Source of the DNA: Nitrosarchaeum sp.
GTDB taxonomy: Archaea; Thermoproteota; Nitrososphaeria; Nitrososphaerales; Nitrosopumilaceae
NCBI GenBank assembly: GCA_965223865.1
Contig: OZ245020.1
Coordinates: 1,408,001-1,472,000 of the forward strand
DNA: 64,000 nt
Direction of reading: 5' to 3'
The notes under the pieces were generated by a model, which was not told the DNA's origin, did no database searches, and was given only the letters and a program-made list of their open reading frames with translations. Below, piece after piece: positions 1 through 64,000 of this stretch (within the stretch, counting starts at the first letter, position 1; each line of letters begins with the position of its first letter). The position numbers and the translations under genes were made by a program.

Positions 1-654
1 GAATCCTATTGTCTTGTAGCTGCATGGAGGGAACCAACACCAAAAGATTTTGAAAAAGTATGTAAAATTATTTCTGATGTTAATGAGAAAGTTGGAATAA
101 GTATAGAATGTAGTTTAGGATTTCTAACATCAGAACAAGCAAAAAAACTCAAAGAACTCAAAGTAAAGAGATACAATCACAACTTGGAAACTGCAAAATC
201 AAAATTTGCTGAAATTTGTACTACTCATACATATGATGACAGATTAAAAACACTAAGAACTGCAAGGGAAGCAGGATTAGAATTATGCACTGGTGGAATT
301 ATTGGTGTAGGTGAAACACGAGAACAAAGATTAGAATTAACTTTAGAGTTAGCTGCAATTTTTCCTGAAGAAGTAACAATCAATATGTTAGTTCCTGTCC
401 CTGGAACACCACTTGAACTTCAAACTCCCCTATCAAATTCAGAAATTGTAAGAATGTTTTCAGTGATTAGATTTTTGCTTCCCGAATCAGTCATAAAGAT
501 TTCAGGTGGTCGTGAAACTAATCTTGATGACTCTGGAGAAGAATTGTTGCAAAGTGGTGCAAATGGGATTATTACTTCAGGATATCTTACAATGGGCGGA
601 AATGATGCTAGAAAAGACATCAAAATGATTAAAAAAATCGGTCTTGAAGCATAA
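1..654 (+). CDS. bioB: Biotin synthase (radical SAM), 5'-truncated by the window edge
   Basis: Frame is open from base 1 (ESYCLVAAWREP...YNHNLET...CTGGIIG.GE...GYLT), typical BioB motifs; adjacent to bioF. Confidence 0.93.
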   Translation, partial: ESYCLVAAWREPTPKDFEKVCKIISDVNEKVGISIECSLGFLTSEQAKKLKELKVKRYNHNLETAKSKFAEICTTHTYDDRLKTLRTAREAGLELCTGGIIGVGETREQRLELTLELAAIFPEEVTINMLVPVPGTPLELQTPLSNSEIVRMFSVIRFLLPESVIKISGGRETNLDDSGEELLQSGANGIITSGYLTMGGNDARKDIKMIKKIGLEA

Positions 655-1771
655 TCTGAGATTTATCAACAAAGAGTTAGACAAGATTAAAAAAAATCAT
701 CTCTATAGAAGTTTGAAATTTGGTAAATCAAGTGGAGCATACATTACAATTAATGGTAAAAAATTACTAAATCTGTGCTCAAATGATTATCTAGGAATTC
801 CTACAACAAAATTACAAGTCAAACAAATGCAGTCAAGCTCAAGACTTGTCTCAGGAAATGACGAACAATTCAGAATACTAGAAGAAAAGCTGGCCAAACA
901 CAAATCACAAAAAAGCAGTTTAATCTATCCAACAGGATACATGGCAAATTTTGGAACAATTTCAGCAATTGCAAAAAGAGGAGACCTCATACTAAGTGAT
1001 GAACTAAATCATGCAAGCATAATTGAATCATGTAAATTATCTGAAGCAAAGGTTTCAATTTTTAAGCATAATGATACAGATGATCTAAAAAAGAAACTAA
1101 AACAGAAAGCAAAAAAAAAATTTGTAATTACTGAAGGGATTTTTAGTATGGACGGAGATTTTTCAAAACTAGATCAGATAACAGAGATAGTAGAAAAATC
1201 AAATGCAGTTACAATACTAGATGATGCACACGGTGATTTTGTAGTAGGAAAGAATGGAAAAGGAACAGCAAACTATTACAATGTTTCAAAAAAAATTGAC
1301 ATCTATATTAGTAGTCTAAGCAAAGGATTAGGATCCTTTGGTGGGTATATTGCATCAGAGAAAAATGTAATTGATTATTCCATAAACAAATCCAAATCTT
1401 TTATCTATACTTCAGCTCTTCCTACCTTTTTAGTAGAATATTCAATTAAAAGATTGGATTCAAACAGAGAAAAATATCGAAAAAAACTTGAAAAAAATAG
1501 AGAATTTTTTTCAAAAGGTTTGAGAGAAATTGGATATGGGATTAAATCAAACAGTCATATTATTCCGTTAATTATAGGAGATGAAAAAACTGCAATGGAG
1601 TTTGGAAAGTATATTTTTGATAATGGAGTTTATGCTCAGCCAATAAGATATCCTACTGTTCCAAAGAACAAAGCTAGGCTGCGAATAACGATTACGGCTT
1701 GGCTGACCAAAAAAGACATTGAATCTGCCTTGATAATTTTTGAGAAAGCAGCAAAACGTTTCCATTTTTAA
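644..1771 (+). CDS. bioF: 8-amino-7-oxononanoate synthase
   Basis: SNDYLG, SRLVSG, DELNHASII, EGIFSMDGD, DDAHG, SLSKG (PLP lysine), IRYPTVP. Confidence 0.93.
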   Translation: MKHNLRFINKELDKIKKNHLYRSLKFGKSSGAYITINGKKLLNLCSNDYLGIPTTKLQVKQMQSSSRLVSGNDEQFRILEEKLAKHKSQKSSLIYPTGYMANFGTISAIAKRGDLILSDELNHASIIESCKLSEAKVSIFKHNDTDDLKKKLKQKAKKKFVITEGIFSMDGDFSKLDQITEIVEKSNAVTILDDAHGDFVVGKNGKGTANYYNVSKKIDIYISSLSKGLGSFGGYIASEKNVIDYSINKSKSFIYTSALPTFLVEYSIKRLDSNREKYRKKLEKNREFFSKGLREIGYGIKSNSHIIPLIIGDEKTAMEFGKYIFDNGVYAQPIRYPTVPKNKARLRITITAWLTKKDIESALIIFEKAAKRFHF

Positions 1772-1827
1772 TCAAATCAAGTTTTTACAATCCAGATCAG
1801 TTAATCTATCGCATCTTGCTAGAAAAA

Positions 1828-1935
1828 TTATCTGTATGAATCAAGACCAAAAGGACCAGCAGGTGAACCTAAGATTACGGCAATTGTAAGTACTATGCCT
1901 AAGGCCACGCCCACAATAACAAATCGTTTGTTCAT
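1828..1935 (-). CDS. 35-aa single-TM microprotein (not in ORF track)
   Basis: Read manually: MNKRFVIVGVALGIVLTIAVILGSPAGPFGLDSYR*. Confidence 0.55.
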   Translation of the reverse strand: MNKRFVIVGVALGIVLTIAVILGSPAGPFGLDSYR

Positions 1936-2030
1936 AAAATTAAGAGTTCTAGCCAAGATAAAAACGAAATGTCTAGTCATTAGACAAAATTTGGAAGAAC
2001 CCTTTAAAGTAAAATTTACACATTACTACT

Positions 2031-2762
2031 GTGGCAGAGATTACTTTTGCAGTTGCTGCGCTGGCAGGGTTGAGTTCCTTTTTAGCACCTTGTATTTTAC
2101 CTATGATTCCAGCATTTTTGGCATATATCTCAGGAACAACACTTAGTGATCTAAATCAAAGTGCAGGATCAAAAACAGTTACAATTAATAGAACAAATAT
2201 TATTTTAAATTCAGTATTTTTTGTATTAGGATTTTCTGTAGTTTTTTCAATATTAGGAGTTATCATAAACAGTGTTCTATCAAGTTCTGCTGGAATAGTA
2301 GAAGGATTAAACCAAATCGGAGGAGTAATTATAGTAGGGTTTGGAATCTTTTTGCTACTTTCAAGTAAAATTACTAAACTAAATGTAGAAAAGAAATTCT
2401 TTCCAAAAAGATCAAATGCAAGCTATCCAATGTCATTTGTTTTTGGTTTAGCTTTTGCTGCAGGATGGACACCATGTGTTGGACCAATACTTGGGACAAT
2501 TCTGACATTAGCAGCCACTACACCATCTGTTGCATTTAATCTTCTTTTGGTGTATTCATTAGGATTGGGAATTCCATTTATTTTGATTGGAATCTTCTAT
2601 TCAAGAGCAAATAAAATCATCAAGGCGATGAGCAGACATCTAAAATATTATAACCTTATCTTGGGAGGGTTTATTGTAATTTTGGGAGTTCTAGTATTTA
2701 CAAACCAACTTGCATATATTGCAAATTTTCCACTACTTAATGAATTGTTATTTTTAGGATGA
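2031..2762 (+). CDS. ccdA: CcdA/DsbD-like thiol-disulfide transporter
   Basis: SFLAPCILP and GWTPCVGPIL motifs; multiple TM segments. Confidence 0.9.
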   Translation: MAEITFAVAALAGLSSFLAPCILPMIPAFLAYISGTTLSDLNQSAGSKTVTINRTNIILNSVFFVLGFSVVFSILGVIINSVLSSSAGIVEGLNQIGGVIIVGFGIFLLLSSKITKLNVEKKFFPKRSNASYPMSFVFGLAFAAGWTPCVGPILGTILTLAATTPSVAFNLLLVYSLGLGIPFILIGIFYSRANKIIKAMSRHLKYYNLILGGFIVILGVLVFTNQLAYIANFPLLNELLFLG

Positions 2763-2766
2763 AAAA

Positions 2767-3870
2767 ATGAGATCAGAAATAAAAACAGCCATAATATTTG
2801 GCATAATTATTGCAATAGCAGTAGGAGCAACAAGTGTAATTTTATCTACATATGATTCAGAAGTTGAAACCAATACAATAACTGAAGACTCGGGTGGAAA
2901 AATTAATAAATCAAATTTTAAGATGGCACCAAACTTGGTAGGGATTGCCCATTATCTAAATACAACACCTGAAGAACTTTCAGAACAAATCAAAGACAAA
3001 GTAGTCTTGTACGATATTTGGACATATAGTTGCATAAACTGTGTGAGAACATTACCATACATCACAGCATGGAATGAAAAGTACTCAGATGAAGGATTGA
3101 TAGTTATTGGAATTCATTCTCCAGAATTTGAATTTGAAAAAGATCCAAAAAATGTTCAAATGGCAATTGACAAACATGGAATTTCATATCCTGTAGTAAT
3201 GGACAATGATATGGAGACATGGAAGGCTTTTGAAAATAGATACTGGCCAAGAAAATACATTGCAGACCATGAAGGATATATCAGATATGATCATATTGGA
3301 GAGGGAGCATATCAAGAAACTGAAAAGATAATTCAGAAGTTGTTAGAAGAAAGATCAATATCATTAGGATTACAAATTGCATCTGCTGAAACTCTAGTAG
3401 AGTTAGAAGAGTTTGTGCACACAAGTTTTAGAACTCCGGAATTATACTTTGGATACAAATTTGCTCAAAACAGAAATCAGTTAGGAAGTGAAGAAGGATT
3501 CAACCAGAATAAGATTACTACATATTCGGAGCCTCAAAGAATAGAGCTACACAAATTCTATCCTGTAGGAGAATGGAAAAATCTGGAAGACAGTATGGAG
3601 TTGGTATCAAGTACAGGCCATATAAAACTGCAATATCATGCAAAAGAAGTAAATATTGTAACTGCAAATTATGCGGACTTGGAAATCTTTCTTGATGAAA
3701 AACCACTTCCCTCTAAATATACTGGAAAAGACATCATATCAGAAAACAAGATTACAGTTACAGAGCCAGGCCTATACAATATTATAAACAGTAAAGATTC
3801 ATCTACCCACATATTAGAAATTAAAGTCAATAGTCCAGGTTTTCAAATATTCACATTTACCTTTGGATAG
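2767..3870 (+). CDS. Membrane-anchored thioredoxin (DipZ C-terminal-like redoxin)
   Basis: N-terminal TM, WTYSCINC, IGIHSPEFEFEK, RTPELYFG; follows ccdA. Confidence 0.85.
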   Translation: MRSEIKTAIIFGIIIAIAVGATSVILSTYDSEVETNTITEDSGGKINKSNFKMAPNLVGIAHYLNTTPEELSEQIKDKVVLYDIWTYSCINCVRTLPYITAWNEKYSDEGLIVIGIHSPEFEFEKDPKNVQMAIDKHGISYPVVMDNDMETWKAFENRYWPRKYIADHEGYIRYDHIGEGAYQETEKIIQKLLEERSISLGLQIASAETLVELEEFVHTSFRTPELYFGYKFAQNRNQLGSEEGFNQNKITTYSEPQRIELHKFYPVGEWKNLEDSMELVSSTGHIKLQYHAKEVNIVTANYADLEIFLDEKPLPSKYTGKDIISENKITVTEPGLYNIINSKDSSTHILEIKVNSPGFQIFTFTFG

Positions 3871-3930
3871 TGTAACTGAAGTGTCATGTCACTGTGGTTA
3901 CAGCCATGTTGGTGACAAATCCATTTAAAA
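3871..3930 (+). promoter_or_regulatory. TGTNAC/GTNACA repeat operator plus TATA box upstream of cdvB
   Basis: TGTAAC 3871, TGTCAC 3887, GTTACA 3897, GTGACA 3912, TTTAAAA 3924. Confidence 0.45.
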
Positions 3931-3964
3931 CAAAATTTTAGAGCGAGGTTGAGGAAATTAAGGT

Positions 3965-4618
3965 TTGATAAGTAACTCTTGGAACAAGACTGAAAGAGAA
4001 AGCATTTCTCAAAAAGTAATGGGAAAAGTAAAGCCAGACGTACCTCTAAAAAATAAAATAGATATTGCACAAAAAAAGTTACAATTTCAAATTTCTAAAC
4101 TTGAAAACATTACTGAAAAATTACAAAAAAAACATGATGGAATTTTTGAGAAAATTATCAAAGCACAAAGATCACATAATAATGTCTATGCTCAGGCATA
4201 TGCATCTGAACTTGTCCAAATAAGGAAAATGAAAAACATGGTAAGTGGAGCAAAACTGTCAATGGAGCAGATTCATCTCAGATTAAACACAGTTTCAGAA
4301 CTTGGAGATGTAGTAGTTACTCTCAGTCCTGCTATGTCAATCATTAAAGGTCTAAGTCCATCACTAAGTGGAATAATGCCTGAAGCTAATGCTTCAATGC
4401 AAGATTTATCACAATTGTTAGGAGATGTGATGTCTGGTTCATCCATTAATGGAGAGGACATGATGAATGTTGGAAGCCATGAAAACTCGGACACTTTAGC
4501 AATCTTAGAGGAGGCACATTCTGTAATTGCAGGACAAACAAAACAATCCATCCCAGACATTCCAGACAATCTAAAACAAGAAATTGTTCAAAAGAAAACA
4601 ACAGATATTTTCATATAA
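3965..4618 (+). CDS. cdvB: ESCRT-III/Snf7-family cell division protein CdvB (or paralog)
   Basis: Helical Snf7 core AYASEL..IRK...LEQ..LRL.TV.ELGD...TLSPAM. Confidence 0.85.
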   Translation: MISNSWNKTERESISQKVMGKVKPDVPLKNKIDIAQKKLQFQISKLENITEKLQKKHDGIFEKIIKAQRSHNNVYAQAYASELVQIRKMKNMVSGAKLSMEQIHLRLNTVSELGDVVVTLSPAMSIIKGLSPSLSGIMPEANASMQDLSQLLGDVMSGSSINGEDMMNVGSHENSDTLAILEEAHSVIAGQTKQSIPDIPDNLKQEIVQKKTTDIFI

Positions 4619-4625
4619 GCAAAAT

Positions 4626-4967
4626 TCATCTAGATTTTTTTTTGCTTTTTTGAATTAGGATTTTTTTGATTCTAGAGATAGTAGGGTAACTGTATCCTCT
4701 TCTTCGATAATTTGCAATCATCATTTTCCAGTTTTTGAGTCTCCATTGAGCTTGCTCTGTAGTTACCGAATGAACTTCTTTTTGAATTATACTTTTTCTT
4801 CCAACCTTTAGAGTTCCAGCATCTTTGGCAGACCATCTATTTTTTGCAAATTTCAGACCTGTTAAAATTTCACTAAGGGGCATTTCTTTGAAATACTCTT
4901 TTAATTTCTTTATCTCAGCATCTGTTGGTTTTTTTGCAAGAGATAATTCTATTGTAGGTTTTTGCAC
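4626..4967 (-). CDS. Basic hypothetical protein
   Basis: 113-aa Lys/Arg-rich ORF. Confidence 0.65.
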   Translation of the reverse strand: MQKPTIELSLAKKPTDAEIKKLKEYFKEMPLSEILTGLKFAKNRWSAKDAGTLKVGRKSIIQKEVHSVTTEQAQWRLKNWKMMIANYRRRGYSYPTISRIKKILIQKSKKKSR

Positions 4968-5056
4968 ATAAAGACTAAAATCTGATTACATAAGAAATTC
5001 TTGCTAAATCAGATTTTACTAATATGGATAATAATACAAAACAATTTCATATAGAA

Positions 5057-5176
5057 CTAGCAATCTATGCCCACAATAGAGTTTTTACATATTGTCATGT
5101 ACATCCCTAATCCCAAAATCAAGGCAGCAAAAGCACCCAATGGAATTAAAATAAAGACATTGGTCTTTAAACCCAT
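5057..5176 (-). CDS. 39-aa single-TM microprotein (not in ORF track)
   Basis: MGLKTNVFILIPLGAFAALILGLGMYMTICKNSIVGIDC*. Confidence 0.5.
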   Translation of the reverse strand: MGLKTNVFILIPLGAFAALILGLGMYMTICKNSIVGIDC

Positions 5177-5215
5177 AAAAAAAATTAATCTTTTCCATAT
5201 AAAATTGTCACAGTT

Positions 5216-5632
5216 TTATTCAATGGTGATAACAAAAGTTCCTTTTGTGTTTGGATTTTGTAATAAAGATACCATTTCTCTAGGTAAAAGATCAGAGGCT
5301 TTGTCACATTTCACTGACAATGTTCTTGGGCAAACAAAGTCGCTTTTTCTAATTACAATATCTTCTGTGTGTGTTAAAGTAAGATTTTCATGTCCTTGTC
5401 CCTTTACAAGAAATTTATGTTCTCCTACTTTGATTAAAAAAGACACTTTGGAGTTAGGATCTCTCAGTTTTTCTTTAAATTCTGATGGTAAATCTGCACA
5501 ACTGGAGGTGGCATTTACACCAATGATGCAATCTCCCTGAGGAGTCAAATGAGATTCTTTTGTAATTTCTATTGTTTTTTGATGAAATGACCGGATATTT
5601 TCATGCCCAGAAAATTCAATTTCAAATTTCAT
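5216..5632 (-). CDS. DUF371 family protein
   Basis: GH.NI...H..T.EITKE..LT..GDCIIGV, D.VIRKSDF...RTL; start moved to ATG 5632. Confidence 0.85.
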   Translation of the reverse strand: MKFEIEFSGHENIRSFHQKTIEITKESHLTPQGDCIIGVNATSSCADLPSEFKEKLRDPNSKVSFLIKVGEHKFLVKGQGHENLTLTHTEDIVIRKSDFVCPRTLSVKCDKASDLLPREMVSLLQNPNTKGTFVITIE

Positions 5633-5769
5633 AAAAAATAAAATGCAAATCATACAAATTAAGCTTGACAAAAATGAAAAAAGGAGTGACCGTTAGCCTC
5701 CGATCAATTAAGATGAATTTTCTGATTATGGGCAGAGTTTAAATTAAACTTTCAAAGCATTGGAATCAA

Positions 5770-6507
5770 ATGCTTCCTGCACAACAAGGTTACGATAGAG
5801 CAATTACAGTATTTTCCCCCGATGGCAGACTGTATCAGGTAGAATATGCAATAGAGACTGTAAGACGAGGCACTATTGCAGTTGGAGTAAAGTGCAAAGA
5901 AGGAATAGTCATTGCAGTGGAGGAGAAACCAAGAAAACTGCAAATTTCTGAGACTGCACAAAAGATTTTCCAAATTGATGATCATGTAGGAGTTGCAGCA
6001 GCAGGGTACATTCCTGATGCAAGAAGTCAAGTGGATAACGCAAGATTCTTTTCACAAAGTAACAAAATGATTTATGATGAACTAGTTGAAGTTGAGACAA
6101 TTGCAAAGCATTTAGCTGATCAATGTCAACAATTTACACAATATGCAGGAGTAAGACCATTTGGTGTTGCATTAATCCTTGGAGGAGTAGTTAACGGTAA
6201 ACCGCAGTTATTTCTAACAGATCCTAGTGGAACTTACATTTCTTATGATGCAATTGCAATTGGTTCAGGTTCTGATCAAGTAACAGACTTTTTAGAAAAG
6301 ACATATTCATCAGATCTTTCACTTGATGATGCCTCTGCATTAGCAGCTGGCGGAATTTATTTGGGAAGTGAAGATAAGGAAGGAACAAGTCATATTAGAA
6401 TGGCACAAATAAAATCAGACACTGGTTTATTTTCATTGGTATCCGATGAACAAGTTGCAAACTATGCAAAAACTGCAATAGAAAAATATCCACACGACAA
6501 GAACTAA
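5770..6507 (+). CDS. psmA: Proteasome alpha subunit
   Basis: YDRAITVFSPDGRLYQVEYA signature. Confidence 0.97.
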   Translation: MLPAQQGYDRAITVFSPDGRLYQVEYAIETVRRGTIAVGVKCKEGIVIAVEEKPRKLQISETAQKIFQIDDHVGVAAAGYIPDARSQVDNARFFSQSNKMIYDELVEVETIAKHLADQCQQFTQYAGVRPFGVALILGGVVNGKPQLFLTDPSGTYISYDAIAIGSGSDQVTDFLEKTYSSDLSLDDASALAAGGIYLGSEDKEGTSHIRMAQIKSDTGLFSLVSDEQVANYAKTAIEKYPHDKN

Positions 6508-6525
6508 TTGCTATAAAATATTTGT

Positions 6526-7359
6526 GTGAATAATTCATTGAAACTGTCTGTCGCCATTCCAGAATCTTCATTATCTGATGAGTCTACCAAAATAGATAAA
6601 ACAAGAAAGATTTCAGTTCTAGCAAGAGCCTGTGCAATATTTAGAATAGATACAATTTATGTATACCATGAAGGAAACAACAAAGAAGATGGGAATCTTC
6701 TTGTAACCATTCTAAAATATTTGGAGACCCCACAATTTCTACGAAAAAGATTGTTCCCAAAAATGAACGAATTGAAATTTGCAGGAGTCTTACAACCATT
6801 GAAAATTCCGAGCCACATAACTCCTGCCAATCCAAAAAAAATCATCAAAGGTGACATTAGAGAAGGAATTGTTGTTAGTATGAAAGGTAAAAGATTTGTC
6901 GATGTTGGAATAAATCAACTTGTTCCATATTTTGGCAAAGAGAATATGGGAAAACGAATCACGGTTCAATTCAAAACAGATTATCCAGATTTTACAGTAA
7001 AAGAAATTCAAAAAGATGAATCATCCCTTTATTGGGGATATTCAGTAAAAGAGAGAGCAAATCTTTTTTCATTAATGGATGAGTGGAAAGGAAATACTAT
7101 AATCACATCGAGAAAAGGAAAAACTGCAACAAAAGAGCAATTAGCAAAATATCTAAAATCAAACCTGCCAACTTTGGTAGTTTTTGGTTCTCCTGCAAAA
7201 GGAGTTCACGAAATTCTGGGCGGTAAAATGAAAAATGTTCAAAATGCAAAAACATTAAACTTTTTTCCAAACCAAGCAACTGAAACTGTTCGCTTAGAGG
7301 AGGCACTAATGGGTACATTATCAATAATTAATGCATATACTTTAGGTCAGAGTAACTAA
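6526..7359 (+). CDS. SPOUT RNA methyltransferase (DUF171/SPOUT1-like)
   Basis: ARACAIFR, YLETPQFLRK, VFGSP..G, NQ.TETVRLEEA. Confidence 0.85.
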   Translation: MNNSLKLSVAIPESSLSDESTKIDKTRKISVLARACAIFRIDTIYVYHEGNNKEDGNLLVTILKYLETPQFLRKRLFPKMNELKFAGVLQPLKIPSHITPANPKKIIKGDIREGIVVSMKGKRFVDVGINQLVPYFGKENMGKRITVQFKTDYPDFTVKEIQKDESSLYWGYSVKERANLFSLMDEWKGNTIITSRKGKTATKEQLAKYLKSNLPTLVVFGSPAKGVHEILGGKMKNVQNAKTLNFFPNQATETVRLEEALMGTLSIINAYTLGQSN

Positions 7360-7360
7360 A

Positions 7361-7471
7361 ATGGCTGAAAAGAAAAATTTTTTGATCTTAGCAATAGGAT
7401 TAGGAGTAATAGGAATCATAATTGGTGGTATCACGATATGGAATATTACTTCGAGTTTGTTTGAGCCATGA
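7361..7471 (+). CDS. 36-aa single-TM microprotein (not in ORF track)
   Basis: MAEKKNFLILAIGLGVIGIIIGGITIWNITSSLFEP*, 1 nt after the previous stop. Confidence 0.55.
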   Translation: MAEKKNFLILAIGLGVIGIIIGGITIWNITSSLFEP

Positions 7472-7569
7472 TCTAAATTTCAAAACAATATGGTTAACCA
7501 AGTAAAATTTTTAGGTTAACAACAACTCACATGGTTTATTAGACGGTTCTCGATGATTTCGTTTTATCC

Positions 7570-8562
7570 ATGGGACATAGAAAACACAGTCAACCACGTA
7601 GAGGAAGCTTGGCCTACTATCCACGAGGTCGTGCAAAGAGTATGGAGGCACGAATAAGGGCATGGCCAAAAATTGATTCAGAAGAACCAAAGATTTTAGC
7701 TCATTGCGGTTTCAAAGCAGGTTGTGTCCAAATTGTATCTATAGATGATCGTGACAAGACGCCTAATGCAGGAAAACAACTAGTTAGTCTTGGAACAGTT
7801 TTAGTTACTCCTCCGGTTTTAGTTTTAGGAGTCAGAGGTTATTCAAAAGATCATAATGGACTGCATGCAGAATTTGACGTGTATGCAGATGAACTTCCAA
7901 AAAACATAACAAAAGAAATTTCATTGAAAAATAAAGAGGGAGCAATAGAAAATGCAGAAAAAAAATTGAAGAGTATTAAAGAGATTTATGCTATTGTTGC
8001 AGTATCTCCAAGTGCTGCAGGGCTTGAACAAAAAAAACCATACATATTTGAAGCATCAGTTAGCGGAGGAGACATTCAAAAACAATTTACTCATGTTAAA
8101 GAATTATTAGGAAAAGAAATCAAAATTGATCAAATTTTTGAAACAGGCGCAAGTGTTGATGTTGCTGCAATCACAAAAGGAAAAGGATGGCAAGGAGTAA
8201 TTCAAAGAATGGGTGCAAAAAGAAAGCAGCATAAATCCAGAAAGACAGTAAGAGAATTAGGTTCGCTAGGTCCAATTTCTCCTCAATATGTAATGTATAC
8301 TGTTCCAAGAGCAGGACAGATGGGATTTCATCAAAGAATTGAATATGACAAAAGAATAATGATGATAGGAAACACAGAAGAAAATGAACTAAAAATCAAC
8401 CCAGAGGGAGGCTACAAGCATTTTGGTTTAGTTAAAGGAGACTTTGTTATTCTAAAAGGTTCAGTTCCTGGAACATATAGAAGATTGATAAAACTAAGAA
8501 GTCAAATTAGAAATGTACCAGCTAAAATTTCAAAACCAAACATTTTAGAGGTTGTAGTATAA
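7570..8562 (+). CDS. rpl3: 50S ribosomal protein L3
   Basis: PRRGSL, GFKAG, TKGKGWQG, GQMGFHQR, KGSVPG. Confidence 0.97.
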   Translation: MGHRKHSQPRRGSLAYYPRGRAKSMEARIRAWPKIDSEEPKILAHCGFKAGCVQIVSIDDRDKTPNAGKQLVSLGTVLVTPPVLVLGVRGYSKDHNGLHAEFDVYADELPKNITKEISLKNKEGAIENAEKKLKSIKEIYAIVAVSPSAAGLEQKKPYIFEASVSGGDIQKQFTHVKELLGKEIKIDQIFETGASVDVAAITKGKGWQGVIQRMGAKRKQHKSRKTVRELGSLGPISPQYVMYTVPRAGQMGFHQRIEYDKRIMMIGNTEENELKINPEGGYKHFGLVKGDFVILKGSVPGTYRRLIKLRSQIRNVPAKISKPNILEVVV

Positions 8563-9374
8563 TGAAGACAACATCATTTTCAATTAGTGGTGCCAAAGAA
8601 GGCGAAGTTGAATTGCCATTGATTTTCTCAACGCCATTTAGAAAAGAATTAATCCACAAGGCATTCACAAATTTAAATTCTCATAAGTTCCAACCACAAG
8701 GAAGGCATCCAACTGCAGGTATGGATGTAGTTGCAAGATCAAATGATCCTCCAACAGGTCAACATCAGGCACGTATTGCCAAGATGAGAGGTGGAGGTGG
8801 AGGAAGACAAGGCCAAGCTGGAGGTGTAGCATCGGTAAGAGGAGGAAGGCAAGCACATCCCCCAATAGTGGATAAAGTAATTTACAAAAAAATAAACAAA
8901 AAAGAAAGTAAACTAGCCTTATGTTCTGCCATTGCAGCTACTGCATCAAAGAAATTAGTTCAATCAAGAGGTCACAAAGTTGATGATATAGAATCATTTC
9001 CAATTGTGGTGTCAAATGACATTGAATCAATCTCAAAAGCCACAGAGTTTTCCAAAGTTTTAGACTCATTGAAATTAATGAGTGATGTTAAACGACTAGA
9101 AACAAGAAAACCACGAACAGGAAAATCTTCACTAAGAGGCAGAAGTAAAAAAGTTGGAAAAAGCGTATTGTTTGTTACCAAGTATGCTTCAAATATCAGT
9201 AAAGCTTGTGGTGCACTACCAGGAGTCGAAGTAAGATCTGTAAAGGACCTAAGTGTATTAGATTTGGCTCCAGGTTCAGATCCAATTAGATTAACCGTTT
9301 ATTCAAAGGCAGCCTTAGAAGAAATTGCAAAAATAAAATCAACACATCTTGAGGTAATGGTGAAAGTACAATGA
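8562..9374 (+). CDS. rpl4: 50S ribosomal protein L4
   Basis: RGGRQAHPP, LDLAPG; operon position. Confidence 0.96.
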   Translation: MKTTSFSISGAKEGEVELPLIFSTPFRKELIHKAFTNLNSHKFQPQGRHPTAGMDVVARSNDPPTGQHQARIAKMRGGGGGRQGQAGGVASVRGGRQAHPPIVDKVIYKKINKKESKLALCSAIAATASKKLVQSRGHKVDDIESFPIVVSNDIESISKATEFSKVLDSLKLMSDVKRLETRKPRTGKSSLRGRSKKVGKSVLFVTKYASNISKACGALPGVEVRSVKDLSVLDLAPGSDPIRLTVYSKAALEEIAKIKSTHLEVMVKVQ

Positions 9375-9637
9375 ATGTAGATCAAGCAACAAAAATTATT
9401 TTGAAACCATACATTACCGAAAAAACGTTTGCGATGGTAGAAAATGAAAGTAAAATTTGTTTTATTGTGGAGAAAACAGCTAGTAAACCACAAATCGCTG
9501 AAGCTATAAACGCACTTTATAATCAAAAAGCAACTAATGTAAACACTGCAAGAACAATTTACGGAAAGAAAGCTTTCGTACAGTTTGAATCAACAGAAAA
9601 GGCGCGAGATTTAGCTACAAAGATAGGAATGCTATAA
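9371..9637 (+). CDS. rpl23: 50S ribosomal protein L23
   Basis: PYITEK, KKAFV. Confidence 0.95.
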   Translation: MNVDQATKIILKPYITEKTFAMVENESKICFIVEKTASKPQIAEAINALYNQKATNVNTARTIYGKKAFVQFESTEKARDLATKIGML

Positions 9638-9681
9638 TATGGACTGTAAAACTTTAACAACACTAACAGAGGAGATGCAAG

Positions 9682-10077
9682 ATGGTTAAAGAATTTTCAT
9701 ACAGAGGAATCCCACAGGCAGAATTAGAAAGTATGTCACTGGAAAAATTATTCCAGTTGTTTAACTCAAGACAAAGACGTTCACTTACTAGAGGAATTAC
9801 TGATGGCAAAAGAAAACTAATTGAAGAAATCAAAGCAGCCAAAGCAGGTAAACTAAAGAATCCAATCAAAACTCATTGCAGAGATTTAATTATTCTGCCA
9901 TATATGGTAGGTGTTCCAGTAAACGTTTTCTCAGGAAAGGAGTTTGTTCCAGTCCACATCAAAACTGAAATGATTGGACATTATTTGGGAGAATATGTAA
10001 TAACTAATAGAAGAGTCTCACACGGTGCACCAGGTGTAGGAGCATCAAGATCCAGTCTCTATGTACCACTAAAGTGA
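9682..10077 (+). CDS. rps19: 30S ribosomal protein S19
   Basis: KTH.RD, MIGHYLGE, HGAPGVGASRSS. Confidence 0.96.
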   Translation: MVKEFSYRGIPQAELESMSLEKLFQLFNSRQRRSLTRGITDGKRKLIEEIKAAKAGKLKNPIKTHCRDLIILPYMVGVPVNVFSGKEFVPVHIKTEMIGHYLGEYVITNRRVSHGAPGVGASRSSLYVPLK

Positions 10078-10082
10078 TCATT

Positions 10083-10541
10083 ATGGGAAGATTCGGATAC
10101 GCATTTCAAAATTATGACACAACAAAGCATGTCCGCTCTTCGTTAAGAGAAAAAGACATTTCACATAAACACGCTCGGGAAGTAGCTGTTGCAATTAAAG
10201 GACTAACAATTGAAAAAGCAAGAGATTATCTTCAGGCAATAATTAACAAAGAAAGAGCAGTTGCATTTAGAAGGTATAACAATCAAGTGGGCCATAGATC
10301 AGATCCAGGTATGATGTCTGGACGTTATCCTCAAAAGACAGCAAATGAATTCATCAAGGTATTAGATAATTTAGAATCAAATGCAGAATACAAAGGAATG
10401 GATTTAGATAGATTAAAAATTGTAAATGCAACTGTTCACAAAGGAGTTCTTGTAAAAAGATTCATTCCAAGAGCAATGGGAAGAGCAACTCCAAAGAACA
10501 ATGTATTAACACATGTAGAGTTGGTGGCTCAGGAGATTTAA
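10083..10541 (+). CDS. rpl22: 50S ribosomal protein L22
   Basis: GRYPQK, PRAMGRA. Confidence 0.96.
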
Positions 10542-10542
10542 A

Positions 10543-11298
10543 ATGTCATCAGTCAAAAATGTAATCAAAGATAACTACAACATGATGCTACTCAAAGATT
10601 ATCTTAGAGCAGCTATCAAAGAGGCAGGTTTTTCACATGCTGAAATTTCAAAAACACCAACAGGAACAAGAGTTGCATTACATGTAACAAGACCCGGAAT
10701 TGTAATTGGAAGAAAAGGTTCAGGAATTAGAGAGTTAACAGATAAACTTGCAGTAGATTTCGGATTAAAGAACCCACAAATTTCAGTTGTCGAAATTGAA
10801 AAACCAGAACTATCACCAAGTGTGATGTGTAACAGAATGGCATCACATATTGAGCGTGGAACAGCATTTAGAAGAGCAACAATGTGGACACTAAAACAAA
10901 TTATGGAAAATGGTGCAATGGGAGTACAAATTACAATTTCAGGTAAACTTCGCGGTGACCGTTCAGCTTTTGAAAAACACACTGCAGGAATATTACCAAG
11001 AGCTGGACATCATGCAGAAATAATTGTTGATGAGGACATTGCTCATGTAAAAACCCCAATGGGATTAATAGGAATTAGAATAAGAATAGCTAGAAAAGAA
11101 AAATACATTCCAGAATTTGAACTAAAGAAAGAAAAACCAAAAAAAGCACAGCAAGTAAGAGATGAAAAAACAGGAAAAATGAGAGATGAAACAGAAGCTG
11201 AAAGAAAAGCAAGAACAGAATCTGAACAAATCGCAATAGAGGAAGAGAAGATGAAAGAATTAGAAACACTAGAAGAAGAAGAGGCTAAATTGAAGTGA
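10543..11298 (+). CDS. rps3: 30S ribosomal protein S3
   Basis: [17 protein letters not shown]; acidic C-terminal tail. Confidence 0.96.
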
Positions 11299-11498
11299 CT
11301 CGAATAAGCATGAAAACAATTAGAGAGTTAAACGAAAAAGATCTTAAAAGTAAAATTCAAGAATCACGTAGTGAACTTGGAAAACTCAAAGTAGATGGTT
11401 CAAAAGGAACATTAAGAAAAGAAAGTGGAAAACTAAAACCATTAAGACACGATATTGCACGAATGCTTACAAGATTAAACGAGCTGAAAAAGAAATGA
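11295..11498 (+). CDS. rpl29: 50S ribosomal protein L29
   Basis: DIARMLT; operon position. Confidence 0.92.
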
Positions 11499-11761
11499 TT
11501 ACAACACAAAACATCCTAAATCACGAATTAATTGGATTACATGCAGAAATTGTTGAATCAACGAATTCACAAATCATAGGATTAAATGGAAGAATTATTG
11601 ATGAAACAAAATCAATGATTACAATCAACACTGAAAAAGGAACTAAATCAATTGCAAAATCACAAAACAATTGGAAATTTTCAATTGACAACAAAGACAT
11701 TATTGTAAATGGTTTAAAAATTGCAAAAAGATCTTTTGATAGATTAGGAGTAAAAACATGA
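11495..11761 (+). CDS. rnp1: RNase P protein component 1 (Rpp29)
   Basis: HELIGL...G..G.IIDETK; canonical archaeal position. Confidence 0.9.
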   Translation: MITTQNILNHELIGLHAEIVESTNSQIIGLNGRIIDETKSMITINTEKGTKSIAKSQNNWKFSIDNKDIIVNGLKIAKRSFDRLGVKT

Positions 11762-12081
11762 ACAAAAATATCGGATTAAAAGTAAAGGAACCTACAAGAG
11801 AATGTACTGATAAGCATTGTCCATTTCACGGAAATTTGTCAGTTAGAGGAAAACTATTTGATGGAAAAGTAACAAGCAGTAAAGCTAAACAAACAATCAC
11901 ATTACAAAAAGAATCACCCGTTTACTTTAGTAAATTCAAGAGATATGCACGTAGTAAGAATACAATTCATGCTCACGTACCTGAATGCATAGATGTAGAG
12001 TCAGGCGATCACGTATTGACTGCTGAATGCAGACCAATCTCAAAGTCAATCTCATATGTAGTTGTGGAGGTTAGAGCTTAA
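11758..12081 (+). CDS. rps17: 30S ribosomal protein S17
   Basis: C.D.HCPFHG, ECRPISK. Confidence 0.96.
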   Translation: MNKNIGLKVKEPTRECTDKHCPFHGNLSVRGKLFDGKVTSSKAKQTITLQKESPVYFSKFKRYARSKNTIHAHVPECIDVESGDHVLTAECRPISKSISYVVVEVRA

Positions 12082-12503
12082 TGGCAAAGCAAGCTGGAAA
12101 GGGAGTAGCTGAATTTCGCCCATATGTTACAAGATCAATACCTATAGGAGCAAACATTGTTTGCGCTGATAATACTGGTGCAAAAATTTTAGAAATTGTA
12201 ATGGTTCAAAAACATAAAACTAGAGTATCTAGACTTCCTGCAGCAGCAGTTGGTGACTTTTGTAATGTTGTAGTAAAGAAAGGACCGGCAGAATTAAGAA
12301 AGCAAGTTTATGGTGCAGTAATAATCAGACAAAAATATCCAGTTCGTAGATTAAACGGTGTAAGAGTGTCCTTTGAGGATAATGCAGCTGTTTTGATCAC
12401 TCCAGAAGGAGAAGTTAAAGGAACAGACATCAAAGGACCAGTGGCAGCAGAAGCTTCGGAGAAATGGCCAAGAGTAGCTAACTTGGCATCAATGGTGGTA
12501 TAA
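12081..12503 (+). CDS. rpl14: 50S ribosomal protein L14
   Basis: [15 protein letters not shown]. Confidence 0.97.
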
Positions 12504-12504
12504 A

Positions 12505-12930
12505 ATGAAACCAACAAAAATGAGAAATAATTTAATTTACCGTGCAACATTTAATGTGAAAAGTAAGCAATTAACAAGTCCTCTATCAAATGAATTAAGA
12601 AAAAAATATTCAAGGAAAAGTGTCAGAGTTGTTGAAGGAGACAGTGTAAAAATTGTCAGAGGAGAATTCAAAGGTGTAGATGGAAAAATATCTGAAATTT
12701 CAACTGCAAAAAATAGTGTAGCTATTGAAGGAATAAAAAAAGAAAAAACTAAAGGAGATAAATTTGATGTATACATACACACATCAAATCTTTTAGTTAC
12801 TGGTTTAAACACAGATGATAAATGGCGAATCAAAAAGCTAGAGAGAAAAAGGATTCAACCACAAGAAACTCCAGAGACAACCAAAGAAACAAAAGTAGAA
12901 AAAAGTGAAAGAAAGGAAGATGAGAATTAA
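12505..12930 (+). CDS. rpl24: 50S ribosomal protein L24
   Basis: KOW motif [12 protein letters not shown]. Confidence 0.95.
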
Positions 12931-13646
12931 TGGTCAGTATTTCAGGTAGTAAAAAACTAAAAAGACAAATGGCCCCACAGTTTTGGGGAATCTCTAGAAA
13001 GGATAAGAGATTTGTAATTACTGTAAAACCAGGACCACATAAAAAAGCATATTCTATTCCAACAGCAGTATTTCTTAGAGATATGTTAAAAATTGTGACT
13101 AGTCTTAGGGAGGCAAAAGCATCAATTTATTCAGGAAAGGTAAAGATTGACGGAATTGTTAGAAAATCTCTTCATCATTCAATTGGATTGATGGATGTAA
13201 TTGAGTTAGAAAATGTGCCTGAGGTATACAGACTAGTCCCAATGGAAGGAAAATTACTAAGACCACTAAAAATTAACGAATCAGAAAAAAACAAAAAACT
13301 CGTTAGAGTTACCAGCAAATCGACTATCAGCAAAGGAAGAATGCAGATAGGATTTCATGATGGACGCTCAATAATATCAGACACCCAAGTAAGTGTCGGA
13401 GATACCTGCTTGATTCAAATTCCAGACCAAAAGATTCTCGAAGTAATCAAACTAGAAGCAGGTGTTCAGACCTTGGTAACAAGAGGAATTAATGCAGGAC
13501 AAATAGGAAAAGTAGAATCAATTGAAGAAGGAACCTTCATTCTGCCAAAGCGAGCAGTACTAGTTTTAGGAGAAAGGAAAATTGAAATTCCAGATGATAT
13601 TATCATGGCAATTGGAAAAGAGGAGCCAGCAATTCAGATAAAGTGA
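12930..13646 (+). CDS. rps4e: 30S ribosomal protein S4e
   Basis: PGPH, VKIDG, GLMDVI, HDGR. Confidence 0.96.
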   Translation: MVSISGSKKLKRQMAPQFWGISRKDKRFVITVKPGPHKKAYSIPTAVFLRDMLKIVTSLREAKASIYSGKVKIDGIVRKSLHHSIGLMDVIELENVPEVYRLVPMEGKLLRPLKINESEKNKKLVRVTSKSTISKGRMQIGFHDGRSIISDTQVSVGDTCLIQIPDQKILEVIKLEAGVQTLVTRGINAGQIGKVESIEEGTFILPKRAVLVLGERKIEIPDDIIMAIGKEEPAIQIK

Positions 13647-13650
13647 TCAT

Positions 13651-14172
13651 ATGTCCCAAGTAACAGAATCCCCAATGAAGAAAATCTCATTAGAGAAAGT
13701 TGTTCTAAATATGGGAGTAGGAAGATCAGGTGATGCAATAGAAATTGCAAAAAAAGCACTAGATCAAATTTCAGGTAAAAAATCATGTGCAAGAGATGCA
13801 AAAGAAACACAAAGAGATTGGGGAGTACGAAAAGGAGAACCAATAGGAGTAGCTGTAACAGTTAGAGGAGAAGATGCCAAAGCATTACTCAAAAGATTGT
13901 TTGAAGCAAAAGGCAATCAAGTAAACGGTAGAGCTTTTGATGATTTTGGAAATTACTCTTTTGGAATTAGAGAACACATTGATATTCCAGGTGTAAAATA
14001 TGATCCACAAATTGGAATTTTAGGTCTTGGAATTTCAGTGACATTAACTAGACCAGGGTATGGTATTAGAAAGAGAAGTAAACACAAAGCAAGTATTGGA
14101 AAAAAACACATTATCAAAAATCAAGAAGCAAAGGATTATCTAACAAAAAAATTTGGAGTGACAGTAGTATAA
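13651..14172 (+). CDS. rpl5: 50S ribosomal protein L5
   Basis: KVVLNMGVG, FD.FGN.SFGI.EHIDIPG..YDP.IGI. Confidence 0.97.
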   Translation: MSQVTESPMKKISLEKVVLNMGVGRSGDAIEIAKKALDQISGKKSCARDAKETQRDWGVRKGEPIGVAVTVRGEDAKALLKRLFEAKGNQVNGRAFDDFGNYSFGIREHIDIPGVKYDPQIGILGLGISVTLTRPGYGIRKRSKHKASIGKKHIIKNQEAKDYLTKKFGVTVV

Positions 14173-14351
14173 TGGCAAAAGACAGATCATACAAATTTAC
14201 AGGAAGAAAAAAGCATGACTTTGGAAGAGGTTCAAGATGGTGTAAGAGATGTGGGGACTATACTGCTGTTATTCAAAAATACGACTTGATGATTTGTAGA
14301 AGATGTTTCAGAGAAGTAGCAACATCTTTGGGATTTAGGAAGAATAGGTGA
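14172..14351 (+). CDS. rps14: 30S ribosomal protein S14 (zinc type; missed by ORF track)
   Basis: Manual read MAKDRSY...GRGSRWCKRCG...KYDLMICRRCFREVA..LGFRK. Confidence 0.96.
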   Translation: MAKDRSYKFTGRKKHDFGRGSRWCKRCGDYTAVIQKYDLMICRRCFREVATSLGFRKNR

Positions 14352-14356
14352 GAATA

Positions 14357-14749
14357 ATGCCAGCAACAAATGTTTTAGCAAATTTATTTAACACATTATA
14401 CAATAATGAATCTAGAAGAAAAGGAGATTGTGTTATTCTTCCAACTTCAAAACTTGGAATTGAAGTTTTAAAGACTTTGCAAAAAGATGGATATATTGGA
14501 GAATTTGAGCATATAGATGATAAAAGAGGTGGAAAATTCAAAATTAAACTGCTAGCCAAAATCACAAAGTGTGGTGCAATTTCACCACGATTCAAGGTAA
14601 AAAGCGACCAGTATAATAACTGGGAACAGCAGTATTTACCAGCATACAACAGAGGAATGTTAGTAGTTACAACGAATCAAGGTGTGATGTCACATCATGA
14701 GGCAGTTAACAAAGGATTAGGAGGATTTTTGATAGGATATGTCTACTGA
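14357..14749 (+). CDS. rps8: 30S ribosomal protein S8
   Basis: GYIGEFE, CGAISPRF, TTNQGVMSH. Confidence 0.96.
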   Translation: MPATNVLANLFNTLYNNESRRKGDCVILPTSKLGIEVLKTLQKDGYIGEFEHIDDKRGGKFKIKLLAKITKCGAISPRFKVKSDQYNNWEQQYLPAYNRGMLVVTTNQGVMSHHEAVNKGLGGFLIGYVY

Positions 14750-15296
14750 GCAATTAGAAAAATTGGAAGATGTTGTCGAGATTCCAGAAGGAGTCACAAT
14801 CACTCAAAAAAAACACATGTTGCAATTTCAAGGACCATTAGGCAAAACATACAAAAGTTTTAGAAGTATTCCTGTCAATTTGAAGATCAAAGATGACAAA
14901 GTACACCTTAAAGCACAAGGAAAAAGAAAAAGAGATTACTCTATCTTACATACTGCAAGATCAATTATTAGGAACATATGTGAAGGCCTAGTTAACGGAT
15001 ACACAATTAAAATGAAAGTAGTTTTTGCACACTTTCCAATTACAGTTAAAGTTGAAGGAAAGACAGTAAAAATTGAAAACTTTCAAGGTGAAAGAGCACC
15101 AAGAACAACTACAATAGTAGGAAACACCAAGGTAATTCCAAAAGGAGAAGATGTGATTTTAACTGGAGAGGTCTGGACAGACATTACTCAGACAGCTGCA
15201 AACATAGAATTACACACCAAAGTTAAAAATAAAGATCATAGAGTCTTCTTGGATGGAATTTATGTATACGAGAAGAAAAAAGGTATTGAAAAATAG
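14739..15296 (+). CDS. rpl6: 50S ribosomal protein L6
   Basis: AHFPI, QTAANIE, D.RVFLDGIY. Confidence 0.96.
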   Translation: MSTEQLEKLEDVVEIPEGVTITQKKHMLQFQGPLGKTYKSFRSIPVNLKIKDDKVHLKAQGKRKRDYSILHTARSIIRNICEGLVNGYTIKMKVVFAHFPITVKVEGKTVKIENFQGERAPRTTTIVGNTKVIPKGEDVILTGEVWTDITQTAANIELHTKVKNKDHRVFLDGIYVYEKKKGIEK

Positions 15297-15322
15297 AACC
15301 TTTTTGATTTTGAGAAAAACTA

Positions 15323-15610
15323 ATGACTCTAGATCCTGAATTTACAAATCAAACAAAAGAACTCATTACCCAAACTCTTGAATTATACAAAAAAGCAGGC
15401 GCATCTCCAAGAGTAGGCCAGTTATGGGAATGTGAAAATGTTGGAGATTTCTTGTGCGGGTTTTTTGTAGGAGAAATGGTTGGTTCAGCACTCAGTGCTT
15501 TTCAAATAGTTCACAAACGAGAGCCAACAGCTGATGAACACATGGAAATAATCGAGTTAGTCGAGAGTTATTCAAAAGAAATCAAAGAATTTTTTGCAAA
15601 ATTTAACTGA
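15323..15610 (+). CDS. Hypothetical protein
   Basis: 95-aa ORF following rpl6. Confidence 0.7.
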   Translation: MTLDPEFTNQTKELITQTLELYKKAGASPRVGQLWECENVGDFLCGFFVGEMVGSALSAFQIVHKREPTADEHMEIIELVESYSKEIKEFFAKFN

Positions 15611-15682
15611 CAGTATTTTACATTTACTTTAAAATAGATAGTCGCAAGGATTAAATCACTTTTACCTAGGTACAAATCTGTT

Positions 15683-15756
15683 GCCGCCCTAGCTCAGCGT
15701 GGTAGAGCATCCGACTGTTAATCGGACGGTCGTCAGTTCAAGTCTGATGGGCGGCG
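15683..15756 (+). tRNA. tRNA-Asn(GTT)
   Basis: Acceptor GCCGCCC/GGGCGGC, D-arm AGCTCAGCGTGGTAGAGC, anticodon arm TCCGA-CTGTTAA-TCGGA, T-loop GTTCAAG; no intron, no encoded CCA. Confidence 0.97.
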
Positions 15757-15760
15757 CTTC

Positions 15761-15788
15761 TTATTTCTAAATTCGAAATTTGAAATAT
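15761..15788. repeat. 11-6-11 palindrome, copy 1
   Basis: TTATTTCTAAA TTCGAA ATTTGAAATAT. Confidence 0.75.
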
Positions 15789-15829
15789 CTTTTTCCATTA
15801 CTGAAAATCAGGAGGATCATCAAATCAAA

Positions 15830-15857
15830 ATATTTCTAAACTCGAATATTGAAATAT
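15830..15857. repeat. 11-6-11 palindrome, copy 2
   Basis: ATATTTCTAAA CTCGAA TATTGAAATAT. Confidence 0.7.
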
Positions 15858-15945
15858 TGATCGGTAACAACAATTTTGTTTAGACTATTAGACTAGATAG
15901 ATCTAATAGATGATCGCATATCAGTAATAATGCAGGAGGTATACA

Positions 15946-16191
15946 TTGGTCAGAACTAGAAGGGCCAATAGGTATTGTGTTGATTGTGGTGCAAGACTTG
16001 TATATTATCCAAGATTATCAAATCCCAAAGCCCCAAATGAGCACAGAGTCTTAGTATATGCATGTCCAGATTGTACAGATGACTTTGAAAAACCAAAAAT
16101 GTTTTCAATTAGACGAAATCAAGTAGAAGATCCTTTAGAGACAGTTGAAATTGAAATTACTCAATTGCAGAAAAAATCAGTTGTAAAATGA
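15946..16191 (+). CDS. Small zinc-ribbon protein
   Basis: CVDCG...CPDC. Confidence 0.7.
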   Translation: MVRTRRANRYCVDCGARLVYYPRLSNPKAPNEHRVLVYACPDCTDDFEKPKMFSIRRNQVEDPLETVEIEITQLQKKSVVK

Positions 16192-16225
16192 ATGAAATTT
16201 ATTGATAAATCAGAGAAGAAAAAAC

Positions 16226-16450
16226 ATGTATCCTGAAAAACCAAGAAGTAACCTCTGGTTTCTTTTGCCGATATTTTTAGGATTAATAGGTGGAGTTATT
16301 GCATATTTTGTTTTAAGAAACGATGATCCAAAAAAAGCGAAAAATTGTCTTTTTCTTGGTATTGTTTTGGCAATAATAGGAATACTCTTGAATCTACTAC
16401 TAGCATTTCAAATTCCAGGAATTGATCAAGGGTTTAACGTTAATGTCTAA
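16226..16450 (+). CDS. Small two-TM membrane protein
   Basis: W.LLPI.LG.IGG.IAY...DDPKKAKNCL. Confidence 0.75.
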   Translation: MYPEKPRSNLWFLLPIFLGLIGGVIAYFVLRNDDPKKAKNCLFLGIVLAIIGILLNLLLAFQIPGIDQGFNVNV

Positions 16451-16493
16451 ACAAAGGTAAGAAAATTCATAGTAAACTAGGCGTTGATTTATA

Positions 16494-16521
16494 ATATTTC
16501 AAATTTCGAAATTTGAAATGT
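16494..16521. repeat. 11-6-11 palindrome, copy 3
   Basis: ATATTTCAAAT TTCGAA ATTTGAAATGT. Confidence 0.75.
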
Positions 16522-16587
16522 AGAAAATTAACAATGTAAAACAACCAATAATTTAGAAACATATAACAGCAGAAAAAATAATTTTTC

Positions 16588-17037
16588 ATGAGCAATTCAA
16601 AACTCAGAGACAATATAGAAAGATGGTTGATTCACGAAAGTCTTTCATTTGAGGAAATAAAGAGTGGCGAAAACAGTTTCCATGTTTTGGTAAAGCATGC
16701 AGGCGAATTTGGAATTCCTGTAGAAATTTTTGAGCCAAAAGCACAACCAGGAGTAATAGTAATTGGAGCCAAGGTAATAATGAAGAATAATCAAATTGCA
16801 AGATATTTGGGATTTAATGATGATGAAAAAGCCAGATTTGAAAAAAAAGTGGGAGATTTTTGTTATTCCATTCAGGCAATCAACAAGATGATTGTAGAGG
16901 ATGGAAAGCAAAAGGTAGGAGTTTTTGTCGTATTAGATGATAAAACAAACATCAATCAGCAGACAGTATTTGATGCAATTGATAGGGTTTCAGAAATGCA
17001 TGAAAAAACTTCACGTTTTCTTATGAAGACATTCTAA
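16588..17037 (+). CDS. Hypothetical protein (DUF2299-like)
   Basis: I..WL..E.L N-terminus resembles archaeal DUF2299. Confidence 0.6.
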   Translation: MSNSKLRDNIERWLIHESLSFEEIKSGENSFHVLVKHAGEFGIPVEIFEPKAQPGVIVIGAKVIMKNNQIARYLGFNDDEKARFEKKVGDFCYSIQAINKMIVEDGKQKVGVFVVLDDKTNINQQTVFDAIDRVSEMHEKTSRFLMKTF

Positions 17038-17114
17038 AATATTGATGAATTATAACCTGTCAAGTCATCGGAGTTTTCCTCGAAAAAAGAGAGAAAAAAT
17101 TGAATTTCTAAAAA

Positions 17115-17217
17115 TTGTGCCTAGGGGTTAAACCCCCCTCGAAATTTAACTCATTTAGGCATGATATCGTTTTTTCAAAATTACCTATTTTGAGGGGGGG
17201 TTGAACACTTGTGCCTA
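17115..17217. mobile_element. MITE-like element: 85 bp with imperfect 22-bp TIRs and 9-bp flanking direct repeat
   Basis: TTGTGCCTA at 17115 and 17209 flank 17124-17208, whose ends match 17/22 as inverted repeats. Confidence 0.5.
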
Positions 17218-17340
17218 ATTATGAAATCCAACTGTCAAATCGCCAAGGTCTCCCAGCTAAACATGTATCAAGTTTTATTGTTGTGTGTAAAAGCTAAACC
17301 CCCTTAAATTATGATAAAAAAAGAAAAAAAGGACGTTTTT

Positions 17341-17984
17341 TTAAGCGGTTGGAACGATACAAACTGCTGCAAAGTCTGCAGGATCAGTTATAGTATTTCC
17401 ATTTGCGTCAACAGGATCAAGGTCAAATGCCGCAGAACCACCGGGTTGTCCCACAGTGAAATCTTGTAGGTTGCCATTTAGTGCTCCAACAAATCCTTCA
17501 GTCCCAATATCAATACCTGTACCAATAAGGTTCTTTCCGGCAATAATTAGCCTCTCAGTGGGTTGATCGTATGTAAGTTCGCCAATTGCCATGAAGTCAC
17601 AAAGATCACTTTCTACAGGATGAACTAAATGAGCATGCCATTCATTTCCACAAGCGACATCTGTAACATTGCATATAGCTGCAATTGCGCCTACCTGGTT
17701 AGCCACTTGATCAGATGTTGGTGCCTGTTGTGCAGGACTGTCAAAGAATCCTTCATGTGAAGTGAATGCTATGACATGACCGCCATCAGTAAATAATGCA
17801 TAACCTCCAAACGGATGTTTTGGTACATTATCATCTAGTTGAAATCTTAGTTTTTTGATTTCATCACCAACCACTTTGGTTTGAATTTTGTTGATGCCTG
17901 TTATCGCATCGGCCACTGCAGGAACTGTAACTGCTAGGGTCAAAACTGCCATCAAAGTAGTCCTAAAAGGAGTTTTCTAGTCAT
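17341..17984 (-). CDS. Secreted His/Cys-motif protein; signal peptide appears split by a 1-nt frameshift
   Basis: ATG 17984 gives MTRKLLLGLL then stop; the shifted frame continues LMAVLTLAVTVPAVADA; TSHEG and WHAH motifs; GC richer than flanks. Confidence 0.65.
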
Positions 17985-18115
17985 TAGTACAAATCTCGAA
18001 TAAATTGAATTTAAAGTGATCTTTACACATGAAATTATGAATAACAATAATCGAATAGATAAGTAAACAAGAGAGATAATAGCATCAAGGAAATGGAAAA
18101 TTTTAGATATCAAAA

Positions 18116-18151
18116 TATAATATTTCTAAATTCGAATTTAGAAATATTATA
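18116..18151. repeat. Perfect 36-bp palindrome (11-6-11 core), copy 4
   Basis: TATAATATTTCTAAATTCGAATTTAGAAATATTATA. Confidence 0.85.
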
Positions 18152-18159
18152 AAATTCTA

Positions 18160-18567
18160 TCATTCATTCATCTTTAATTCAGGAAGAATAAAGACATGTT
18201 CAGGTTTAATTTTGAGAATAATTCTCTTTTCATCTTGTCTTTTGAAAGGATAATGATCACGGTTCATGTACTGCTTTGTTAGTTTATCAGCATGTTTGTA
18301 TTCATAGTCAGGAGTAATTTCTTCTACTTTACCTCTAATTGTTGTCATATCTAATGGATTCTCCTTAGAAACTACAGATACTGCAACACGAGGATCACGA
18401 AGAACATTTTTGTGTTTTATTCGTCCTTCTGCAGTGTTTATCAAAATGTGTTCATCTTCATAATTTGCCCACACGGGAGATAGTTGTGGGGAGCCATCCT
18501 TCATCACAGTTGCAATAAAAACCAAGTTTTTGGCGCCAAAAAGTTCAATTGCCTTTTGCTCCATCAT
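18160..18567 (-). CDS. PPOX-class F420-dependent oxidoreductase
   Basis: AT..KDGSPQ.SPVW, GR.K..N..RDPRVAVSV. Confidence 0.85.
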   Translation of the reverse strand: MMEQKAIELFGAKNLVFIATVMKDGSPQLSPVWANYEDEHILINTAEGRIKHKNVLRDPRVAVSVVSKENPLDMTTIRGKVEEITPDYEYKHADKLTKQYMNRDHYPFKRQDEKRIILKIKPEHVFILPELKMNE

Positions 18568-18589
18568 ATTTTTCTATAATTTAGATAAT

Positions 18590-18856
18590 TTAAATTTCAT
18601 TTCTCCAAATAGTGTCAAGACTTTCTATTTTTTCAAGAATGTCAATTGCTGTCTGATTGTCTCGATTTTGCATAGCAACTGAGAATTCATAGCCAAGTCT
18701 TATTGCCTCAGGGCTCAGATCCTTTATCTTTGTCAAGTCTTTGCCCTCACGACGTATCCGCTCGCCTATAGCACAGGTCTTCCAGTTGTATGAAAGGTCC
18801 TGATGTTTCTGCTCTAGCCTTTGCTGGACAATCTCCCTCCATTGGGGCAACTCCAT
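18590..18856 (-). CDS. Hypothetical protein
   Basis: ORF downstream of the HTH gene; start taken at MELPQW. Confidence 0.55.
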   Translation of the reverse strand: MELPQWREIVQQRLEQKHQDLSYNWKTCAIGERIRREGKDLTKIKDLSPEAIRLGYEFSVAMQNRDNQTAIDILEKIESLDTIWRNEI

Positions 18857-18949
18857 TTTTTTTAGTAATTGTTCGGTTTTTTGAGTATAGAATACCCTAA
18901 CCACACCGTACAATCACTCTATGTGATATTTTAGCATTGCATCAAACTG

Positions 18950-19501
18950 TCAGGTGCGCAATTTTTTTGCCCGCAAACCGCTATTTTTGCCAGAATTTTT
19001 CGCTTTTGGTTTCTCCAGTAGTCTAGTCATGGCTCTGTTGACTATCTCCATTAGGATATACTGCGAGTATGACGGATCCAATCTTTGCTTTGATTTCAGA
19101 GTTGCCTTTGGGGCAAGGGTATCTAGAACGTCTTCGAGTTTTTTTGAGGTGTTTTTTATTACAGAAGAATATTTTGTATCAAAATCTTCTGGGACATTAT
19201 ATCCAAGTAACTTAGTTGAGGTACTGTAGTATTTTGTGATGGCTCCTCGTGTCTCTTCAATTTTAGCAATCTCAATTAGACCTGCCTCTTTTAGTATGTC
19301 CAAGTGGTGCCTAACAGTGGTCAATGCTTTTACGTGTCCAGATTTTTTCAGATGATGACAAATTTGTGCAGCAGTTAACAATTTTTTGTACAGCAACTGA
19401 ACTATCTTTATTCGCGCAGGATCATCCATAGCACGAGCTTGTTCAATATTTGTCGTAACGGTACGACTTACTATTACAGGCTTTTCTAACAGTGTTGACA
19501 T
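18950..19501 (-). CDS. ArsR/SmtB-like winged-helix regulator
   Basis: DPARIKI..LL, TTVRHHL.ILKEAGLI, RGA..KYY. Confidence 0.85.
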   Translation of the reverse strand: MSTLLEKPVIVSRTVTTNIEQARAMDDPARIKIVQLLYKKLLTAAQICHHLKKSGHVKALTTVRHHLDILKEAGLIEIAKIEETRGAITKYYSTSTKLLGYNVPEDFDTKYSSVIKNTSKKLEDVLDTLAPKATLKSKQRLDPSYSQYILMEIVNRAMTRLLEKPKAKNSGKNSGLRAKKLRT

Positions 19502-19890
19502 GCCAATTGATTATTCTGATACAAGCTAAAAGTTGACAGTATCATGTTTTTTGGCCAAATAGATCAATTTTTTTTAATGTCGATAATTTTGATATTACTT
19601 GTTTTAAACTACTATCATAATTATTGTAGAGGTTCCTATGTTTTTTGTATCATTATCAACAAACTAGTATTGATATCATCAACATCATTATAATATCAAA
19701 AAACCAAGTGGGAGCTTATTTTAGTAATAGCATTATCATGTCAATTAGAATTTGGAACAAAACGCCAAATTCTGAGAGGTTTTGTTAGAATATGAGTAAT
19801 AAAGGGACGGATTACACAGACATCAAAAATAAAATTCGAGTTGAAACTCTAGATTATGCTTGATTTTGTGGTAGGGTAATCAAGATAGAG

Positions 19891-20715
19891 TTAGAGCATC
19901 CTGCCAGTTGTTTTTTCATATGCTGTAACGTAACGCATTGTCATCTTTTCAATTATTTCTTGAGGGATTAGAGGCGGGATTGGTTCTTTTCCCTCATTAC
20001 GAGAATCATCAAATTGTTTTTGGTAGCCATTTTCAGTTAACCAATCACGCAGAATTTGTTTGTCATAAGATTCCTGAGTCTTGCCAACTTTATAGGACTC
20101 TTTTGGCCAAAGGCGATATTCATCAGGTCCAATAGAGTCACCCAAAGTAATTTTGCCATCTAAAAGTCCAAACTCAAGTTTCAAATCAGCTAGAATAAAT
20201 CCTGCTTTGTCTGCAATCTCAGACATTTTGTTATAGATTTGAATCGAGGTCTTTTCTAACCACAAGTATTGTTCTTCAGTTACAAGGTTCATCGCAATTG
20301 CTTTTTGTTTGTTAATTGGAATGTCATGTTCAGATTTTGTTGTAGGATCAAAGACGGGGTTTGGGAGTTTTGCAGCTAGAGTTGCATCTGTTCCATCAGG
20401 AATTTTTATTTCTCCTTTTTTCCATCTATTTGCAAAGCTGCCATAAAAGTAACCTCTAACCACACATTCAATTGGAAGCATCTTCATCTTTTTTACTATA
20501 ATTTCAGTATCAGACTTTGTTTTTACAAAGTGGTTTGGAACATCAAGTCTTTCAAACCAAAACTCTGCAAATTTGCATAATACTTTGCCTTTGTTTGGTA
20601 TGTCTTCTTTGAATTTTACATCATAAGCAGAAACGCGATTAGAGAACTTGAAGAGAAAAGTACCATCTTCAAGATCATAGATGTCTTTTACCTTGCCTGA
20701 ACCTACAAACTTCAA
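19891..20715 (-). CDS. purC: SAICAR synthase
   Basis: [38 protein letters not shown]. Confidence 0.95.
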
Positions 20716-20810
20716 TGAAGTTTTGTTTTCTTGTTATAATTTAATCATTTTTTATTAAAATAAATAATCAATTTAGGGCTGCAAAAAAGAAACTAAACGA
20801 GTTATCAAAC

Positions 20811-20897
20811 TTGGATGGAGAAGATCTAGAAAAGTATGAAAGATTATTGAACTTGTTAATGGATTTTAATAGCGAAATTAGATTTGTAATGATTTGA
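20811..20897 (+). pseudogene. Remnant paralog of the 30754-31044 (DUF6659/roadblock-like) gene
   Basis: EKYERLLNLLMDFNSEIRFVMI* matches GRYEKLLNMLMDFNSSIRL. Confidence 0.6.
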
Positions 20898-21116
20898 GAT
20901 AAAAATGAAGACTTTATGGAACAAAACATCCAATCCATGAACAGCACAAATTCATTTTTTATAATCCTGGACAGAATTATGAAAATCTGAGATTATGAGT
21001 ATGTGTATAATATTGAAATTTGTTTATTTTTTCCCAAAATAGTAAACAAATACACATTATATGAAAATCATACTTTAATTTCTAGTACATAATAGGGAAT
21101 AAATGGAAGGGAAATA

Positions 21117-21749
21117 TTGATTGAGGAAAATTTAGATAATTCAGAATACAACATGTCTTCATCGGACTATTTAGTTGCATTTTCGGGTCAAACGCAGAAT
21201 TATTGTGTAGGAATGGTTGATATGGCAAATTCAACTAAAATGGCAGCAACTTTAGGTACTGCAAAAATTTCATCATATTACCAAATCTTTCTAAATTCAA
21301 TGTCAAAGATTTTGGGTAGATTTGGTGGTTTTGTGATAAAAAATATTGGAGATTGTTTGTTATATTATTTTCCTGAATCTTCAAAAGCAAATCGAAAATT
21401 TGGATTTATGAGTTGTCTTGAATGTAGTTTAGCAATGATTGAAAATCATGATAATATCTGTAGCGCACTAAACCGAAGTGATCTTCCTTGTGTCGATTAT
21501 CGTATTAGCGTAGATTATGGTTCTGTGGTTTTAATGAGAGCAAACAATTCACAATCTCTGGATATGCTTGGCCCACCAGTGAACATGTGTTCTAAGATAA
21601 ATCATGCAGCTACAACAAATGGAATAGCAATTGGAGGAGATTTGTATACTATGGTTAAAAATTTTAATGATTACAAATTCAAAAAAATTGAAGAGTTTTC
21701 ACTTGGATTCAAGCATTCGTATCCCGTATACAGTATTGAGAGAAAATAA
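21117..21749 (+). CDS. Stand-alone class III adenylate/guanylate cyclase
   Basis: VDMANST, IKNIGD, RIS.DYG, D.LG..VN..SKI. Confidence 0.85.
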   Translation: MIEENLDNSEYNMSSSDYLVAFSGQTQNYCVGMVDMANSTKMAATLGTAKISSYYQIFLNSMSKILGRFGGFVIKNIGDCLLYYFPESSKANRKFGFMSCLECSLAMIENHDNICSALNRSDLPCVDYRISVDYGSVVLMRANNSQSLDMLGPPVNMCSKINHAATTNGIAIGGDLYTMVKNFNDYKFKKIEEFSLGFKHSYPVYSIERK

Positions 21750-21907
21750 TGCCAGATGAACCAGTAAAAAAAGGAAAGGAGATTGAAGAACATTTGAATA
21801 GTGTAAATATGGATCCTTGGTTTTATATTTATGAAAATTATGTCAAAAAAGAATCAAAAGAAGAATTAAACAAAATAAAACAAGATTCTAGTAATCAAAT
21901 TTCATAA
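21749..21907 (+). CDS. 52-aa hypothetical protein coupled to the cyclase (not in ORF track)
   Basis: TAATG overlap; MPDEPVKKG...DPWFYIYENY... Confidence 0.5.
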   Translation: MPDEPVKKGKEIEEHLNSVNMDPWFYIYENYVKKESKEELNKIKQDSSNQIS

Positions 21908-22133
21908 CTCTATACAAATTCATAAAATATTGAGATTTGTTTCAAAATTTTTCTGCCATATGAAATGGTCTTTGTTGTAACTTAGTTTCCTTGCATTTAC
22001 AGGCACATCCTCAAGAATATTCCTGAATCATATAGATTAATGAAGTTCTATTTTGATTTATCTCATGCAAGAACCAAAATGGATTAAGTTAATTGAATAA
22101 ATTTCAATAAAAATTAAATTTCACGTTATTAAA

Positions 22134-22797
22134 CTAAACAGGAGTCTTTGAATACAAAGAAGATACAACTGATTTAGCTATTTTTCTTCTAAAGGAAATC
22201 TTGTAAAATATTAAAACACCGAAAAGCTCCAAATACTCTACAAAACCGACAGTGTAAAAATGCAAGAGCCATCCATCAAGCATTTGATCAATTGATGCAA
22301 TAGCTGCACTCATCTGTGGAAATGCTGTAAGAAAGGCCATAGGAATCATCAAAAAGCCAGAAAACCAATCAGAGGCATTCATATCCTTTGTAGATTCTAA
22401 GACTTGTTCGGTTGATTGTAAAGGAGTATTTTGAATATTTTGAATTTTTAAATCAGAATAAACTGTATTGCCTTGGTCTATTGCAAATATCATGCCACCT
22501 AATATCAAAAGAAGAAATACAGATTCTCCAAAAACTATCAGCCCACGTTTGCCTTTTTGGAATTTGTACATTTGTCTCTCCAACATGGGGCCAAAAAAGC
22601 CTAGCTTTTTCTTCTTTGCAAGTATGATTACTAGAATAGAGATTGCAGATATAACGCCTAGAGATCCCCACCAATTATCTGAAACATATTCAACAAAAAG
22701 AAGTCTTGCAGGTAATAGCAATCCAGCCATTACAGAAAATACAATTAAGGACTCAAAAATGCCTCTCAAAGGTATTTTCCTCGAAGAATTGTTTCAT
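22134..22797 (-). CDS. Multi-TM membrane protein; either TTG start at 22769 or ATG 22797 with a +1 frameshift
   Basis: Hydrophobic ORF; promoter geometry points to ATG 22797 (MKQFFEENT / LRGIFES). Confidence 0.65.
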
Positions 22798-22819
22798 AAT
22801 TGGTAGGTGTGAGCAATGC

Positions 22820-22854
22820 ATATAACTATGGACACTAGATTTAACTAGTGCTAA
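22820..22854 (-). promoter_or_regulatory. TTAGCACTAG-box promoter
   Basis: Distal box 22854-22845, degenerate proximal box 22835-22826, TTATAT. Confidence 0.7.
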
Positions 22855-22971
22855 CTTTTTAGATTATGAAAATAAATTTTTCTTATATTGATGAATTTTT
22901 ATGGATTTTTTTAGAAAAAAGCATCAACAATAATGTGGTTCTTTGAGTTCAAAAGCACCTAATTAGGATGA

Positions 22972-24360
22972 CTATTCCTTGTTTGATATTTTTTTGAAAA
23001 TTTCTTTACTGTATGATGATTCAGATTTATGTTCAATCATAGGTTTGGGATAATCTATATTTTCTGGATATTTTGTATCCAATGAATGAATTACTTGAGA
23101 GGGTAAATTTTCAAGTTCAGCAATCCATTTCTTTATGTAGATACAATCAGAATCAAATTTTTGTTGTTGGAGCCAAGGATTGAATATACGAAACCAGGGT
23201 TGGGCATCACATCCGGTAGATGCTGCCCATTGCCAATTTCCAATATTTACACTAGGATCATAATCCACTAGCTTTGAGGCAAAATACCAATCACCCCATC
23301 TCCAATCAACATGCAGATCTTTAGTAAGAAATGAGGCAACTATCATTCGTACCCTATTATGCATAAAACCAGTGGCATTTAGCTCCCTCATTCCAGCATC
23401 CACTATGGGAAATCCAGTTTTGCCCTCACACCATTTTGTAAATGCTTTTTTGTTTTTACTCCAAGGAATTTTCTGATATTTTTTATTAAATTCTTTTGAA
23501 ATACTATATGGATAATGGTGCATTATGTAAGTGAAAAAATCTCTCCAATGAATCTCAGTTATCAGAGTATGTGTTGGTCCTAACTCTTGTAAAATTTTAT
23601 GATAAACTTCTCGTATAGAGCATGTTCCAAATCTATTATGGGCAGACAGCATAGATGTACCATTTATTGCTGGAAAATTTCTATCATTTTTGTAATTTTT
23701 TAGATTTTTTAGATTATTCATTAATCGTAGAGACGATTTTCTTCCTCCTCTAAAAGATAGTTTATCATTGTTTTTTCCAAGATACGTCTCTAATTTATCA
23801 ATGGTAATCTCTGATTTTATTTTTTGATTTGAAAGATTAGAAAATTGAAAATTTTGTGGTTTTCTTACAGGTAATTCCTTAGCTTTTGAGAAGAATTGTG
23901 TAAAAATTTTGTAGGGTTGTCCTTTTAATGTCTTGATCTCCTCTACATCATGAAGAAGTAAATCATTTGTTGTAATAAAATCAACTTTGCATTTCTTACA
24001 AACTTTCTTTATATTTTCGTCTCTTTTCTTGCTAAAAGGGGTATAATCAGCATTTACAAAAACTGCATCAAGTTTCAACAAGTTAATTAAATTTTCAATA
24101 ATTTTTTCAGGTAATCCAGAAAAAACATGCAAATACGATTTCCTGGTTTGCAATTGTTTGTTAAGGTCCATTAGACATTCATGAAGAAATTGAAGTCGAA
24201 ACTTGCTAAATTTTGGATTAGATTTTTGTGATAATTTTGGATCAAGAATAAAACAAGGAATGGTTTGAATAGAAGATTTGTTTGCCTCAATCAATCCCGT
24301 ATTATCAATCAGTCTGAGGTCACGTCTAAAAAGGAATAATGATTTTTGATATTTCTTCAT
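22972..24360 (-). CDS. phrB: Deoxyribodipyrimidine (class I CPD) photolyase
   Basis: FRRDLR..DN, TS.LS....FG..S.R, G.TG.P.VDAGMREL..TG.MHNR.RM..ASFL.KDL..DW, N.G.WQW.AS.G.D, RIFNP. Confidence 0.93.
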   Translation of the reverse strand: MKKYQKSLFLFRRDLRLIDNTGLIEANKSSIQTIPCFILDPKLSQKSNPKFSKFRLQFLHECLMDLNKQLQTRKSYLHVFSGLPEKIIENLINLLKLDAVFVNADYTPFSKKRDENIKKVCKKCKVDFITTNDLLLHDVEEIKTLKGQPYKIFTQFFSKAKELPVRKPQNFQFSNLSNQKIKSEITIDKLETYLGKNNDKLSFRGGRKSSLRLMNNLKNLKNYKNDRNFPAINGTSMLSAHNRFGTCSIREVYHKILQELGPTHTLITEIHWRDFFTYIMHHYPYSISKEFNKKYQKIPWSKNKKAFTKWCEGKTGFPIVDAGMRELNATGFMHNRVRMIVASFLTKDLHVDWRWGDWYFASKLVDYDPSVNIGNWQWAASTGCDAQPWFRIFNPWLQQQKFDSDCIYIKKWIAELENLPSQVIHSLDTKYPENIDYPKPMIEHKSESSYSKEIFKKISNKE

Positions 24361-24368
24361 TGTTTTAA

Positions 24369-24803
24369 TTATAAAATAAGAATAGGACAGTGTGCATTTC
24401 TAAACACATTCTCAATGGTGCTATGATAATGCATTTTTTCATATGTAGAAGAAAGTTTTGTCTTTGTCATTATTATTAGATCTACGTTGTGCTTTTTAGC
24501 AAAATCAAGTATTAGCATAGATGCTAATCCATTTTTTACAGTTTTAGAACTAAAAGAAAGGTCATGCTTTTTGGCAAGTTTTTCTAATTCTAAATGCTGT
24601 TTTTCAACTAATTTGCGTTCTTTCTCAAACTCTTTTTTGCTTGTTTTTGTTTTGAAAAACCCAAACGTTGGTCGTTCTTCCAAACAGGTAAGAACAGTAA
24701 TCTGGGAATTGGTTGATTGTGATAAAACAAGGGCTTTTTTGAATGCCTTTTGGCTTCCTGATGTTCCATTATAAGGTACCAGTATATGTTCGAAAGTTTT
24801 CAT
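24369..24803 (-). CDS. Universal stress protein
   Basis: ILVP..G...S..A, DLIIM, A.CPIL; upstream of phrB in the same orientation. Confidence 0.85.
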   Translation of the reverse strand: MKTFEHILVPYNGTSGSQKAFKKALVLSQSTNSQITVLTCLEERPTFGFFKTKTSKKEFEKERKLVEKQHLELEKLAKKHDLSFSSKTVKNGLASMLILDFAKKHNVDLIIMTKTKLSSTYEKMHYHSTIENVFRNAHCPILIL

Positions 24804-24955
24804 TGTCTCTTTTCTTTAAGCGCTAGTAAAATAGGATTTGATCTGTCATTTATTCCAATTTTATAATGGTATATAGATATTCACCATAATAGAACTGTTT
24901 AGAGATTTATCTAGAATAACAAATTATTTTACCACTGTAATATTTTTTTCAGAGA

Positions 24956-25231
24956 TTAGACAGTATCTTTATTCTGTTTGTCTCTTATGATTTTTGCAAG
25001 TGTTGATGCAATATTTTTTGCAACATGTTCAGTTGCAACACTGATTTTTTCATCATCTAACTCTTCTTCAATTCTTCCCATTACTGGCTTTAGAATTTTA
25101 TCAATAAAATCGGAACCATAAATTCTGACATATCTATCATAGACTTGGAATGAAGATTTGATGTCTCCCTGTGTTAACTTTTCATATAATTTATCCATGA
25201 ACTGTTTTTCTTTGATTGTGTTTGACACCAT
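24956..25231 (-). CDS. Stand-alone B12-binding cap (four-helix) domain, CarH/AerR-like
   Basis: L..GD, IL.PVM..I, ISVATEH; lacks the Rossmann B12 domain and the usual Trp. Confidence 0.7.
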   Translation of the reverse strand: MVSNTIKEKQFMDKLYEKLTQGDIKSSFQVYDRYVRIYGSDFIDKILKPVMGRIEEELDDEKISVATEHVAKNIASTLAKIIRDKQNKDTV

Positions 25232-25449
25232 TTTAACAAAATTTGCTTGATGTTGTTAAAGATGATCTTAACAGGAATAATTTTCCTTTAAGAATAATGA
25301 ATTATTCCTTTTTTATGACACAATTTTAAAATTAACATACTAGTTCTCATAATTTTCCTGAATTTGGATTCAATGAATAATTGTATATGAAGTAATGAAA
25401 AATTGAAAAAGTCAAAAATTCTTATTATACTGTAATTGGATGGTACTAT

Positions 25450-25884
25450 TTGTTGACAGAAAAACGAATAATGGTAGGTTTGGATGGCTCTAAAGATTCT
25501 ATTCGTGGGCTAAGAACTGCAATTTTGTTTGCAAGACAATCAGACGCCATGATTGTTGGTGTTTATGTTGATACTTCACAAGGGGCAATAAGAGCAATGT
25601 CTGCTCCAAAAATAAAAGAAGAAAAATGGTCAAAGGAAACAAGGAAAGTAATAGAATCTGCCAAAGAAAAAGCCAATATCAGGGGCGTGAAATTTGAAGG
25701 GATAGTTATTGCAGGATATAAGCCTGGAAATGATTTAGCAAATTTTGCAAACAATCGAAAAAATAAGATCGAACAAATGGTTATAGGTTCAAGGGGTTCT
25801 GGATTTCCAAAAGAAAGGTTTTTGGGAAGTACGGCTAACTTTATTTTGCATAAAGCAAAAGTACCAGTTACCGTAGTAAAATAA
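25450..25884 (+). CDS. Universal stress protein
   Basis: IMVGLDGS, VIGSRG, LGSTA, VPVTVVK. Confidence 0.9.
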   Translation: MLTEKRIMVGLDGSKDSIRGLRTAILFARQSDAMIVGVYVDTSQGAIRAMSAPKIKEEKWSKETRKVIESAKEKANIRGVKFEGIVIAGYKPGNDLANFANNRKNKIEQMVIGSRGSGFPKERFLGSTANFILHKAKVPVTVVK

Positions 25885-26019
25885 AATCAAAGCAAGAAAG
25901 TTTAACGAATCAAGATAAATAATACATACTCAAAAATATTAATCAAATTTTCTAGTGCTAAGAATAAGAAATGCAAATGATCCTTTTAACCAAAGAATTC
26001 CAAGTTAATTTGAAAAAAT

Positions 26020-26148
26020 ATGAAAATTAGAATTTCAAATAGATGCTCCACTTGTAAAAAAGAATTTCAAAACATGAAAAATCAGTATTGTTCTATAGTA
26101 TATGAAACGCTAGATATATCTTGTAAGATTTTTAAATATACAAAGTAA
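26020..26148 (+). CDS. Possible Cys microprotein, degenerate paralog of 30078-30188
   Basis: MKIRISNRCSTCKKEFQNMKNQYCS... Confidence 0.35.
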   Translation: MKIRISNRCSTCKKEFQNMKNQYCSIVYETLDISCKIFKYTK

Positions 26149-26221
26149 TAAAAATTTGCATACAATTCAATTTTGCTTTGTTAGTTGATTCAAATAATAT
26201 TAGATAGAATTGATTTTTGTT

Positions 26222-26575
26222 TCAAGATTGAAACAAAAATTCTTTGATATTTGTTTTTGTAATTTGATAATCAGGATTGGCTTGTTGAATAAGTTTTGCA
26301 ACTAGACCCAATGCCTTTTTTACACCATCAGTTTTCTCCGGATCCGTACCAGGATACAATCTTACCGTAGTTTTATCTTTTCTTGTAGAAAGTTCAATTA
26401 AAAATTGTTGATGCAGTTTGTCAATTACTACTGTTGGAATTAGAGCTGTTCTTTTTTCAGTATCTAGAAATACATTGAGCAATTTTATCAGATAGGGTTC
26501 TTTTAGCATAGTTTCCTCAAAGTCCCGCGAAAAAACTTCAAGATCAATTTTTTTATCAAATACTACATGTGGCAT
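26222..26575 (-). CDS. Hypothetical protein
   Basis: MPHVVF...TTVRLYP.TDPEKT.GVK; GGAGG upstream of ATG 26575. Confidence 0.75.
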   Translation of the reverse strand: MPHVVFDKKIDLEVFSRDFEETMLKEPYLIKLLNVFLDTEKRTALIPTVVIDKLHQQFLIELSTRKDKTTVRLYPGTDPEKTDGVKKALGLVAKLIQQANPDYQITKTNIKEFLFQS

Positions 26576-26588
26576 GCTTATTCCTCCA

Positions 26589-26768
26589 TTAAACACTGAA
26601 TAGTTGTCTCTTGAAATCTTGCACAAAAATTGCCAATTTACAACTTTTGCAGGCTAACAAATCTTCATTTTTTGACTTTATTTTCGTAGTTACCAAGACT
26701 AATTCAGGCCTTCTACAGTTAGGGCAATCTGCCACCAAATCTCTTCTGTTTGAGTATTCTAAGTTCAT
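26589..26768 (-). CDS. 59-aa zinc-ribbon protein (not in ORF track), paralog of 59913-60104
   Basis: MNLEYSNRRDLVADCPNC...LLACKSCKLAIFVQDFKRQLFSV*. Confidence 0.8.
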   Translation of the reverse strand: MNLEYSNRRDLVADCPNCRRPELVLVTTKIKSKNEDLLACKSCKLAIFVQDFKRQLFSV

Positions 26769-26789
26769 AATTAGTATAGCTCAAAATAT

Positions 26790-26825
26790 TATTTAACTAG
26801 GGCCAATATTATTTTCTAGTGCTAA
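26790..26825 (-). promoter_or_regulatory. TTAGCACTAG-box promoter
   Basis: TTAGCACTAG-N9-TTGGCCCTAG-TTAAATA. Confidence 0.75.
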
Positions 26826-26885
26826 TTTACTATCAAAAAGATGAATTAAATTTAAAAAAAAATAAAATAGTTTGGCAATTAGTTT

Positions 26886-27470
26886 TCAGTAACTGCCGCT
26901 TTTTGAAGCCCACTCATTCTTTGAAAGGTCAATGCTGGTTCTCAAGGTTTCATTGATTGTTTGTACTGCCTTTCCTATCACCATGGGACTGATTGAGAAA
27001 AATCCCCTGAATCGAGCATCCCCAATATCTTCTGCAACTAGACCAAACGGACCGTATTGCCCTTTGGTTATTACCATCCACATATCTGAGATGTTTGTTC
27101 CAACGCAACTTATTACCTCAGCTGTTTCGGGGAGATTTTGAGCCAAGAAAGGATTGTTAAAATTCCCAACAATCCAAGTTTTCGGTAGATGTTTTAGAAT
27201 TTCGATGTAGCGATCCTCTACATATTTGTAGAGAGACTCAGTCTCAAATGTTGCAAGCAAGGGAGCATTATTTTTCATGGCATATTTTTCCAGCATAATA
27301 CTTAGACGGTAAAGCGACTTCCTTCCTGTTTTGAAATTAACATATCCTGCGTTTATGAAGTCATCTAATGACCAATTCATCAAATCAGAATCATCAGTAG
27401 GATCTCTTTTTGCCAGTGCAGGAAATTTGCTCCAGACTTCATCTATGAAACTTGTGTACTTTAATTCCAT
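26886..27470 (-). CDS. Stand-alone DICT-like sensory domain protein
   Basis: L..LS...E..A, L.ATF, RY..I, W.V, LVAE, F.GF...P..: pattern typical of DICT. Confidence 0.7.
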   Translation of the reverse strand: MELKYTSFIDEVWSKFPALAKRDPTDDSDLMNWSLDDFINAGYVNFKTGRKSLYRLSIMLEKYAMKNNAPLLATFETESLYKYVEDRYIEILKHLPKTWIVGNFNNPFLAQNLPETAEVISCVGTNISDMWMVITKGQYGPFGLVAEDIGDARFRGFFSISPMVIGKAVQTINETLRTSIDLSKNEWASKSGSY

Positions 27471-27490
27471 GACTTAATACCGTTTTTATT

Positions 27491-27528
27491 ATATATATTA
27501 TAGTGATAAATCTCTAAACTAGTGCTAA
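27491..27528 (-). promoter_or_regulatory. TTAGCACTAG-box promoter
   Basis: TTAGCACTAG-N9-TTATCACTAT-AATATATAT. Confidence 0.75.
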
Positions 27529-27584
27529 ACAGTTAAACTGTGAGAATAAGGATACTATTTTACCAATAACAATCCAATTAGATC

Positions 27585-27848
27585 ATGAGACAAATTTTTG
27601 TTGCACTTGTAGTTTGCATTCCTTTAACATTGGCCGCATTATTTATTGTAAATAATGTACTCTCAGATACCTTTCCATTGTTTAGAGAAGATCCAATGAA
27701 TGAATTAGATTTTATCAAGCAAACCTATGAGGCAGGATTAGATCATTGTGAAAACAACTATGATAACGTTGAAAAAATAAATAAAATTGAAGAATATAGA
27801 GAATGTATTGATTCAGTAGAAATATGGTATTTGGAAAATTCAAAATAA
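27585..27848 (+). CDS. Small membrane-anchored hypothetical protein
   Basis: N-terminal TM; Cys pair in the soluble part. Confidence 0.65.
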   Translation: MRQIFVALVVCIPLTLAALFIVNNVLSDTFPLFREDPMNELDFIKQTYEAGLDHCENNYDNVEKINKIEEYRECIDSVEIWYLENSK

Positions 27849-27905
27849 TCAATTTAAATTTCCAATAAAAAAAATTTACTTTAATCAAATTTCAAGTCAA
27901 ATCTG

Positions 27906-29282
27906 TTAAATTGGTCTTCCTTTGTATTGATAGTCAATTACCTTATGAAAAGTATTGTGTGATGCTATAACCGCTAATGCAGCCAATGCAGCCCAAATAA
28001 AGTTTCTAATTGTAATCCATTCGTTTGGCTGATTAATTATTAGTGAAGTATCAAATATGACATAAAAGTTATCAAACAACCAAAAGGCCAAAGTTATCCA
28101 GGATAATACGCCAGCAATGAGAAACCCCAATCTTGTTTTGTTTCTAACAAAAATTATTGCAGCAATTATTGCAATGTACCAAATAACTCCTCCTAAAATC
28201 CAAACAGGTTCAAATATCTCAGGACGGTCATCTAACCAGTAATAAGTAGTTCCAAGAATTGCCATTGCAAATAATGATGCACATAAAAGATTTTGATTGA
28301 TTTTAAACCCAGAACGTTCTTCTCTTGGTGGTGTGGAGGGAGGGTTTTCTAGTATTTCTTTTGTTGCAATATCAATGGCATCCTTAACGGATTTGAGTTT
28401 TAATGGAATGATTTTTGATATAGAATCATCTGTCACCACCGTATCATGAACAAGGCTATCAATTAATGGCCTAGCAAGAGAGGCTTTTACAGGAGTGATT
28501 AAGTCGACCCAGTATGAAGAAAGTCGAGTGGTAAGAAAAGGAATTTGAATAACAAATAGTCTTTTATCTAGATATTTTGCATATACTCGCATTAGTTCTT
28601 CATATGTCATTTTGTCTGAGCCACCAATTTCATAGATATGTCCGGCTGTTTTTGAATTCTCCATACATCCTGTAAGATATTCTATAACATCATCTACTGC
28701 TATAGGTTGTGCAATAGACTTTACCCAGGAGGGACAAACCATCACTGGTAATCTTTCCACCAAATATCTCAACATTGCATAAGAACCCCCTTGAGCCCCT
28801 ATAATCAGGGATGCTCGCAGTTCTGTTACGGGTATTTTTCCAGATGCGAGAATCTCGCCAACCTCCTTTCGACTTTTCATATGTGGGGATAATTCCAGAC
28901 TATCATTAACAAGGCCGCCAAGATAGATTATTCTTTTTACACCAGCTTTGGTTGCAGCCTCAAGAAAGTTTTCAGCCTGAATCATTTCTCGTGAGGCAAA
29001 TTCTTTCCAATTCTCCTTACTGCCTTCCATGGAATGAAGCAAGTAATATGCAATCTCAATTCCACTTAAAGCATCTTCAAGCTGTTTTGAATCAAAAACG
29101 TCAGCCTTAACATATTTTACTTTTGCAGTATCAGGAATTTCTCTTCTAGACATCCCCTTTACATAATATCCTTTTTTTGAAAGATAAGATATTAAACGAG
29201 ATCCAATAAAACCAGTTGCACCTGTAACTAAAATATTGTATTGTTTGTGTTTTTTACTAGTATCAGTTGACTGTTGGGACAT
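27906..29282 (-). CDS. NAD(P)-binding atypical SDR (YbjT-like) fused to a C-terminal membrane domain
   Basis: ILVTGATGFIG, AYYL.HSM, ELRA..I.G, QPIA..DV; about 4 C-terminal TM segments. Confidence 0.85.
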   Translation of the reverse strand: MSQQSTDTSKKHKQYNILVTGATGFIGSRLISYLSKKGYYVKGMSRREIPDTAKVKYVKADVFDSKQLEDALSGIEIAYYLLHSMEGSKENWKEFASREMIQAENFLEAATKAGVKRIIYLGGLVNDSLELSPHMKSRKEVGEILASGKIPVTELRASLIIGAQGGSYAMLRYLVERLPVMVCPSWVKSIAQPIAVDDVIEYLTGCMENSKTAGHIYEIGGSDKMTYEELMRVYAKYLDKRLFVIQIPFLTTRLSSYWVDLITPVKASLARPLIDSLVHDTVVTDDSISKIIPLKLKSVKDAIDIATKEILENPPSTPPREERSGFKINQNLLCASLFAMAILGTTYYWLDDRPEIFEPVWILGGVIWYIAIIAAIIFVRNKTRLGFLIAGVLSWITLAFWLFDNFYVIFDTSLIINQPNEWITIRNFIWAALAALAVIASHNTFHKVIDYQYKGRPI

Positions 29283-29970
29283 TTCTACTTAATCCTTTCA
29301 TTTTTCTTTTTCGTATTATAATTAGGAGGATAATTCCAGGTATTGCAATTAATATGCAGAAAAAGATTGCAATGGAGGAATAATCATTTACTAATATCTT
29401 TGTATCAAGCCATGCTTTAGGCAAAATTGAAAAAAAATCAGTTCCTGAAAAATCTTCTATTGTTCCTATCGCCAAGCTATACTTGCCTGCTTGATTTTTC
29501 TCATCTAACACTATAACAAAATATTTACCCTCAGTAGTAAGTGTGGTTTTTATCTCCTGCCTTTCCCAATATGTTACCTGGCCAAAAGGTTCATAGAATT
29601 CTCTTCCTGGAAATTCTCCATCATACACAACTTTTTCCATGACTGCGTGACTATCCAGTAGAGAACTATCTTTTTCAAGATAACTACCATTTAACAAAAT
29701 GAGAGTGGGTGAATATTCTTCCAATCCTGAAATTTTTGGAACAACTATACTAGCATAAAATGAATCACCAGGTTTTGCATAAAATGAATAGAATTTTTTC
29801 TCAGTTGAGCCCAGATTTTCGTAGACGGCCCAGGAAATTTTATGGTCCGGAATCTCTAAGGCCATCTCTAAACTTCTGTGCGTATCATCGTGACTAATTA
29901 ACTTGTGTCCATATGCGGGACCTATTGAAATAGTTAACAAAACAAAAAGTCCAATTATAATTTTTTTCAC
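29263..29970 (-). CDS. Exported protein with C-terminal TM anchor
   Basis: Signal peptide ending AYG/H, FYEPF, GKY.LAIG..E.F; GTG start at 29970. Confidence 0.75.
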   Translation of the reverse strand: MKKIIIGLFVLLTISIGPAYGHKLISHDDTHRSLEMALEIPDHKISWAVYENLGSTEKKFYSFYAKPGDSFYASIVVPKISGLEEYSPTLILLNGSYLEKDSSLLDSHAVMEKVVYDGEFPGREFYEPFGQVTYWERQEIKTTLTTEGKYFVIVLDEKNQAGKYSLAIGTIEDFSGTDFFSILPKAWLDTKILVNDYSSIAIFFCILIAIPGIILLIIIRKRKMKGLSRNVPTVN

Positions 29971-30020
29971 ATGAATAATATTCAGAAATAGTATTTTAAT
30001 ACCACTAGAACCTTCGCTGG

Positions 30021-30060
30021 TTAGCACTAGTTTCAAACTAGAGTAGTGTTCAAATATAAA
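30021..30060 (+). promoter_or_regulatory. TTAGCACTAG-box promoter
   Basis: Perfect box 30021-30030, TCAAATATA at 30050, ATG 30078. Confidence 0.65.
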
Positions 30061-30077
30061 AAAAACAAAACATGATT

Positions 30078-30188
30078 ATGAATTTAATTTCAGTCCAAAA
30101 ATGCAGTAAATGTAAAAAAGAGTACCAAGATTGGTCCTGCGATTACTGTTACACAAAGTATATGATTAAACTAGTGGAAGTGAAATGA
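30078..30188 (+). CDS. 36-aa CxxC-CxxC microprotein (not in ORF track)
   Basis: MNLISVQKCSKCKKEYQDWSCDYCYTKYMIKLVEVK*; ends 1 nt before the next ATG. Confidence 0.7.
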   Translation: MNLISVQKCSKCKKEYQDWSCDYCYTKYMIKLVEVK

Positions 30189-30189
30189 T

Positions 30190-30624
30190 ATGCAAAGACT
30201 AGACAGTAAAAAAATAGATCATATCGTCCCAGATACTAAAATTCCCATAAGACTTGGTTACATTAAGCCTAACGGTAATCCAGCTATAATTTCTCTTTGG
30301 TATGTGTGTATTGAGGACATGATATATTGTGCTACCCAAAAAACAGCAAAAATTGTGTCATTCCTTGAAAAAAAACCAGTGTGCGGTTTTGAGATAGCAG
30401 GCGATAAACCTCCATACAAAGGAGTACGAGGTGAAGGAACAGTCAAAATTTTGGATGAGAAAGGCAAAGAGATACTTGATATTTTAATTGACAAATATCT
30501 TGGTAAAAAAGAATCAACGCTATCTCAATTTCTGAAAAATAACTCTAAAACAGAAGTGGCAATTGAAATCACCCCACAAAAAATTTTCAATTATGACTAT
30601 TCTAAAAGAATGAAAGATGTTTGA
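30190..30624 (+). CDS. Pyridoxamine 5'-phosphate oxidase-like (FMN/F420-binding) protein
   Basis: G.P...SLWY, PPYKGVRG.G, W/YDYS. Confidence 0.8.
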   Translation: MQRLDSKKIDHIVPDTKIPIRLGYIKPNGNPAIISLWYVCIEDMIYCATQKTAKIVSFLEKKPVCGFEIAGDKPPYKGVRGEGTVKILDEKGKEILDILIDKYLGKKESTLSQFLKNNSKTEVAIEITPQKIFNYDYSKRMKDV

Positions 30625-30627
30625 AGC

Positions 30628-30759
30628 ATGAAAAAAGACCATGGCTGTCCCACTTGTGGTTCTAAAAACATTGGAAATTTAGAGATGCAAAAAAATAAAG
30701 ACAATACTGTCACATGGAAAAACCAGTGTTATAATTGTAAAAAGTTTTGGTACTCATAA
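30628..30759 (+). CDS. 43-aa zinc-ribbon microprotein, TFS/TFIIS C-ribbon-like (not in ORF track)
   Basis: MKKDHGCPTCGSKNIGNLEMQKNKDNTVTWKNQCYNCKKFWYS*. Confidence 0.7.
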   Translation: MKKDHGCPTCGSKNIGNLEMQKNKDNTVTWKNQCYNCKKFWYS

Positions 30760-31044
30760 TAAAATCAAATTTCTTTCTAGTGCCAAAATTATTATTTTTT
30801 CAAATGATGTTATATGATACATTGCTCTTCCCAAGTTATTTCTATCTTCTAGTTTACATCTATCAATCCAATCATTTGCCTCACGCCTTAACGCTCGTTT
30901 AGTTTCGGATAATGGAACCTTAATTTTTGCGTCAGTCCTTTTGCTATGCCATAATATGTCTCCTGCAGTATTACTAATTGCTGTCAACCTGATCGAACTG
31001 TTAAAATCCATTAGCATGTTGAGAAGTTTCTCATACCGACCCAT
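30754..31044 (-). CDS. DUF6659/roadblock-like protein, probably C-terminally truncated
   Basis: Similar to 53713-54093 pattern (IR..AI....G, LG...Y....EK). Confidence 0.55.
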   Translation of the reverse strand: MGRYEKLLNMLMDFNSSIRLTAISNTAGDILWHSKRTDAKIKVPLSETKRALRREANDWIDRCKLEDRNNLGRAMYHITSFEKIIILALERNLILL

Positions 31045-31142
31045 TAGTTAGAATATTCCCTCAGAGAATAAAAACAGTTTGGTAATTGCTGGAAAAAAAA
31101 TTTGAAAGATTAACTTAAATCTTATATTAAAAATAAGACATT

Positions 31143-31688
31143 ATGGAAATTCCTTATACTGGATTTGTTAAGCAAATATGGGACGAATTTCCACAACTTG
31201 CTGAATGGCACAGGTTTGATGATTCCAATCTTCCAATGTGGAATTTAGATAAATTTGTAGAAGCAGGATATCACAACTTTTTGGCAAATAGAAAACCGCT
31301 CTATCATCTTAGTAAATTAATTGAAAAATATGCCCAAGAAAACGGTGAGCCATTACTTGCAACATTTGAAGAAATTGCTAGGTACAAATTCGTAGAAAGG
31401 AGATACCAGAAAATGATTGAAAATATACCCAAAATTTAGATAGTCGCTGATTATGGGAAAACTGAAATCCAAGTACCTCCAAAAATGGAAATCCTAAATT
31501 GTCGTAACACAGAACTATCAAATGTTTGGACTGTTTTTACAAGAGGACCCTATGGACCTTTTGGTTTAATTGCAGAGGAGTTTGAAGATGGAAAGTTTAG
31601 AGGATTTTTTACACTCAACCCAAATGTTTGCAGATACTCCCTAAAATTAATGGGCAAAATATTAGGCACTAAATTTACAATTCAATAA
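31143..31688 (+). pseudogene. Second DICT-like paralog interrupted by an in-frame TAG
   Basis: Two same-frame ORFs colinear with 26886-27470; TAG 31437-31439 sits at the Trp position (PKI*IV vs PKTWIV). Confidence 0.8.
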
Positions 31689-31785
31689 AGTTCTGCGCCA
31701 AGTCAAATATTTAAAAAACCTAAATCTGAAATTATTTCCAAATATTCGATATATCAGAAATTAAAAAATAATAAAAATAAAAAAA

Positions 31786-32169
31786 TTAGTTGTGTCGTGG
31801 AGTTGCTTTCCCTGTAACCTTTACAATATCAGGATCTGAGCAAATTGTTTGAACATTTTTGATGCTCATCAAGCCTGAAAAGATTACACCGTCACCCCAT
31901 CTGCTGGTAGTTACCTCTATTGGATATTTGTCTCTGCCTTCTTCTTGTTTTTGATGAAGGTCTACTCCATCTTTATAGTAGACATAGAGATTCACATGTG
32001 GAATATCTGGGCCTACATATTTTTTGAGACTTACCTGATACATCATTACTTTAATGAGAAGTTCAGGATCTACTTTGGGCATTGCCCGAACAACATCCTG
32101 GAAGAACTGATTAAAATAGGGTTCAACACTGACAGGTTGTTCTTTTATTTCTTGGACTAACGCGGTCAT
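31786..32169 (-). CDS. Hypothetical protein
   Basis: 127-aa ORF with a box promoter. Confidence 0.75.
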   Translation of the reverse strand: MTALVQEIKEQPVSVEPYFNQFFQDVVRAMPKVDPELLIKVMMYQVSLKKYVGPDIPHVNLYVYYKDGVDLHQKQEEGRDKYPIEVTTSRWGDGVIFSGLMSIKNVQTICSDPDIVKVTGKATPRHN

Positions 32170-32191
32170 GATATATAGTAGTCGGAAATAC

Positions 32192-32227
32192 TATTTAACT
32201 AGTGATAAATTTGATAACTAGTGGTAA
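32192..32227 (-). promoter_or_regulatory. TTAGCACTAG-box promoter
   Basis: TTACCACTAG-N9-TTATCACTAG-TTAAATA. Confidence 0.75.
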
Positions 32228-32246
32228 TTTTATTTACTTGTTACTA

Positions 32247-33124
32247 CTAATTCCTTACCCTATTTCTAATAGTAACAGCACTTATTCCAGAAGCCATTGA
32301 GATTTTCATTTGTGAAACTTTTTCATGATTTTTTTGAACAGCCAGATATATTGATGCAGCTGCCATGGCCATAGGATGCTTACCATCAGATATTCCTGCT
32401 TTTTGACCTAATTTCAAAATCTTTCTTGCATCGCGTTTTGTTTTTTCAGACACTGAAACTTCATTTGAGATACGTGTTATGAATTCAGTTGGATCATAAG
32501 ACGTAGAATGTAGATCAAGGTCAGTAGCGAGAAGACGATAAAGGCGATATATTACCTTCTTTTTTACTCCTCCAACTCGGGCAACATCATTTATGGTTCT
32601 GGGGGTATCAGTAAGACGACAAGCAATGTAAACAACAGTACATAAAACAGCTTGATTTGAACGGCCAGGAAGAGTTTTTTTTGTTCAACTTTTCTGAATA
32701 GATATGCAGATTTTTCTACCACATGTTCTGGCAATGCAAGTTTGGAACGTATACCATCAAGTAAAGTAAATGCCTTTATGAGTGACTGCTTAGTTATAGC
32801 ATGTCTGCTGTTTCGGTCCCACATTCTCAGACGATAAAATGACCGCTTATTATCACCTGAAATTGGCTTGCCAGTAGAATCTTTGTCTTGAGCCTGAATT
32901 AAAGTAGATAACCCCATATCTGCCATCTTTAAGGAGATTTTACGGCCAGTTCTTGTATTTGTAAGATATTCTTCTTTGGTCTGACCAGCTGGCTCTGGTC
33001 CAAAATCAATTATTTTTTCAGATATTACAACCCCACAATTATTACATGAAATTTCTCCTGTAATTGCATCGGTTACAAGTAAGGCATTTTTACAATTTTT
33101 CTGGTGCAGTGATTCATTTGTCAT
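32247..33124 (-). pseudogene. tfb: Transcription initiation factor IIB paralog, frameshifted at an A8 run
   Basis: Zn ribbon TGEI.C..CG, MGLST.I, RLR.WD; the -1 frame continues GRS..IACR..TPRT; G..P..AAA.IY, VTIRNR. Confidence 0.88.
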
Positions 33125-33292
33125 CTTTTTTTCCCTACCAATAATTAGTATTCACAGAATTTTAACCACAAACCATTTTTTTTACATGATGCTAAGAAAA
33201 TATATAAAAAAATAAATGAGCATAATGCTATTTTTTCATTTAAAAGAAATAACTAAAGAAAATTGTAAAATAATTAAATATTTTTAAAATTA

Positions 33293-33655
33293 TTAAGAAT
33301 CAAGTTGTATGGAATATACAACATATTTTCCTTTTTTGGCACTAAAAATTCCAATTAGTTTTGCCATTATTCCATATTTTTTATTTCTAAGAGCAATTGC
33401 TTTTTCTGCTAAATCTCCTTGAATTAGTTTAGCTTTTCCTGAATGCCATTTGCTTTTTGGTTTTCCTGAAAAGTTGGATACGGCAACATTTACTTTATTG
33501 TTATTTGCTATTCGTTTCACTTTTCCAGTAAATTCTCTTGTAACAATCCAAATAAAATTATCAAACTCTACAAACCATACAGGAGTCTTTACAGAATTTC
33601 CTTTTTTTCTAAAAGTTTCCAGTACAATATATTTTTCATTTGGAAAAATATCCAC
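33293..33655 (-). CDS. PPOX-class F420-dependent enzyme (Rv2061-like)
   Basis: Y..LETFRK.G..V.TPVW, TGKVKRI.NN..V. Confidence 0.85.
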   Translation of the reverse strand: MDIFPNEKYIVLETFRKKGNSVKTPVWFVEFDNFIWIVTREFTGKVKRIANNNKVNVAVSNFSGKPKSKWHSGKAKLIQGDLAEKAIALRNKKYGIMAKLIGIFSAKKGKYVVYSIQLDS

Positions 33656-33715
33656 AAAATAATTTCATTTTAAAATAATGTAAAGGTTGCCAGGAATCAT
33701 AATTCCCTATTCAAA

Positions 33716-33751
33716 TTAGCACTAGTCTAGTTGTTATCACTAGGTTAAATA
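33716..33751 (+). promoter_or_regulatory. TTAGCACTAG-box promoter
   Basis: TTAGCACTAG-N8-TTATCACTAG-G-TTAAATA. Confidence 0.75.
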
Positions 33752-33772
33752 TTATAAAGCCAACTAAAACAT

Positions 33773-33958
33773 ATGGCAGAAGAACAAGAATGGGCAAATT
33801 TACTTGCCGAAGTCTTTGACAAGCTTACACAAAAGCATGCCTCAATCACTTATGATTTTGAAGATCTGGAGATGAAAGGCAAAGTCGAAAAAGAGGGCAA
33901 GATAATCCCAACAGGTACGGTTTCCTTAACTGGAAGGCTGACAATTACCGCAAAGTAG
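33773..33958 (+). CDS. Small hypothetical protein
   Basis: 61 aa, leaderless geometry from TATA. Confidence 0.7.
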   Translation: MAEEQEWANLLAEVFDKLTQKHASITYDFEDLEMKGKVEKEGKIIPTGTVSLTGRLTITAK

Positions 33959-33968
33959 TGGGTGTGGA

Positions 33969-34334
33969 ATGAAAGAGATAAACTTCCCCGCTAATTTTTT
34001 AACTTTTCTGACAAGTGGAAGCATCAAGATAACAAATGATTGCGTCCCATCAATTAATTTTACAGCAACAAAAGACACTCGAATTATTGACATTATTCAT
34101 ATTCCAGTCACAATTTCAGGCAAGCCTGGTTTAATTAAACAGCTATCTGAAGCAAAGAGTCTTGCAAAAAATCTGAAACAAGAAAATATTACACTTGAAA
34201 TCAGATTTCAAGGTAATCCCGTACTAAAACTAGGAGAAAAAGCAAATCCAAAACTTGCAAAAATTGTCACATTAAGTAGTGATATTGAAATTACAGATTT
34301 GAAGAAACTAAAAAAATTAAGTGATTTAATTTGA
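33969..34334 (+). CDS. Hypothetical protein
   Basis: 121-aa ORF co-oriented with the previous gene. Confidence 0.7.
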   Translation: MKEINFPANFLTFLTSGSIKITNDCVPSINFTATKDTRIIDIIHIPVTISGKPGLIKQLSEAKSLAKNLKQENITLEIRFQGNPVLKLGEKANPKLAKIVTLSSDIEITDLKKLKKLSDLI

Positions 34335-34445
34335 TTTGTGAAAAAACTATTCGATAAAACTCCTTGTAAATATTTGGTTGTTGAAGTAAATAAGACAACA
34401 ATCATATCGATTAAAAAATTTTAAAAAATATAATTTGTAAAATAG

Positions 34446-34832
34446 TTAAGACCCCATCATACCTACCATTTTTGGCAACTCACGATACGCTTTGTTTACA
34501 AAAATACCATTATCAGCTTCAATCATTACAAACTCCATCGCATTTTCCGGAGGTGGAGAGATTATAATTTTCTGTCCTACATTGAGTTTCCCAATATCAA
34601 GTGTATCTCCTCCACCAAAATTAACGTGAATATTGGTTAATGGTTGTGAGCCAGTGTTTTGAATGGTAATTCTCCCAGTTACAAACAAATTTTGTTTATC
34701 AATAATAGGATCAACAAAAATATCGTGATCTTGAGTAGAAACAGAAAGTTTCAATATGTCTAGGCCAAAAATTACAGCCATCAAACTAATAATCCCAATA
34801 CCAAATCCAATAAGAATGGTGTATTGATTCAA
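34446..34832 (-). CDS. Membrane-anchored beta-rich hypothetical protein
   Basis: N-terminal TM, I.NTG..PL.NI (Ig/CARDB-like). Confidence 0.7.
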   Translation of the reverse strand: MNQYTILIGFGIGIISLMAVIFGLDILKLSVSTQDHDIFVDPIIDKQNLFVTGRITIQNTGSQPLTNIHVNFGGGDTLDIGKLNVGQKIIISPPPENAMEFVMIEADNGIFVNKAYRELPKMVGMMGS

Positions 34833-34971
34833 TGTAGCTTTATACCTTTTCTAATAATTAAGAATGATGAAATTTTAAAATAAACCGATCAATAATGCAA
34901 GTAAAAGAAAGGTGAGGCAATCATTTTTTACTTCAAAAAACATCTTTATCTAATGATTTTTTCAAAATAAC

Positions 34972-35100
34972 ATGACACTCTCAAAATATTGTCGCGCAAC
35001 ATTACATGATACTTGTACTGGTTTTATTGATTTGAAAAAGGAATGTACTTGTGACTGTCATGAAAAAGAAGAATCTGATTCTTTTTGGAAAATCAAATAA
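34972..35100 (+). CDS. 42-aa Cys/His microprotein with CxCxCH (not in ORF track)
   Basis: MTLSKYCRATLHDTCTGFIDLKKECTCDCHEKEESDSFWKIK*. Confidence 0.65.
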   Translation: MTLSKYCRATLHDTCTGFIDLKKECTCDCHEKEESDSFWKIK

Positions 35101-35143
35101 ATTTATTGATTGCATTTAGGATAGAATTTGTAAAAAAGATCTA

Positions 35144-35239
35144 TTATGAGTTGCAATGACAATCACAAGAGCAGCTTGAACTAGAAATATGTTCTATGAT
35201 GCAACTAGTACACGGAATTATTGCTGTTATTTCAGACAT
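35144..35239 (-). CDS. 31-aa Cys/His microprotein with CxCxCH (not in ORF track)
   Basis: MSEITAIIPCTSCIIEHISSSSCSCDCHCNS*. Confidence 0.55.
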   Translation of the reverse strand: MSEITAIIPCTSCIIEHISSSSCSCDCHCNS

Positions 35240-35329
35240 AATTTTACAGGCAGTTTTTGAATATTAGCAATTACTAAGAACTTATCTATTATCCATAAAA
35301 TCCATCCAAACAGTTATTTTGAATTTAAG

Positions 35330-35397
35330 GCCAAGGGAAATTCAATCATTTTAGGAGGATGATTAACAAGCAGTGGCATCTGCTTTTTCCCCTTGGC
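35330..35397 (-). ncRNA. Candidate sRNA, GCCA(A)GGG-stem family, copy 1
   Basis: Closing stem plus two internal hairpins; CTAAATA 26 nt upstream; flank shared with 50910-50998. Confidence 0.55.
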
Positions 35398-35475
35398 TGA
35401 TTAGTCTTAGGCACGTTTTCAATATTTAGGGGTTCTTTTTTGTAGTAATTTTCAAATACTTGCGATCATAAGTAA

Positions 35476-35545
35476 TAGTAGCGTCTTTTCAAGGGTTAGA
35501 CGTGGCCTAACGCTAGCTAATGGCAGAACAACAACCCTTTTGACT
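35476..35545 (+). ncRNA. Candidate structured RNA (alternative folds or pseudoknot)
   Basis: TAGCGT/ACGCTA, CGTCT/AGACG, AAGGGTT/AACCCTT; GC-rich in an AT-rich context. Confidence 0.35.
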
Positions 35546-35571
35546 AGTTAAATTCCAGTTTTTCAGATTAA

Positions 35572-35850
35572 TCATATTACTTGAACACCGTTCCAGAATG
35601 CCACCATTCCTTTGATTTTTTTGGCAGCATCATTGGGTTCAGCATAATACCATGCACAATCTTTGTTAGTTTTTCCATTGACTGTTACAGAATAGTAATT
35701 TGCCATCCCTTTCCATCCACAAAATGTCGTAAGATCAGTTTTTTCAAAATATTCTGATTTTATAGAATCGATAGGAAAATAGTGATTACCTTCAACTACA
35801 ACGGTATCAGCACTTTCAGCAATTACAACCTCATTCCAAATGGCTTTCAT
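35572..35850 (-). CDS. DUF427 family protein
   Basis: A.WN..VIAES...VEGN.YFP, C.WKG.A.YY, AW.Y..P. Confidence 0.9.
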   Translation of the reverse strand: MKAIWNEVVIAESADTVVVEGNHYFPIDSIKSEYFEKTDLTTFCGWKGMANYYSVTVNGKTNKDCAWYYAEPNDAAKKIKGMVAFWNGVQVI

Positions 35851-35934
35851 AGATCATTTACCAAAAAACAATATTTAAAGAAATCCCAATCGGTTTTTTG
35901 AAAAGTCATACATTTCTTATTTTTTGATTGGAAA

Positions 35935-37368
35935 TTATTCGCCTTTCATCTCTTCGCGAGTTTTAAAGCTTGGTGTAATGCCAAGAGATTCATAGTTTCC
36001 AGAAGAGCAAGTAAAGCACATAGAATCTGTTGGCATGCCAACTGCTGCTGCAAGATTTTCTGCATCATTGTATCCTAAAAAGTCAGCTCCAATACTTTGT
36101 CGGACCATCTCAGTTAGTTCTTCATTTGTCATCTCTTTGCCATTTGAAAATGTTGCAAGTTCTTCTTGTGATGGAAAATCAATTCCAGCATAGCAAGGGA
36201 ATTTAATTGGAGGATATGTAATGACCATGCTAATTTTTCTAGCACCTGCTCTTCTTAATGCCTTAATAATTGCCTTTGAGCTTGTACCACGAACCAAACT
36301 ATCATCAATCACAACAACATGTTTGTCCTCAATAATCTCTCTAATTGGAATAATCCATCTGTTAATTTCAATTCTGTCACTCTGATGAGGTTCAATAAAA
36401 CTACGAAGTGGACCTTTCTTGCTGTAACGATCTTTGAGGAGTCCTTCATCAAATGACACTCCCAATTCTTGTGCATAACCTAGTGCTGCAGGTCTTGCAG
36501 AATCCGGAACTGGAATTACAAGATCAGCATCTTTGAGGGGGAATTTTTTGGCCAAAAATTGGCCAATTCTTTTTCTTGATATGTAGATATTAGAGCCTTC
36601 CATATTGCTTGAAGGATGTGCAAAATAGGTAAATTCAAAAGAACAATGAGCTCGTGTCTTGTCTTCAGAAAATAATTCTGTCTGCAAACCCTCTGAGCTA
36701 AGTTTAATCAGTTCACCAGGGCTGACATCTCTTTGTAGTTTTGCACCAACTGCAGAAAGTGCAGAGGATTCGGATGCTACAACATAGGTGTTATCTGATT
36801 CTTTATGTCCTAAAACCATAGGACGAAATCCTTTAGGGTCTCTAGCAGCATATACTGCATTATCATCAGAGATAAATGTAAAGCAGTAAGAACCTACCAT
36901 TTCGTTTTTCAGAATTGAAAGGGCTTTTCCCATTTGTCCTTTTTCAGATATTAATGAAACCAATCTTTGGGCTGCAACAAGCGTATCACTTGCATTTTGG
37001 GGGGTAAATGAACATCCCCCAACCATGTTTGCCAGTTCTTGGACATTTGCAATGGTTCCATTATGTGCAACACAAAGGTCTTTTACTTTGAGGGGTTGAG
37101 CATTTTCAAGATTGCTTTTACCTATAGTAGAATATCTCACATGTCCAATGACTGCAGAGGAGGCATAATCTTCGGAGATTTTTTTAAATTCAGAAGATGA
37201 TGCAGAAACAAGGCCAAGTTTTTTGAGAGGAGGTTTGTTTGGAATTGCAAGGCCCCATGCTTCTTGACCTCTATGTTGAAGCGCTCGTAATGCATCAATT
37301 ACCATCGGAACAACATTTGTTCCACTAAGACTGAAAATTCCAACAACACCACAATTTTCCTTAACCAT
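35935..37368 (-). CDS. purF: Amidophosphoribosyltransferase
   Basis: CGVVG, LQHRGQE, GHVRYST, HNG, VDDS-type PRPP motif IDDSLVRGT. Confidence 0.97.
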   Translation of the reverse strand: MVKENCGVVGIFSLSGTNVVPMVIDALRALQHRGQEAWGLAIPNKPPLKKLGLVSASSSEFKKISEDYASSAVIGHVRYSTIGKSNLENAQPLKVKDLCVAHNGTIANVQELANMVGGCSFTPQNASDTLVAAQRLVSLISEKGQMGKALSILKNEMVGSYCFTFISDDNAVYAARDPKGFRPMVLGHKESDNTYVVASESSALSAVGAKLQRDVSPGELIKLSSEGLQTELFSEDKTRAHCSFEFTYFAHPSSNMEGSNIYISRKRIGQFLAKKFPLKDADLVIPVPDSARPAALGYAQELGVSFDEGLLKDRYSKKGPLRSFIEPHQSDRIEINRWIIPIREIIEDKHVVVIDDSLVRGTSSKAIIKALRRAGARKISMVITYPPIKFPCYAGIDFPSQEELATFSNGKEMTNEELTEMVRQSIGADFLGYNDAENLAAAVGMPTDSMCFTCSSGNYESLGITPSFKTREEMKGE

Positions 37369-39523
37369 GAACTACCAACTCCCTCAACGAATTAATCCAT
37401 GTTTTTTGTGCCTTATCAACTCTTAGATCTATGATATTCTCTGAGTTCTTACTAAATGAGATATTCTTTCCACCAAACTTACCTATCGGATTAAAAGACA
37501 CGTTGTCTTTTTTTAGAATTTCTTTTAGTTTATCTAGATGATTTTTTTCTAAAACTAAAAGATATCTAGAGTGACTCTCAGAAAACAAAACTCTATCCAC
37601 ATCGAGTTTTGGTCCTGGAACATTTTCCAATAAAACATCACAGCCAATTTGGCTAGTCATGCAAAGCTCAGATACGGCAACTGCCAACCCTCCTTTAGAG
37701 CAATCATGAACATTTTTGAGAATTCCTTTTTTGATTATTTGTAAAACTGTATTCATATTCTTTTTTGATTCACTAAAATCAACAACTGGGCATTTTCCAC
37801 CAATAAACTTGTGGATATACTCAAAGTATTCAGAACCACCCATCTCATCTTTGGTATTTCCAATAATCACTAGAACGTCACCTTCAGAAATTTTTTGAGG
37901 AATTTGGGGTTTTTTTGTTAAACCCAAAACTCCAATTAGAGGAGTTGGTTTTATTGGACCTGAAGGGGTTTCGTTGTAAAGGCTTACCTTTCCACCAATG
38001 CATGGAATTTTGAAGTATTTTGCAAAGTCAGTCAATCCCTTGAGAGATTCTAAAAATGTCCAAAAGATTTCAGGGTCTTGTGGATTCCCAAATTGAAGAT
38101 GATCAAGCATTCCTATTGGTTTAGCTCCCGTACAGACAACATTTCTACATGCTTCCTCAAAACATCCTATTGCACCCTCTCGAGGGTTAAGAAAACAATG
38201 TTTTGGATTGCCGTCAATTTTTGCAGATAGAAATTTACCATTATCTAATCTCAAAACGGCTGAATCATTTCCAGGTTTTACTACAGTTCGAATTCCTACC
38301 TCATGATCATATTGTCCATAGACCCAGATTTTACTTGCAATATTTGGAGAAGCCAAAAATTTCATCATAATTTTAGAATAATTTGAAATTGGCTTGAGCT
38401 TTGTTTCTTTTTCTATAGTTTCAAGATATGCCGGTTTTTTTGAAGGTCTGTCTAATAGATCAGCGTTTGCAACAACATCTGTTGGAAGAGCAGCGTAAGT
38501 TTTTTTGCCTTTTTTTACATGCATTATACTATTTGATGTTACTGTACCAATAACTGAACAAACAATTCTGAATTTCTTGCATATTTCTTGAAGTTTTTTT
38601 AGTTTGGTCTTGTTTGTAACAATAAGCATTCTTTCTTGAGATTCAGATATCATAATTTCCTCTGGATGCATTCCAGGTTCTCGCGTATGCACCTTATCAA
38701 CATCCATTTCGATGCCAACAGATAACGCATCTGCAGTTTCAGAAACTGCACAAGATAATCCACCTCCTCCAAGATCTTTCATGGCATTTATGAGATTATG
38801 ATTTCTTGCCTCTAAAATTGCCTCTATGATTAATTTTTCAATAAAAGGATCAGGTATTTGAACAGCAGATCTATCCTCTGACTCTAAAGAGTCAGAGGCA
38901 AATTGTGAACCACCAATTCCATCCCTTCCTGTTGAACCACCAATTAAAACTACAAGATCACCCTTGTTAGCATGGTTTTTTATCAAATTTTCTTTTTTAC
39001 CAAATCCTATTGATGCAACATCAACAAGAGCATAGTTTGTATAGCATTTATCAAACTCTACTTCACCACCTATTGTTGGGATACCTAAACAATTTCCATA
39101 ATCTGCAATTCCAGTAACAGCATTTTTGAAGAGCCATCTTGCCTGTTGATCTTTTTCAATATCCCCAAATCTCAAGCCATCAAATAATGCAATAGGTCGG
39201 GTCCCGGCAGATAAGATATCACGAATTACTCCTCCAACACCTGTTGCAGCCCCACCATACGGTTCTACTGCAGAGGGGTGATTATGACTTTCAATGTGTG
39301 CAGTTACGACATAACCATCCCCGACGTCTAAGACACCTGAATCATATCCTTTTTCAGATATTACCAAAGGTCCTTTCATAGGTAGCATTTTGAGGTGCTT
39401 CTTTGATGATTTGTATGAGCAGTGTTCAGACCATTCAGCTGCTACAATGTGTAACTCTGTTGATGTAGGTTTTCGTCCAATCTTTGATGTAAGATCTTCG
39501 AGTTCTTGTCGCTCTAAACTCAA
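37361..39523 (-). CDS. purL: FGAM synthase subunit PurL
   Basis: WSEHCSYK, ESHNHPS, GAATGVGG, SESQERM. Confidence 0.97.
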   Translation of the reverse strand: MSLERQELEDLTSKIGRKPTSTELHIVAAEWSEHCSYKSSKKHLKMLPMKGPLVISEKGYDSGVLDVGDGYVVTAHIESHNHPSAVEPYGGAATGVGGVIRDILSAGTRPIALFDGLRFGDIEKDQQARWLFKNAVTGIADYGNCLGIPTIGGEVEFDKCYTNYALVDVASIGFGKKENLIKNHANKGDLVVLIGGSTGRDGIGGSQFASDSLESEDRSAVQIPDPFIEKLIIEAILEARNHNLINAMKDLGGGGLSCAVSETADALSVGIEMDVDKVHTREPGMHPEEIMISESQERMLIVTNKTKLKKLQEICKKFRIVCSVIGTVTSNSIMHVKKGKKTYAALPTDVVANADLLDRPSKKPAYLETIEKETKLKPISNYSKIMMKFLASPNIASKIWVYGQYDHEVGIRTVVKPGNDSAVLRLDNGKFLSAKIDGNPKHCFLNPREGAIGCFEEACRNVVCTGAKPIGMLDHLQFGNPQDPEIFWTFLESLKGLTDFAKYFKIPCIGGKVSLYNETPSGPIKPTPLIGVLGLTKKPQIPQKISEGDVLVIIGNTKDEMGGSEYFEYIHKFIGGKCPVVDFSESKKNMNTVLQIIKKGILKNVHDCSKGGLAVAVSELCMTSQIGCDVLLENVPGPKLDVDRVLFSESHSRYLLVLEKNHLDKLKEILKKDNVSFNPIGKFGGKNISFSKNSENIIDLRVDKAQKTWINSLRELVVHG

Positions 39524-40200
39524 TTTTCAACACCAATAGTGCTTAGAAGAGATTTAAAAATTAGAGAAGATGGTTTGTTATCAATTGGATTGATTTCTGA
39601 TTCTACTGCTCTTTCGGGATGAGGCATCATTCCAACTATGTTATAATCTTCATTACATACACCTGCAATATTATACGAAGATCCATTTACCACCTCAGCA
39701 TATCTAAAAACAATTTGATTGTTTTTCTTTATCTTTTCAAGGACAGATTCATCAACATAATATCTCCCCTCTCCATTTGCAATGGGAATTGGAATTTTTT
39801 GACCTAAAGTAAATTGATTTGTAAAAGGAGTTTTGTTATTTTCTACTATCAAATTCGTCCATTCACACATAAAATTAAGTGATGTATTTTTGAGCAAAAC
39901 TCCAGGCAGCAATCCTGCCTCTACAAGAATTTGAAATCCATTACATACACCCAAAATAGGAATGCCTTTTTCTGCTAATTTTTTTACGTCTTTAATAACA
40001 GGACTATGTGCGGCAATGACACCTGCTCTTAATCTATCACCATAAGAAAATCCTCCAGGTAAAATTATCGCATCAATATTTTTTGGCAGACCTTTTTCAT
40101 GCCAAAAATATTGAGTATTCAAATTAAAGACATCTGTTAAAACATGATACATGTCTCGATCACAGTTACTGCCAGGAAAAACAACGACTCCAATCTTCAC
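39520..40200 (-). CDS. purQ: FGAM synthase glutaminase subunit PurQ
   Basis: FPGSNCD, PGGFSYGD, GVCNGFQ, MPHPER. Confidence 0.97.
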   Translation of the reverse strand: MKIGVVVFPGSNCDRDMYHVLTDVFNLNTQYFWHEKGLPKNIDAIILPGGFSYGDRLRAGVIAAHSPVIKDVKKLAEKGIPILGVCNGFQILVEAGLLPGVLLKNTSLNFMCEWTNLIVENNKTPFTNQFTLGQKIPIPIANGEGRYYVDESVLEKIKKNNQIVFRYAEVVNGSSYNIAGVCNEDYNIVGMMPHPERAVESEINPIDNKPSSLIFKSLLSTIGVEN

Positions 40201-40275
40201 ATTTGTTTTTACTCAAGGAGATATTTAATTTGAATCCAGCCAAATGAATTTATGTGAAGAATTCCCTTGATCGCC

Positions 40276-40698
40276 ATGGCACATATACGTGACATTATGG
40301 AAAAAAATGTTGTAACAATAGAACATGAAAAAAATGCACTTGATGCTGCCAAATTACTAAAAGAAAAAGAGATCAGTTTTTTGGTCATAATTAAGGATAA
40401 TAGTCCAATAGGAATTGTTTCGGAGAGAGATTTTGTAAAAAAAGTTGTTGCAGAAGATAAGGTAGCATCAACAATGTCCCTTGAAAGCATAATGTCAAAA
40501 AAATTTAGATGGGTACAGCCAGATAGTAAAATTGAAGATGCGGTACAAAAAATGCTAAACAATAACATTCGAAGATTACTAGTTTTAGAAAAGGAGAAAC
40601 TTGTTGGAGTGATTACTCAAACGGATCTTACCAGCTTTCTCAGAAGTAAACTGCTGATTAATGGAACAATTGAGAATATAGAAGAAGAAAATTCTTAG
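40276..40698 (+). CDS. CBS-pair protein
   Basis: GIVSERD, GVITQTD. Confidence 0.9.
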   Translation: MAHIRDIMEKNVVTIEHEKNALDAAKLLKEKEISFLVIIKDNSPIGIVSERDFVKKVVAEDKVASTMSLESIMSKKFRWVQPDSKIEDAVQKMLNNNIRRLLVLEKEKLVGVITQTDLTSFLRSKLLINGTIENIEEENS

Positions 40699-40955
40699 AC
40701 CTCAAAAACATCTATTGTTACCTTGCTGACCATAGGATTGTAAATCCTCAATTCATCACAAATTTCCTGAACCCTTTGTTTAGCTGTTTTGATACTTTTT
40801 TCCTTTATAGTAAACTTTAGCATTTTAGCAGTTTTGATTTTTGATATTGTAGAATTGGTACCTTTCAAAACAAGGTCATTTAGAATTGTGTCTCCTTCTG
40901 GATCACTAATTCCGGGTTTGTTTTCAATAATTACATGAACATCATAGGTAGCCAT
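40695..40955 (-). CDS. purS: FGAM synthase subunit PurS
   Basis: K.GI.DPEG..I, NP; near purQL. Confidence 0.9.
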   Translation of the reverse strand: MATYDVHVIIENKPGISDPEGDTILNDLVLKGTNSTISKIKTAKMLKFTIKEKSIKTAKQRVQEICDELRIYNPMVSKVTIDVFEV

Positions 40956-41036
40956 GAGTATTTTTGAAATTCAAAGTGAGGTTAATCTATCTTCCGACCA
41001 GAATTGTGCTTTTATACTAAAAATAAAAAAGAAATC

Positions 41037-41096
41037 AGATACCCGATTCTGAGGACTTGTGTTGTTGTTAGGCAAATAACCCAGAATCGGTTATCT
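41037..41096 (+). ncRNA. Candidate hairpin sRNA or 3' hairpin
   Basis: AGATA-C-CCGATTCTG ... CAGAATCGG-T-TATCT; TTTATA at 41011. Confidence 0.35.
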
Positions 41097-41488
41097 TAAT
41101 CATTTTTAGTTTTGAAATTATTTTTGACATATTCTGTGTACTTTCTGTAAAGTCCAGATTCATAATTAGGATTCTGAGTTATTAGAGATTTTTTAATCAA
41201 GTCTTCTTTTGAATGAAGCATGTTTTTTTCAAAAATGCCCTTATTGTCTAATACAATACAAAGGTCTTGCCAAAGTGATACTTCATTTGGATTTCTATTT
41301 GCAGTAGCATAGTAAACATAAAGTAATCTTAATTTATTGTATTCATCAAGATTCAAATCTTTTCCAAGAAGATACTTTCTTCGTAATTTCTGAAAAAATA
41401 TCAATCCCTCTTTTGTCAGAACATAATCAAATAGTTTAGGATAGTCATCAATGTCTATTGGGTGTAATGGATTTTGAGAAACCAACAC
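41096..41488 (-). CDS. Hypothetical protein
   Basis: 130-aa ORF. Confidence 0.7.
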   Translation of the reverse strand: MLVSQNPLHPIDIDDYPKLFDYVLTKEGLIFFQKLRRKYLLGKDLNLDEYNKLRLLYVYYATANRNPNEVSLWQDLCIVLDNKGIFEKNMLHSKEDLIKKSLITQNPNYESGLYRKYTEYVKNNFKTKND

Positions 41489-41744
41489 TCTAGATTATTT
41501 TTATCTAGTTTTTTATTTTATGATTTGAATTTTGTATTTTCATTAGAAATAAAATTCAACGTATGAAAAGATGATGGATAGAAAGGGACGGCTATATCTA
41601 CATGAAGATATATTTTTTCATATTTGTTTAATCTAGGGAACAGAAAATATAAGTTATTGAATTTCAGATGAGATTTAGCCTTAAAAGAGAACAAAGTCAC
41701 CCTAAACATTGGAATTTATATCTCATTTATACTGTAATTAATCA

Positions 41745-42209
41745 TTGGCAAGATCAAGGTATTGGAAAATAACACCAGATGAGATGGATAAGTTTTCCTA
41801 CAAAGAGGATAAATTACTCAACTGGGAAATCAAGTGTGTAAGAGAACCTGAATCTGAGGCCATGTTTATCGGTGTTTTCCAGTATAGAGGAGGCACACCG
41901 TATGACTATGAATCCATTAAAGGGATTACATATTATCACAACAATATATCTAGGAAGGAATTACCCTCAATTACTAAATTTCTTCAAGATAAATTCAATG
42001 GAAAAGAAATGGAAAAAGGAGAGCGCATATTCCTTAAAGACTCAAAAGAAATCTATTCCCCAAAAGATTTGGCAAATTTAGCAAGAGATTTGGAGCAGAA
42101 ATTTAGCACAAAGGCCATCATATCGCTAGAATTTGGAGATATAAATCAAGAAGAACTAAAAGAGTCTGGCCTGCCTGAAGCAAAACTATTACCAATTCCC
42201 GGCAAATAG
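41745..42209 (+). CDS. Hypothetical protein
   Basis: 154-aa ORF upstream of tatC. Confidence 0.75.
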   Translation: MARSRYWKITPDEMDKFSYKEDKLLNWEIKCVREPESEAMFIGVFQYRGGTPYDYESIKGITYYHNNISRKELPSITKFLQDKFNGKEMEKGERIFLKDSKEIYSPKDLANLARDLEQKFSTKAIISLEFGDINQEELKESGLPEAKLLPIPGK

Positions 42210-42237
42210 ATAAGGTAGTTTACGATATAGAATTCAG

Positions 42238-43029
42238 ATGTCAGAGATTCAAGAAATCAATCATCATCTAAATGAATTAAGGAAGAGAGTTTTACGAATT
42301 GTTTTAGCAATAGGGATAATCACAGTATTTCTTTTAACATTTCATGCAGAACCTTTCCAAATTAATGGTGTTGTGTTTTATTATCCAACTCCAGAACCAT
42401 TAGACAACATTGCAGCGCAAATTACAAACCACATGAAAGATAATCTTGTTCCTGAAGACGTACAATTAATTCAAACTGCACCAGGTCAAGCATTTTTTGC
42501 TCAAGTATACATTGCAGCACTTGTAGGTATTGTTGTCAGCATGCCAGTTATCATTAAAGAATTAGTAGGATTCATCAAGCCAGCATTAAAAGAAAATGAA
42601 ATCAATGTTAGTAGAACCATTTCTTTGCCTGCGTTAGGCTTGTTCATAGCAGGATGTGTATTTTCATATAATCTGGTAATTCCATACCTCTTGGAATTTC
42701 TTTACAGATATGGAGAATCTGCAGGATTAGTAACATTTCTTAATGTCATTGATTTTGTAACATTTGTATTACAATTTTTGTTGGCCTTTGGATTATCATT
42801 TCAACTTCCACTTGTAATGTATGCAATTACTGGTGCAGGGATGACAGATACTGACTTTTGGCGAAAGAATATCAGATATGCAATTATTGCAATTGTGATC
42901 TTCGGAGCTGTAATCACACCGGATGGTAGCGGTGTTACAATGTGGTTTATTGCTGGCCCCATGATTGCATTATATGTTGCAGGCATGACAATAATTGAGC
43001 GTCAAAAGAACAAAAAATTGAACACTTAA
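42238..43029 (+). CDS. tatC: Twin-arginine translocase TatC
   Basis: HL.ELRKR, P.L..NE, FGLSFQLP, ITPD. Confidence 0.93.
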   Translation: MSEIQEINHHLNELRKRVLRIVLAIGIITVFLLTFHAEPFQINGVVFYYPTPEPLDNIAAQITNHMKDNLVPEDVQLIQTAPGQAFFAQVYIAALVGIVVSMPVIIKELVGFIKPALKENEINVSRTISLPALGLFIAGCVFSYNLVIPYLLEFLYRYGESAGLVTFLNVIDFVTFVLQFLLAFGLSFQLPLVMYAITGAGMTDTDFWRKNIRYAIIAIVIFGAVITPDGSGVTMWFIAGPMIALYVAGMTIIERQKNKKLNT

Positions 43030-43056
43030 ATCTAAAATAGGTCAATACAAAGTAGA

Positions 43057-43263
43057 ATGTTTGGAATGAATATTGCCAATTTTATTGCAGGTCAAGAGTG
43101 GATTTTCATAATAATTATTGCAGTGGTATTCATTTTTGGAGCAAAGAAGATTCCAGAATTAGCAAAAACTTTCGGTAAAGCTAAAGGCGAATTTGAGAAA
43201 GGAAAGATCGAAGGTGAAAAAGAACTAAAAGACTTTAAAGATAAGGAAGTAAAATCAGACTAG
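43057..43263 (+). CDS. tatA: Twin-arginine translocase TatA
   Basis: FGAKKIPELAK..G.A..EF. Confidence 0.93.
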   Translation: MFGMNIANFIAGQEWIFIIIIAVVFIFGAKKIPELAKTFGKAKGEFEKGKIEGEKELKDFKDKEVKSD

Positions 43264-43688
43264 ATTTCTGCAACTTTTACAAATTCATCGACAATTTTAG
43301 AATAATTATTTTCAATCTTATTTTTTCCTAGCAGATTTGAAATTTTCATGTTTCCCTTTAGTTTAAAATCAACTTCCACTAGCATTTTTGTTCCAGTAGG
43401 AATTTGCTCGAATTTCTCTACAATATGAGTTCCTTTGGCATGTCCTCCAATTACAAAAATCTCATGTAAATGAGGTTCCTGAATTACATGCTTTGTCATC
43501 ATTACTAATTCTTTATTTCCTAGAACCATATGCTCTTCAACCACCGATACATCATTTCTTGTAGAAAGAATTCTTACTGAGGGGAAGTACTGAGGAAGTA
43601 ATTTCTGATATTTTTCATAATCTTTTACAATATCAAAAAATTTTTGTCTTGGAGAATTTACTAATTTTTCAAAACTAAATCTAGGCAA
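43260..43688 (-). CDS. SRPBCC/START (polyketide cyclase-like) protein
   Basis: P...F.IV.DYE.Y...LP. Confidence 0.8.
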   Translation of the reverse strand: MPRFSFEKLVNSPRQKFFDIVKDYEKYQKLLPQYFPSVRILSTRNDVSVVEEHMVLGNKELVMMTKHVIQEPHLHEIFVIGGHAKGTHIVEKFEQIPTGTKMLVEVDFKLKGNMKISNLLGKNKIENNYSKIVDEFVKVAEI

Positions 43689-43691
43689 TAA

Positions 43692-44249
43692 TTAGAAAGT
43701 GCCCCAACGTGGGTATAAATTGTGCTCCAAATCAAATTGATCAAGGCACTTTCCTACACCGTGGTTTATAATATCATCAATTGATTTGGGTTTTGTATAA
43801 AATTCTGTAACAGGCGGTAATATTACAACACCGATTCTTGATAACTTTAACATATTTTCAAGATGAATTGCAGAAAAAGGTGTTTCTCGTACCATTAAAA
43901 TTAATTTTCTATTTTCTTTTATCGTAACACCTGCAGCTCTTGCAACAAGTGTATCATCATAACCATTAGCGATTGCAGAAAGTGTTTTCATACTGCATGG
44001 TGCAACAATCATCCCATCAACTTTGTGAGTACCACTTGACACACTTGATGCCATATTTCTTTCATCAGAAATGCTTGTTGCAAGTGACTTTACATAATCA
44101 ATTGTATGATCAGTTTCCATATCAACACATTTTGATCCCCAGTTAGACATTACAAGATGGGTTTCAACATTTAATTTTTTTAAAACCTCAAGCAGTCTAA
44201 TCCCATAAATAACACCAGTACTGCCTGTAATTCCAACAATCAGTCTCAC
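43692..44249 (-). CDS. ubiX: Flavin prenyltransferase
   Basis: GITGSTG..YG, SSG, APCSMKTL, RAA.V..KE.R, RETP. Confidence 0.93.
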   Translation of the reverse strand: MRLIVGITGSTGVIYGIRLLEVLKKLNVETHLVMSNWGSKCVDMETDHTIDYVKSLATSISDERNMASSVSSGTHKVDGMIVAPCSMKTLSAIANGYDDTLVARAAGVTIKENRKLILMVRETPFSAIHLENMLKLSRIGVVILPPVTEFYTKPKSIDDIINHGVGKCLDQFDLEHNLYPRWGTF

Positions 44250-44313
44250 AAATAAACTCAAGAGTCAATGGTATTTTATCTATTTGACAGAGGTTCTAAT
44301 TTGGCACTAGTGT

Positions 44314-44457
44314 TTACAGATTGGTAGGCTCATCTTTTTGTGCCTTATCAAATTCTTGGCGGTCTTTTCGTCTTTTGAGCCATAATGAAAAACCTCCAAT
44401 TGCCATAGCAGTTAACAAGATAACACCTGCCATTTGCAATTCAAAATAGTACAGCAT
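44314..44457 (-). CDS. 47-aa single-TM microprotein (not in ORF track)
   Basis: MLYYFELQMAGVILLTAMAIGGFSLWLKRRKD... Confidence 0.55.
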   Translation of the reverse strand: MLYYFELQMAGVILLTAMAIGGFSLWLKRRKDRQEFDKAQKDEPTNL

Positions 44458-44553
44458 AGAAACTACATGATTTCTTTTAAAAAAAATCTTTGGGTAAATG
44501 CCGATCCAATTTTTAAAAATTAGCTATATTAGATCCTAGTTTCTAGCCAGTAT

Positions 44554-45645
44554 GTGATAAAGAGTTCTGAGATCAAAAAAATTGTTAATGATTATTCAGA
44601 TGTGAGAATAGGAGTACTTGGAAGTCATTCAGCACTTGAGGTTATGGATGGTGCAAAAGAAGAGAATTTTCAGACTACTGTTTATTGTCAAAAGGGAAGA
44701 GAAGGACCATATCAAAGATTTGGAAGGATAGCTGATGAGATTGTTGTATTAAATAAATTCAAAGAAATGACATCTCCAAAAATTCAAAAGAAACTTAGAG
44801 ATTCTAATACAATTGTAGTTCCACATAGATCGCTTACAGTTTATCTAGGATACAAAGCACTTGAAAATTCATTTAAAGTACCAATTTTTGGAAATAGAAA
44901 ATTATTTCAAGCCGAAGAAAGAACAGCAAAACGTAATCAATATTATCTCCTTGAAAAGGCTCGAATAAAATTTCCAAAATTATTCAAAGACCCAAAAAAT
45001 ATCAATAAACCGTGCATTGTAAAAGTTCAAGAAAAAAACAGACCGCTTGAGAGAGCATTTTTTACAGTATCCTCATTTAAAGATTATAAAGAAAAATCAG
45101 AGTCCAAAATTAAACAAGGTCTCATTTCAAGAAAAGACCTAGAAAAAGCAAGTATAGAAGAATTAGCAATTGGAACATACATGAATTTTAATTTCTTTCA
45201 CACACCAATTTCAGATCATGTTGATTTTATTGGAATAGAAAGACGACTTCAAACAAATGTTCATGATTATAATGCCCTTCCAGCCAGGCAACAGATGGAT
45301 ATTGATATTGATTTACAAAATATAGAGGTAGGACATACTCCTGCAAGTATTAGAGAGTCTTTGTTAGAAAGGGTCTTCAAGATGGGAGACAAATTTGTTG
45401 CCGCAGTAAAAAAAGAATATGCACCGGGAATTATAGGACCTTTTTCACTTCAAAGTGTAATAACAAAAGATTTGGAGTTGGTGGTATATGATGTATCCTT
45501 GAGAGTTCCTGGAAACCCAATAGTTGCCACTACTAGTCCATATACAAAATACCAATACGGAACAACATTTGGAGTGGGTAGAAGAATTGCAATGGAAATC
45601 AAACGTGCAGAAGATGAAGAACGTTTAGATGAGATTGTTACCTAA
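44554..45645 (+). CDS. purP: Formate-dependent AICAR transformylase (PurP family, ATP-grasp)
   Basis: GSHSAL, PIFGNR, GH.P.SIRESLL, PG.IGPF.LQ, GRRIA.EI. Confidence 0.9.
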   Translation: MIKSSEIKKIVNDYSDVRIGVLGSHSALEVMDGAKEENFQTTVYCQKGREGPYQRFGRIADEIVVLNKFKEMTSPKIQKKLRDSNTIVVPHRSLTVYLGYKALENSFKVPIFGNRKLFQAEERTAKRNQYYLLEKARIKFPKLFKDPKNINKPCIVKVQEKNRPLERAFFTVSSFKDYKEKSESKIKQGLISRKDLEKASIEELAIGTYMNFNFFHTPISDHVDFIGIERRLQTNVHDYNALPARQQMDIDIDLQNIEVGHTPASIRESLLERVFKMGDKFVAAVKKEYAPGIIGPFSLQSVITKDLELVVYDVSLRVPGNPIVATTSPYTKYQYGTTFGVGRRIAMEIKRAEDEERLDEIVT

Positions 45646-45827
45646 CCAAAAAAACATTTTTATCAAATCTTGATTTAGAATTTTGTTAATTGGCTAGATT
45701 AGGAAATATAAAGAATACCTAACGTTTTGTTTCAAATAATTAAACGGTTTGATGTTTGAAATGGAATTGCTGTATGCCAATTAACAAATATGCAAACTCT
45801 TTTTTGGATTAATTTTTTATCTCTTTC

Positions 45828-46088
45828 ATGTCAAGAACAGTATTCATTCGTGAAATTATTTTAGCGCCTAAAGAACCAAAACTATGTCCCAATTGTGAAA
45901 AGTATGATAGATTAGAAAAAGATATTGTTTTTGAAAGAAGATCAGATGGAAAAACCATTATTTGCACAAGATGTGAGGCTTTGATGGTCATAACAAACCA
46001 GAATCTAAAAAAAGTAGAGTTAGAAGGGTCAAGAGATTATTCAATTATGCTAAAAGAACCACATCTGATTCGAAAAATAACGTATTAG
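45828..46088 (+). CDS. Small zinc-ribbon protein
   Basis: CPNC...CTRC. Confidence 0.7.
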   Translation: MSRTVFIREIILAPKEPKLCPNCEKYDRLEKDIVFERRSDGKTIICTRCEALMVITNQNLKKVELEGSRDYSIMLKEPHLIRKITY

Positions 46089-46435
46089 TTTAATCCTTCA
46101 ATAGGATAATTCTAATTAGGGTAATTTCGGTCTTCAGATTTGTACTAGTTCTTCTTACATGTTTGTTGTTTAGCAAAATGAGATTTCTGAATAATTTGAT
46201 ATGCCGTATTTTGGTACATATGATTTAATTTTACTATAAAATGCCAAGATCACAGGATAAAAGTTAGGTTAGAAAAATTATTGAATTTGGAAACTCAATA
46301 TATCACAAGATGTAATCATAATTGCTGATGATTAATCAAAAAGCTATGTCTGAGGGTTGATGAGTTTGCCGAATTATGAAGCATTATAAAATTAATATTG
46401 AAAAAATCTACATATTAGAAAAATCTAATTTTAAT

Positions 46436-46999
46436 ATGAAGTGTGTTGAAGACAAGATTCTAAATGCAAAAAAATTTGCACGTGAAAAGCACAAAAATCA
46501 AACAAAAAGAGATGGAAGTACTTCATTAATTGATCATTTGGAAGGAGTAGTATTCAGACTAAAGAATTTAGGAATAATAGATACGGATGTAATTTCAGCT
46601 GCATGGCTTCATGACATACTTGAAAAAACAGATGTGACTTTGGATGAAATTATTCAAAGATTTGGAAGAGAAACATCCACAATGGTACTTTCACTTTCAA
46701 AGAACCATAATCTGTCAAGAAAAGAAAGAGAAAATCAATACATCAAACAATTACGAGGTGCAACAATAGAGGCAAAAATTATCAAATTATGCGACATATC
46801 ATCTAATATCAAAGATTTACCAAATGCACCTTTATCAAAAACACAAAAAAATAAAAAAATTCGAAGAGTTTTGTACTACCTAAGAGTAATTAAAAATGAT
46901 ATATCTGAAGAAAAAGAAAATTATCCTAGAATTCAAGAAATTGTAGATGGTATAAATTCAGTAGCAATAAAATTCAAACAACAACCAATTTCAATTTAA
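46436..46999 (+). CDS. HD-domain protein, Mesh1/SpoT hydrolase-like
   Basis: FA...H..Q..R.G, H...V, AA.LHD..E.T, IKL.D...N. Confidence 0.8.
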   Translation: MKCVEDKILNAKKFAREKHKNQTKRDGSTSLIDHLEGVVFRLKNLGIIDTDVISAAWLHDILEKTDVTLDEIIQRFGRETSTMVLSLSKNHNLSRKERENQYIKQLRGATIEAKIIKLCDISSNIKDLPNAPLSKTQKNKKIRRVLYYLRVIKNDISEEKENYPRIQEIVDGINSVAIKFKQQPISI

Positions 47000-47120
47000 T
47001 ATAATAATTAAATTCTTTTCTTAGAATTTCAGTATAAGGTATGTATGTTATATAATAAATTACAGAGAGCAATTTTTTTAAATATAAAAATAATACAATC
47101 TTGAAATAATCAATATTATC

Positions 47121-47330
47121 ATGAGCAAACTTCCAGAAAGATTTCCAGAATATTCTATAATGTATAAAATTTTAACAAAAAAAATTAAGGATTTAGAATT
47201 AAAAATAAAATCTGGTTCTTCAGAAGAAAGTATAGACATGCAAAGAAAAATTAAAAATTTTAAACAAGAAAGACAAAAAATTAAAGAAATGTTTCCTGAA
47301 AATTTTTTTGAAAATTTAGAATCTAAATAA
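47121..47330 (+). CDS. Small coiled-coil protein (paralog of 52912-53136)
   Basis: Y..L.K.IK.LE...I..MFP. Confidence 0.65.
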   Translation: MSKLPERFPEYSIMYKILTKKIKDLELKIKSGSSEESIDMQRKIKNFKQERQKIKEMFPENFFENLESK

Positions 47331-47341
47331 GAAATTAATTA

Positions 47342-47560
47342 TTAGTTATGTTGATGGTCATGACCACAATCGCATTGATGCTGGTGATCACCAAATGACA
47401 TTAATTTTTCTACCATTTCATCACGAATTTTAAGTAAATCCCCAACTTGTTGTTTTAGTGTTCCTGAATCCCAATTTCCCTCATGTAAAGCCCTTACAGC
47501 GTCAATGATTTCAAGATCTACATTGAGTAGATTATCCATGAGTTGTTCTTGTTCATTCAT
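47342..47560 (-). CDS. Small protein with His/Cys-rich tail
   Basis: C-terminal HQHQCDCGHDHQHN. Confidence 0.75.
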   Translation of the reverse strand: MNEQEQLMDNLLNVDLEIIDAVRALHEGNWDSGTLKQQVGDLLKIRDEMVEKLMSFGDHQHQCDCGHDHQHN

Positions 47561-47608
47561 AATAATTTACAAATAAACTGTGAAAAAAACCATTCTAATC
47601 AGAGTAAA

Positions 47609-48034
47609 TCATGCTTCCATACTTTCTTTTAAGAGATTTTTCCTAACAAGAATTGGGATTTTGTAAAAGGCACCTAGTGCCATAGCATCTGATGCGCGAT
47701 AATTGCGTAAAACCATGTCTTTTTTTCCAGTAAAATACAAATTAGCCCTTAAGACTTCACCACTTTCGTAAATTTTGACTTTAACTAAGACCAATTCGTT
47801 TTCTTCACAGATCTCTTCTATCATTTTGTAAATAGAAGGAACTGAATCATTTGCTTTCTCACTAAAACTGGAAATATGACGCGCAACCTCCCCAGAGAAT
47901 GCTCTCATGTGAAACTCTTTTCCATCAGCAGATTTGAGAACAACCATACCTTCAACCGCATAAGGATCAACAAACCCCACATAATCGATTTTTACCGATT
48001 CATAATCAGGCTCTTGTGCTTGATCAATTTCCAT
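47609..48034 (-). CDS. Bifunctional nuclease / DUF151 family protein
   Basis: R.SDA.AL......PI.V. Confidence 0.75.
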   Translation of the reverse strand: MEIDQAQEPDYESVKIDYVGFVDPYAVEGMVVLKSADGKEFHMRAFSGEVARHISSFSEKANDSVPSIYKMIEEICEENELVLVKVKIYESGEVLRANLYFTGKKDMVLRNYRASDAMALGAFYKIPILVRKNLLKESMEA

Positions 48035-48174
48035 TGTTTCTACGCATAAACTAACCATTTAGTGCTTATAAAGATACTAAAATAATGCGATTCAGAGTAT
48101 GTTAATTTCTTTATAATTATCTAGATTAATGCTTAACCCCAAATTATTTAAAATCAACAATAAAGGATAGCTTA

Positions 48175-49989
48175 ATGTCAACAAATCCAGAACGATCAGT
48201 ATCATATGTTCTGACAAAATATGTCACAGCTTACATGAACAAAGATGTTCTTTTACTTCATGAGAACACGCTAACAAGAGAAGCTGCTAGAATGCTTAGA
48301 CATTATGAAATAGATGACATCATTGTAACTGATAGTAATAATTTACCTGTTGGAATTGTTACAGATGAAGATATTCTGAGCCAAGTTAGCGATGCTACAG
48401 TTTACGCTGAAGCTACAGCTTTGAAGGACATTATGAACACACCTCTAATTACAATTAATGAAAAAGCCACGCTGCAAGAAGCACTTCACAAAATGAGAGA
48501 TCATAACATTAGAAAACTTCCAGTCATTTCTAAAAAAAATGAGGTATTAGGAATAATTTTTCAAACAACAATTGCAGATGTCATCAGAGATGCAACTGCC
48601 ACACCGTCAAGACTACTTAGTCCTCCAGTAAAAGCTGTTCTTGGGAACTTGGGGTTTGTTTTACAGTTTGCAGGAGTTTTACTACTTGTACCAGCAATTT
48701 TATCCACAGTATTAGGAGAGACAGTCACAGCTACCGGAATTTATCTTACAACAGTTCTTTTGCTTGTAACTGGATTTTTTCTAAATTCTTATGGAGAAAA
48801 GGCAAATCTAAATCTTCAGCAAGCATCGATTCTTGTATTTTCAAGTTTGTTCCTACTATCATTATTTGGGACGGTTCCATATCTATACGTGACTACGGAA
48901 GATTCAACAAATATCGAAGTATTTGCAAATGCATTCTTTTCTAGTGCTGCAGGATTTACAACTGGTGGAATTTCAATATTTGATGAACCAGAAAATCTAC
49001 CTCAGAGTTTCACTTTCTATCGTAGTTTCACTCAGCTTGTAGGAGGAATGAGTTTCATCTACTTGGTAATTACCGCGTTTTATCCAGAATCGAAGCTTCA
49101 ATCCATGCGCGGTTTTATTTCAGGAAGAACGCTGCATATGAGAGAGCTCTTTGGAACTATTACGATAATTTTTACTCTTTATGTTGTGATTGTTGCGTTG
49201 TTATTGTATTTCTTTGGTGAAACGAATTTGATTGATAATTTTTCTTTAGCTATGAGCACACTTGCCACTGGCGGATTCCTACCAAATTCAATAATTCTTG
49301 ATAATTTGGTATGGCAAGAGCATATTATTTTGATGGCAGCAATGATACTAGGAGCATTACCTTTTACATTTCACTATGCATTTGTAAGAAAGAAATTCCT
49401 TGCCCCCAAATTAGGAAAAGAGGTACTAACATATTTTGCAATACTTGGTAGTGCCACCCTATTGTTTATGTGGATAAGTGGATTAGATCCTTTGTTAAGT
49501 TCATTTTATTCAGTATCAGCTAGCACCACAGCAGGATTACAGCTAGAGAGTCTTGAAGGATTAAATTCAGCAGCACATTCAATACTGATCATTTTGATGT
49601 TTATAGGAGGATGTGGGTTCTCAACTGCTGGAGGTTTTAAAATCTTTAGATTATTACAGTTAAAAGATCTTAGAAAGTTTTTGAACAAGGTAAAACGTGC
49701 CGAATTGCAACCACACGCCAGAAAGGAGTTAACATCTACTTTGATAATAATTGCATTATTTCCAATAATTGCGTCTGTTACTGCAGTTCATTTAGCTGCA
49801 ATAGAAAATACATCATATGAGAATGCATTTTTTGAATCAGTAGGAGTAATTACAACTGGAGGACTATCAGCAGATGTAATTGATTTTGAGACGGATCCTG
49901 CAACAAAAATCGTACTAAGTTTTCTTATGATCTTTGGAAGACTGGAGATCATAGCAATCATATACATTTTCATTCCTAAATTGAGTTAG
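48175..49989 (+). CDS. trkH: CBS-pair fused TrkH-type K+ transporter
   Basis: N-terminal CBS pair; four pore motifs FTTGG, LATGG, STTAG, ITTGG; FIGG...ST.GG.K; FGRLE. Confidence 0.88.
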   Translation: MSTNPERSVSYVLTKYVTAYMNKDVLLLHENTLTREAARMLRHYEIDDIIVTDSNNLPVGIVTDEDILSQVSDATVYAEATALKDIMNTPLITINEKATLQEALHKMRDHNIRKLPVISKKNEVLGIIFQTTIADVIRDATATPSRLLSPPVKAVLGNLGFVLQFAGVLLLVPAILSTVLGETVTATGIYLTTVLLLVTGFFLNSYGEKANLNLQQASILVFSSLFLLSLFGTVPYLYVTTEDSTNIEVFANAFFSSAAGFTTGGISIFDEPENLPQSFTFYRSFTQLVGGMSFIYLVITAFYPESKLQSMRGFISGRTLHMRELFGTITIIFTLYVVIVALLLYFFGETNLIDNFSLAMSTLATGGFLPNSIILDNLVWQEHIILMAAMILGALPFTFHYAFVRKKFLAPKLGKEVLTYFAILGSATLLFMWISGLDPLLSSFYSVSASTTAGLQLESLEGLNSAAHSILIILMFIGGCGFSTAGGFKIFRLLQLKDLRKFLNKVKRAELQPHARKELTSTLIIIALFPIIASVTAVHLAAIENTSYENAFFESVGVITTGGLSADVIDFETDPATKIVLSFLMIFGRLEIIAIIYIFIPKLS

Positions 49990-50042
49990 AATGGTTTTGA
50001 AGGTAAAAATATAATTTAATTTAATTAGTTTTTAGAAAAAAC

Positions 50043-50870
50043 ATGGAGAAACAGACGACCAAAAGTGGTCAGAATGGTAAAAAATTAATCATTTTAGGAT
50101 TTGTAACCATTGCCATACTCTTTGTAATGTATTCCCGCTATCAAGATCCAGAACTCCTTACTCCTGGTGCGATTGACTCTATCCAAAGATTAGCAAATGG
50201 ATTTTACATTATCATGCTAGCATCTTTAGGATCTATAACCTATGGAATCTATCTTTTTCACAAATACAAAGTTGAGAAAAATGGTAAAGACTTACTAACG
50301 ATTATTGCATTAACCACATGGAACTCAAAATCAAGAAAGATTTTTGTTATAACTTTTGTAGGATATGGGATTTTTTTCTCATTAGCATCTGGAACTCTAG
50401 TTTATCAGCCCGAGGTGAATTTCATCGAACATTATGGGGCAACAATACCATCAGGATTTATTGCTCCCTGTTGTGATGAGCCAGGATACATGCCAAAAAT
50501 AATCGTATATCTAACAGAACATGTAGGATTACAAATAATTCCAATTAATTTGATTCTACAAGTTATTGTATCGTATTTGGTGGGCCTTAATACTTCAATT
50601 GCAATCAGTGCATATACAATTTCAAAAAAGGGAAGAGGGATGAGTACATTAGGTGCTGCCACAGGACTCTTCATAGCATGCCCCACATGTGCCGGAACAT
50701 TTCTATCAATTTTCATAGGTACTGCCAGTGGAATCGCCTTATCAATTGCACTTACTCAACTACAGACATTTTTCATTGCAATATCAATTCCAGTATTGAT
50801 AGCAACACCGTTTATCATGGGGGGAAAATTAAGAAATGCAGATGGAAGCTGTAAAATTAAACCTAATTAG
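50043..50870 (+). CDS. Multi-TM protein with CC and CPTC motifs
   Basis: About 6 TM segments; APCC, IACPTCAG. Confidence 0.75.
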   Translation: MEKQTTKSGQNGKKLIILGFVTIAILFVMYSRYQDPELLTPGAIDSIQRLANGFYIIMLASLGSITYGIYLFHKYKVEKNGKDLLTIIALTTWNSKSRKIFVITFVGYGIFFSLASGTLVYQPEVNFIEHYGATIPSGFIAPCCDEPGYMPKIIVYLTEHVGLQIIPINLILQVIVSYLVGLNTSIAISAYTISKKGRGMSTLGAATGLFIACPTCAGTFLSIFIGTASGIALSIALTQLQTFFIAISIPVLIATPFIMGGKLRNADGSCKIKPN

Positions 50871-50909
50871 AAGCAGCAATTATGTTTTCAAAGTCCATAA
50901 AAAATAATT

Positions 50910-50998
50910 GCCAGGGAAGAGTGGTATTGAATGATTTACAACAAGATAGAGTATTTGGTCGCATGAAAATGAAGCTATCCTCTTGTAACTCCCCTGGC
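50910..50998 (-). ncRNA. Candidate sRNA, GCCA(A)GGG-stem family, copy 2
   Basis: Closing stem GCCAGGG/CCCTGGC, inner stem TTACAAGAGGATAG/CTATCTTGTTGTAA; CTAAATA 26 nt upstream. Confidence 0.55.
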
Positions 50999-51403
50999 TG
51001 ATCAATGTTAGACACGTTTTTAGTATTTAGAGATTCTTATTTTAATTCTCAAAATCTGTATTTTAAAAACGCTGCAGGTTATGAACGAATTATTCGTGTT
51101 GGTTATATGTAAAAATACAATAACAGAATCATGCAATAATGCATTTGTTTATCGTTTAACTGACCATATTTTCTACGATAATGCTTCATCTGTTTCCACA
51201 AGAGTCATTTTTGGCACCATTGCATTTTTTGATTTAAAGTTGGACAAGGGTAAGGCAGATACATTAACCATCAGATGAATATTCAGAAACAACACTAGTA
51301 GATTTTGCATTATGAAGCTGATTTAAGGAAATTTTTGATTATCAAGTGTGAAATGAACTGAAAATAGAGTAACTCTTAACTAGTTTTACGATCTATAATA
51401 CAA

Positions 51404-51511
51404 TGAGTTTTCAGAACTCAGGCCTAACCGCGCGTAAGGGTCAAAGAAAACCGATTTTCCGACATCACGGGAAGACGTCATTGGTTAATGGCTAATTTCC
51501 GTGCTGATTGG
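51404..51511 (+). ncRNA. Candidate structured RNA
   Basis: TGAGTT/AACTCA; CCGAT/ATTGG; CACGGGAA/TTTCCGTG; GTCATT/AATGGC (G-U pairs favour + strand). Confidence 0.45.
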
Positions 51512-51709
51512 AGCTAATCTAATTCTAGATGACAATTTAAGAATGAATAAAATTTGAATATAATTAAGAAAAATTTCACTAATTTTTCTAATTTACAAGC
51601 TTTTTGACTTGAAGGATTTTTTAATTTTCTATATCACATCGAGTATTTCATAAAAATTTCAAAGATTAAATCAATATTTTAAATGAAATAATAGTAATAA
51701 AATAACAGA

Positions 51710-51943
51710 ATGGGTATTGGAACAAATTCAGAATACGTAAAATTCTATTTGAATTTACGAATGGGGAAGGATGTTAATTTATTGAGTTTCATAAATAATG
51801 AAAAAAGAATACTAAAAGGAAAATTAGAAAACAAGAACTTGAACAAAGACAGAATATTAAAAGGAATTGAAATCCTAAATGAGTTAATATTAGAAATAAA
51901 TGAGATTGGAGAAAACGAGGTTTTAAAAAAATATGGAAAATGA
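51710..51943 (+). CDS. Hypothetical protein
   Basis: 77-aa ORF. Confidence 0.6.
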   Translation: MGIGTNSEYVKFYLNLRMGKDVNLLSFINNEKRILKGKLENKNLNKDRILKGIEILNELILEINEIGENEVLKKYGK

Positions 51944-52496
51944 TTTAAAAATTATCAGAATAGAAATTATGCGAGTGTTAAATGAAAATGGAAAAACAAG
52001 GAGTTCAGAATTAGTCAAAAGAGTTGCAAAAAAAACTGGAAATGAGAAAATTATATACAGAGAGATTAGCTTTCTTGTAGAATCAGGAGAAATCGAAAAA
52101 AAGTACATAGTAAATCCCATATTGAATATGAATTGATTAATTTATCAGAATCTGCAAACAATCAATTAAAGAATTTACATGCAGAGTTAGATATCTCTAG
52201 AAGAATTAAAAAAATTTTATGAAGAAGCAGAACAAATCAAAGTTGGTTATCACCAAAGAGTTAGAACAACGATTCATTTTATTCATATTGTTCAGTCAAT
52301 TGAAGGGATTATGAGATTATTGTCTTTTTATCCAACATTCAAAAAAGACAAAATGTTTTCTCAAATTAATAGAAAAATTAGCGATTATTGGCTACTTTTG
52401 ATGGAATTTATCATGCACCAATCTGAAGAACAGTTTCTTAATGAAGTACTCGCCAATATCAGAATAACTCAAATAAATTCAAAAAGTGTTAATTGA
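51933..52496 (+). pseudogene. Winged-helix protein broken by two frameshifts
   Basis: wHTH-like N-terminus; plausible continuation KVHSKSHIEYEL...LEELKKFY...IEGIMRLL after shifts near 52100 (A7 run) and 52195. Confidence 0.6.
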
Positions 52497-52515
52497 AATC
52501 AAATCCAAAACAAGA

Positions 52516-52809
52516 TTAATCAATTATCTTTACAAGATAGATAGGTCTGTCGGCTTTATGCTCATATACAAATTCTGAAATTTGTATATTTTTTATCCGC
52601 TTATTAGTAAAAAAGTGAATATAAGCTCGATTATCAGCTGTGAGTAATTCACAGTAATTATCCACACAAAATGTTGCCAAATTTTCATCATATTCGCGTT
52701 GCTTCAAATCATCTCCAACAACAAAAATTTCGTTATAATTGTCTAGTAGTTTTTTATTTTCTTGGTTTGCTAACCATTTACAATTTTGATCAATTAAAAC
52801 ATTAGTCAT
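52516..52809 (-). CDS. PIN-like (DUF5615/Mut7-C-like) small protein
   Basis: VLIDQN, D..L...C, LLTAD. Confidence 0.55.
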   Translation of the reverse strand: MTNVLIDQNCKWLANQENKKLLDNYNEIFVVGDDLKQREYDENLATFCVDNYCELLTADNRAYIHFFTNKRIKNIQISEFVYEHKADRPIYLVKIID

Positions 52810-52911
52810 AAAACAACCAGAAAACTGGGATATTTAGTTTATTATTTAATGAAATTAAATATTCTTAATAAAACAATACAATTCTTATGGTTTATCCTTA
52901 CTAAACAAATA

Positions 52912-53136
52912 ATGGATGAAAAAATTGAAGACAAATCCGAAGAATCAAGAAAAAAACACATCAAATATTACAAATCATTGTCAAAAACAATAAAAAATAT
53001 TGAAAAAGAAATAGAATCTGAAAAAGAAGAGAAAATAATTAATCACTTGAAAGAAAGGGTAGATGCAATGAATTTGGATAAAAAAAGGATTACAAAGATG
53101 TTCCCTAACATATTAAAGGAATTAAAAGATGAGTAA
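52912..53136 (+). CDS. Small coiled-coil protein (paralog of 47121-47330)
   Basis: YKSLSKTIKNIE...RITKMFP. Confidence 0.6.
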   Translation: MDEKIEDKSEESRKKHIKYYKSLSKTIKNIEKEIESEKEEKIINHLKERVDAMNLDKKRITKMFPNILKELKDE

Positions 53137-53335
53137 ACCAAGCGAAAAGAATCATAACAAGCACTTAGATATGCTTCAAGATTACAAAAATTACATTGTA
53201 AAATATATTTCAGAGTTAGAAAAGCTTGATAACCAATCAGAATTTGCAAAAAAATGGAATGAGAATACAATAAAAGAAAGAAGAGAAGAATTAGTAGTAA
53301 TAAACAAAATTATAAAAAATTTAATTAGATTTTAG
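53129..53335 (+). CDS. Small hypothetical protein
   Basis: 68 aa, overlaps the previous stop. Confidence 0.55.
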   Translation: MSKPSEKNHNKHLDMLQDYKNYIVKYISELEKLDNQSEFAKKWNENTIKERREELVVINKIIKNLIRF

Positions 53336-53701
53336 ATGTTTTTGCTTTTGATATTTTTGAGATAATTCATATAATTTTTCACAAAAAGAATCCAAACGAG
53401 AAGACATAATTCCATCAATCCATGAAAGTTCTTTATTCATAGAATAGTTAACAGACGATGATTGTGGAAAATTGCTTTATTCTATGTATTTGATTTCATT
53501 CTCAAAAAAGATTTTTAGATATTTTATTCCTTCTTCTGAAAAAATATAATTGCATGGCATTAAATCAATTTGTACATTATAGTTTCTATTAGCTTGATTG
53601 ATTCTAGCCTTGATGAAAGGGAGATTAATTTGAGCGCATTTTCTATAATACTTATCATATTCAAACATCTTTGAGTCAGAAATGTATTTTTTAAAAGACA
53701 T
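53321..53701 (-). pseudogene. Hypothetical gene with an internal TAA
   Basis: Frame stays open 51 more codons after TAA 53477-53479 (SNFPQ...KHLKSN*). Confidence 0.5.
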
Positions 53702-53712
53702 TCAGAAAGATT

Positions 53713-54093
53713 TCAAAGATCTGCAGTAATTTTTTTAATTTTTGTAATTATTCTGATCTTTTTCTCAATCTGCATTTCTGGTTCTAAAGTGAAATAAACA
53801 ATATTTCTCTTTGTATAAATGACCATTTGAGAGACTTTTTCCCTTTCCACATGAACGTAACGGACTTTACCTAGAGATTTATCAAATTCTTTTCGCATTA
53901 CTCGGCGCTGTGCTACTTGTTTGCAAAAATGTTCTTCTTCTTTTTGTGTTTTCAGATTTGTTTTACCTGTTTTCATAATTGCCTCTCTGATGTTCCCTTT
54001 GGGATCAATTATTGCAGCAAATCTCATTTTAGGATCTAAATTGATAATATCTTGAACAAGTTTTAAAAGATCTACTTTGGGTTTTCCTGCCAT
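53713..54093 (-). CDS. DUF6659/roadblock-like protein
   Basis: LDP.MRFAAII...G, R..FD..LG.VRYV.VEREKV. Confidence 0.7.
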   Translation of the reverse strand: MAGKPKVDLLKLVQDIINLDPKMRFAAIIDPKGNIREAIMKTGKTNLKTQKEEEHFCKQVAQRRVMRKEFDKSLGKVRYVHVEREKVSQMVIYTKRNIVYFTLEPEMQIEKKIRIITKIKKITADL

Positions 54094-54240
54094 GTATGTT
54101 TTCCAGGGAATTTAGGCAAATATAATCCAATAAACAATTTTAGGCTTCAATTCTGAAATATTTTTTATGTTAAAAATGACGATCTAAATATTGCACATCT
54201 AGATAATAGTTTTAATTTAATTCATTATTACAATTAGACT

Positions 54241-54858
54241 GTGAATAATACCATTAAACAAGTTTTAGATAAGTTAGAGAAAAGATCTTCACTTGAAAAA
54301 ACAAAGAGTTTAGACATATTGCCGGAAGATAGGATGTTAGCAATTACAATGGAAACAGGAAAATTTTTCAATATACTGTTAAGGGCAATGAATGCAAAAA
54401 ACATACTTGAGATCGGAACTTCGACTGGATATTCAACAATATGGATAGCTGAAGCTATTCAAGAAAATACAGGTAAAATTATAACAATTGAAAAAAACCC
54501 AAATAAAATCAAACGTGCTAAAAATAATTTCACAGAGGCTGGTGTCTCAGATACGATTGAGATAAGAGAAGGCATGGCATCTGATGTCTTATCAGAATTA
54601 ACTAGCGAAGGATTTCAAAATCATTTTGATTTTGTATTAATAGATTCGGACAAAGAACAATGCATTAATTATTTTGATATTGTTTTACCATTAGTGAAGA
54701 AAAACGGGATTATTGCAACAGACAATATTTTGTACCCAGAAAAGTACAAGGCAGAAATGCAAAATTTTGTAGATCATGTTACAAATAATCCAAAGGTAAT
54801 TTCTGTAACAATTCCAATAGGAAATGGTGAAGAAATTACATTAAAGGTAAGAGATTAA
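54241..54858 (+). CDS. SAM-dependent O-methyltransferase (YrrM/COMT family)
   Basis: ILEIGTSTGYS, FD.VLID.DK, G.I..DN. Confidence 0.9.
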   Translation: MNNTIKQVLDKLEKRSSLEKTKSLDILPEDRMLAITMETGKFFNILLRAMNAKNILEIGTSTGYSTIWIAEAIQENTGKIITIEKNPNKIKRAKNNFTEAGVSDTIEIREGMASDVLSELTSEGFQNHFDFVLIDSDKEQCINYFDIVLPLVKKNGIIATDNILYPEKYKAEMQNFVDHVTNNPKVISVTIPIGNGEEITLKVRD

Positions 54859-54915
54859 ATTTTTAATTATAGCATCCAAACGTCGGAATTAAGTAAAGAA
54901 TAGAATTGTAATTGA

Positions 54916-57900
54916 TTAGGATTTTGTTACTTTGGGTTTGGTAGCTTTTTTAGGTTTGGCTACTTTGGGTTTGGTAGCTTTTTTAGGTTTGGCTACTTTG
55001 GGTTTGGTAGCTTTTTTAGGTTTGGCTACTTTGGGTTTGGTAGCTTTTTTAGGTTTGGCTACTTTGGGTTTGGTAGCTTTTTTAGGTTTGGCTACTTTGG
55101 GTTTGGTAGCTTTTTTAGGTTTGGCTACTTTGGGTTTATTCTGTTGCTCACTAATTTTTTGTTTAGTTTGTTCTTGTTTTATTTTTAATTTTTTAATATC
55201 ATCTTTAATTTTTTGTTCCTTCTTTTCTTGCTTTATTTTTAATTTTTCATAATTAGCTTTTTCCCTTTCTAATTGTCTTACTAGAATTTGTTGTTCCTTG
55301 TGTTTTTTCATTTCTTCTTTTTTCTGAATAGAAATCAATTGTTTTTCTTTAGAAATAGAATTAATTAATTCAAGACGTTTTTCTTTAGATTTAATCAATT
55401 CATTTTTTTCTGTTTGAAGCGAATTCTTTATTTTTTCATAATTAGATAATGTAGTTTTTTCTTCTTCAATTTGAGATAAAAGAACATCATGTTCTGATTT
55501 GAACTTTTCAAGAGATTCTTTTTCTGCTTGGAGTTTAGCTAGATTTTCTTTTTGAAGTTCGGATTCTTGTTCAAGGGATTGTTTTTCTGCTTGGAGTTTA
55601 GCCAGGTTTTCTTTTTGGATTGAATATTCATTCTCAAGGGATTGCTGTTCTTGTTTTACTTGTTCTAGAAGTTGGTCATAATCAGATTGTGTCTTTTCAA
55701 GGGATTGTTTTTCTGCTTGGAGTTTAGGTAAGCTTTCTGCTTGGAGTTTGCTATCAGCTGCAATAGCCTGTTTTTCTTTTTCTATTTGGTCTAGTAGATC
55801 ATCGTAATCAGATTGTGTCTTTTCAAGAGATTCTTTTTCTGCTTGGAGTTTAGCCAGGTTTTTTTCTTCAAGTTTACTTTTAGAATCAATATCTTGTTTT
55901 TCTTGATTAATTTTTTGCATTAATTTTTCATTATCAGATTGTGCTTGTTCAAGGGATTGTTTTTCTGCTTGGAGTTTAGCCAGGTTTTCTTTTTGGATTG
56001 AATATTCATTCTCAAGGGATTGCTGTTCTTGTTTTACTTGTTCTAGAAGTTGGTCATAATCAGATTGTGTCTTTTCAAGGGATTGTTTTTCTGCTTGGAG
56101 TTTAGCCAGGTTTTCTTTTTGGATTGAATATTCATTCTCAAGGGATTGCTGTTCTTGTTTTACTTGTTCTAGAAGTTGGTCATAATCAGATTGTGTCTTT
56201 TCAAGGGATTGTTTTTCTGCTTGGAGTTTAGCCAGGTTTTCTTTTTGGATTGAATATTCATTCTCAAGGGATTGCTGTTCTTGTTTTACTTGTTCTAGAA
56301 GTTGGTCATAATCAGATTGTGTCTTTTCAAGGGATTGTTTTTCTGCTTGGAGTTTAGGTAAGCTTTCTGCTTGGAGTTTGCTATCAGCTGCAATAGCCTG
56401 TTTTTCTTTTTCTATTTGGTCTAGTAGATCATCGTAATCAGATTGTGTCTTTTCAAGGGATTGTTTTTCTGCTTGGAGTTTAGCCAGGTTTTCTTTTTGG
56501 ATTGAATATTCATTCTCAAGGGATTGCTGTTCTTGTTTTACTTGTTCTAGAAGTTGGTCATAATCAGATTGTGTCTTTTCAAGGGATTGTTTTTCTGCTT
56601 GGAGTTTAGCCAGGTTTTCTTTTTGGATTGAATATTCATTCTCAAGGGATTGCTGTTCTTGTTTTACTTGTTCTAGAAGTTGGTCATAATCAGATTGTGT
56701 CTTTTCAAGGGATTGTTTTTCTGCTTGGAGTTTAGGTAAGCTTTCTGCTTGGAGTTTGCTATCAGCTGCAATAGCCTGTTTTTCTTTTTCTATTTGGTCT
56801 AGTAGATCATCGTAATCAGATTGTGTCTTTTCAAGAGATTCTTTTTCTGCTTGGAGTTTAGCCAGGTTTTTTTCTTCAAGTTTACTTTTAGAATCAATAT
56901 CTTGTTTTTCTTGATTAATTTTTTGCATTAATTTTTCATTATCAGATTGTGCTTGTTCAAGGGATTGTTTTTCTGCTTGGAGTTTAGCCAGGTTTTCTTT
57001 TTGGATTGAATATTCATTCTCAAGGGATTGCTGTTCTTGTTTTACTTGTTCTAGAAGTTGGTCATAATCAGATTGTGTCTTTTCAAGGGATTGTTTTTCT
57101 GCTTGGAGTTTAGGTAAGCTTTCTGCTTGGAGTTTGCTATCAGCTGCAATAGCCTGTTTTTCTTTTTCTATTTGGTCTAGTAGATCATCGTAATCAGATT
57201 GTGTCTTTTCAAGGGATTGTTTTTCTGCTTGGAGTTTAGCCAGGTTTTCTTTTTGGATTGAATATTCATTCTCAAGGGATTGCTGTTCTTGTTTTAATTC
57301 ATTTATGATTTTATTAATTTCATTTTTTGATTTTTCTAATTCAAGTTTTTCTTCTTCAAGTTGTTTTGATAATTCTGCTTGTTCATGTAATCGGGTTTTT
57401 TGAGACTCTCGCATTTCTTCAAGATGAATTTTTTCTTGTTGAATGTTTTTCTCTACTTCTTCTTGTTCTTTTTGAGCTTGGATTAATTCTGCTTTCTGAG
57501 ATTCAGAATCTTTCATTAAGGATTCTCTTTCTTTTTTGATTTTTTCTAAAACAGCTGTTCTCTCGATTTTTATTTTCTCTAGTTCTGCTTTTTGGGCTGA
57601 AATTTGTTCAAATAAATTAATCTGAGATGAAATACTCTCACGTTCTCTTTTAATTTGAGACAATAGTTCTGCTTTTGCAGATTCAATTTCTTTTTTTCCT
57701 TCTATGTTTGTTTGGTTTGTTTTAGAAAAATCTGGATTTTCTGACTCTGTGTAAATGACTTCTTTAATTTTCGACTCCTCAATATTATTTTTATTAACAA
57801 CATAGGAATCTTCTACAGTGAATTGATTTGAATTCCAACCTTTGGGCATTGTGCCTCTGATTGTCATATTCTCTTTGGATTTTTGATTTGCTTCATTGGT

Positions 57901-58290
57901 TTGATCAGAAGTTCTTTCATCGGTAATCAAGTTAGTTGTATTACTTGATAATTCATTTAGTTTTCGTTGTACATAATTATAATCAGATTGATACAAAGAA
58001 CGGCCTTTTGATAGTGCATCATGTATAGATTGAAGCCGTCCATAATCACCAGCATCAGAATCAATTAGTTTGTCAACAAGGGGTAAAAGATCACTTTGAG
58101 GAACTTCTTCACTTTTAAATTCAAATGAGGATTCTAATAATTTTTCTAGGTACAGTCTATCAGTATTAAACAGAGTTTTGTTATTTCGAAGTGATTCACG
58201 AATGTGATCTAATCTCCCTACATCACCTTTACCAAGATCTATTAATTGGCCAATTCTTTCAATGGTTTCTTCAATAGTTAATTCTTGCAT
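54916..58290 (-). CDS. 1124-aa protein: duplicated N-terminal GD.GRL module, 13x42-aa coiled-coil repeats, Lys/Pro-rich H1-like tail
   Basis: Long ORF; repeat structure read directly. Confidence 0.85.
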   Translation of the reverse strand: MQELTIEETIERIGQLIDLGKGDVGRLDHIRESLRNNKTLFNTDRLYLEKLLESSFEFKSEEVPQSDLLPLVDKLIDSDAGDYGRLQSIHDALSKGRSLYQSDYNYVQRKLNELSSNTTNLITDERTSDQTNEANQKSKENMTIRGTMPKGWNSNQFTVEDSYVVNKNNIEESKIKEVIYTESENPDFSKTNQTNIEGKKEIESAKAELLSQIKRERESISSQINLFEQISAQKAELEKIKIERTAVLEKIKKERESLMKDSESQKAELIQAQKEQEEVEKNIQQEKIHLEEMRESQKTRLHEQAELSKQLEEEKLELEKSKNEINKIINELKQEQQSLENEYSIQKENLAKLQAEKQSLEKTQSDYDDLLDQIEKEKQAIAADSKLQAESLPKLQAEKQSLEKTQSDYDQLLEQVKQEQQSLENEYSIQKENLAKLQAEKQSLEQAQSDNEKLMQKINQEKQDIDSKSKLEEKNLAKLQAEKESLEKTQSDYDDLLDQIEKEKQAIAADSKLQAESLPKLQAEKQSLEKTQSDYDQLLEQVKQEQQSLENEYSIQKENLAKLQAEKQSLEKTQSDYDQLLEQVKQEQQSLENEYSIQKENLAKLQAEKQSLEKTQSDYDDLLDQIEKEKQAIAADSKLQAESLPKLQAEKQSLEKTQSDYDQLLEQVKQEQQSLENEYSIQKENLAKLQAEKQSLEKTQSDYDQLLEQVKQEQQSLENEYSIQKENLAKLQAEKQSLEKTQSDYDQLLEQVKQEQQSLENEYSIQKENLAKLQAEKQSLEQAQSDNEKLMQKINQEKQDIDSKSKLEEKNLAKLQAEKESLEKTQSDYDDLLDQIEKEKQAIAADSKLQAESLPKLQAEKQSLEKTQSDYDQLLEQVKQEQQSLENEYSIQKENLAKLQAEKQSLEQESELQKENLAKLQAEKESLEKFKSEHDVLLSQIEEEKTTLSNYEKIKNSLQTEKNELIKSKEKRLELINSISKEKQLISIQKKEEMKKHKEQQILVRQLEREKANYEKLKIKQEKKEQKIKDDIKKLKIKQEQTKQKISEQQNKPKVAKPKKATKPKVAKPKKATKPKVAKPKKATKPKVAKPKKATKPKVAKPKKATKPKVAKPKKATKPKVTKS
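54928..55137 (-). repeat. 33-bp tandem repeat, 6 full copies plus a partial (KPKVAKPKKAT)
   Basis: Identical units of TACTTTGGGTTTGGTAGCTTTTTTAGGTTTGGC. Confidence 0.95.
55606..57243 (-). repeat. 126-bp tandem repeat x13 of three unit types (order ABCABBABBBCAB)
   Basis: 13 x 126 = 1638 bp between matching LAKL/KEN boundaries. Confidence 0.93.
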
Positions 58291-58409
58291 TTACCTCATC
58301 TGAAATCCTATCATTTTTGATTAATGTAATGACAGGATAAAAAAACTTTTGAAAATTCATTTTGTGGAAATTATCAAACACGATCAAACTACGCTCTCAA
58401 AAAAATTAA

Positions 58410-58541
58410 GCAGAAGGCAAGATGTTTCCATCTTCAAGATTCAGTTCATGCTCTGAACTGAGCAAAGTGACCATTGTCACTTTTATTACGCTTATTTCAT
58501 CGTAATTGATCAATTTCTTGACCATCTCTGAGCCTTTCTGC
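58410..58541. ncRNA. Candidate multibranch structured RNA
   Basis: Nested GCAGAAGGC/GCCTTTCTGC, AGATG/CATCT and TCAAGA/TCTTGA enclose three hairpins. Confidence 0.5.
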
Positions 58542-58718
58542 GCTTTACATCCCAGAATTATTTCAAGAATGCAATATTATTACGCATTGATAATATTTAT
58601 TGATGATCTATAATTTCTATATAATTACTATATAGAATAAAATAAAAATTAAAAATATTTGAAATTTTTTTTGGATTTATTCAAATTTTTTAGCAACTAA
58701 TGTATCTTAAAACCAGAT

Positions 58719-59549
58719 TTAGAGTCTTTTTGATAATTGTTTTTTTTGTCCTACAAACAAAATACCAACAATTGCGATTCCTAGAATGGTCATAGTCATA
58801 ACACCAAATTCTGGAACTACGGTAGTCCCAACAATTGTAATTAATTTTGAATTCTCAGTCAACATAATATTGAGAACCCCTAGATCATTTTCTTTTACAT
58901 AATCAAATTCAGAGATCATTTCCCCGTCCACCCAAATTACAAAAGGACCTTCAATCAGATCGAAAGGAAGTCGTAATGTCAAATTATGATCGTCTGATTT
59001 TGCATTTCCAACTATCTCAAAGGTTATTGATTTTTCATCTTCATTAATGGATGCATTGGATAGTAATCCATCGAAATCATATTCCACATCAAATGTGGTC
59101 AATCCATCGCCAGCATCTGCACCAACTTGAGGAAGAATTTGAAATCCTTCAATAACAAACACAGTTCCAGTCATCCAGGGATGAACAAGACAATAGTATG
59201 GATACTCATCTTTTTCGGTAAAAATAAAAGAAAATGATTTTCCAGGTGCAAATAAACCACTATCAAACATGTCATCTGGTCCATCAGTAGGAGTTCCAGA
59301 AGTTACGGTATGTGCAGCAGTATCTGCATTTTTCCAAACCACTTCATCACCAATCTCTATTGTAATATCGCCAGTAGTACTACCGTCTTTCTCACTTTGC
59401 CAGAAATATGGCGCATCAGGACTGGCAGCACCTGTGGGAATATTGATATCATAACTTGAAAAACCATATACCGGTCCTACCATAGAAAATACAAATAATC
59501 CAAAAATTGCAGAAAGCAAAAAAAGAGATTTCATAAATTTACTTTGCAT
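58719..59549 (-). CDS. Plastocyanin-like blue copper protein with PEFG-CTERM anchor
   Basis: Signal peptide, W.N.D.AAHTVT, Y.C..HPWM.G, VVPEFG plus TM and basic tail. Confidence 0.92.
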   Translation of the reverse strand: MQSKFMKSLFLLSAIFGLFVFSMVGPVYGFSSYDINIPTGAASPDAPYFWQSEKDGSTTGDITIEIGDEVVWKNADTAAHTVTSGTPTDGPDDMFDSGLFAPGKSFSFIFTEKDEYPYYCLVHPWMTGTVFVIEGFQILPQVGADAGDGLTTFDVEYDFDGLLSNASINEDEKSITFEIVGNAKSDDHNLTLRLPFDLIEGPFVIWVDGEMISEFDYVKENDLGVLNIMLTENSKLITIVGTTVVPEFGVMTMTILGIAIVGILFVGQKKQLSKRL

Positions 59550-59657
59550 AATTGCTTAAAATGGTTTTGTTGTACTCAAAAAACAAATTTGAGAATAACA
59601 CAGAAGGTAAATTTGAAAAAGATTTGAATTTATTTAGATGGACAAAATATCAAAAAT

Positions 59658-59897
59658 GTGAAGAGTGGTTCGACAATAATTATTGTAGGAATTACAATGG
59701 TTATTTCAGGACTGATAACGTTTTATTCTATTCAGAGTAACTCTAATTTGGATCCCTTATTCAGGGAGATAAAGCATGCAGGGACGTTTGTAGGCTTAAT
59801 GGGATTTGGAGTAATAATGGCAGGAATTTTGTTATATTTGATGAATAGAAATCAGCCAGCATTACAAGAAGATTACGATGCAGAAATGGATATCTAA
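59658..59897 (+). CDS. Small two-TM protein
   Basis: Two hydrophobic helices, KHAGTF. Confidence 0.7.
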   Translation: MKSGSTIIIVGITMVISGLITFYSIQSNSNLDPLFREIKHAGTFVGLMGFGVIMAGILLYLMNRNQPALQEDYDAEMDI

Positions 59898-59912
59898 GTC
59901 ACCTGCTAGGTT

Positions 59913-60104
59913 CTAGGTGCTTGAAAGTAATTTCTTGTATTCCTCAACAGGAGTGACAAATTTGCATGTCTTACAAAATAAGACCTCTTTATTCACCATG
60001 TCACTAATGGATGTAGGAATTTTTCCACAGTATAGCGACTTGTTTTCACAATTAGGGCATCTTGCCAACAAGTGATTCATTCCATATTCATTTGTCATAT
60101 TCAT
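59913..60104 (-). CDS. Zinc-ribbon protein, paralog of 26589-26768
   Basis: L.A.CPNC...L.CK.CK....V..YK..L. Confidence 0.75.
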   Translation of the reverse strand: MNMTNEYGMNHLLARCPNCENKSLYCGKIPTSISDMVNKEVLFCKTCKFVTPVEEYKKLLSST

Positions 60105-60204
60105 AAGAATAGTACAGAATCATCGTATATTAGTAAAAAGTAGAAGTTCTACTAATGCCTAGAAAGTCAGAATTTATAATAATGACAAATTTCAAGTTTA
60201 GGAA

Positions 60205-60630
60205 TTGCCTTCAGGAACTTGGATTGGTGGAATTTTTTTCAAAGACGAAGGAGGATATGAGATTATCTTAAAATCACTAAATCACTACAAGAAAAGATTG
60301 AGAACCATTGGAAACAGTCCAGAACTAAAAGATTCAGCTGCAATGTTTGCGTCAATATTACAGCAAGAGGCAACTAAGACAATTCCCAAAATTGAAGGGA
60401 CGATAAAAAAGATTAATGATTGTTTATCAGGAATCCAGTCAGTAGATTCATTGATTCAAGACATACCATTTTTTCAAAAAGCACTTGAATGTTATGATTC
60501 AGATATCAAAAAGGCTCAAAATACAGGATATGAGTATTTTGTGAATTTAGTAGGAGATTTATCAATTGCAAAAGATGAAATCATCCTTATTAAAAACGCA
60601 CAAAAAAAGATTAACCAGTTTTCAAACTAA
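60205..60630 (+). CDS. Hypothetical helical protein
   Basis: 141-aa ORF. Confidence 0.65.
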   Translation: MPSGTWIGGIFFKDEGGYEIILKSLNHYKKRLRTIGNSPELKDSAAMFASILQQEATKTIPKIEGTIKKINDCLSGIQSVDSLIQDIPFFQKALECYDSDIKKAQNTGYEYFVNLVGDLSIAKDEIILIKNAQKKINQFSN

Positions 60631-60631
60631 A

Positions 60632-60862
60632 TTAAATTCCCTGCAAATACCAGTCTAGGTAAGGTTGAAGGTTTTTACAAAGTTTCTTCTTTTCAGATTC
60701 CTCATGAGCATTAGGTATTGCTTGAATTTTTCCTTCAAGATAGTCCCTAGTCAAATTACTCTTAAAGTGATTCTTTATTTCATCGAGAGTTTTAACTATT
60801 GTCTCAGACGGAATATTCTCAAAATTATTTAAAATTTCCTTTGTTTGCTTTTGTAATGACAT
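60632..60862 (-). CDS. Small hypothetical protein
   Basis: 76-aa ORF. Confidence 0.6.
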   Translation of the reverse strand: MSLQKQTKEILNNFENIPSETIVKTLDEIKNHFKSNLTRDYLEGKIQAIPNAHEESEKKKLCKNLQPYLDWYLQGI

Positions 60863-60912
60863 CTATTCGCAAAAAATTATTGCCCTTATTATTTTTTCAT
60901 AAATCGATAAAA

Positions 60913-61146
60913 TCAGGAAACATCCTCATCATCCCAAGTGATACGAAATCTTCCAACTGCTCTGAACATTTGCAGCCGTCCTCCTTTTTTGAATTTTAAT
61001 TTGTAGGAATTTTGAGAGGTATCCTCAATATCGAGGGGAGTATCATCATCAAGTGCTTCAAAAATGATTGGGTTTGTTGAAATTTGTTTCCATTCATCAG
61101 GTTCAAAATCAAGATAGAATTTTGTGTATAGTAACCCCATTTTCAA
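60913..61146 (-). CDS. Small hypothetical protein
   Basis: 77-aa ORF. Confidence 0.65.
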   Translation of the reverse strand: MKMGLLYTKFYLDFEPDEWKQISTNPIIFEALDDDTPLDIEDTSQNSYKLKFKKGGRLQMFRAVGRFRITWDDEDVS

Positions 61147-61426
61147 TAGAATGTAAATTTTTCTTTTATAAAAAACTAGACAGACCCCTATTTTTGAATT
61201 ACAGTAAACAAGTACAGGGTTTGAATATAGAGATTTTTTAAAATCAAACAGGAATCAAGCAGACTCTAAAATACCATGTGAAGAATAGTCTCATCTATCT
61301 AGGCGTGCTATCTAAAATCATATTTTGTTTTTCATATGAAGATTGAAGTTTGGTTGAATATTATGTTGGTAAAAGGTCAATTTTTCAAATGTAATCCTTT
61401 TTTCCGTTTTTTTTAAAAAAACAAGT

Positions 61427-61549
61427 ATGAGTCAACAAATTACTCAAAATAAGAACAAGAAGGAAGTTTCTAAAGCAAAAGTGTATGCAAAAGTCTACCG
61501 TAAAATGATTCGTCAAATGGTGAAAAATTCTCAAGACGAATGTTTGTAG
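61427..61549 (+). CDS. Possible 40-aa basic microprotein
   Basis: MSQQITQNKNKKEVSKAKVYAKVYRKMIRQMVKNSQDECL*. Confidence 0.35.
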   Translation: MSQQITQNKNKKEVSKAKVYAKVYRKMIRQMVKNSQDECL

Positions 61550-61772
61550 AGTAATGCACCAAGCAGTTAGAAATTTAGCAGCAAAATTAATTCAGAATGG
61601 TTTAATCAATAATACAAGGTAATTTTTGTACAATAAAGATTACAATGTTATTTAGCAGTACAAAAATTTGCCATTAGAATAATAAAAAACACTAACGATG
61701 TCAAAATACTATAAGTTACTATTAATCTAACAAATTCTGCGTATCATTTTAGTCAAAAAAGGAGTACAATTT

Positions 61773-61832
61773 CATAGGCAGGAGAATCACTTGTTCGGCC
61801 CACAAGTCAAACATCATATGACCCTGCTTATG
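61773..61832. ncRNA. Candidate hairpin sRNA
   Basis: CATAGGCAGG/CCTGCTTATG closing stem, inner ACTTGT/ACAAGT. Confidence 0.4.
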
Positions 61833-62010
61833 GACAACATCAGACTATTTACATTATAAACTAAAAACATTCCTCAACATTGGTTCATTATAGAATTTGA
61901 TTTATGTAAAACAAAAAAACGATTTAAAATTCTACAGAGGAATTGGTCATTAGTTTTCAAAAACAAGGAGGTTTTGTCTGTTTTTTCTTAGGCAATTAGA
62001 AAAAATTAGT

Positions 62011-62139
62011 TTAATCCATTTTTCTACTACCTTCAAGTATTCCAGAATCACCATGAATTCTATCAATATGCTTTGAAAGCGTTTCCTTACCCTCAAAAAT
62101 GGATTCACAGTAAGGGCAGGAGAATTTTTCTTCAGACAT
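62011..62139 (-). CDS. C2H2-type zinc-finger microprotein
   Basis: F.CPYC...F.....L..H....H. Confidence 0.75.
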   Translation of the reverse strand: MSEEKFSCPYCESIFEGKETLSKHIDRIHGDSGILEGSRKMD

Positions 62140-62480
62140 ACTGGTTAGTGATTTATGTGTCTTTTTAGCCTTACTCAAAATATCGTTCCTGATCAGTGCC
62201 AAACATTAGCTATTACGTTTTTAATTAATGAAATGCAATTAAGGGCATGATAAAAATATCAGATCTTCGAGTTTGTACTAATTGTTCTAATGTTTTTTCT
62301 AGACAGGGTGGAATGACTCTTAAACATAACTGCCCTCATTGTGGTTCTGAGAATTCTGAGGCAATATCAAAAGAAGAATAAACAAAAATATCATTTATTA
62401 GATTTGATTTTCTGAAAATCCTATTTCCAGTATTGATATTCTTCATTTTACTAAAATACAAAATCAGAGGATAGCTCAAT

Positions 62481-62948
62481 ATGGTGATTGAAAAAAGTGC
62501 AAATCTACCGGTAAAAGAAATAATGAATCCAAACGTTGTTTCAGTAGGATCAGATGCAACATTAATTGAAGTTTCAGAGCTAATGAAAAAACACAAAATT
62601 GGATCTGTGGTAATCGTTGAGGAGGACAAAGTCATAGGAATAGTGACTGAACGAGATTTTGCTACAAAAATCATATTAGAATCTCATTTGCCAAACACTA
62701 AGGTTTCTGCAGTAATGTCAACTCCTGTAATTCATGTAGAATCAAATCAATCTGTGTCAGATATAATTGAAATAATGGCCAACAAGGAAATACGTAAGGT
62801 TCCAGTAATAGATGAAGGAAAGATAGTTGGGATGGTAAGTGGAACAGAATTTCTACGCCTTTTTGTTCAAGCCTCTGATCAGGACATGAGAAAGATATAT
62901 CAAGAATATGTAAAAAGAATCTATTCTAATTGGTTTGAGGATGACTGA
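62481..62948 (+). CDS. CBS-pair protein
   Basis: GIVTERD, VMS.PV, I..VPV. Confidence 0.9.
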   Translation: MVIEKSANLPVKEIMNPNVVSVGSDATLIEVSELMKKHKIGSVVIVEEDKVIGIVTERDFATKIILESHLPNTKVSAVMSTPVIHVESNQSVSDIIEIMANKEIRKVPVIDEGKIVGMVSGTEFLRLFVQASDQDMRKIYQEYVKRIYSNWFEDD

Positions 62949-62989
62949 TGCTAGGAATTAAAAGTAAGGAAATTTGACCCACAATTAAT

Positions 62990-63424
62990 ATGGATTTTAA
63001 AAATATTTTAGTTGCTTACGATTCTTCAGGCTTTTCAAACAGAGCTTTCAAAAGCGCATTAGACATTGCAGAACCAAATAAAAGTAAAATTACTATTGCC
63101 ACAGTGGTAACTGGTGTGTATCAGCCCTCAATCGGATTTACAATGAAATATGCAGAAAAAACATTAGAAAAACACAAAAAAATCATTAAAAAAATATTTT
63201 CAAATCTAGAATCTGCAGCAAACAAAAAAGGGGTAAGTCTCTCCTTAAAAATTTTGCACAATCCCTCTGTATCAAAAGGAATTCTAAATTATTTAAATTC
63301 ACACAAATTTGATGTGATTGTTATTGGATCTCATGGCAGAACAGGACTTAACAAAATTATTTTGGGCAGTGTTGCAAATGACGTAGCACACAAAGCAAAA
63401 ATTCCTGTAATGGTGGTAAAATAA
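62990..63424 (+). CDS. Universal stress protein
   Basis: ILVAYD.S, IVIGSHGRTG, LGSVA, PVMVVK. Confidence 0.92.
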   Translation: MDFKNILVAYDSSGFSNRAFKSALDIAEPNKSKITIATVVTGVYQPSIGFTMKYAEKTLEKHKKIIKKIFSNLESAANKKGVSLSLKILHNPSVSKGILNYLNSHKFDVIVIGSHGRTGLNKIILGSVANDVAHKAKIPVMVVK

Positions 63425-63427
63425 AAA

Positions 63428-63862
63428 ATGACGATCACAAATATTCTAGTTCCCTTTGATGGTTCCAAGTACTCAGTCAAAGCATTTAATGCTGCATTAG
63501 ATATCGCAAAAAAGCAAAATGCAAAAATCATTGTTCTTACTTGCTTGGAAAAAGAAAATCTAGGAGCATGGTATGTCGATAACAGAGTAAATAAGCAAAT
63601 AGTAAAAGATGCAAAAAAATTTGCAATAGATTTTCTCACAAAGCTGAAAAACAAGGCAGAGAAGGTAGGAGTTTATGTTTCTGTAAACGTGCTTAAAACA
63701 AAATCAATATCAAAGCAGATTGTTAATTTTGCAAATTCAAAAAAGATTAATCTAATTGTAATTGGATCTCATGGGCAATCAGGATTTAACCAATTTCTCT
63801 TAGGCAGTGTTAGTAATGCAGTAAGCCAATCAGCAAAATGTCCAGTTTTGATAATAAAATAA
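63428..63862 (+). CDS. Universal stress protein
   Basis: ILVPFDGS, IVIGSHG.SG, LLGSVS, CPVLIIK. Confidence 0.92.
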   Translation: MTITNILVPFDGSKYSVKAFNAALDIAKKQNAKIIVLTCLEKENLGAWYVDNRVNKQIVKDAKKFAIDFLTKLKNKAEKVGVYVSVNVLKTKSISKQIVNFANSKKINLIVIGSHGQSGFNQFLLGSVSNAVSQSAKCPVLIIK

Positions 63863-64000
63863 ACAAGAGTAGGACAAAACGATATCAAATCAATGCCCGT
63901 GTTATTTCGATTTAATGTATCAGAATTAGTACATTAGATTCATGTTTTATTATTATAGAAATTCTGACGTAGGTTTTTTGTATTTTCTTGAATGAAACTC

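Follow-up and report, generated by a model that had tools for sequence, protein, structure and literature searches.

A 10-bp box, TTAGCACTAG, recurs in the window analyzed here, a stretch of 64,000 nucleotides from Nitrosarchaeum sp. (GCA_965223865.1, OZ245020.1:1408001-1472000), raising the question of whether it is a genuine control site and, if so, which protein reads it. Six exact copies are present, at 22845-22854, 25952-25961, 26816-26825 and 27519-27528 on the minus strand, and at 30021-30030 and 33716-33725 on the plus strand. With up to one mismatch allowed, the window contains 13 matches, compared to 2.92 +/- 1.73 expected, a count reached in none of 100 shuffles. The whole 2.01-Mb genome contains nine exact copies, six of which fall within an 11-kb stretch of the window.

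The position of the box relative to the promoter is nearly constant. A TATA-like element begins at +29 from the box in all six window promoters, and an ATG follows at +57 (22797, 26768, 30078 and 33773) or +58 (27470 and 32169), as the first-pass annotation had described for each of the six. The positional bias is also seen on contig C1 as a whole, where 9 of the 117 sites with at most one mismatch have both a TATA at +28 to +31 and an ATG at +55 to +60, while the corresponding mean for 40 permuted-box controls was 0.33 (maximum of 2). The distance of 57–58 nt to the ATG is real but is not a rule of its own, since it is accounted for by the box-TATA phasing and the leaderless geometry common in this genome. 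Judged from its sequence context, the repeated box is a genuine regulatory site, conserved ahead of a group of genes in ammonia-oxidizing archaea.

The six window promoters precede the following genes. Promoter 1 (minus strand; distal box 22845-22854, TATA TTATATG at ∼22819-22825) leads to the ATG at 22797, which opens a 13-codon ORF overlapping the TTG start (22769) of a 211-aa membrane protein ORF (22134-22769). The short ORF is out of frame with the longer one, as it is in genome G030, while in G003 the ATG is in frame; both genomes have an orthologous box promoter. Promoter 2 (26790-26825, minus strand; distal box 26816-26825, proximal copy TTGGCCCTAG at 26797-26806, TATA TTAAATA at 26790-26796) precedes a 59-aa zinc-ribbon gene (26589-26768) and an overlapping 134-aa ORF (26222-26626). 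A paralog of the zinc-ribbon gene (35% identity, E-value 5e-9) starts at 60104, and a 7/10 copy of the box had been noted before it; the geometry and the paralogy hold, but the copy scores below the PWM threshold and is thus indistinguishable from chance.

Promoter 3 (27492-27528, minus strand; distal box 27519-27528, proximal copy TTATCACTAT at 27500-27509, TATA ∼27492-27499) drives a 194-aa gene (26886-27470). Orthologues of this gene in other genomes have the box pair in 11 of 12 promoters, and all 16 genomes that contain the gene (of 151) also contain the B12 regulator described below. The DICT label (PF10069) previously given to the 194-aa protein has no support from Pfam, as no family was found even at E≤5 and none of the 120 homologs listed carries a precomputed Pfam domain. 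Promoter 4 (30021-30056, plus strand; distal box 30021-30030, TATA TCAAATA at 30050-30056) lacks a clear proximal copy and serves a 36-aa four-cysteine microprotein (30078-30188) and a PPOX-like gene (30190-30624). The microprotein, which had been predicted from the spacing, is conserved in G073 (76% identity over 33 residues), again behind a box and directly before the PPOX gene. Promoter 5 (32192-32227, minus strand; distal box TTACCACTAG at 32218-32227, proximal copy TTATCACTAG at 32199-32208, TATA TTAAATA at 32192-32198) precedes a 127-aa gene (31786-32169), with orthologous sites in G030 and G073. Promoter 6 (33716-33751, plus strand; distal box 33716-33725, proximal copy TTATCACTAG at 33734-33743, TATA TTAAATA at 33745-33751) precedes a 61-aa gene (33773-33958) and a 121-aa gene (33969-34334). 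Box-bearing orthologues are found in G073 and G141; in genus g13, five genomes without an intact regulator yielded no copy of the 61-aa gene.

Two further copies probably lie outside promoters. The exact box at 25952-25961 (minus strand) has neither a TATA at +29 nor an ORF at +57 and is probably not a promoter, and TTGGCACTAG at 30777-30786 (minus strand) is located inside the 3′ end of a 96-aa ORF (30754-31044), also without a TATA at +29. Both orphans reported in the first-pass annotation are present, probably not as promoters, and their number fits chance. The photolyase operon adjoining the island has no box in the source genome.

The box is typically the distal member of a pair. In a profile of 50 promoters (15 from the source genome and 35 from 20 other genomes), the match to a second direct copy is highest at +19, where the mean is 5.54 matches out of 10 compared to a background of 2.70 +/- 0.22, and 36 of the 50 have at least 6/10 matches at +18 to +20. 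The proximal copy covers the BRE position and abuts the TATA box; conservation is higher in the distal repeat, which lies upstream of the BRE. A second copy at +18 or +19 had been claimed for five window promoters, which is correct for four of them (26806, 27509, 32208 and 33734; at least 7/10) and not for the fifth; the copy is weak at the 22854 promoter (5/10) and absent at the 30021 promoter. Several promoters, including those at 30021, 1814375, 188724 and 619401, have the distal copy alone. Ordinary promoters of the source genome have a weak, A-rich BRE, from which CACTAG in the BRE position differs. The TATA boxes of the box promoters are near consensus (TTAAATA) and the promoters are leaderless, which would make them strong promoters of a type needing repression rather than help. 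Exact box phasing is kept across at least eight genera, with protein identities of the downstream genes between 46% and 100%, while the promoter flanks outside the distal box, proximal copy and TATA are not conserved.

The regulon reaches beyond the window. A second island, ∼400 kb away, contains five or six more box promoters, with boxes at C1:1810224(-), 1810894(+), 1813194(-), 1813876(-), 1813910(+) and 1814375(+). Downstream of them are genes for a secreted 302-aa protein, the candidate regulator described below, an FAD oxidoreductase and small proteins, an SRPBCC operon, and a zinc microprotein gene with a TFB gene behind it. With six box promoters in the window, those of the second island, and a few scattered elsewhere, the source genome has ∼15. 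Broken genes occur in the two islands as well: one TFB carries a frameshift, and a paralog of the 194-aa gene is split.

For the protein that reads the box, given in the first-pass annotation as an unknown activator or an alternative TFB, there is now a candidate in the second island. A 280-aa protein (G000:C1:1810951-1811790), ∼400 kb outside the window, has a box in its own promoter and co-varies with the box. It contains a CarH-type B12 module behind a new β-sheet head. Pfam assigns B12-binding_2 (PF02607, 1.4e-10) and B12-binding (PF02310, 3.5e-13) to its C-terminal module, a four-helix bundle followed by a Rossmann B12-binding fold. Two motifs are invariant in 20 orthologues of 52–100% identity: W128-x9-E138-H139 (Wx9EH), and E173-x-H175-x-x-G178 (ExHxxG), the motif of the lower-axial histidine. 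The former caps the adenosyl group and defines AdoCbl photoreceptors (as given in PMC8156234). The closest PDB sequences are B12 photoreceptors (8j2x, 3e-20; CarH, 2e-13), ahead of MetH and corrinoid proteins. Foldseek searches with the AF2 model (pLDDT of 88) agree, as the top matches listed (ranks 1–45) are all B12 domains of CarH, photocobilins or CtMerR, with TM-scores of 0.82–0.86 to TtCarH (B12 domain, E-value 4e-13, TM-score 0.86). The window itself encodes a stand-alone 91-aa protein resembling the four-helix bundle (B12-binding_2-like; 24956-25231, minus strand), which is 51% identical to regulator residues 78–157; the tryptophan of Wx9EH is replaced by leucine, and no box precedes the gene.

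The MerR-type winged helix is absent, and residues 1–80 have no Pfam match even at E≤5. The N-terminal head is instead predicted by AF2 to consist of three long β strands (residues 2–9, 12–23 and 28–39; pLDDT ∼90). No other part of the protein is as well conserved in the orthologue alignment. The head has a net charge of about +6 in 40 residues (counted from the alignment), and is elsewhere fused to HNH endonucleases (P0334, P0371 and P0378) and an AbiEii protein (P0359). We presume that it is the DNA-binding head; since the fold has no solved relative (Foldseek best E-value of 0.28; VIA best Z of 4.8), this assignment draws on conservation, charge and domain fusions. Members of this protein family were found in a single family of the phylum.

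The regulator gene and the box tend to occur together. In 28 of 30 genomes, the regulator's own promoter has the arrangement TTAGCACTAG-N8/9-TTAGCATTAG-TATA, placed ∼57 nt ahead of the start codon; the pair is retained even where protein identity falls to 53%, and also in a GC-rich genome. The proximal copy is strongest at this promoter. We compared 151 genomes using a strict box-promoter pattern and a reversed-pattern control. The 65 genomes with the regulator have a mean of 4.32 matches (control, 0.55), compared to 0.40 (control, 0.69) in the 86 without it. More matches are found in the regulator-bearing genomes in 11 of the 13 genera that hold both states, and 11 of the 65 regulator-bearing genomes have no match to the strict pattern. 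Part of this co-variation reflects loss of the whole island, since many boxes adjoin the regulator gene. In G073, four good box promoters are present and the regulator gene was not found; its contig C84 starts 19 nt before the neighboring target gene, and the regulator gene sits two genes beyond that gene in G000, such that it would lie off the contig.

The box is thus most likely, on this comparative evidence, the docking site of a vitamin B12 light-sensor protein. We favor, with moderate confidence, a model in which it is the operator of an archaeal CarH-type AdoCbl regulator that represses in the dark at direct repeats and is released by light. In the dark, the B12-bound protein would oligomerize head-to-tail, as CarH does, and bind the pair of direct repeats with its 19-bp spacing, TTAGCACTAG at -57 to -48 and the degenerate copy at -38 to -29. 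As the latter spans the BRE and abuts the TATA box, TFB and TBP would be kept off these strong leaderless promoters. Photolysis of the cofactor by light would then break up the oligomer, and the ∼15 promoters of the source genome would fire.

Archaeal repressors such as MDR1, Phr and TrmB bind over the BRE/TATA, while the activators Ptr2 and TFB-RF1 bind upstream of the BRE. By the same logic, the position of a site relative to these elements predicts occlusion or recruitment of TFB/TBP here, although the protein family is unrelated and the proposed signal is a photolabile cofactor. The same regulator could therefore act at the same operator as an activator, recruiting TFB/TBP from the distal repeat, with the regulon on in the dark or with B12 bound and off in light. 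The better conserved repeat does lie in the classic position of archaeal activators, some promoters lack the proximal copy, and CACTAG does not match the weak BRE of ordinary promoters. However, the BRE is covered by a copy in 36 of the 50 promoters, the TATA boxes deviate little from the consensus, and the strongest proximal copy, in the regulator's own promoter, fits negative autoregulation as in CarH. The PPOX-like protein, the FAD oxidoreductase, DUF1722, and the adjoining photolyase and USP genes would also fit light-induced protection. We consider activation rather unlikely, and the proximal repeat over the BRE together with the near-consensus TATA leads us to favor a CarH-like repressor over a Ptr2-type activator. 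Of the co-activated regulon originally proposed, the dedicated regulon conserved across genera stands, while its sign is probably negative.

Alternatively, the signal sensed by the regulator might be the supply of cobalamin or the redox state instead of light, in which case the regulon would follow B12 status. Ammonia-oxidizing archaea are B12 producers, and the B12-binding fold is common to MetH and non-photoreceptor corrinoid proteins. This is unlikely given the invariant Wx9EH cap, the photoreceptors that lead both the sequence and the fold matches, and the targets, among which no gene for B12 synthesis or uptake was seen.

The box was also suggested to be read by an alternative TFB, as an extended BRE marking promoters served by a dedicated initiation factor. 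The proximal copy coincides exactly with the BRE position, both islands contain a TFB paralog (behind a box promoter in the second), and G073 retains boxes and an intact TFB orthologue where the B12 regulator was not found. However, the window paralog (32247-33124, minus strand) has a frameshift near 32663-32681, and a TFB could not reach the identical, better conserved repeat 19 bp further upstream. An orthologue (E≤1e-90) is found in just 18 of 151 genomes and was not found at this threshold in 15 of the 31 regulator-bearing genomes with at least four box matches, including the single-contig G064. We regard this reading, which requires the factor wherever the promoters are present, as very improbable. 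By its distribution, the TFB paralog is an accessory member of the island and a target, as first suggested, rather than the reader; an intact copy lies behind the box promoter of the second island. That the boxes have no regulator and remain from duplicated promoter cassettes or a mobile element might explain their clustering in two variable islands with broken genes, but is scarcely credible given exact phasing across at least eight genera amid unconserved flanks, and match counts at control level in genomes without the regulator.

We found no description of this regulon in print. The nearest counterparts of the proposed repressor are CarH and class I LitR of Thermus thermophilus, Bacillus megaterium and Myxococcus xanthus, described as AdoCbl-dependent photoreceptor repressors (PMC9304148, PMC8156234). 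CarH shares the B12 module and both motifs with the archaeal protein, TtCarH being the best fold match, and in both cases direct repeats overlap the core promoter and the operator also governs the gene of the regulator itself. They differ in the head (MerR winged helix versus three-stranded β-sheet), the operator (tandem 11-bp repeats over the -35 element in CarH, 10-bp repeats with a 19-bp period over the BRE/TATA here), and the archaeal host; the targets here show no evident carotenoid pathway. In sequence-profile comparisons, the sensor module best matches photocobilins and CtMerR (PDB 8j2w/8j2x and 8jbs/8jbt; 3e-20 to 8e-16). They combine a CarH-type module with various output domains (PMC11796333, whose main text does not contain the word "Archaea"); unlike the archaeal protein, they come from bacteria, and their partner domains are of the biliverdin-binding, GGDEF or MerR type. 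In Streptomyces, the B12 photoreceptor LitR controls the ECF sigma factor LitS (PMC11519972). The archaeal regulon likewise includes a spare basal initiation factor, and the TFB paralog behind a box promoter suggests a two-step cascade from regulator to TFB resembling that from LitR to LitS. The archaeal factor is, however, a TFB rather than a sigma factor, is optional (missing from the same 15 of 31 box-rich genomes), and is broken in the window.

Ammonia-oxidizing archaea are light-sensitive nitrifiers. We regard as evenly balanced the proposition that these organisms have here their first light-sensing gene circuit, and archaea their first B12 photoreceptor, in which a CarH-type sensor is joined to a new β-sheet fold that binds DNA. 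If so, ∼15 leaderless promoters would be shut in the dark by direct repeats over the BRE/TATA, and light would, in some species, also turn on a spare TFB, an archaeal counterpart of LitR-LitS. The patchy presence of the regulator (65 of 151 genomes) would then mark the lineages that are able to respond to daylight.

The window contains six exact copies of the 10-nt box TTAGCACTAG. Allowing one mismatch brings the count to 13, where 2.92 ± 1.73 copies would be expected at that tolerance; none of 100 dinucleotide-preserving shuffles reached 13. Nine exact copies are present genome-wide (2.01 Mb, GC 34%), six of them inside one 11-kb part of the window. The spacing proposed in the first-pass annotation, 29 nt from box to TATA and 57 or 58 nt from box to ATG, holds at all six promoters that it named (22854, 26825, 27528, 30021, 32227 and 33716, the window island). 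The positional bias also holds genome-wide. On contig C1, which carries the window, 117 sites match the box with at most one mismatch. A TATA at +28 to +31 accompanies 12 of them and an ATG at +55 to +60 accompanies 17, and nine have both. The corresponding means for 40 random permutations of the box were 124 sites, 2.6 with TATA, 16.0 with ATG and 0.33 with both (maximum 2). An exact box at C1:478544 was not counted, because its TATA lies at +22 instead of +29. The nine phased sites against 0.33, together with the shuffle result, indicate that the pattern is real and non-random, and the box is almost certainly a functional operator.

The constant distance to the ATG is explained by the 29-nt phasing of box and TATA combined with a general habit of this organism. 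Among 368 occurrences of TTAAATA in the genome, an ATG follows at +28 in 28 cases and at +29 in 26, compared with about 7 at neighbouring offsets (a roughly fourfold enrichment), so that leaderless promoters, with the transcription start placed by inference, appear to be the rule. The BRE of ordinary promoters in this genome is faint and A-rich. Four sequencing runs, from a single study and none recorded as RNA, contain the stretch.

When 50 promoters were aligned on the distal box (the copy farther from the TATA), the only other box-like position in direct orientation was +19, with a mean of 5.54 matches out of 10 against a background of 2.70 ± 0.22. A proximal copy, nearer the TATA, with at least 6 of 10 matches is found in 36 of the 50 promoters (8 at +18, 26 at +19 and 2 at +20), and the operator consensus reads aTTAGCACTAG..aAaaaatTTa.cactagTTAAATA. 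If the ATG is taken as the transcription start, the distal repeat spans −57 to −48 and the proximal repeat −38 to −29, so the latter covers the BRE and touches the TATA. A second copy had been claimed at five of the window promoters; it is clear at four of the six (+18/+19), weak at 22854 and absent at 30021.

The genes behind the window promoters are partly as first annotated. The four-cysteine microprotein of 36 residues predicted at 30078 is conserved in genome G073, together with its box and a downstream PPOX-like gene. The ATG at 22797 lies at the right distance from its box, but the ORF it begins has 13 codons and overlaps, in another frame, the TTG start codon of a 211-aa membrane protein; G030 shares this out-of-frame layout, and in G003 the ATG is in frame. 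The gene at 60104 is indeed a paralog of the zinc-ribbon gene at 26768 (35% identity, E = 5e-9), but the box-like word ahead of it, although well placed, falls below threshold. The DICT label given to the 194-aa protein is not borne out, since neither DICT nor any other Pfam family matches at E≤5, and none of the homologs listed has a Pfam match either. A split second copy of this gene lies at 31143–31688 (+), as ORFs of 98 and 67 residues that are 50% and 39% identical to 26886–27470; an in-frame TAG is reported there, and no box precedes it. Photolyase was rejected as a direct target: the photolyase-USP operon adjoining the window island has no nearby box, and none was found for the single photolyase that neighbours the regulator gene (see below) among 20 loci.

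A genome scan located a second box island about 400 kb from the first, at C1:1810–1815 kb (locus L001), with boxes at C1:1810224(−), 1810894(+), 1813194(−), 1813876(−), 1813910(+) and 1814375(+) that all keep the window geometry. Its targets include a secreted 302-aa protein, a 280-aa B12-binding protein whose gene adjoins a DUF1722 gene, an FAD-dependent amine-oxidase/desaturase-like enzyme, an SRPBCC protein, small proteins, and a zinc microprotein followed by an intact TFB gene. Single box promoters outside the islands are found at C1:188724(−) and C1:619401(+). Near the contig end, at C1:1985290 (−; near 5290 of locus L003), a box with a proximal copy and a TATA-like TTAACTA is kept in G030; it has no ORF behind it and no Rfam match, and might drive a small RNA. 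The secreted protein (L001:4258–5166, −), with its paralogs, is the most constant target. It begins with two VPAWVKNNAGWWADG modules, scored matches to which reach at least 15 per genome across the family. A box precedes its gene in 13 of 15 cases at the regulator loci of 20 genomes, and no comparable box was seen in its promoters in regulator-less genomes, although these promoters are too diverged for a closer reading. One such orthologue promoter, locus L064 (G016:C123:7261–7760), has two copies of another direct repeat, AGAGCTGGCACCAA, at a distance of 39 bp.

The 280-aa B12-binding protein, hereafter the regulator, contains the Pfam domains B12-binding_2 (residues 82–152) and B12-binding (164–250). 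In an alignment of 20 orthologues (52–100% identity), W128-x9-E138-H139 and E173-x-H175-x-x-G178 are invariant; Wx9EH and ExHxxG are given as the defining motifs of CarH-type photoreceptors in PMC8156234 and PMC9304148. The best PDB matches of the family profile are the photocobilins 8j2x/8j2w (3e-20), followed by CarH (about 2e-13). Foldseek searches with an AlphaFold model of the regulator (mean pLDDT 88.2) gave only CarH, photocobilin or CtMerR B12 domains among ranks 1–45, the matches listed, with TM scores of 0.82–0.86 to TtCarH. An ESM Atlas search with a homolog returned only archaeal B12-binding clusters, and the names under which the protein appears in public records from Nitrosopumilus and Nitrosarchaeum are uninformative (for example 'cobalamin-dependent protein', 'response regulator receiver', 'histidine kinase', 'MtbC1'). 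At E≤1e-40, the full-length regulator was found in 21 of 34 further genomes of the family, whereas 216 genomes spread over 41 other families of the same phylum gave none. A 91-aa stand-alone four-helix-bundle protein at 24956–25231 (−) of the window is similar to the regulator's cap subdomain, has Leu at the Trp position of Wx9EH, and could be a modulator or a remnant. Comparable stand-alone ORFs adjoin the second copies of the regulator gene that G102 and G126 possess, and ESM Atlas lists a 100-member archaeal cluster of such proteins.

Residues 1–80 of the regulator are not assigned to any Pfam family. The N-terminal 40 residues, modelled as three long β strands (pLDDT ~90), are its most conserved part, with a net charge of about +6 counted from the 20-orthologue alignment. 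No solved structure resembles this head convincingly (best E 0.28 with Foldseek against the PDB, best Z 4.8 in a wide VIA search, the latter to ribosomal PSRP-3-like chains); tblastn found no paralog of it in this genome and no match to its 68 residues in plasmids. A profile of the head has 283 representatives among 1.84 billion proteins. In the 22 of these examined, it is joined to HNH endonucleases (3), AbiEii (1), B12 domains (3) or no Pfam family (13); a link of the head to IS1634 transposases had been a candidate, and no transposase is among the 22. The other two are a weak DUF7203 match and an ankyrin-repeat protein, disregarded because its alignment rests on short repeated stretches. 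The shared N-terminal pattern is plain in the HNH endonucleases P0334, P0371 and P0378 and in the AbiEii protein P0359. Several 170–180-aa proteins of no known family also start with the head. Judged from sequence, the head looks like a small module for nucleic-acid binding that has no earlier description, and its fusion to nucleases supports, without proving, a role in DNA binding.

Several lines of evidence connect the regulator to the box. In 28 of 30 genomes the promoter of the regulator gene itself reads TTAGCACTAG, 8–9 nt, TTAGCATTAG, TATA, about 20 nt, start codon; in the two exceptions the gene lies directly behind another gene. This pair persists down to 53% regulator identity and in a GC-rich genome with unrecognisable flanks, and under a strict pattern a box is found at the regulator's own gene in 14 of 20 genomes. 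We surveyed 151 genomes of the family, scoring the regulator as present when a full-length orthologue was found at E<1e-50. Composite box-TATA matches average 4.32 in the 65 regulator-bearing genomes against 0.55 for a reversed-pattern control, and 0.40 against 0.69 in the 86 regulator-less genomes (which include G077, G092 and G093, flagged as unpublished and used for these counts alone). In genera with both states, regulator-bearing genomes are richer in matches in 11 of 13 cases, and the other two tie at zero. Target genes of the window also accompany the regulator. The 194-aa gene occurs in 16 of the 151 genomes, from 8 genera, all 16 with the regulator, and the box pair precedes it at constant distance in 11 of 12 cases, down to 46% protein identity. 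Five genomes of genus g13 without an intact regulator gave no match to the 61-aa gene of the window; in G141, of the same genus, this gene is present at 90% identity with a box ahead.

Eleven of the 65 regulator-bearing genomes have no strict-pattern match, mostly those with divergent regulators, some with TATA variants that the pattern excludes. The co-variation is owed in part to joint loss of islands that carry both the regulator gene and many boxes; against this as the full explanation, about 400 kb separate the window island from the regulator gene. Four good box promoters are present in G073, but a search of its 120-contig assembly found no regulator gene. Its contig C84 starts 19 nt ahead of the start codon of the secreted-protein gene, and the order in the genome under study is secreted-protein gene, DUF1722 gene, regulator; the regulator would therefore fall off this contig, which makes its absence weak evidence. 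We consider it likely that the regulator reads the box.

The dedicated regulon that the first-pass annotation had proposed, one that counts a TFB among its targets, stands, but the likely reader is a CarH-type B12 sensor and not the alternative TFB or unknown activator that it suggested. TFB genes are present in both islands. Orthologues of this paralog (E≤1e-90) occur in 18 of 151 genomes, of which 16 have the regulator and two, G073 and G009 (72% complete), do not. The TFB paralog is missing, however, from 15 of the 31 regulator-bearing genomes with at least four box matches, including the single-contig G064, and the window copy (32247–33124, −) has one frameshift near 32663–32681 (tblastn frames −3 to −2); the paralog is thus an optional target. 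The orthologue in G073 has an intact 302-aa frame, and the window copy could be a pseudogene or reflect a sequencing error. Where present, the TFB paralog may form a second regulatory tier, by analogy with LitS under LitR in Streptomyces, as outlined in the abstract of PMC11519972.

One word used twice in direct orientation would need an oligomer with its DNA-binding heads pointing one way. CarH dimers are described as head-to-tail in PMC9304148 and PMC8156234, which would match this arrangement. We infer DNA binding, B12 binding, a light response and the sign of regulation for this protein, which would combine a CarH-type B12 sensor and a DNA-binding head of a new kind and most probably act as a repressor in the dark state. 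That it acts as an activator instead is unlikely; we retain this version since conservation is higher for the repeat upstream of the BRE, where archaeal activators usually bind, and since the distal repeat stands alone at four promoters of this genome. For the full model, in which light releases a repressor, we have a cautious preference.

A full-text search of open-access literature found no description of a B12 photoreceptor, a light regulon or this box motif in Thaumarchaeota or any archaeon. CarH homologues are placed 'across diverse bacterial taxa' in PMC8156234, and the word 'archaea' is absent from the main text of a 2024 mining paper (PMC11796333). As a test set the system is cheap and concrete: it comprises a single protein that is small and soluble, an operator of 40 bp, some 15 target promoters, and natural congeners with and without the gene. 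If the model is true, it would bring archaea into the range of B12 photoreceptors, introduce a DNA-binding fold that is new and shared with HNH nucleases, and provide a compact green-light-responsive module for TBP/TFB-type promoters. Ammonia-oxidising archaea are drivers of marine nitrification and are inhibited by light, and neither a light sensor nor a regulon under light control is known to us from this group. The system sits in a group of organisms in which light control would matter ecologically.

Follow-up and report, generated by a model that had tools for sequence, protein, structure and literature searches.

Two loci 15.6 kb apart in the 64,000-nt stretch of Nitrosarchaeum sp. DNA analysed here (the window) resemble each other over a short segment, raising the question of what kind of element they represent. 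The original prediction had counted 36 identical nucleotides out of 44 and read the loci as a new small RNA family. Both loci are real; the count was corrected to 36 of 45 in the core, with nine differing positions, and the similarity reaches further upstream, to about 75 nt. BLAST of the organism's own genome with copy 1 as the query missed copy 2, and a fuzzy search of the 2.01-Mb genome (both strands, up to 12 substitutions) was used instead, which returned two sites only, namely both loci. A pattern comprising the promoter plus two stem arms matched twice in the window against 0.00 matches expected from 100 shuffles. The DNA separating the copies encodes purF, purL, purQ, purS, tatC, ubiX-like, purP-like, and trkH-like genes, and copy 2 is opposed by a convergent gene. 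The best explanation is that both loci are minus-strand genes, independent of each other, that belong to one family of small non-coding RNAs limited to some Nitrosarchaeum and Nitrosopumilus lineages.

Predicted folds of the two RNAs

The minus-strand genes are predicted to encode a 68-nt RNA at copy 1 (35330-35397) and an 89-nt RNA at copy 2 (50910-50998). The minus-strand folds of copy 1 (-27.5 kcal/mol, z -5.0) and copy 2 (-29.9 kcal/mol, z -4.4) compare with -24.6 kcal/mol (z -3.0) and -23.6 kcal/mol (z -2.05), respectively, for the plus strand. In the closing stems of the 24 members scored, 218 pairs were Watson-Crick and 30 were G·U, with A·C pairs absent, thereby fixing the minus strand as the strand of the RNAs, as the G-U pairs had been taken to suggest.

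Copy 1, running from GCC to GGC, belongs to type 1 (15 distinct members) and is predicted to fold as a three-way junction, with two hairpins on top of an 11-bp closing stem. The 5′ arm of the closing stem, GCCAAGGGGAA (35387-35397), pairs with the 3′ arm, UUUCCCUUGGC (35330-35340), in the predicted fold and in the comparison of member stems, and stem pairs 2 and 5 covary among members, as C-G, U·G, or U-A and as G-C, G·U, or A-U. The A-U pair that had been proposed to be gained or lost on both arms together is real, and a third state, GCCAAAGGG/CCCUUUGGC, was found in a relative. Hairpin 1 (AGCAGA/UGCUUG region, loop AUGCCA; 35368-35385) is predicted from the fold and is the variable part of type 1; its six pairs all showed two-sided changes in a model-fitted alignment, with only 81% of cells paired and many gaps. 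Hairpin 2 (UUAAUCAU/AUGAUUGA; 35342-35366) contains the family motif CAUCCUC, which is kept in type 1, and 95% of the cells in its helix were paired. As the original prediction held, the predicted fold exposes CCUCC in a hairpin loop, here CCUCCUAAA. In the DNA, CATCCTC occurs in 13 of the 15 type-1 members and CATC[CT]T[CT] in all 15.

Copy 2 belongs to type 2 (10 distinct members) and is predicted to have a 10-bp closing stem, with the arms GCCAGGGGAG/CUCUUCCCUGGC, that encloses a long hairpin and, on the 3′ side, a G-poor unpaired segment. The long hairpin (50941-50985), seen in the fold and in the type-2 alignment, has the stem ACAAG(A)GGAUAG/CUAUCUUGU and a loop ending in GCGACCAAAUA; of the 14-position imperfect stem described earlier, the part kept across relatives is a 9-bp stem, ACAAGAUAG/CUAUCUUGU. 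The unpaired 3′ segment, AAAUCAUUCAAUACCA (50920-50935), is G-free in copy 2 and varies among type-2 members. The two interiors had been called unrelated yet folding; they do fold, but they are not wholly unrelated, as both contain CUUGUU(G)UAAAUCAU and an AUGC(GA)CCA loop.

Promoter, terminator search, and metatranscriptome contigs

On the minus strand, the TATA-like boxes CTAAATAT of copy 1 (35422-35429) and CTAAATAC of copy 2 (51023-51030), the latter located by sequence reading, pattern search, and member spacing, lie 24 nt ahead of the stem. The anticipated TATA box before the closing stem was thus found, with a TAAATA-to-stem spacing of 25 nt in both copies, and the TATA-to-stem spacing is kept at 23-26 nt in 26 of 26 members. 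In the same genome, tRNA genes are preceded by TATA-like boxes lying about as far upstream, near -36 to -26. Upstream of the box is an A-rich stretch, AAAAAAGAACCC in copy 1 (35430-35441), with a BRE-like AAAGAA part common to most copies in the alignment of eight copies, and a BRE-like AAATAAGAATCT in copy 2 (51031-51042), identified by sequence comparison and alignment of copies. The spacer between box and stem is conserved; it reads TGAAAACGTGCCTAAGACTAATCA in copy 1 (35398-35421), with the consensus RAAAAYRTRYCTAACANTRATYA across lineages, and TAAAAACGTGTCTAACATTGATCA in copy 2 (50999-51022), with no mismatch to the family promoter pattern. Judging from the sequence, transcription probably starts within the last few spacer bases before the stem, and the spacer itself may be an operator. 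Both loci aside, searches for the spacer at other promoters of the genome yielded 7, 15, and 13 matches against 15, 12, and 12 for reversed-pattern controls; thus, the spacer occurs at no other promoter of the genome above control level, and the idea of a shared regulator gains no support from a wider regulon.

The genes show no association with an oligo-T terminator: a run of T≥5 lies in the 40 nt downstream of one member out of 24, whereas 17.7% of random 44-nt windows contain one; the 3′ end would therefore require processing. Metatranscriptome contigs from four runs of two studies, two of the runs possibly being one data set, cover 35392-35550, 35435-35552, and 35429-35569, a span corresponding to the element upstream of copy 1 plus, in one run, the copy 1 promoter. 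No contig piece fell on the RNA bodies (35330-35391, or anywhere in 50776-51300), and contigs of this kind easily miss short RNAs and do not reveal starts, ends, or strand.

Family members, covariation, and known RNA classes

A nhmmer profile consisting of the promoter plus the 5′ arm was run on 256 pattern-matched loci and gave 28 hits, distributed over 27 loci, with E ≤ 5.6e-9, cleanly split from the next best hit at 0.014. The searches recovered 26 distinct members from Nitrosarchaeum and Nitrosopumilus genomes and metagenome contigs, of which 15 belong to type 1, 10 to type 2, and one to neither. The closing stem is present in all 26, and the predicted RNAs are 61-89 nt long; the proposed family of about 70-90 nt with a shared promoter and closing stem therefore stands with this length range. 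The variable guide and the protein handle included in that proposal fared less well. The interiors are not freely variable but form discrete, internally conserved subtypes, namely type 1 with its invariant CAUC[CU]U[CU] hairpin (15 of 15), type 2 with its conserved long hairpin, and one member of a third type, and a protein-recognised handle gains no support from the analysis.

Of 401 genomes of the archaeal family, 6 carry the promoter motif once two chance-level matches are set aside; the carriers are 3 of the 7 Nitrosarchaeum genomes and 3 of the 99 Nitrosopumilus genomes sampled, with one to at least five copies per genome. A first covariance model, built from four sequences and applied with strict filters, had placed the RNA family in 3 of 151 such genomes and missed the Nitrosopumilus members found later. 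In one relative, a copy retains the promoter and has no closing stem, and in a relative 8 nt separate a type-1 gene from the type-2 gene promoter that comes after it. At 11 loci, the flanking genes are unrelated housekeeping genes, which, together with this close spacing and the convergent gene facing copy 2, speaks for independent units. Signs of a mobile element end or integration site were absent: the DNA between the copies encodes the genes listed above, no mobile genes (integrase, transposase) lie near the 11 loci, and no viral-contig pattern match out of 19 falls in the family.

The search for homologues and covariation that had been proposed thus yielded 26 members, in which compensatory changes exceeded those in every shuffle. 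For type 1, counted on the model-fitted alignment, 93.8% of cells were paired versus 83.5±1.2 in shuffles, and 16 pairs showed two-sided changes versus 6.5±1.7, a number equalled in 0 of 500 shuffles; slid controls reached at most 0.055 versus 0.225. For type 2, a plain MAFFT alignment had 19 consensus pairs, 96.8% paired, with six double-change pairs versus 1.1±1.0 (0 of 500 shuffles equal). Two other MAFFT alignments put the 5′ arm in the wrong place and were left out of the counts. Mean identity was 78% in the promoter and 57% in the interiors, and the interiors contain 14.5% G and 24.9% C versus 17% each genome-wide.

On neither strand was any ORF conserved among close orthologs: copy 1 has ORFs of 21 and 13 aa and copy 2 has ORFs of 33 and 39 aa, all of them missing or frame-shifted in the nearest orthologs. 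The single tRNA that ARAGORN called in the window (15683-15757) lies outside both loci, and the window-wide Rfam 15 scan at gathering thresholds returned that tRNA only. In permissive Rfam scans, the best match at one locus scored 14.7 bits (gathering 44, E 2.2), and the lowest E-value at the other was 0.67, for a 10.6-bit match (gathering 315), so neither locus matches an Rfam family. Direct reading of the RNAs, whose termini are GCCA(A)GGGG and CCC(U)UGGC in both copies, found no UGAUGA and, together with the lack of an Rfam C/D match, no box C/D signature; CUUAAAU and AAUUAUU follow the 3′ arms, with no ACA of an H/ACA RNA, and neither RNA has a K-turn signature. These results agree with the earlier statement that tRNA, canonical C/D, and H/ACA signatures are absent. 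A search for the TROVE/Ro protein (PF05731) matched 2 of 14 control genomes and nothing in the present genome, which is 99.98% complete. Descent from tRNA-Phe was considered and dropped, given that its support consists of the acceptor 7-mer and a weak T-loop likeness in one member, with neither seen in other members.

Taken together, the family is very probably a real structured non-coding RNA family, and it is previously undescribed and patchily distributed. The family, its strand, structure, and non-coding nature, and the promoter geometry are established here.

Proposed working, rival explanations, and wider meaning

Transcription, the RNA ends, a regulator, and a base-pairing mechanism are what we infer for these genes. 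The reading we tentatively prefer, plausible though short of probable, is that the RNAs are co-regulated, trans base-pairing regulators exposing C/U-rich segments such as CAUCCUC. Each gene would have its own archaeal promoter, made up of an A-rich BRE-like stretch, a (C/A)TAAATAY TATA box, and the unusually conserved 24-nt spacer, and transcription would start a few bases ahead of the 10-12-bp stem joining both RNA ends. This stem would probably set and protect the mature ends and would frame an interior exposing G-poor, C/U-rich single strands, presumably, in type 1, the hairpin with the conserved CAUCCUC(U/C)C and, in type 2, the unpaired 3′ segment plus the ..GACCAAG loop. By analogy with the anti-ribosome-binding-site loops of Methanosarcina sRNA154 and sRNA41, the most likely job would be pairing in trans with purine-rich mRNA sites, for example Shine-Dalgarno-like GGAGG or GAGG, and the conserved spacer would place all copies under one transcription factor.

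Target prediction for the loops, suggested earlier, did not support particular partners: when three exposed segments were scanned for duplexes against the start regions of 1,960 ORFs, the best energies were not better than those of shuffled queries. A genome scan for exact 11-mers complementary to both RNAs yielded no convincing antisense target; among the matches listed, the longest non-self one was 15 nt. Shine-Dalgarno-like 5-mers precede 142 of 1,960 ORFs, compared with 88 of 1,961 for a control position inside ORFs, so an anti-Shine-Dalgarno mode would have few clients.

That nothing rose above chance in the target scans is one of the points favouring ribonucleoprotein parts or protein decoys, with the RNA acting as a scaffold, sponge, or guide holder and not as a free antisense regulator; the protein would bind the invariant stem positions (C3-G, A4-U, GGG/CCC block) and the CAUCCUC hairpin. 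The handle sequence is conserved across subtypes with differing interiors, and CAUCCUC is kept despite a changed pairing partner (AAUCAU/AUGAUU versus CAUCC/GGAUG). However, a candidate partner gene adjoins none of the 11 loci, the genome has no TROVE/Ro protein, and K-turn, C/D, and H/ACA signatures are missing, and we regard this explanation as rather unlikely. Also improbable is a modular RNA scaffold in which at least three interiors would have been inserted into a fixed cassette (promoter with operator, handle stem) bound by a protein of these archaea; if true, it would be a programmable handle-plus-guide ribonucleoprotein, with a logic like that of C/D guides or crRNAs and unrelated to either. 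Distinctly improbable are tRNA-like minihelix relics or mimics, in which the closing stem of 10-12 bp would pass for an acceptor stem stacked on a T stem and RNase P and tRNase Z would excise the RNA as a processing competitor or selfish duplicate. The type-2 arm GCCAGGG...CCCUGGC followed by A equals the acceptor stem and discriminator of the genome's tRNA-Phe, the promoter geometry is that of tRNA genes, and the ends must be made by processing because there is no terminator; against this, ARAGORN and the Rfam tRNA model were negative at both loci, the D, anticodon, and T arms are all absent, many members have GUCAAGGG or GUCAGAGG arms unlike tRNA-Phe, and the likeness to one of 45 tRNA calls was spotted post hoc.

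Recent neutral duplication of a promoter-plus-palindrome module, leaving functionless or weakly transcribed junk, would fit the patchy distribution (6 of 401 genomes), the copy number ranging from one to at least five, and the relative's copy with a promoter and no closing stem, but it is very unlikely given the compensatory and G·U-only substitutions that preserve the stems in two genera and many metagenome lineages, and the promoter identity averaging 78% while interiors fall to 57%. We give hardly any credence to a plus-strand or DNA-level element, be it a terminator hairpin serving plus-strand genes upstream, a recombination site folding as single-stranded DNA, or a MITE. Copy 2 does lie 40 nt past the stop of the plus-strand ORF 50043-50870 and is followed on that strand by a T5 run; yet the 30 G·U pairs become A·C mismatches on the plus strand, folds there are weaker, no plus-strand gene lies within about 1 kb upstream of copy 1, integrases or transposases adjoin 0 of 11 loci, and none of 19 viral-contig pattern matches falls in the family.

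Several known RNA systems come close to the family. Archaeal box C/D sRNAs carry a C box (RUGAUGA) near the 5′ end and a D box (CUGA) near the 3′ end, which together make a K-turn, plus internal C′/D′ boxes, and H/ACA sRNAs have an ACA box behind a hairpin that contains a pseudouridylation pocket. The present RNAs are similar in size, with constant terminal elements around more variable inner segments and several genes per genome, but they have no RUGAUGA/CUGA pair at the ends, no ACA box, and no Rfam match, and their complementarity to the rRNA operon was no longer than that of shuffled sequence (ungapped runs of 11 and 12 nt versus 10-15 and 11-16 nt). In Y RNAs, which are bound by Ro/Rsr, the two termini pair in a long conserved stem, the protein handle, around a variable interior; the family shares this layout of stem and interior, whereas its stem has no conserved bulge and the genome no TROVE-domain protein. 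It resembles tRNA or an acceptor-T minihelix in promoter spacing, in the 10-12 bp terminal stem, and in the type-2 arm, and differs in having no cloverleaf. Bacterial sRNAs with C-rich loops, such as RsaE/RoxS, pair with Shine-Dalgarno sequences and likewise have a pyrimidine-rich hairpin-loop motif conserved while the remainder drifts, but they come from another domain of life and are not homologous, and in the genome here Shine-Dalgarno-led genes are rare. Within archaea, the loops of Methanosarcina mazei sRNA154 and sRNA41 carry an anti-ribosome-binding-site sequence that masks the ribosome-binding site of target mRNAs, and sRNA154 is conserved in one genus and switched by one nutrient signal (PMC5867862). 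Like these, the present RNAs are small, intergenic, and archaeal, with stable stem-loops (PMC5867862). There is no sequence or Rfam relationship, and the present RNAs differ in being shorter, in having both ends locked in a 10-12-bp stem, and in being multi-copy with several interior types under one promoter.

Ammonia-oxidising archaea account for a large share of marine and sediment nitrification, and our literature search found no account of a regulatory RNA in them. The family's scattered occurrence within Nitrosarchaeum and Nitrosopumilus points to an accessory trait, possibly habitat-linked. The family gives a tangible starting point, backed by covariation, in the form of a short Northern-blot probe sequence, a conserved promoter spacer for transcription-factor fishing, and a conserved C/U-rich motif for target capture.

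Organization of the two loci and comparison with known RNA classes

The two loci show the same order of elements on the minus strand: an A-rich stretch (AAAGAA-like), CTAAATAT or CTAAATAC, a 24-nt spacer (TGAAAACGTGCCTAAGACTAATCA and TAAAAACGTGTCTAACATTGATCA), and a sequence whose ends pair. In copy 1 (35330-35397, minus strand; 68 nt), an 11-bp closing stem encloses two hairpins, a small one with the loop AUGCCA and one of 8 bp with the loop CCUCCUAAA. In copy 2 (50910-50998, minus strand; 89 nt), the closing stem has 10 bp and encloses a long imperfect hairpin together with the unpaired segment AAAUCAUUCAAUACCA. The minimum free energy of copy 1 was -27.5 kcal/mol (z -5.0) on the minus strand versus -24.6 (z -3.0) on the plus strand, and that of copy 2 was -29.9 (z -4.4) versus -23.6 (z -2.05).

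The 45-nt cores of the shared stretch differ at 9 positions, and the likeness on which the original prediction was built is real, though it reaches about 75 nt, farther upstream than first described. A fuzzy search of both strands of the 2.01-Mb genome with up to 12 substitutions found these two loci as the sole sites. The window contains two matches to a pattern that combines both arms with the TATA box and the spacer length, whereas 100 shuffles gave an expectation of 0.00. The interiors, first taken as unrelated, have CUUGUU(G)UAAAUCAU and a loop AUGC(GA)CCA in common, indicating that the copies are distant paralogs throughout.

ARAGORN called only tRNA-Asn at 15683 in the window and neither locus, the same tRNA was the sole window match to Rfam at gathering scores, and permissive Rfam scans of both loci gave no score near any threshold. 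On reading the sequences, C/D boxes at the RNA ends and an ACA box 3′ of the RNA were absent from both copies, in agreement with the lack of a tRNA, canonical C/D or H/ACA signature noted at the outset. Outside the window, tRNA-Phe(GAA) (G000:C1:1228851-1228925, same genome) starts with GCCAGGG and ends with CCCUGGCA, the same letters as the closing stem of copy 2 plus the next base; this identity is probably coincidental, because many family members carry other arms. Across the whole genome ARAGORN made 45 tRNA calls, with only one tRNA-Glu, no tRNA-Trp and, implausibly, a tRNA-SeC interrupted by a 278-nt intron; intron-bearing or atypical tRNAs of this genome probably escape the program.

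Related loci and pairing of the closing stem

BLAST against the seven Nitrosarchaeum genomes detected copies in two genomes besides the present one, out of six. G006 carries both syntenic orthologs, a third copy of type 2, and a type-1 gene in tandem with a type-2 gene whose promoter follows after 8 nt; G003 carries one copy. In a search of 151 family genomes, later seen to be overly stringent, a first covariance model detected the RNAs in 3. A loose pattern of promoter plus arms matched at least 119 metagenome, at least 118 genome-contig and 19 viral-contig stretches. Run on the 256 listed pattern loci, an nhmmer profile of the promoter and 5′ arm gave 28 hits at E ≤ 5.6e-9, which fell in 27 loci; the next best hit was at 0.014. 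Among the matches listed, these 27 loci comprised 17 of 119 metagenome, 10 of 118 genome-contig and 0 of 19 viral stretches, and the genome-contig members were all labelled Nitrosarchaeum or Nitrosopumilus.

A stricter 32-nt promoter pattern (up to 3 mismatches) matched 8 of 401 family genomes. Six had 0-2 mismatches, namely G000 (the present genome), G003 and G006 of Nitrosarchaeum and G356, G385 and G391 of Nitrosopumilus; the remaining two lacked a closing stem and, at 3 mismatches, stood at the level of a reversed-pattern control (8 hits). Without these two, the family is counted in 3 of 7 Nitrosarchaeum and 3 of 99 sampled Nitrosopumilus genomes; this pattern did not find it in the other 25 genera sampled among the 401 genomes. 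G385 adds two members, another type-1 copy and L255 (contig 1:1610120-1610810). In L255 the promoter has diverged, the closing stem of 10 bp is good (GUCAGGGAAG/CUUCUCUGGC), and the interior is new, resembling neither type 1 nor type 2. The homolog search thus extended the family through Nitrosarchaeum, Nitrosopumilus and metagenome contigs to at least 26 distinct RNAs: at least 15 of type 1 (61-72 nt), at least 10 of type 2 (70-89 nt) and a single RNA of neither type.

Closing-stem pairs were counted without alignment from both termini inwards in 24 members. The contiguous stems contained 218 Watson-Crick, 30 G·U and 0 A·C pairs, a count that favours pairing as the 3′ end was picked per member for the longest stem. 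All 30 wobbles become mismatches if read as the plus strand, which bears out the minus-strand assignment originally drawn from G-U pairs. Pair 2 occurs as C-G, U·G or U-A and pair 5 as G-C, G·U or A-U, and the A-U pair proposed to be gained or lost on both arms together proved to be a block of zero, one or two pairs across these members. By whole-molecule minimum free energy, the minus-strand RNA was the better fold in 16 of 24.

In type 1, with an alignment fitted to the first covariance model and leaning towards the structure, 93.8% of cells were paired versus 83.5±1.2 in shuffles, both sides had changed in 16 of 25 pairs versus 6.5±1.7, and the covariation score was 0.225 versus 0.117, with 0 of 500 shuffles as high; slid-partner controls scored 0.055 or less. 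In type 2, using a plain MAFFT alignment and an RNAalifold consensus, 96.8% of cells were paired and both sides had changed in 6 of 19 pairs versus 1.1±1.0 (0 of 500 shuffles as high). We consider it highly probable that the two loci are members of a real noncoding RNA family.

Promoter and genomic context

All 26 members have TAAATA 23-26 nt before the stem, consistent with the TATA box predicted about 26 nt before the stem. In tRNA genes of the same genome, TATA-like boxes occupy about -36 to -26 relative to the mature 5′ end; taken with this spacing, they suggest that transcription would start a few bases 5′ of the stem. The 32-bp promoter (TATA box and spacer) includes GTGTCTAACA and TGATCA, and the spacer, with consensus RAAAAYRTRYCTAACANTRATYA and a small GTGT-CTA-ACAC palindrome, is unusually conserved: mean identity over 276 pairs was 78% in the 36 nt upstream of the stem versus 57% in the interiors. 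The conserved spacer was not found above control at other promoters of this genome. Copy 1 (35447-35460), copy 2 (51047-51060) and the metagenome member L054 carry the motif GTATTTGARAATTA at 13-17 nt upstream of their TATA boxes, and this motif may be an upstream activator site. At L294 (G006:C1:66366-69397), the family promoter occurs with 1 mismatch (67866-67897, minus strand), followed by G/U-rich sequence that lacks a closing stem and contains no ORF over about 560 nt; this locus may represent another RNA type or a copy in decay.

A second conserved noncoding element occupies 35438-35575, between the stop of a DUF427 gene (35572) and the copy 1 promoter, and its 3′ end is also GTATTTGARAATTA. 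Paralogs of this element occur on two contigs of G003 and in G006 at 567049-567143, where another sRNA copy lies about 650 nt away. Its AAGGGUU...AACCCUU hairpin reads GGGGU...ACCCC in one copy, and it gave no Rfam match and no fold z-score. Metatranscriptome contigs of relatives, from four runs in two studies, fall on this element and resemble it more closely than the contigs that fall on the neighbouring coding genes resemble those genes; they lie off the RNA bodies and, as to expression of the RNAs, carry no weight either way.

Even the closest orthologs do not preserve the small ORFs of either strand. A convergent gene faces copy 2, which is thus not a 5′ leader. The 15.6 kb between the copies was rejected as an island; it contains genes of purine synthesis (purF, purL, purQ, purS and one for a purP-like protein) and genes for TatC, a flavoprotein, an HD protein and a TrkH-like transporter. 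At 11 loci in five genomes the flanking genes are unrelated housekeeping genes, and neither an integrase nor a transposase lies beside them. Stretches poor in long ORFs were seen at the family loci L018 (G006:C1:159077-162184), L305, L298, L294 and L022, with only one ORF of at least 80 aa in the 3.1 kb around the L018 tandem pair; such stretches might harbour further small genes.

Exposed motifs and possible function

The conserved single-stranded features are pyrimidine-rich, and the interiors are G-poor (14.5% G vs 24.9% C). CATC[CT]T[CT] is present in 15 of 15 type-1 members (CATCCTC in 13) and is retained also in members whose pairing partner for it differs. The copy 1 motif AAUCAUCCUCCU resembles the 16S 3′ end of this genome, GAUCACCUCCU, bar one inserted U; since most members read CCUCUC, this mimicry is loose. 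Similar anatomy is seen in sRNA154 and sRNA41 of Methanosarcina, which excerpts of PMC5867862 present as masking purine-rich ribosome-binding sites, and the exposed segments here could act likewise. Predicted duplexes with 1,960 ORF start regions were no better than those of shuffled queries, SD-like 5-mers precede 142 of 1,960 ORFs versus 88 of 1,961 at a control position, no rRNA complementarity exceeded chance, and an oligo-T terminator lies downstream of 1 of 24 members versus a 17.7% background. Given these results, the proposal by analogy that the RNAs may be trans base-pairing regulators is a tentative one, though the likeliest of the readings considered. A protein-bound RNP or decoy appears rather unlikely; no TROVE/Ro protein is encoded in the genome. 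The remaining probability is shared among a tRNA-like minihelix, neutral duplicates, and readings at the plus-strand or DNA level.

Full-text searches of literature outside subscription journals yielded no account of a regulatory RNA family for ammonia-oxidising archaea, and excerpts of PMC5069720 and PMC13475601 deal with the RNase P and SRP RNAs of archaea and with a euryarchaeal ncRNA, with the present family unmentioned. Of the original interpretation, the constant promoter and handle stand and the freely varying guide interior does not, as the interiors fall into discrete subtypes. The family is new and narrowly distributed, combining a constant promoter and handle with these subtypes.
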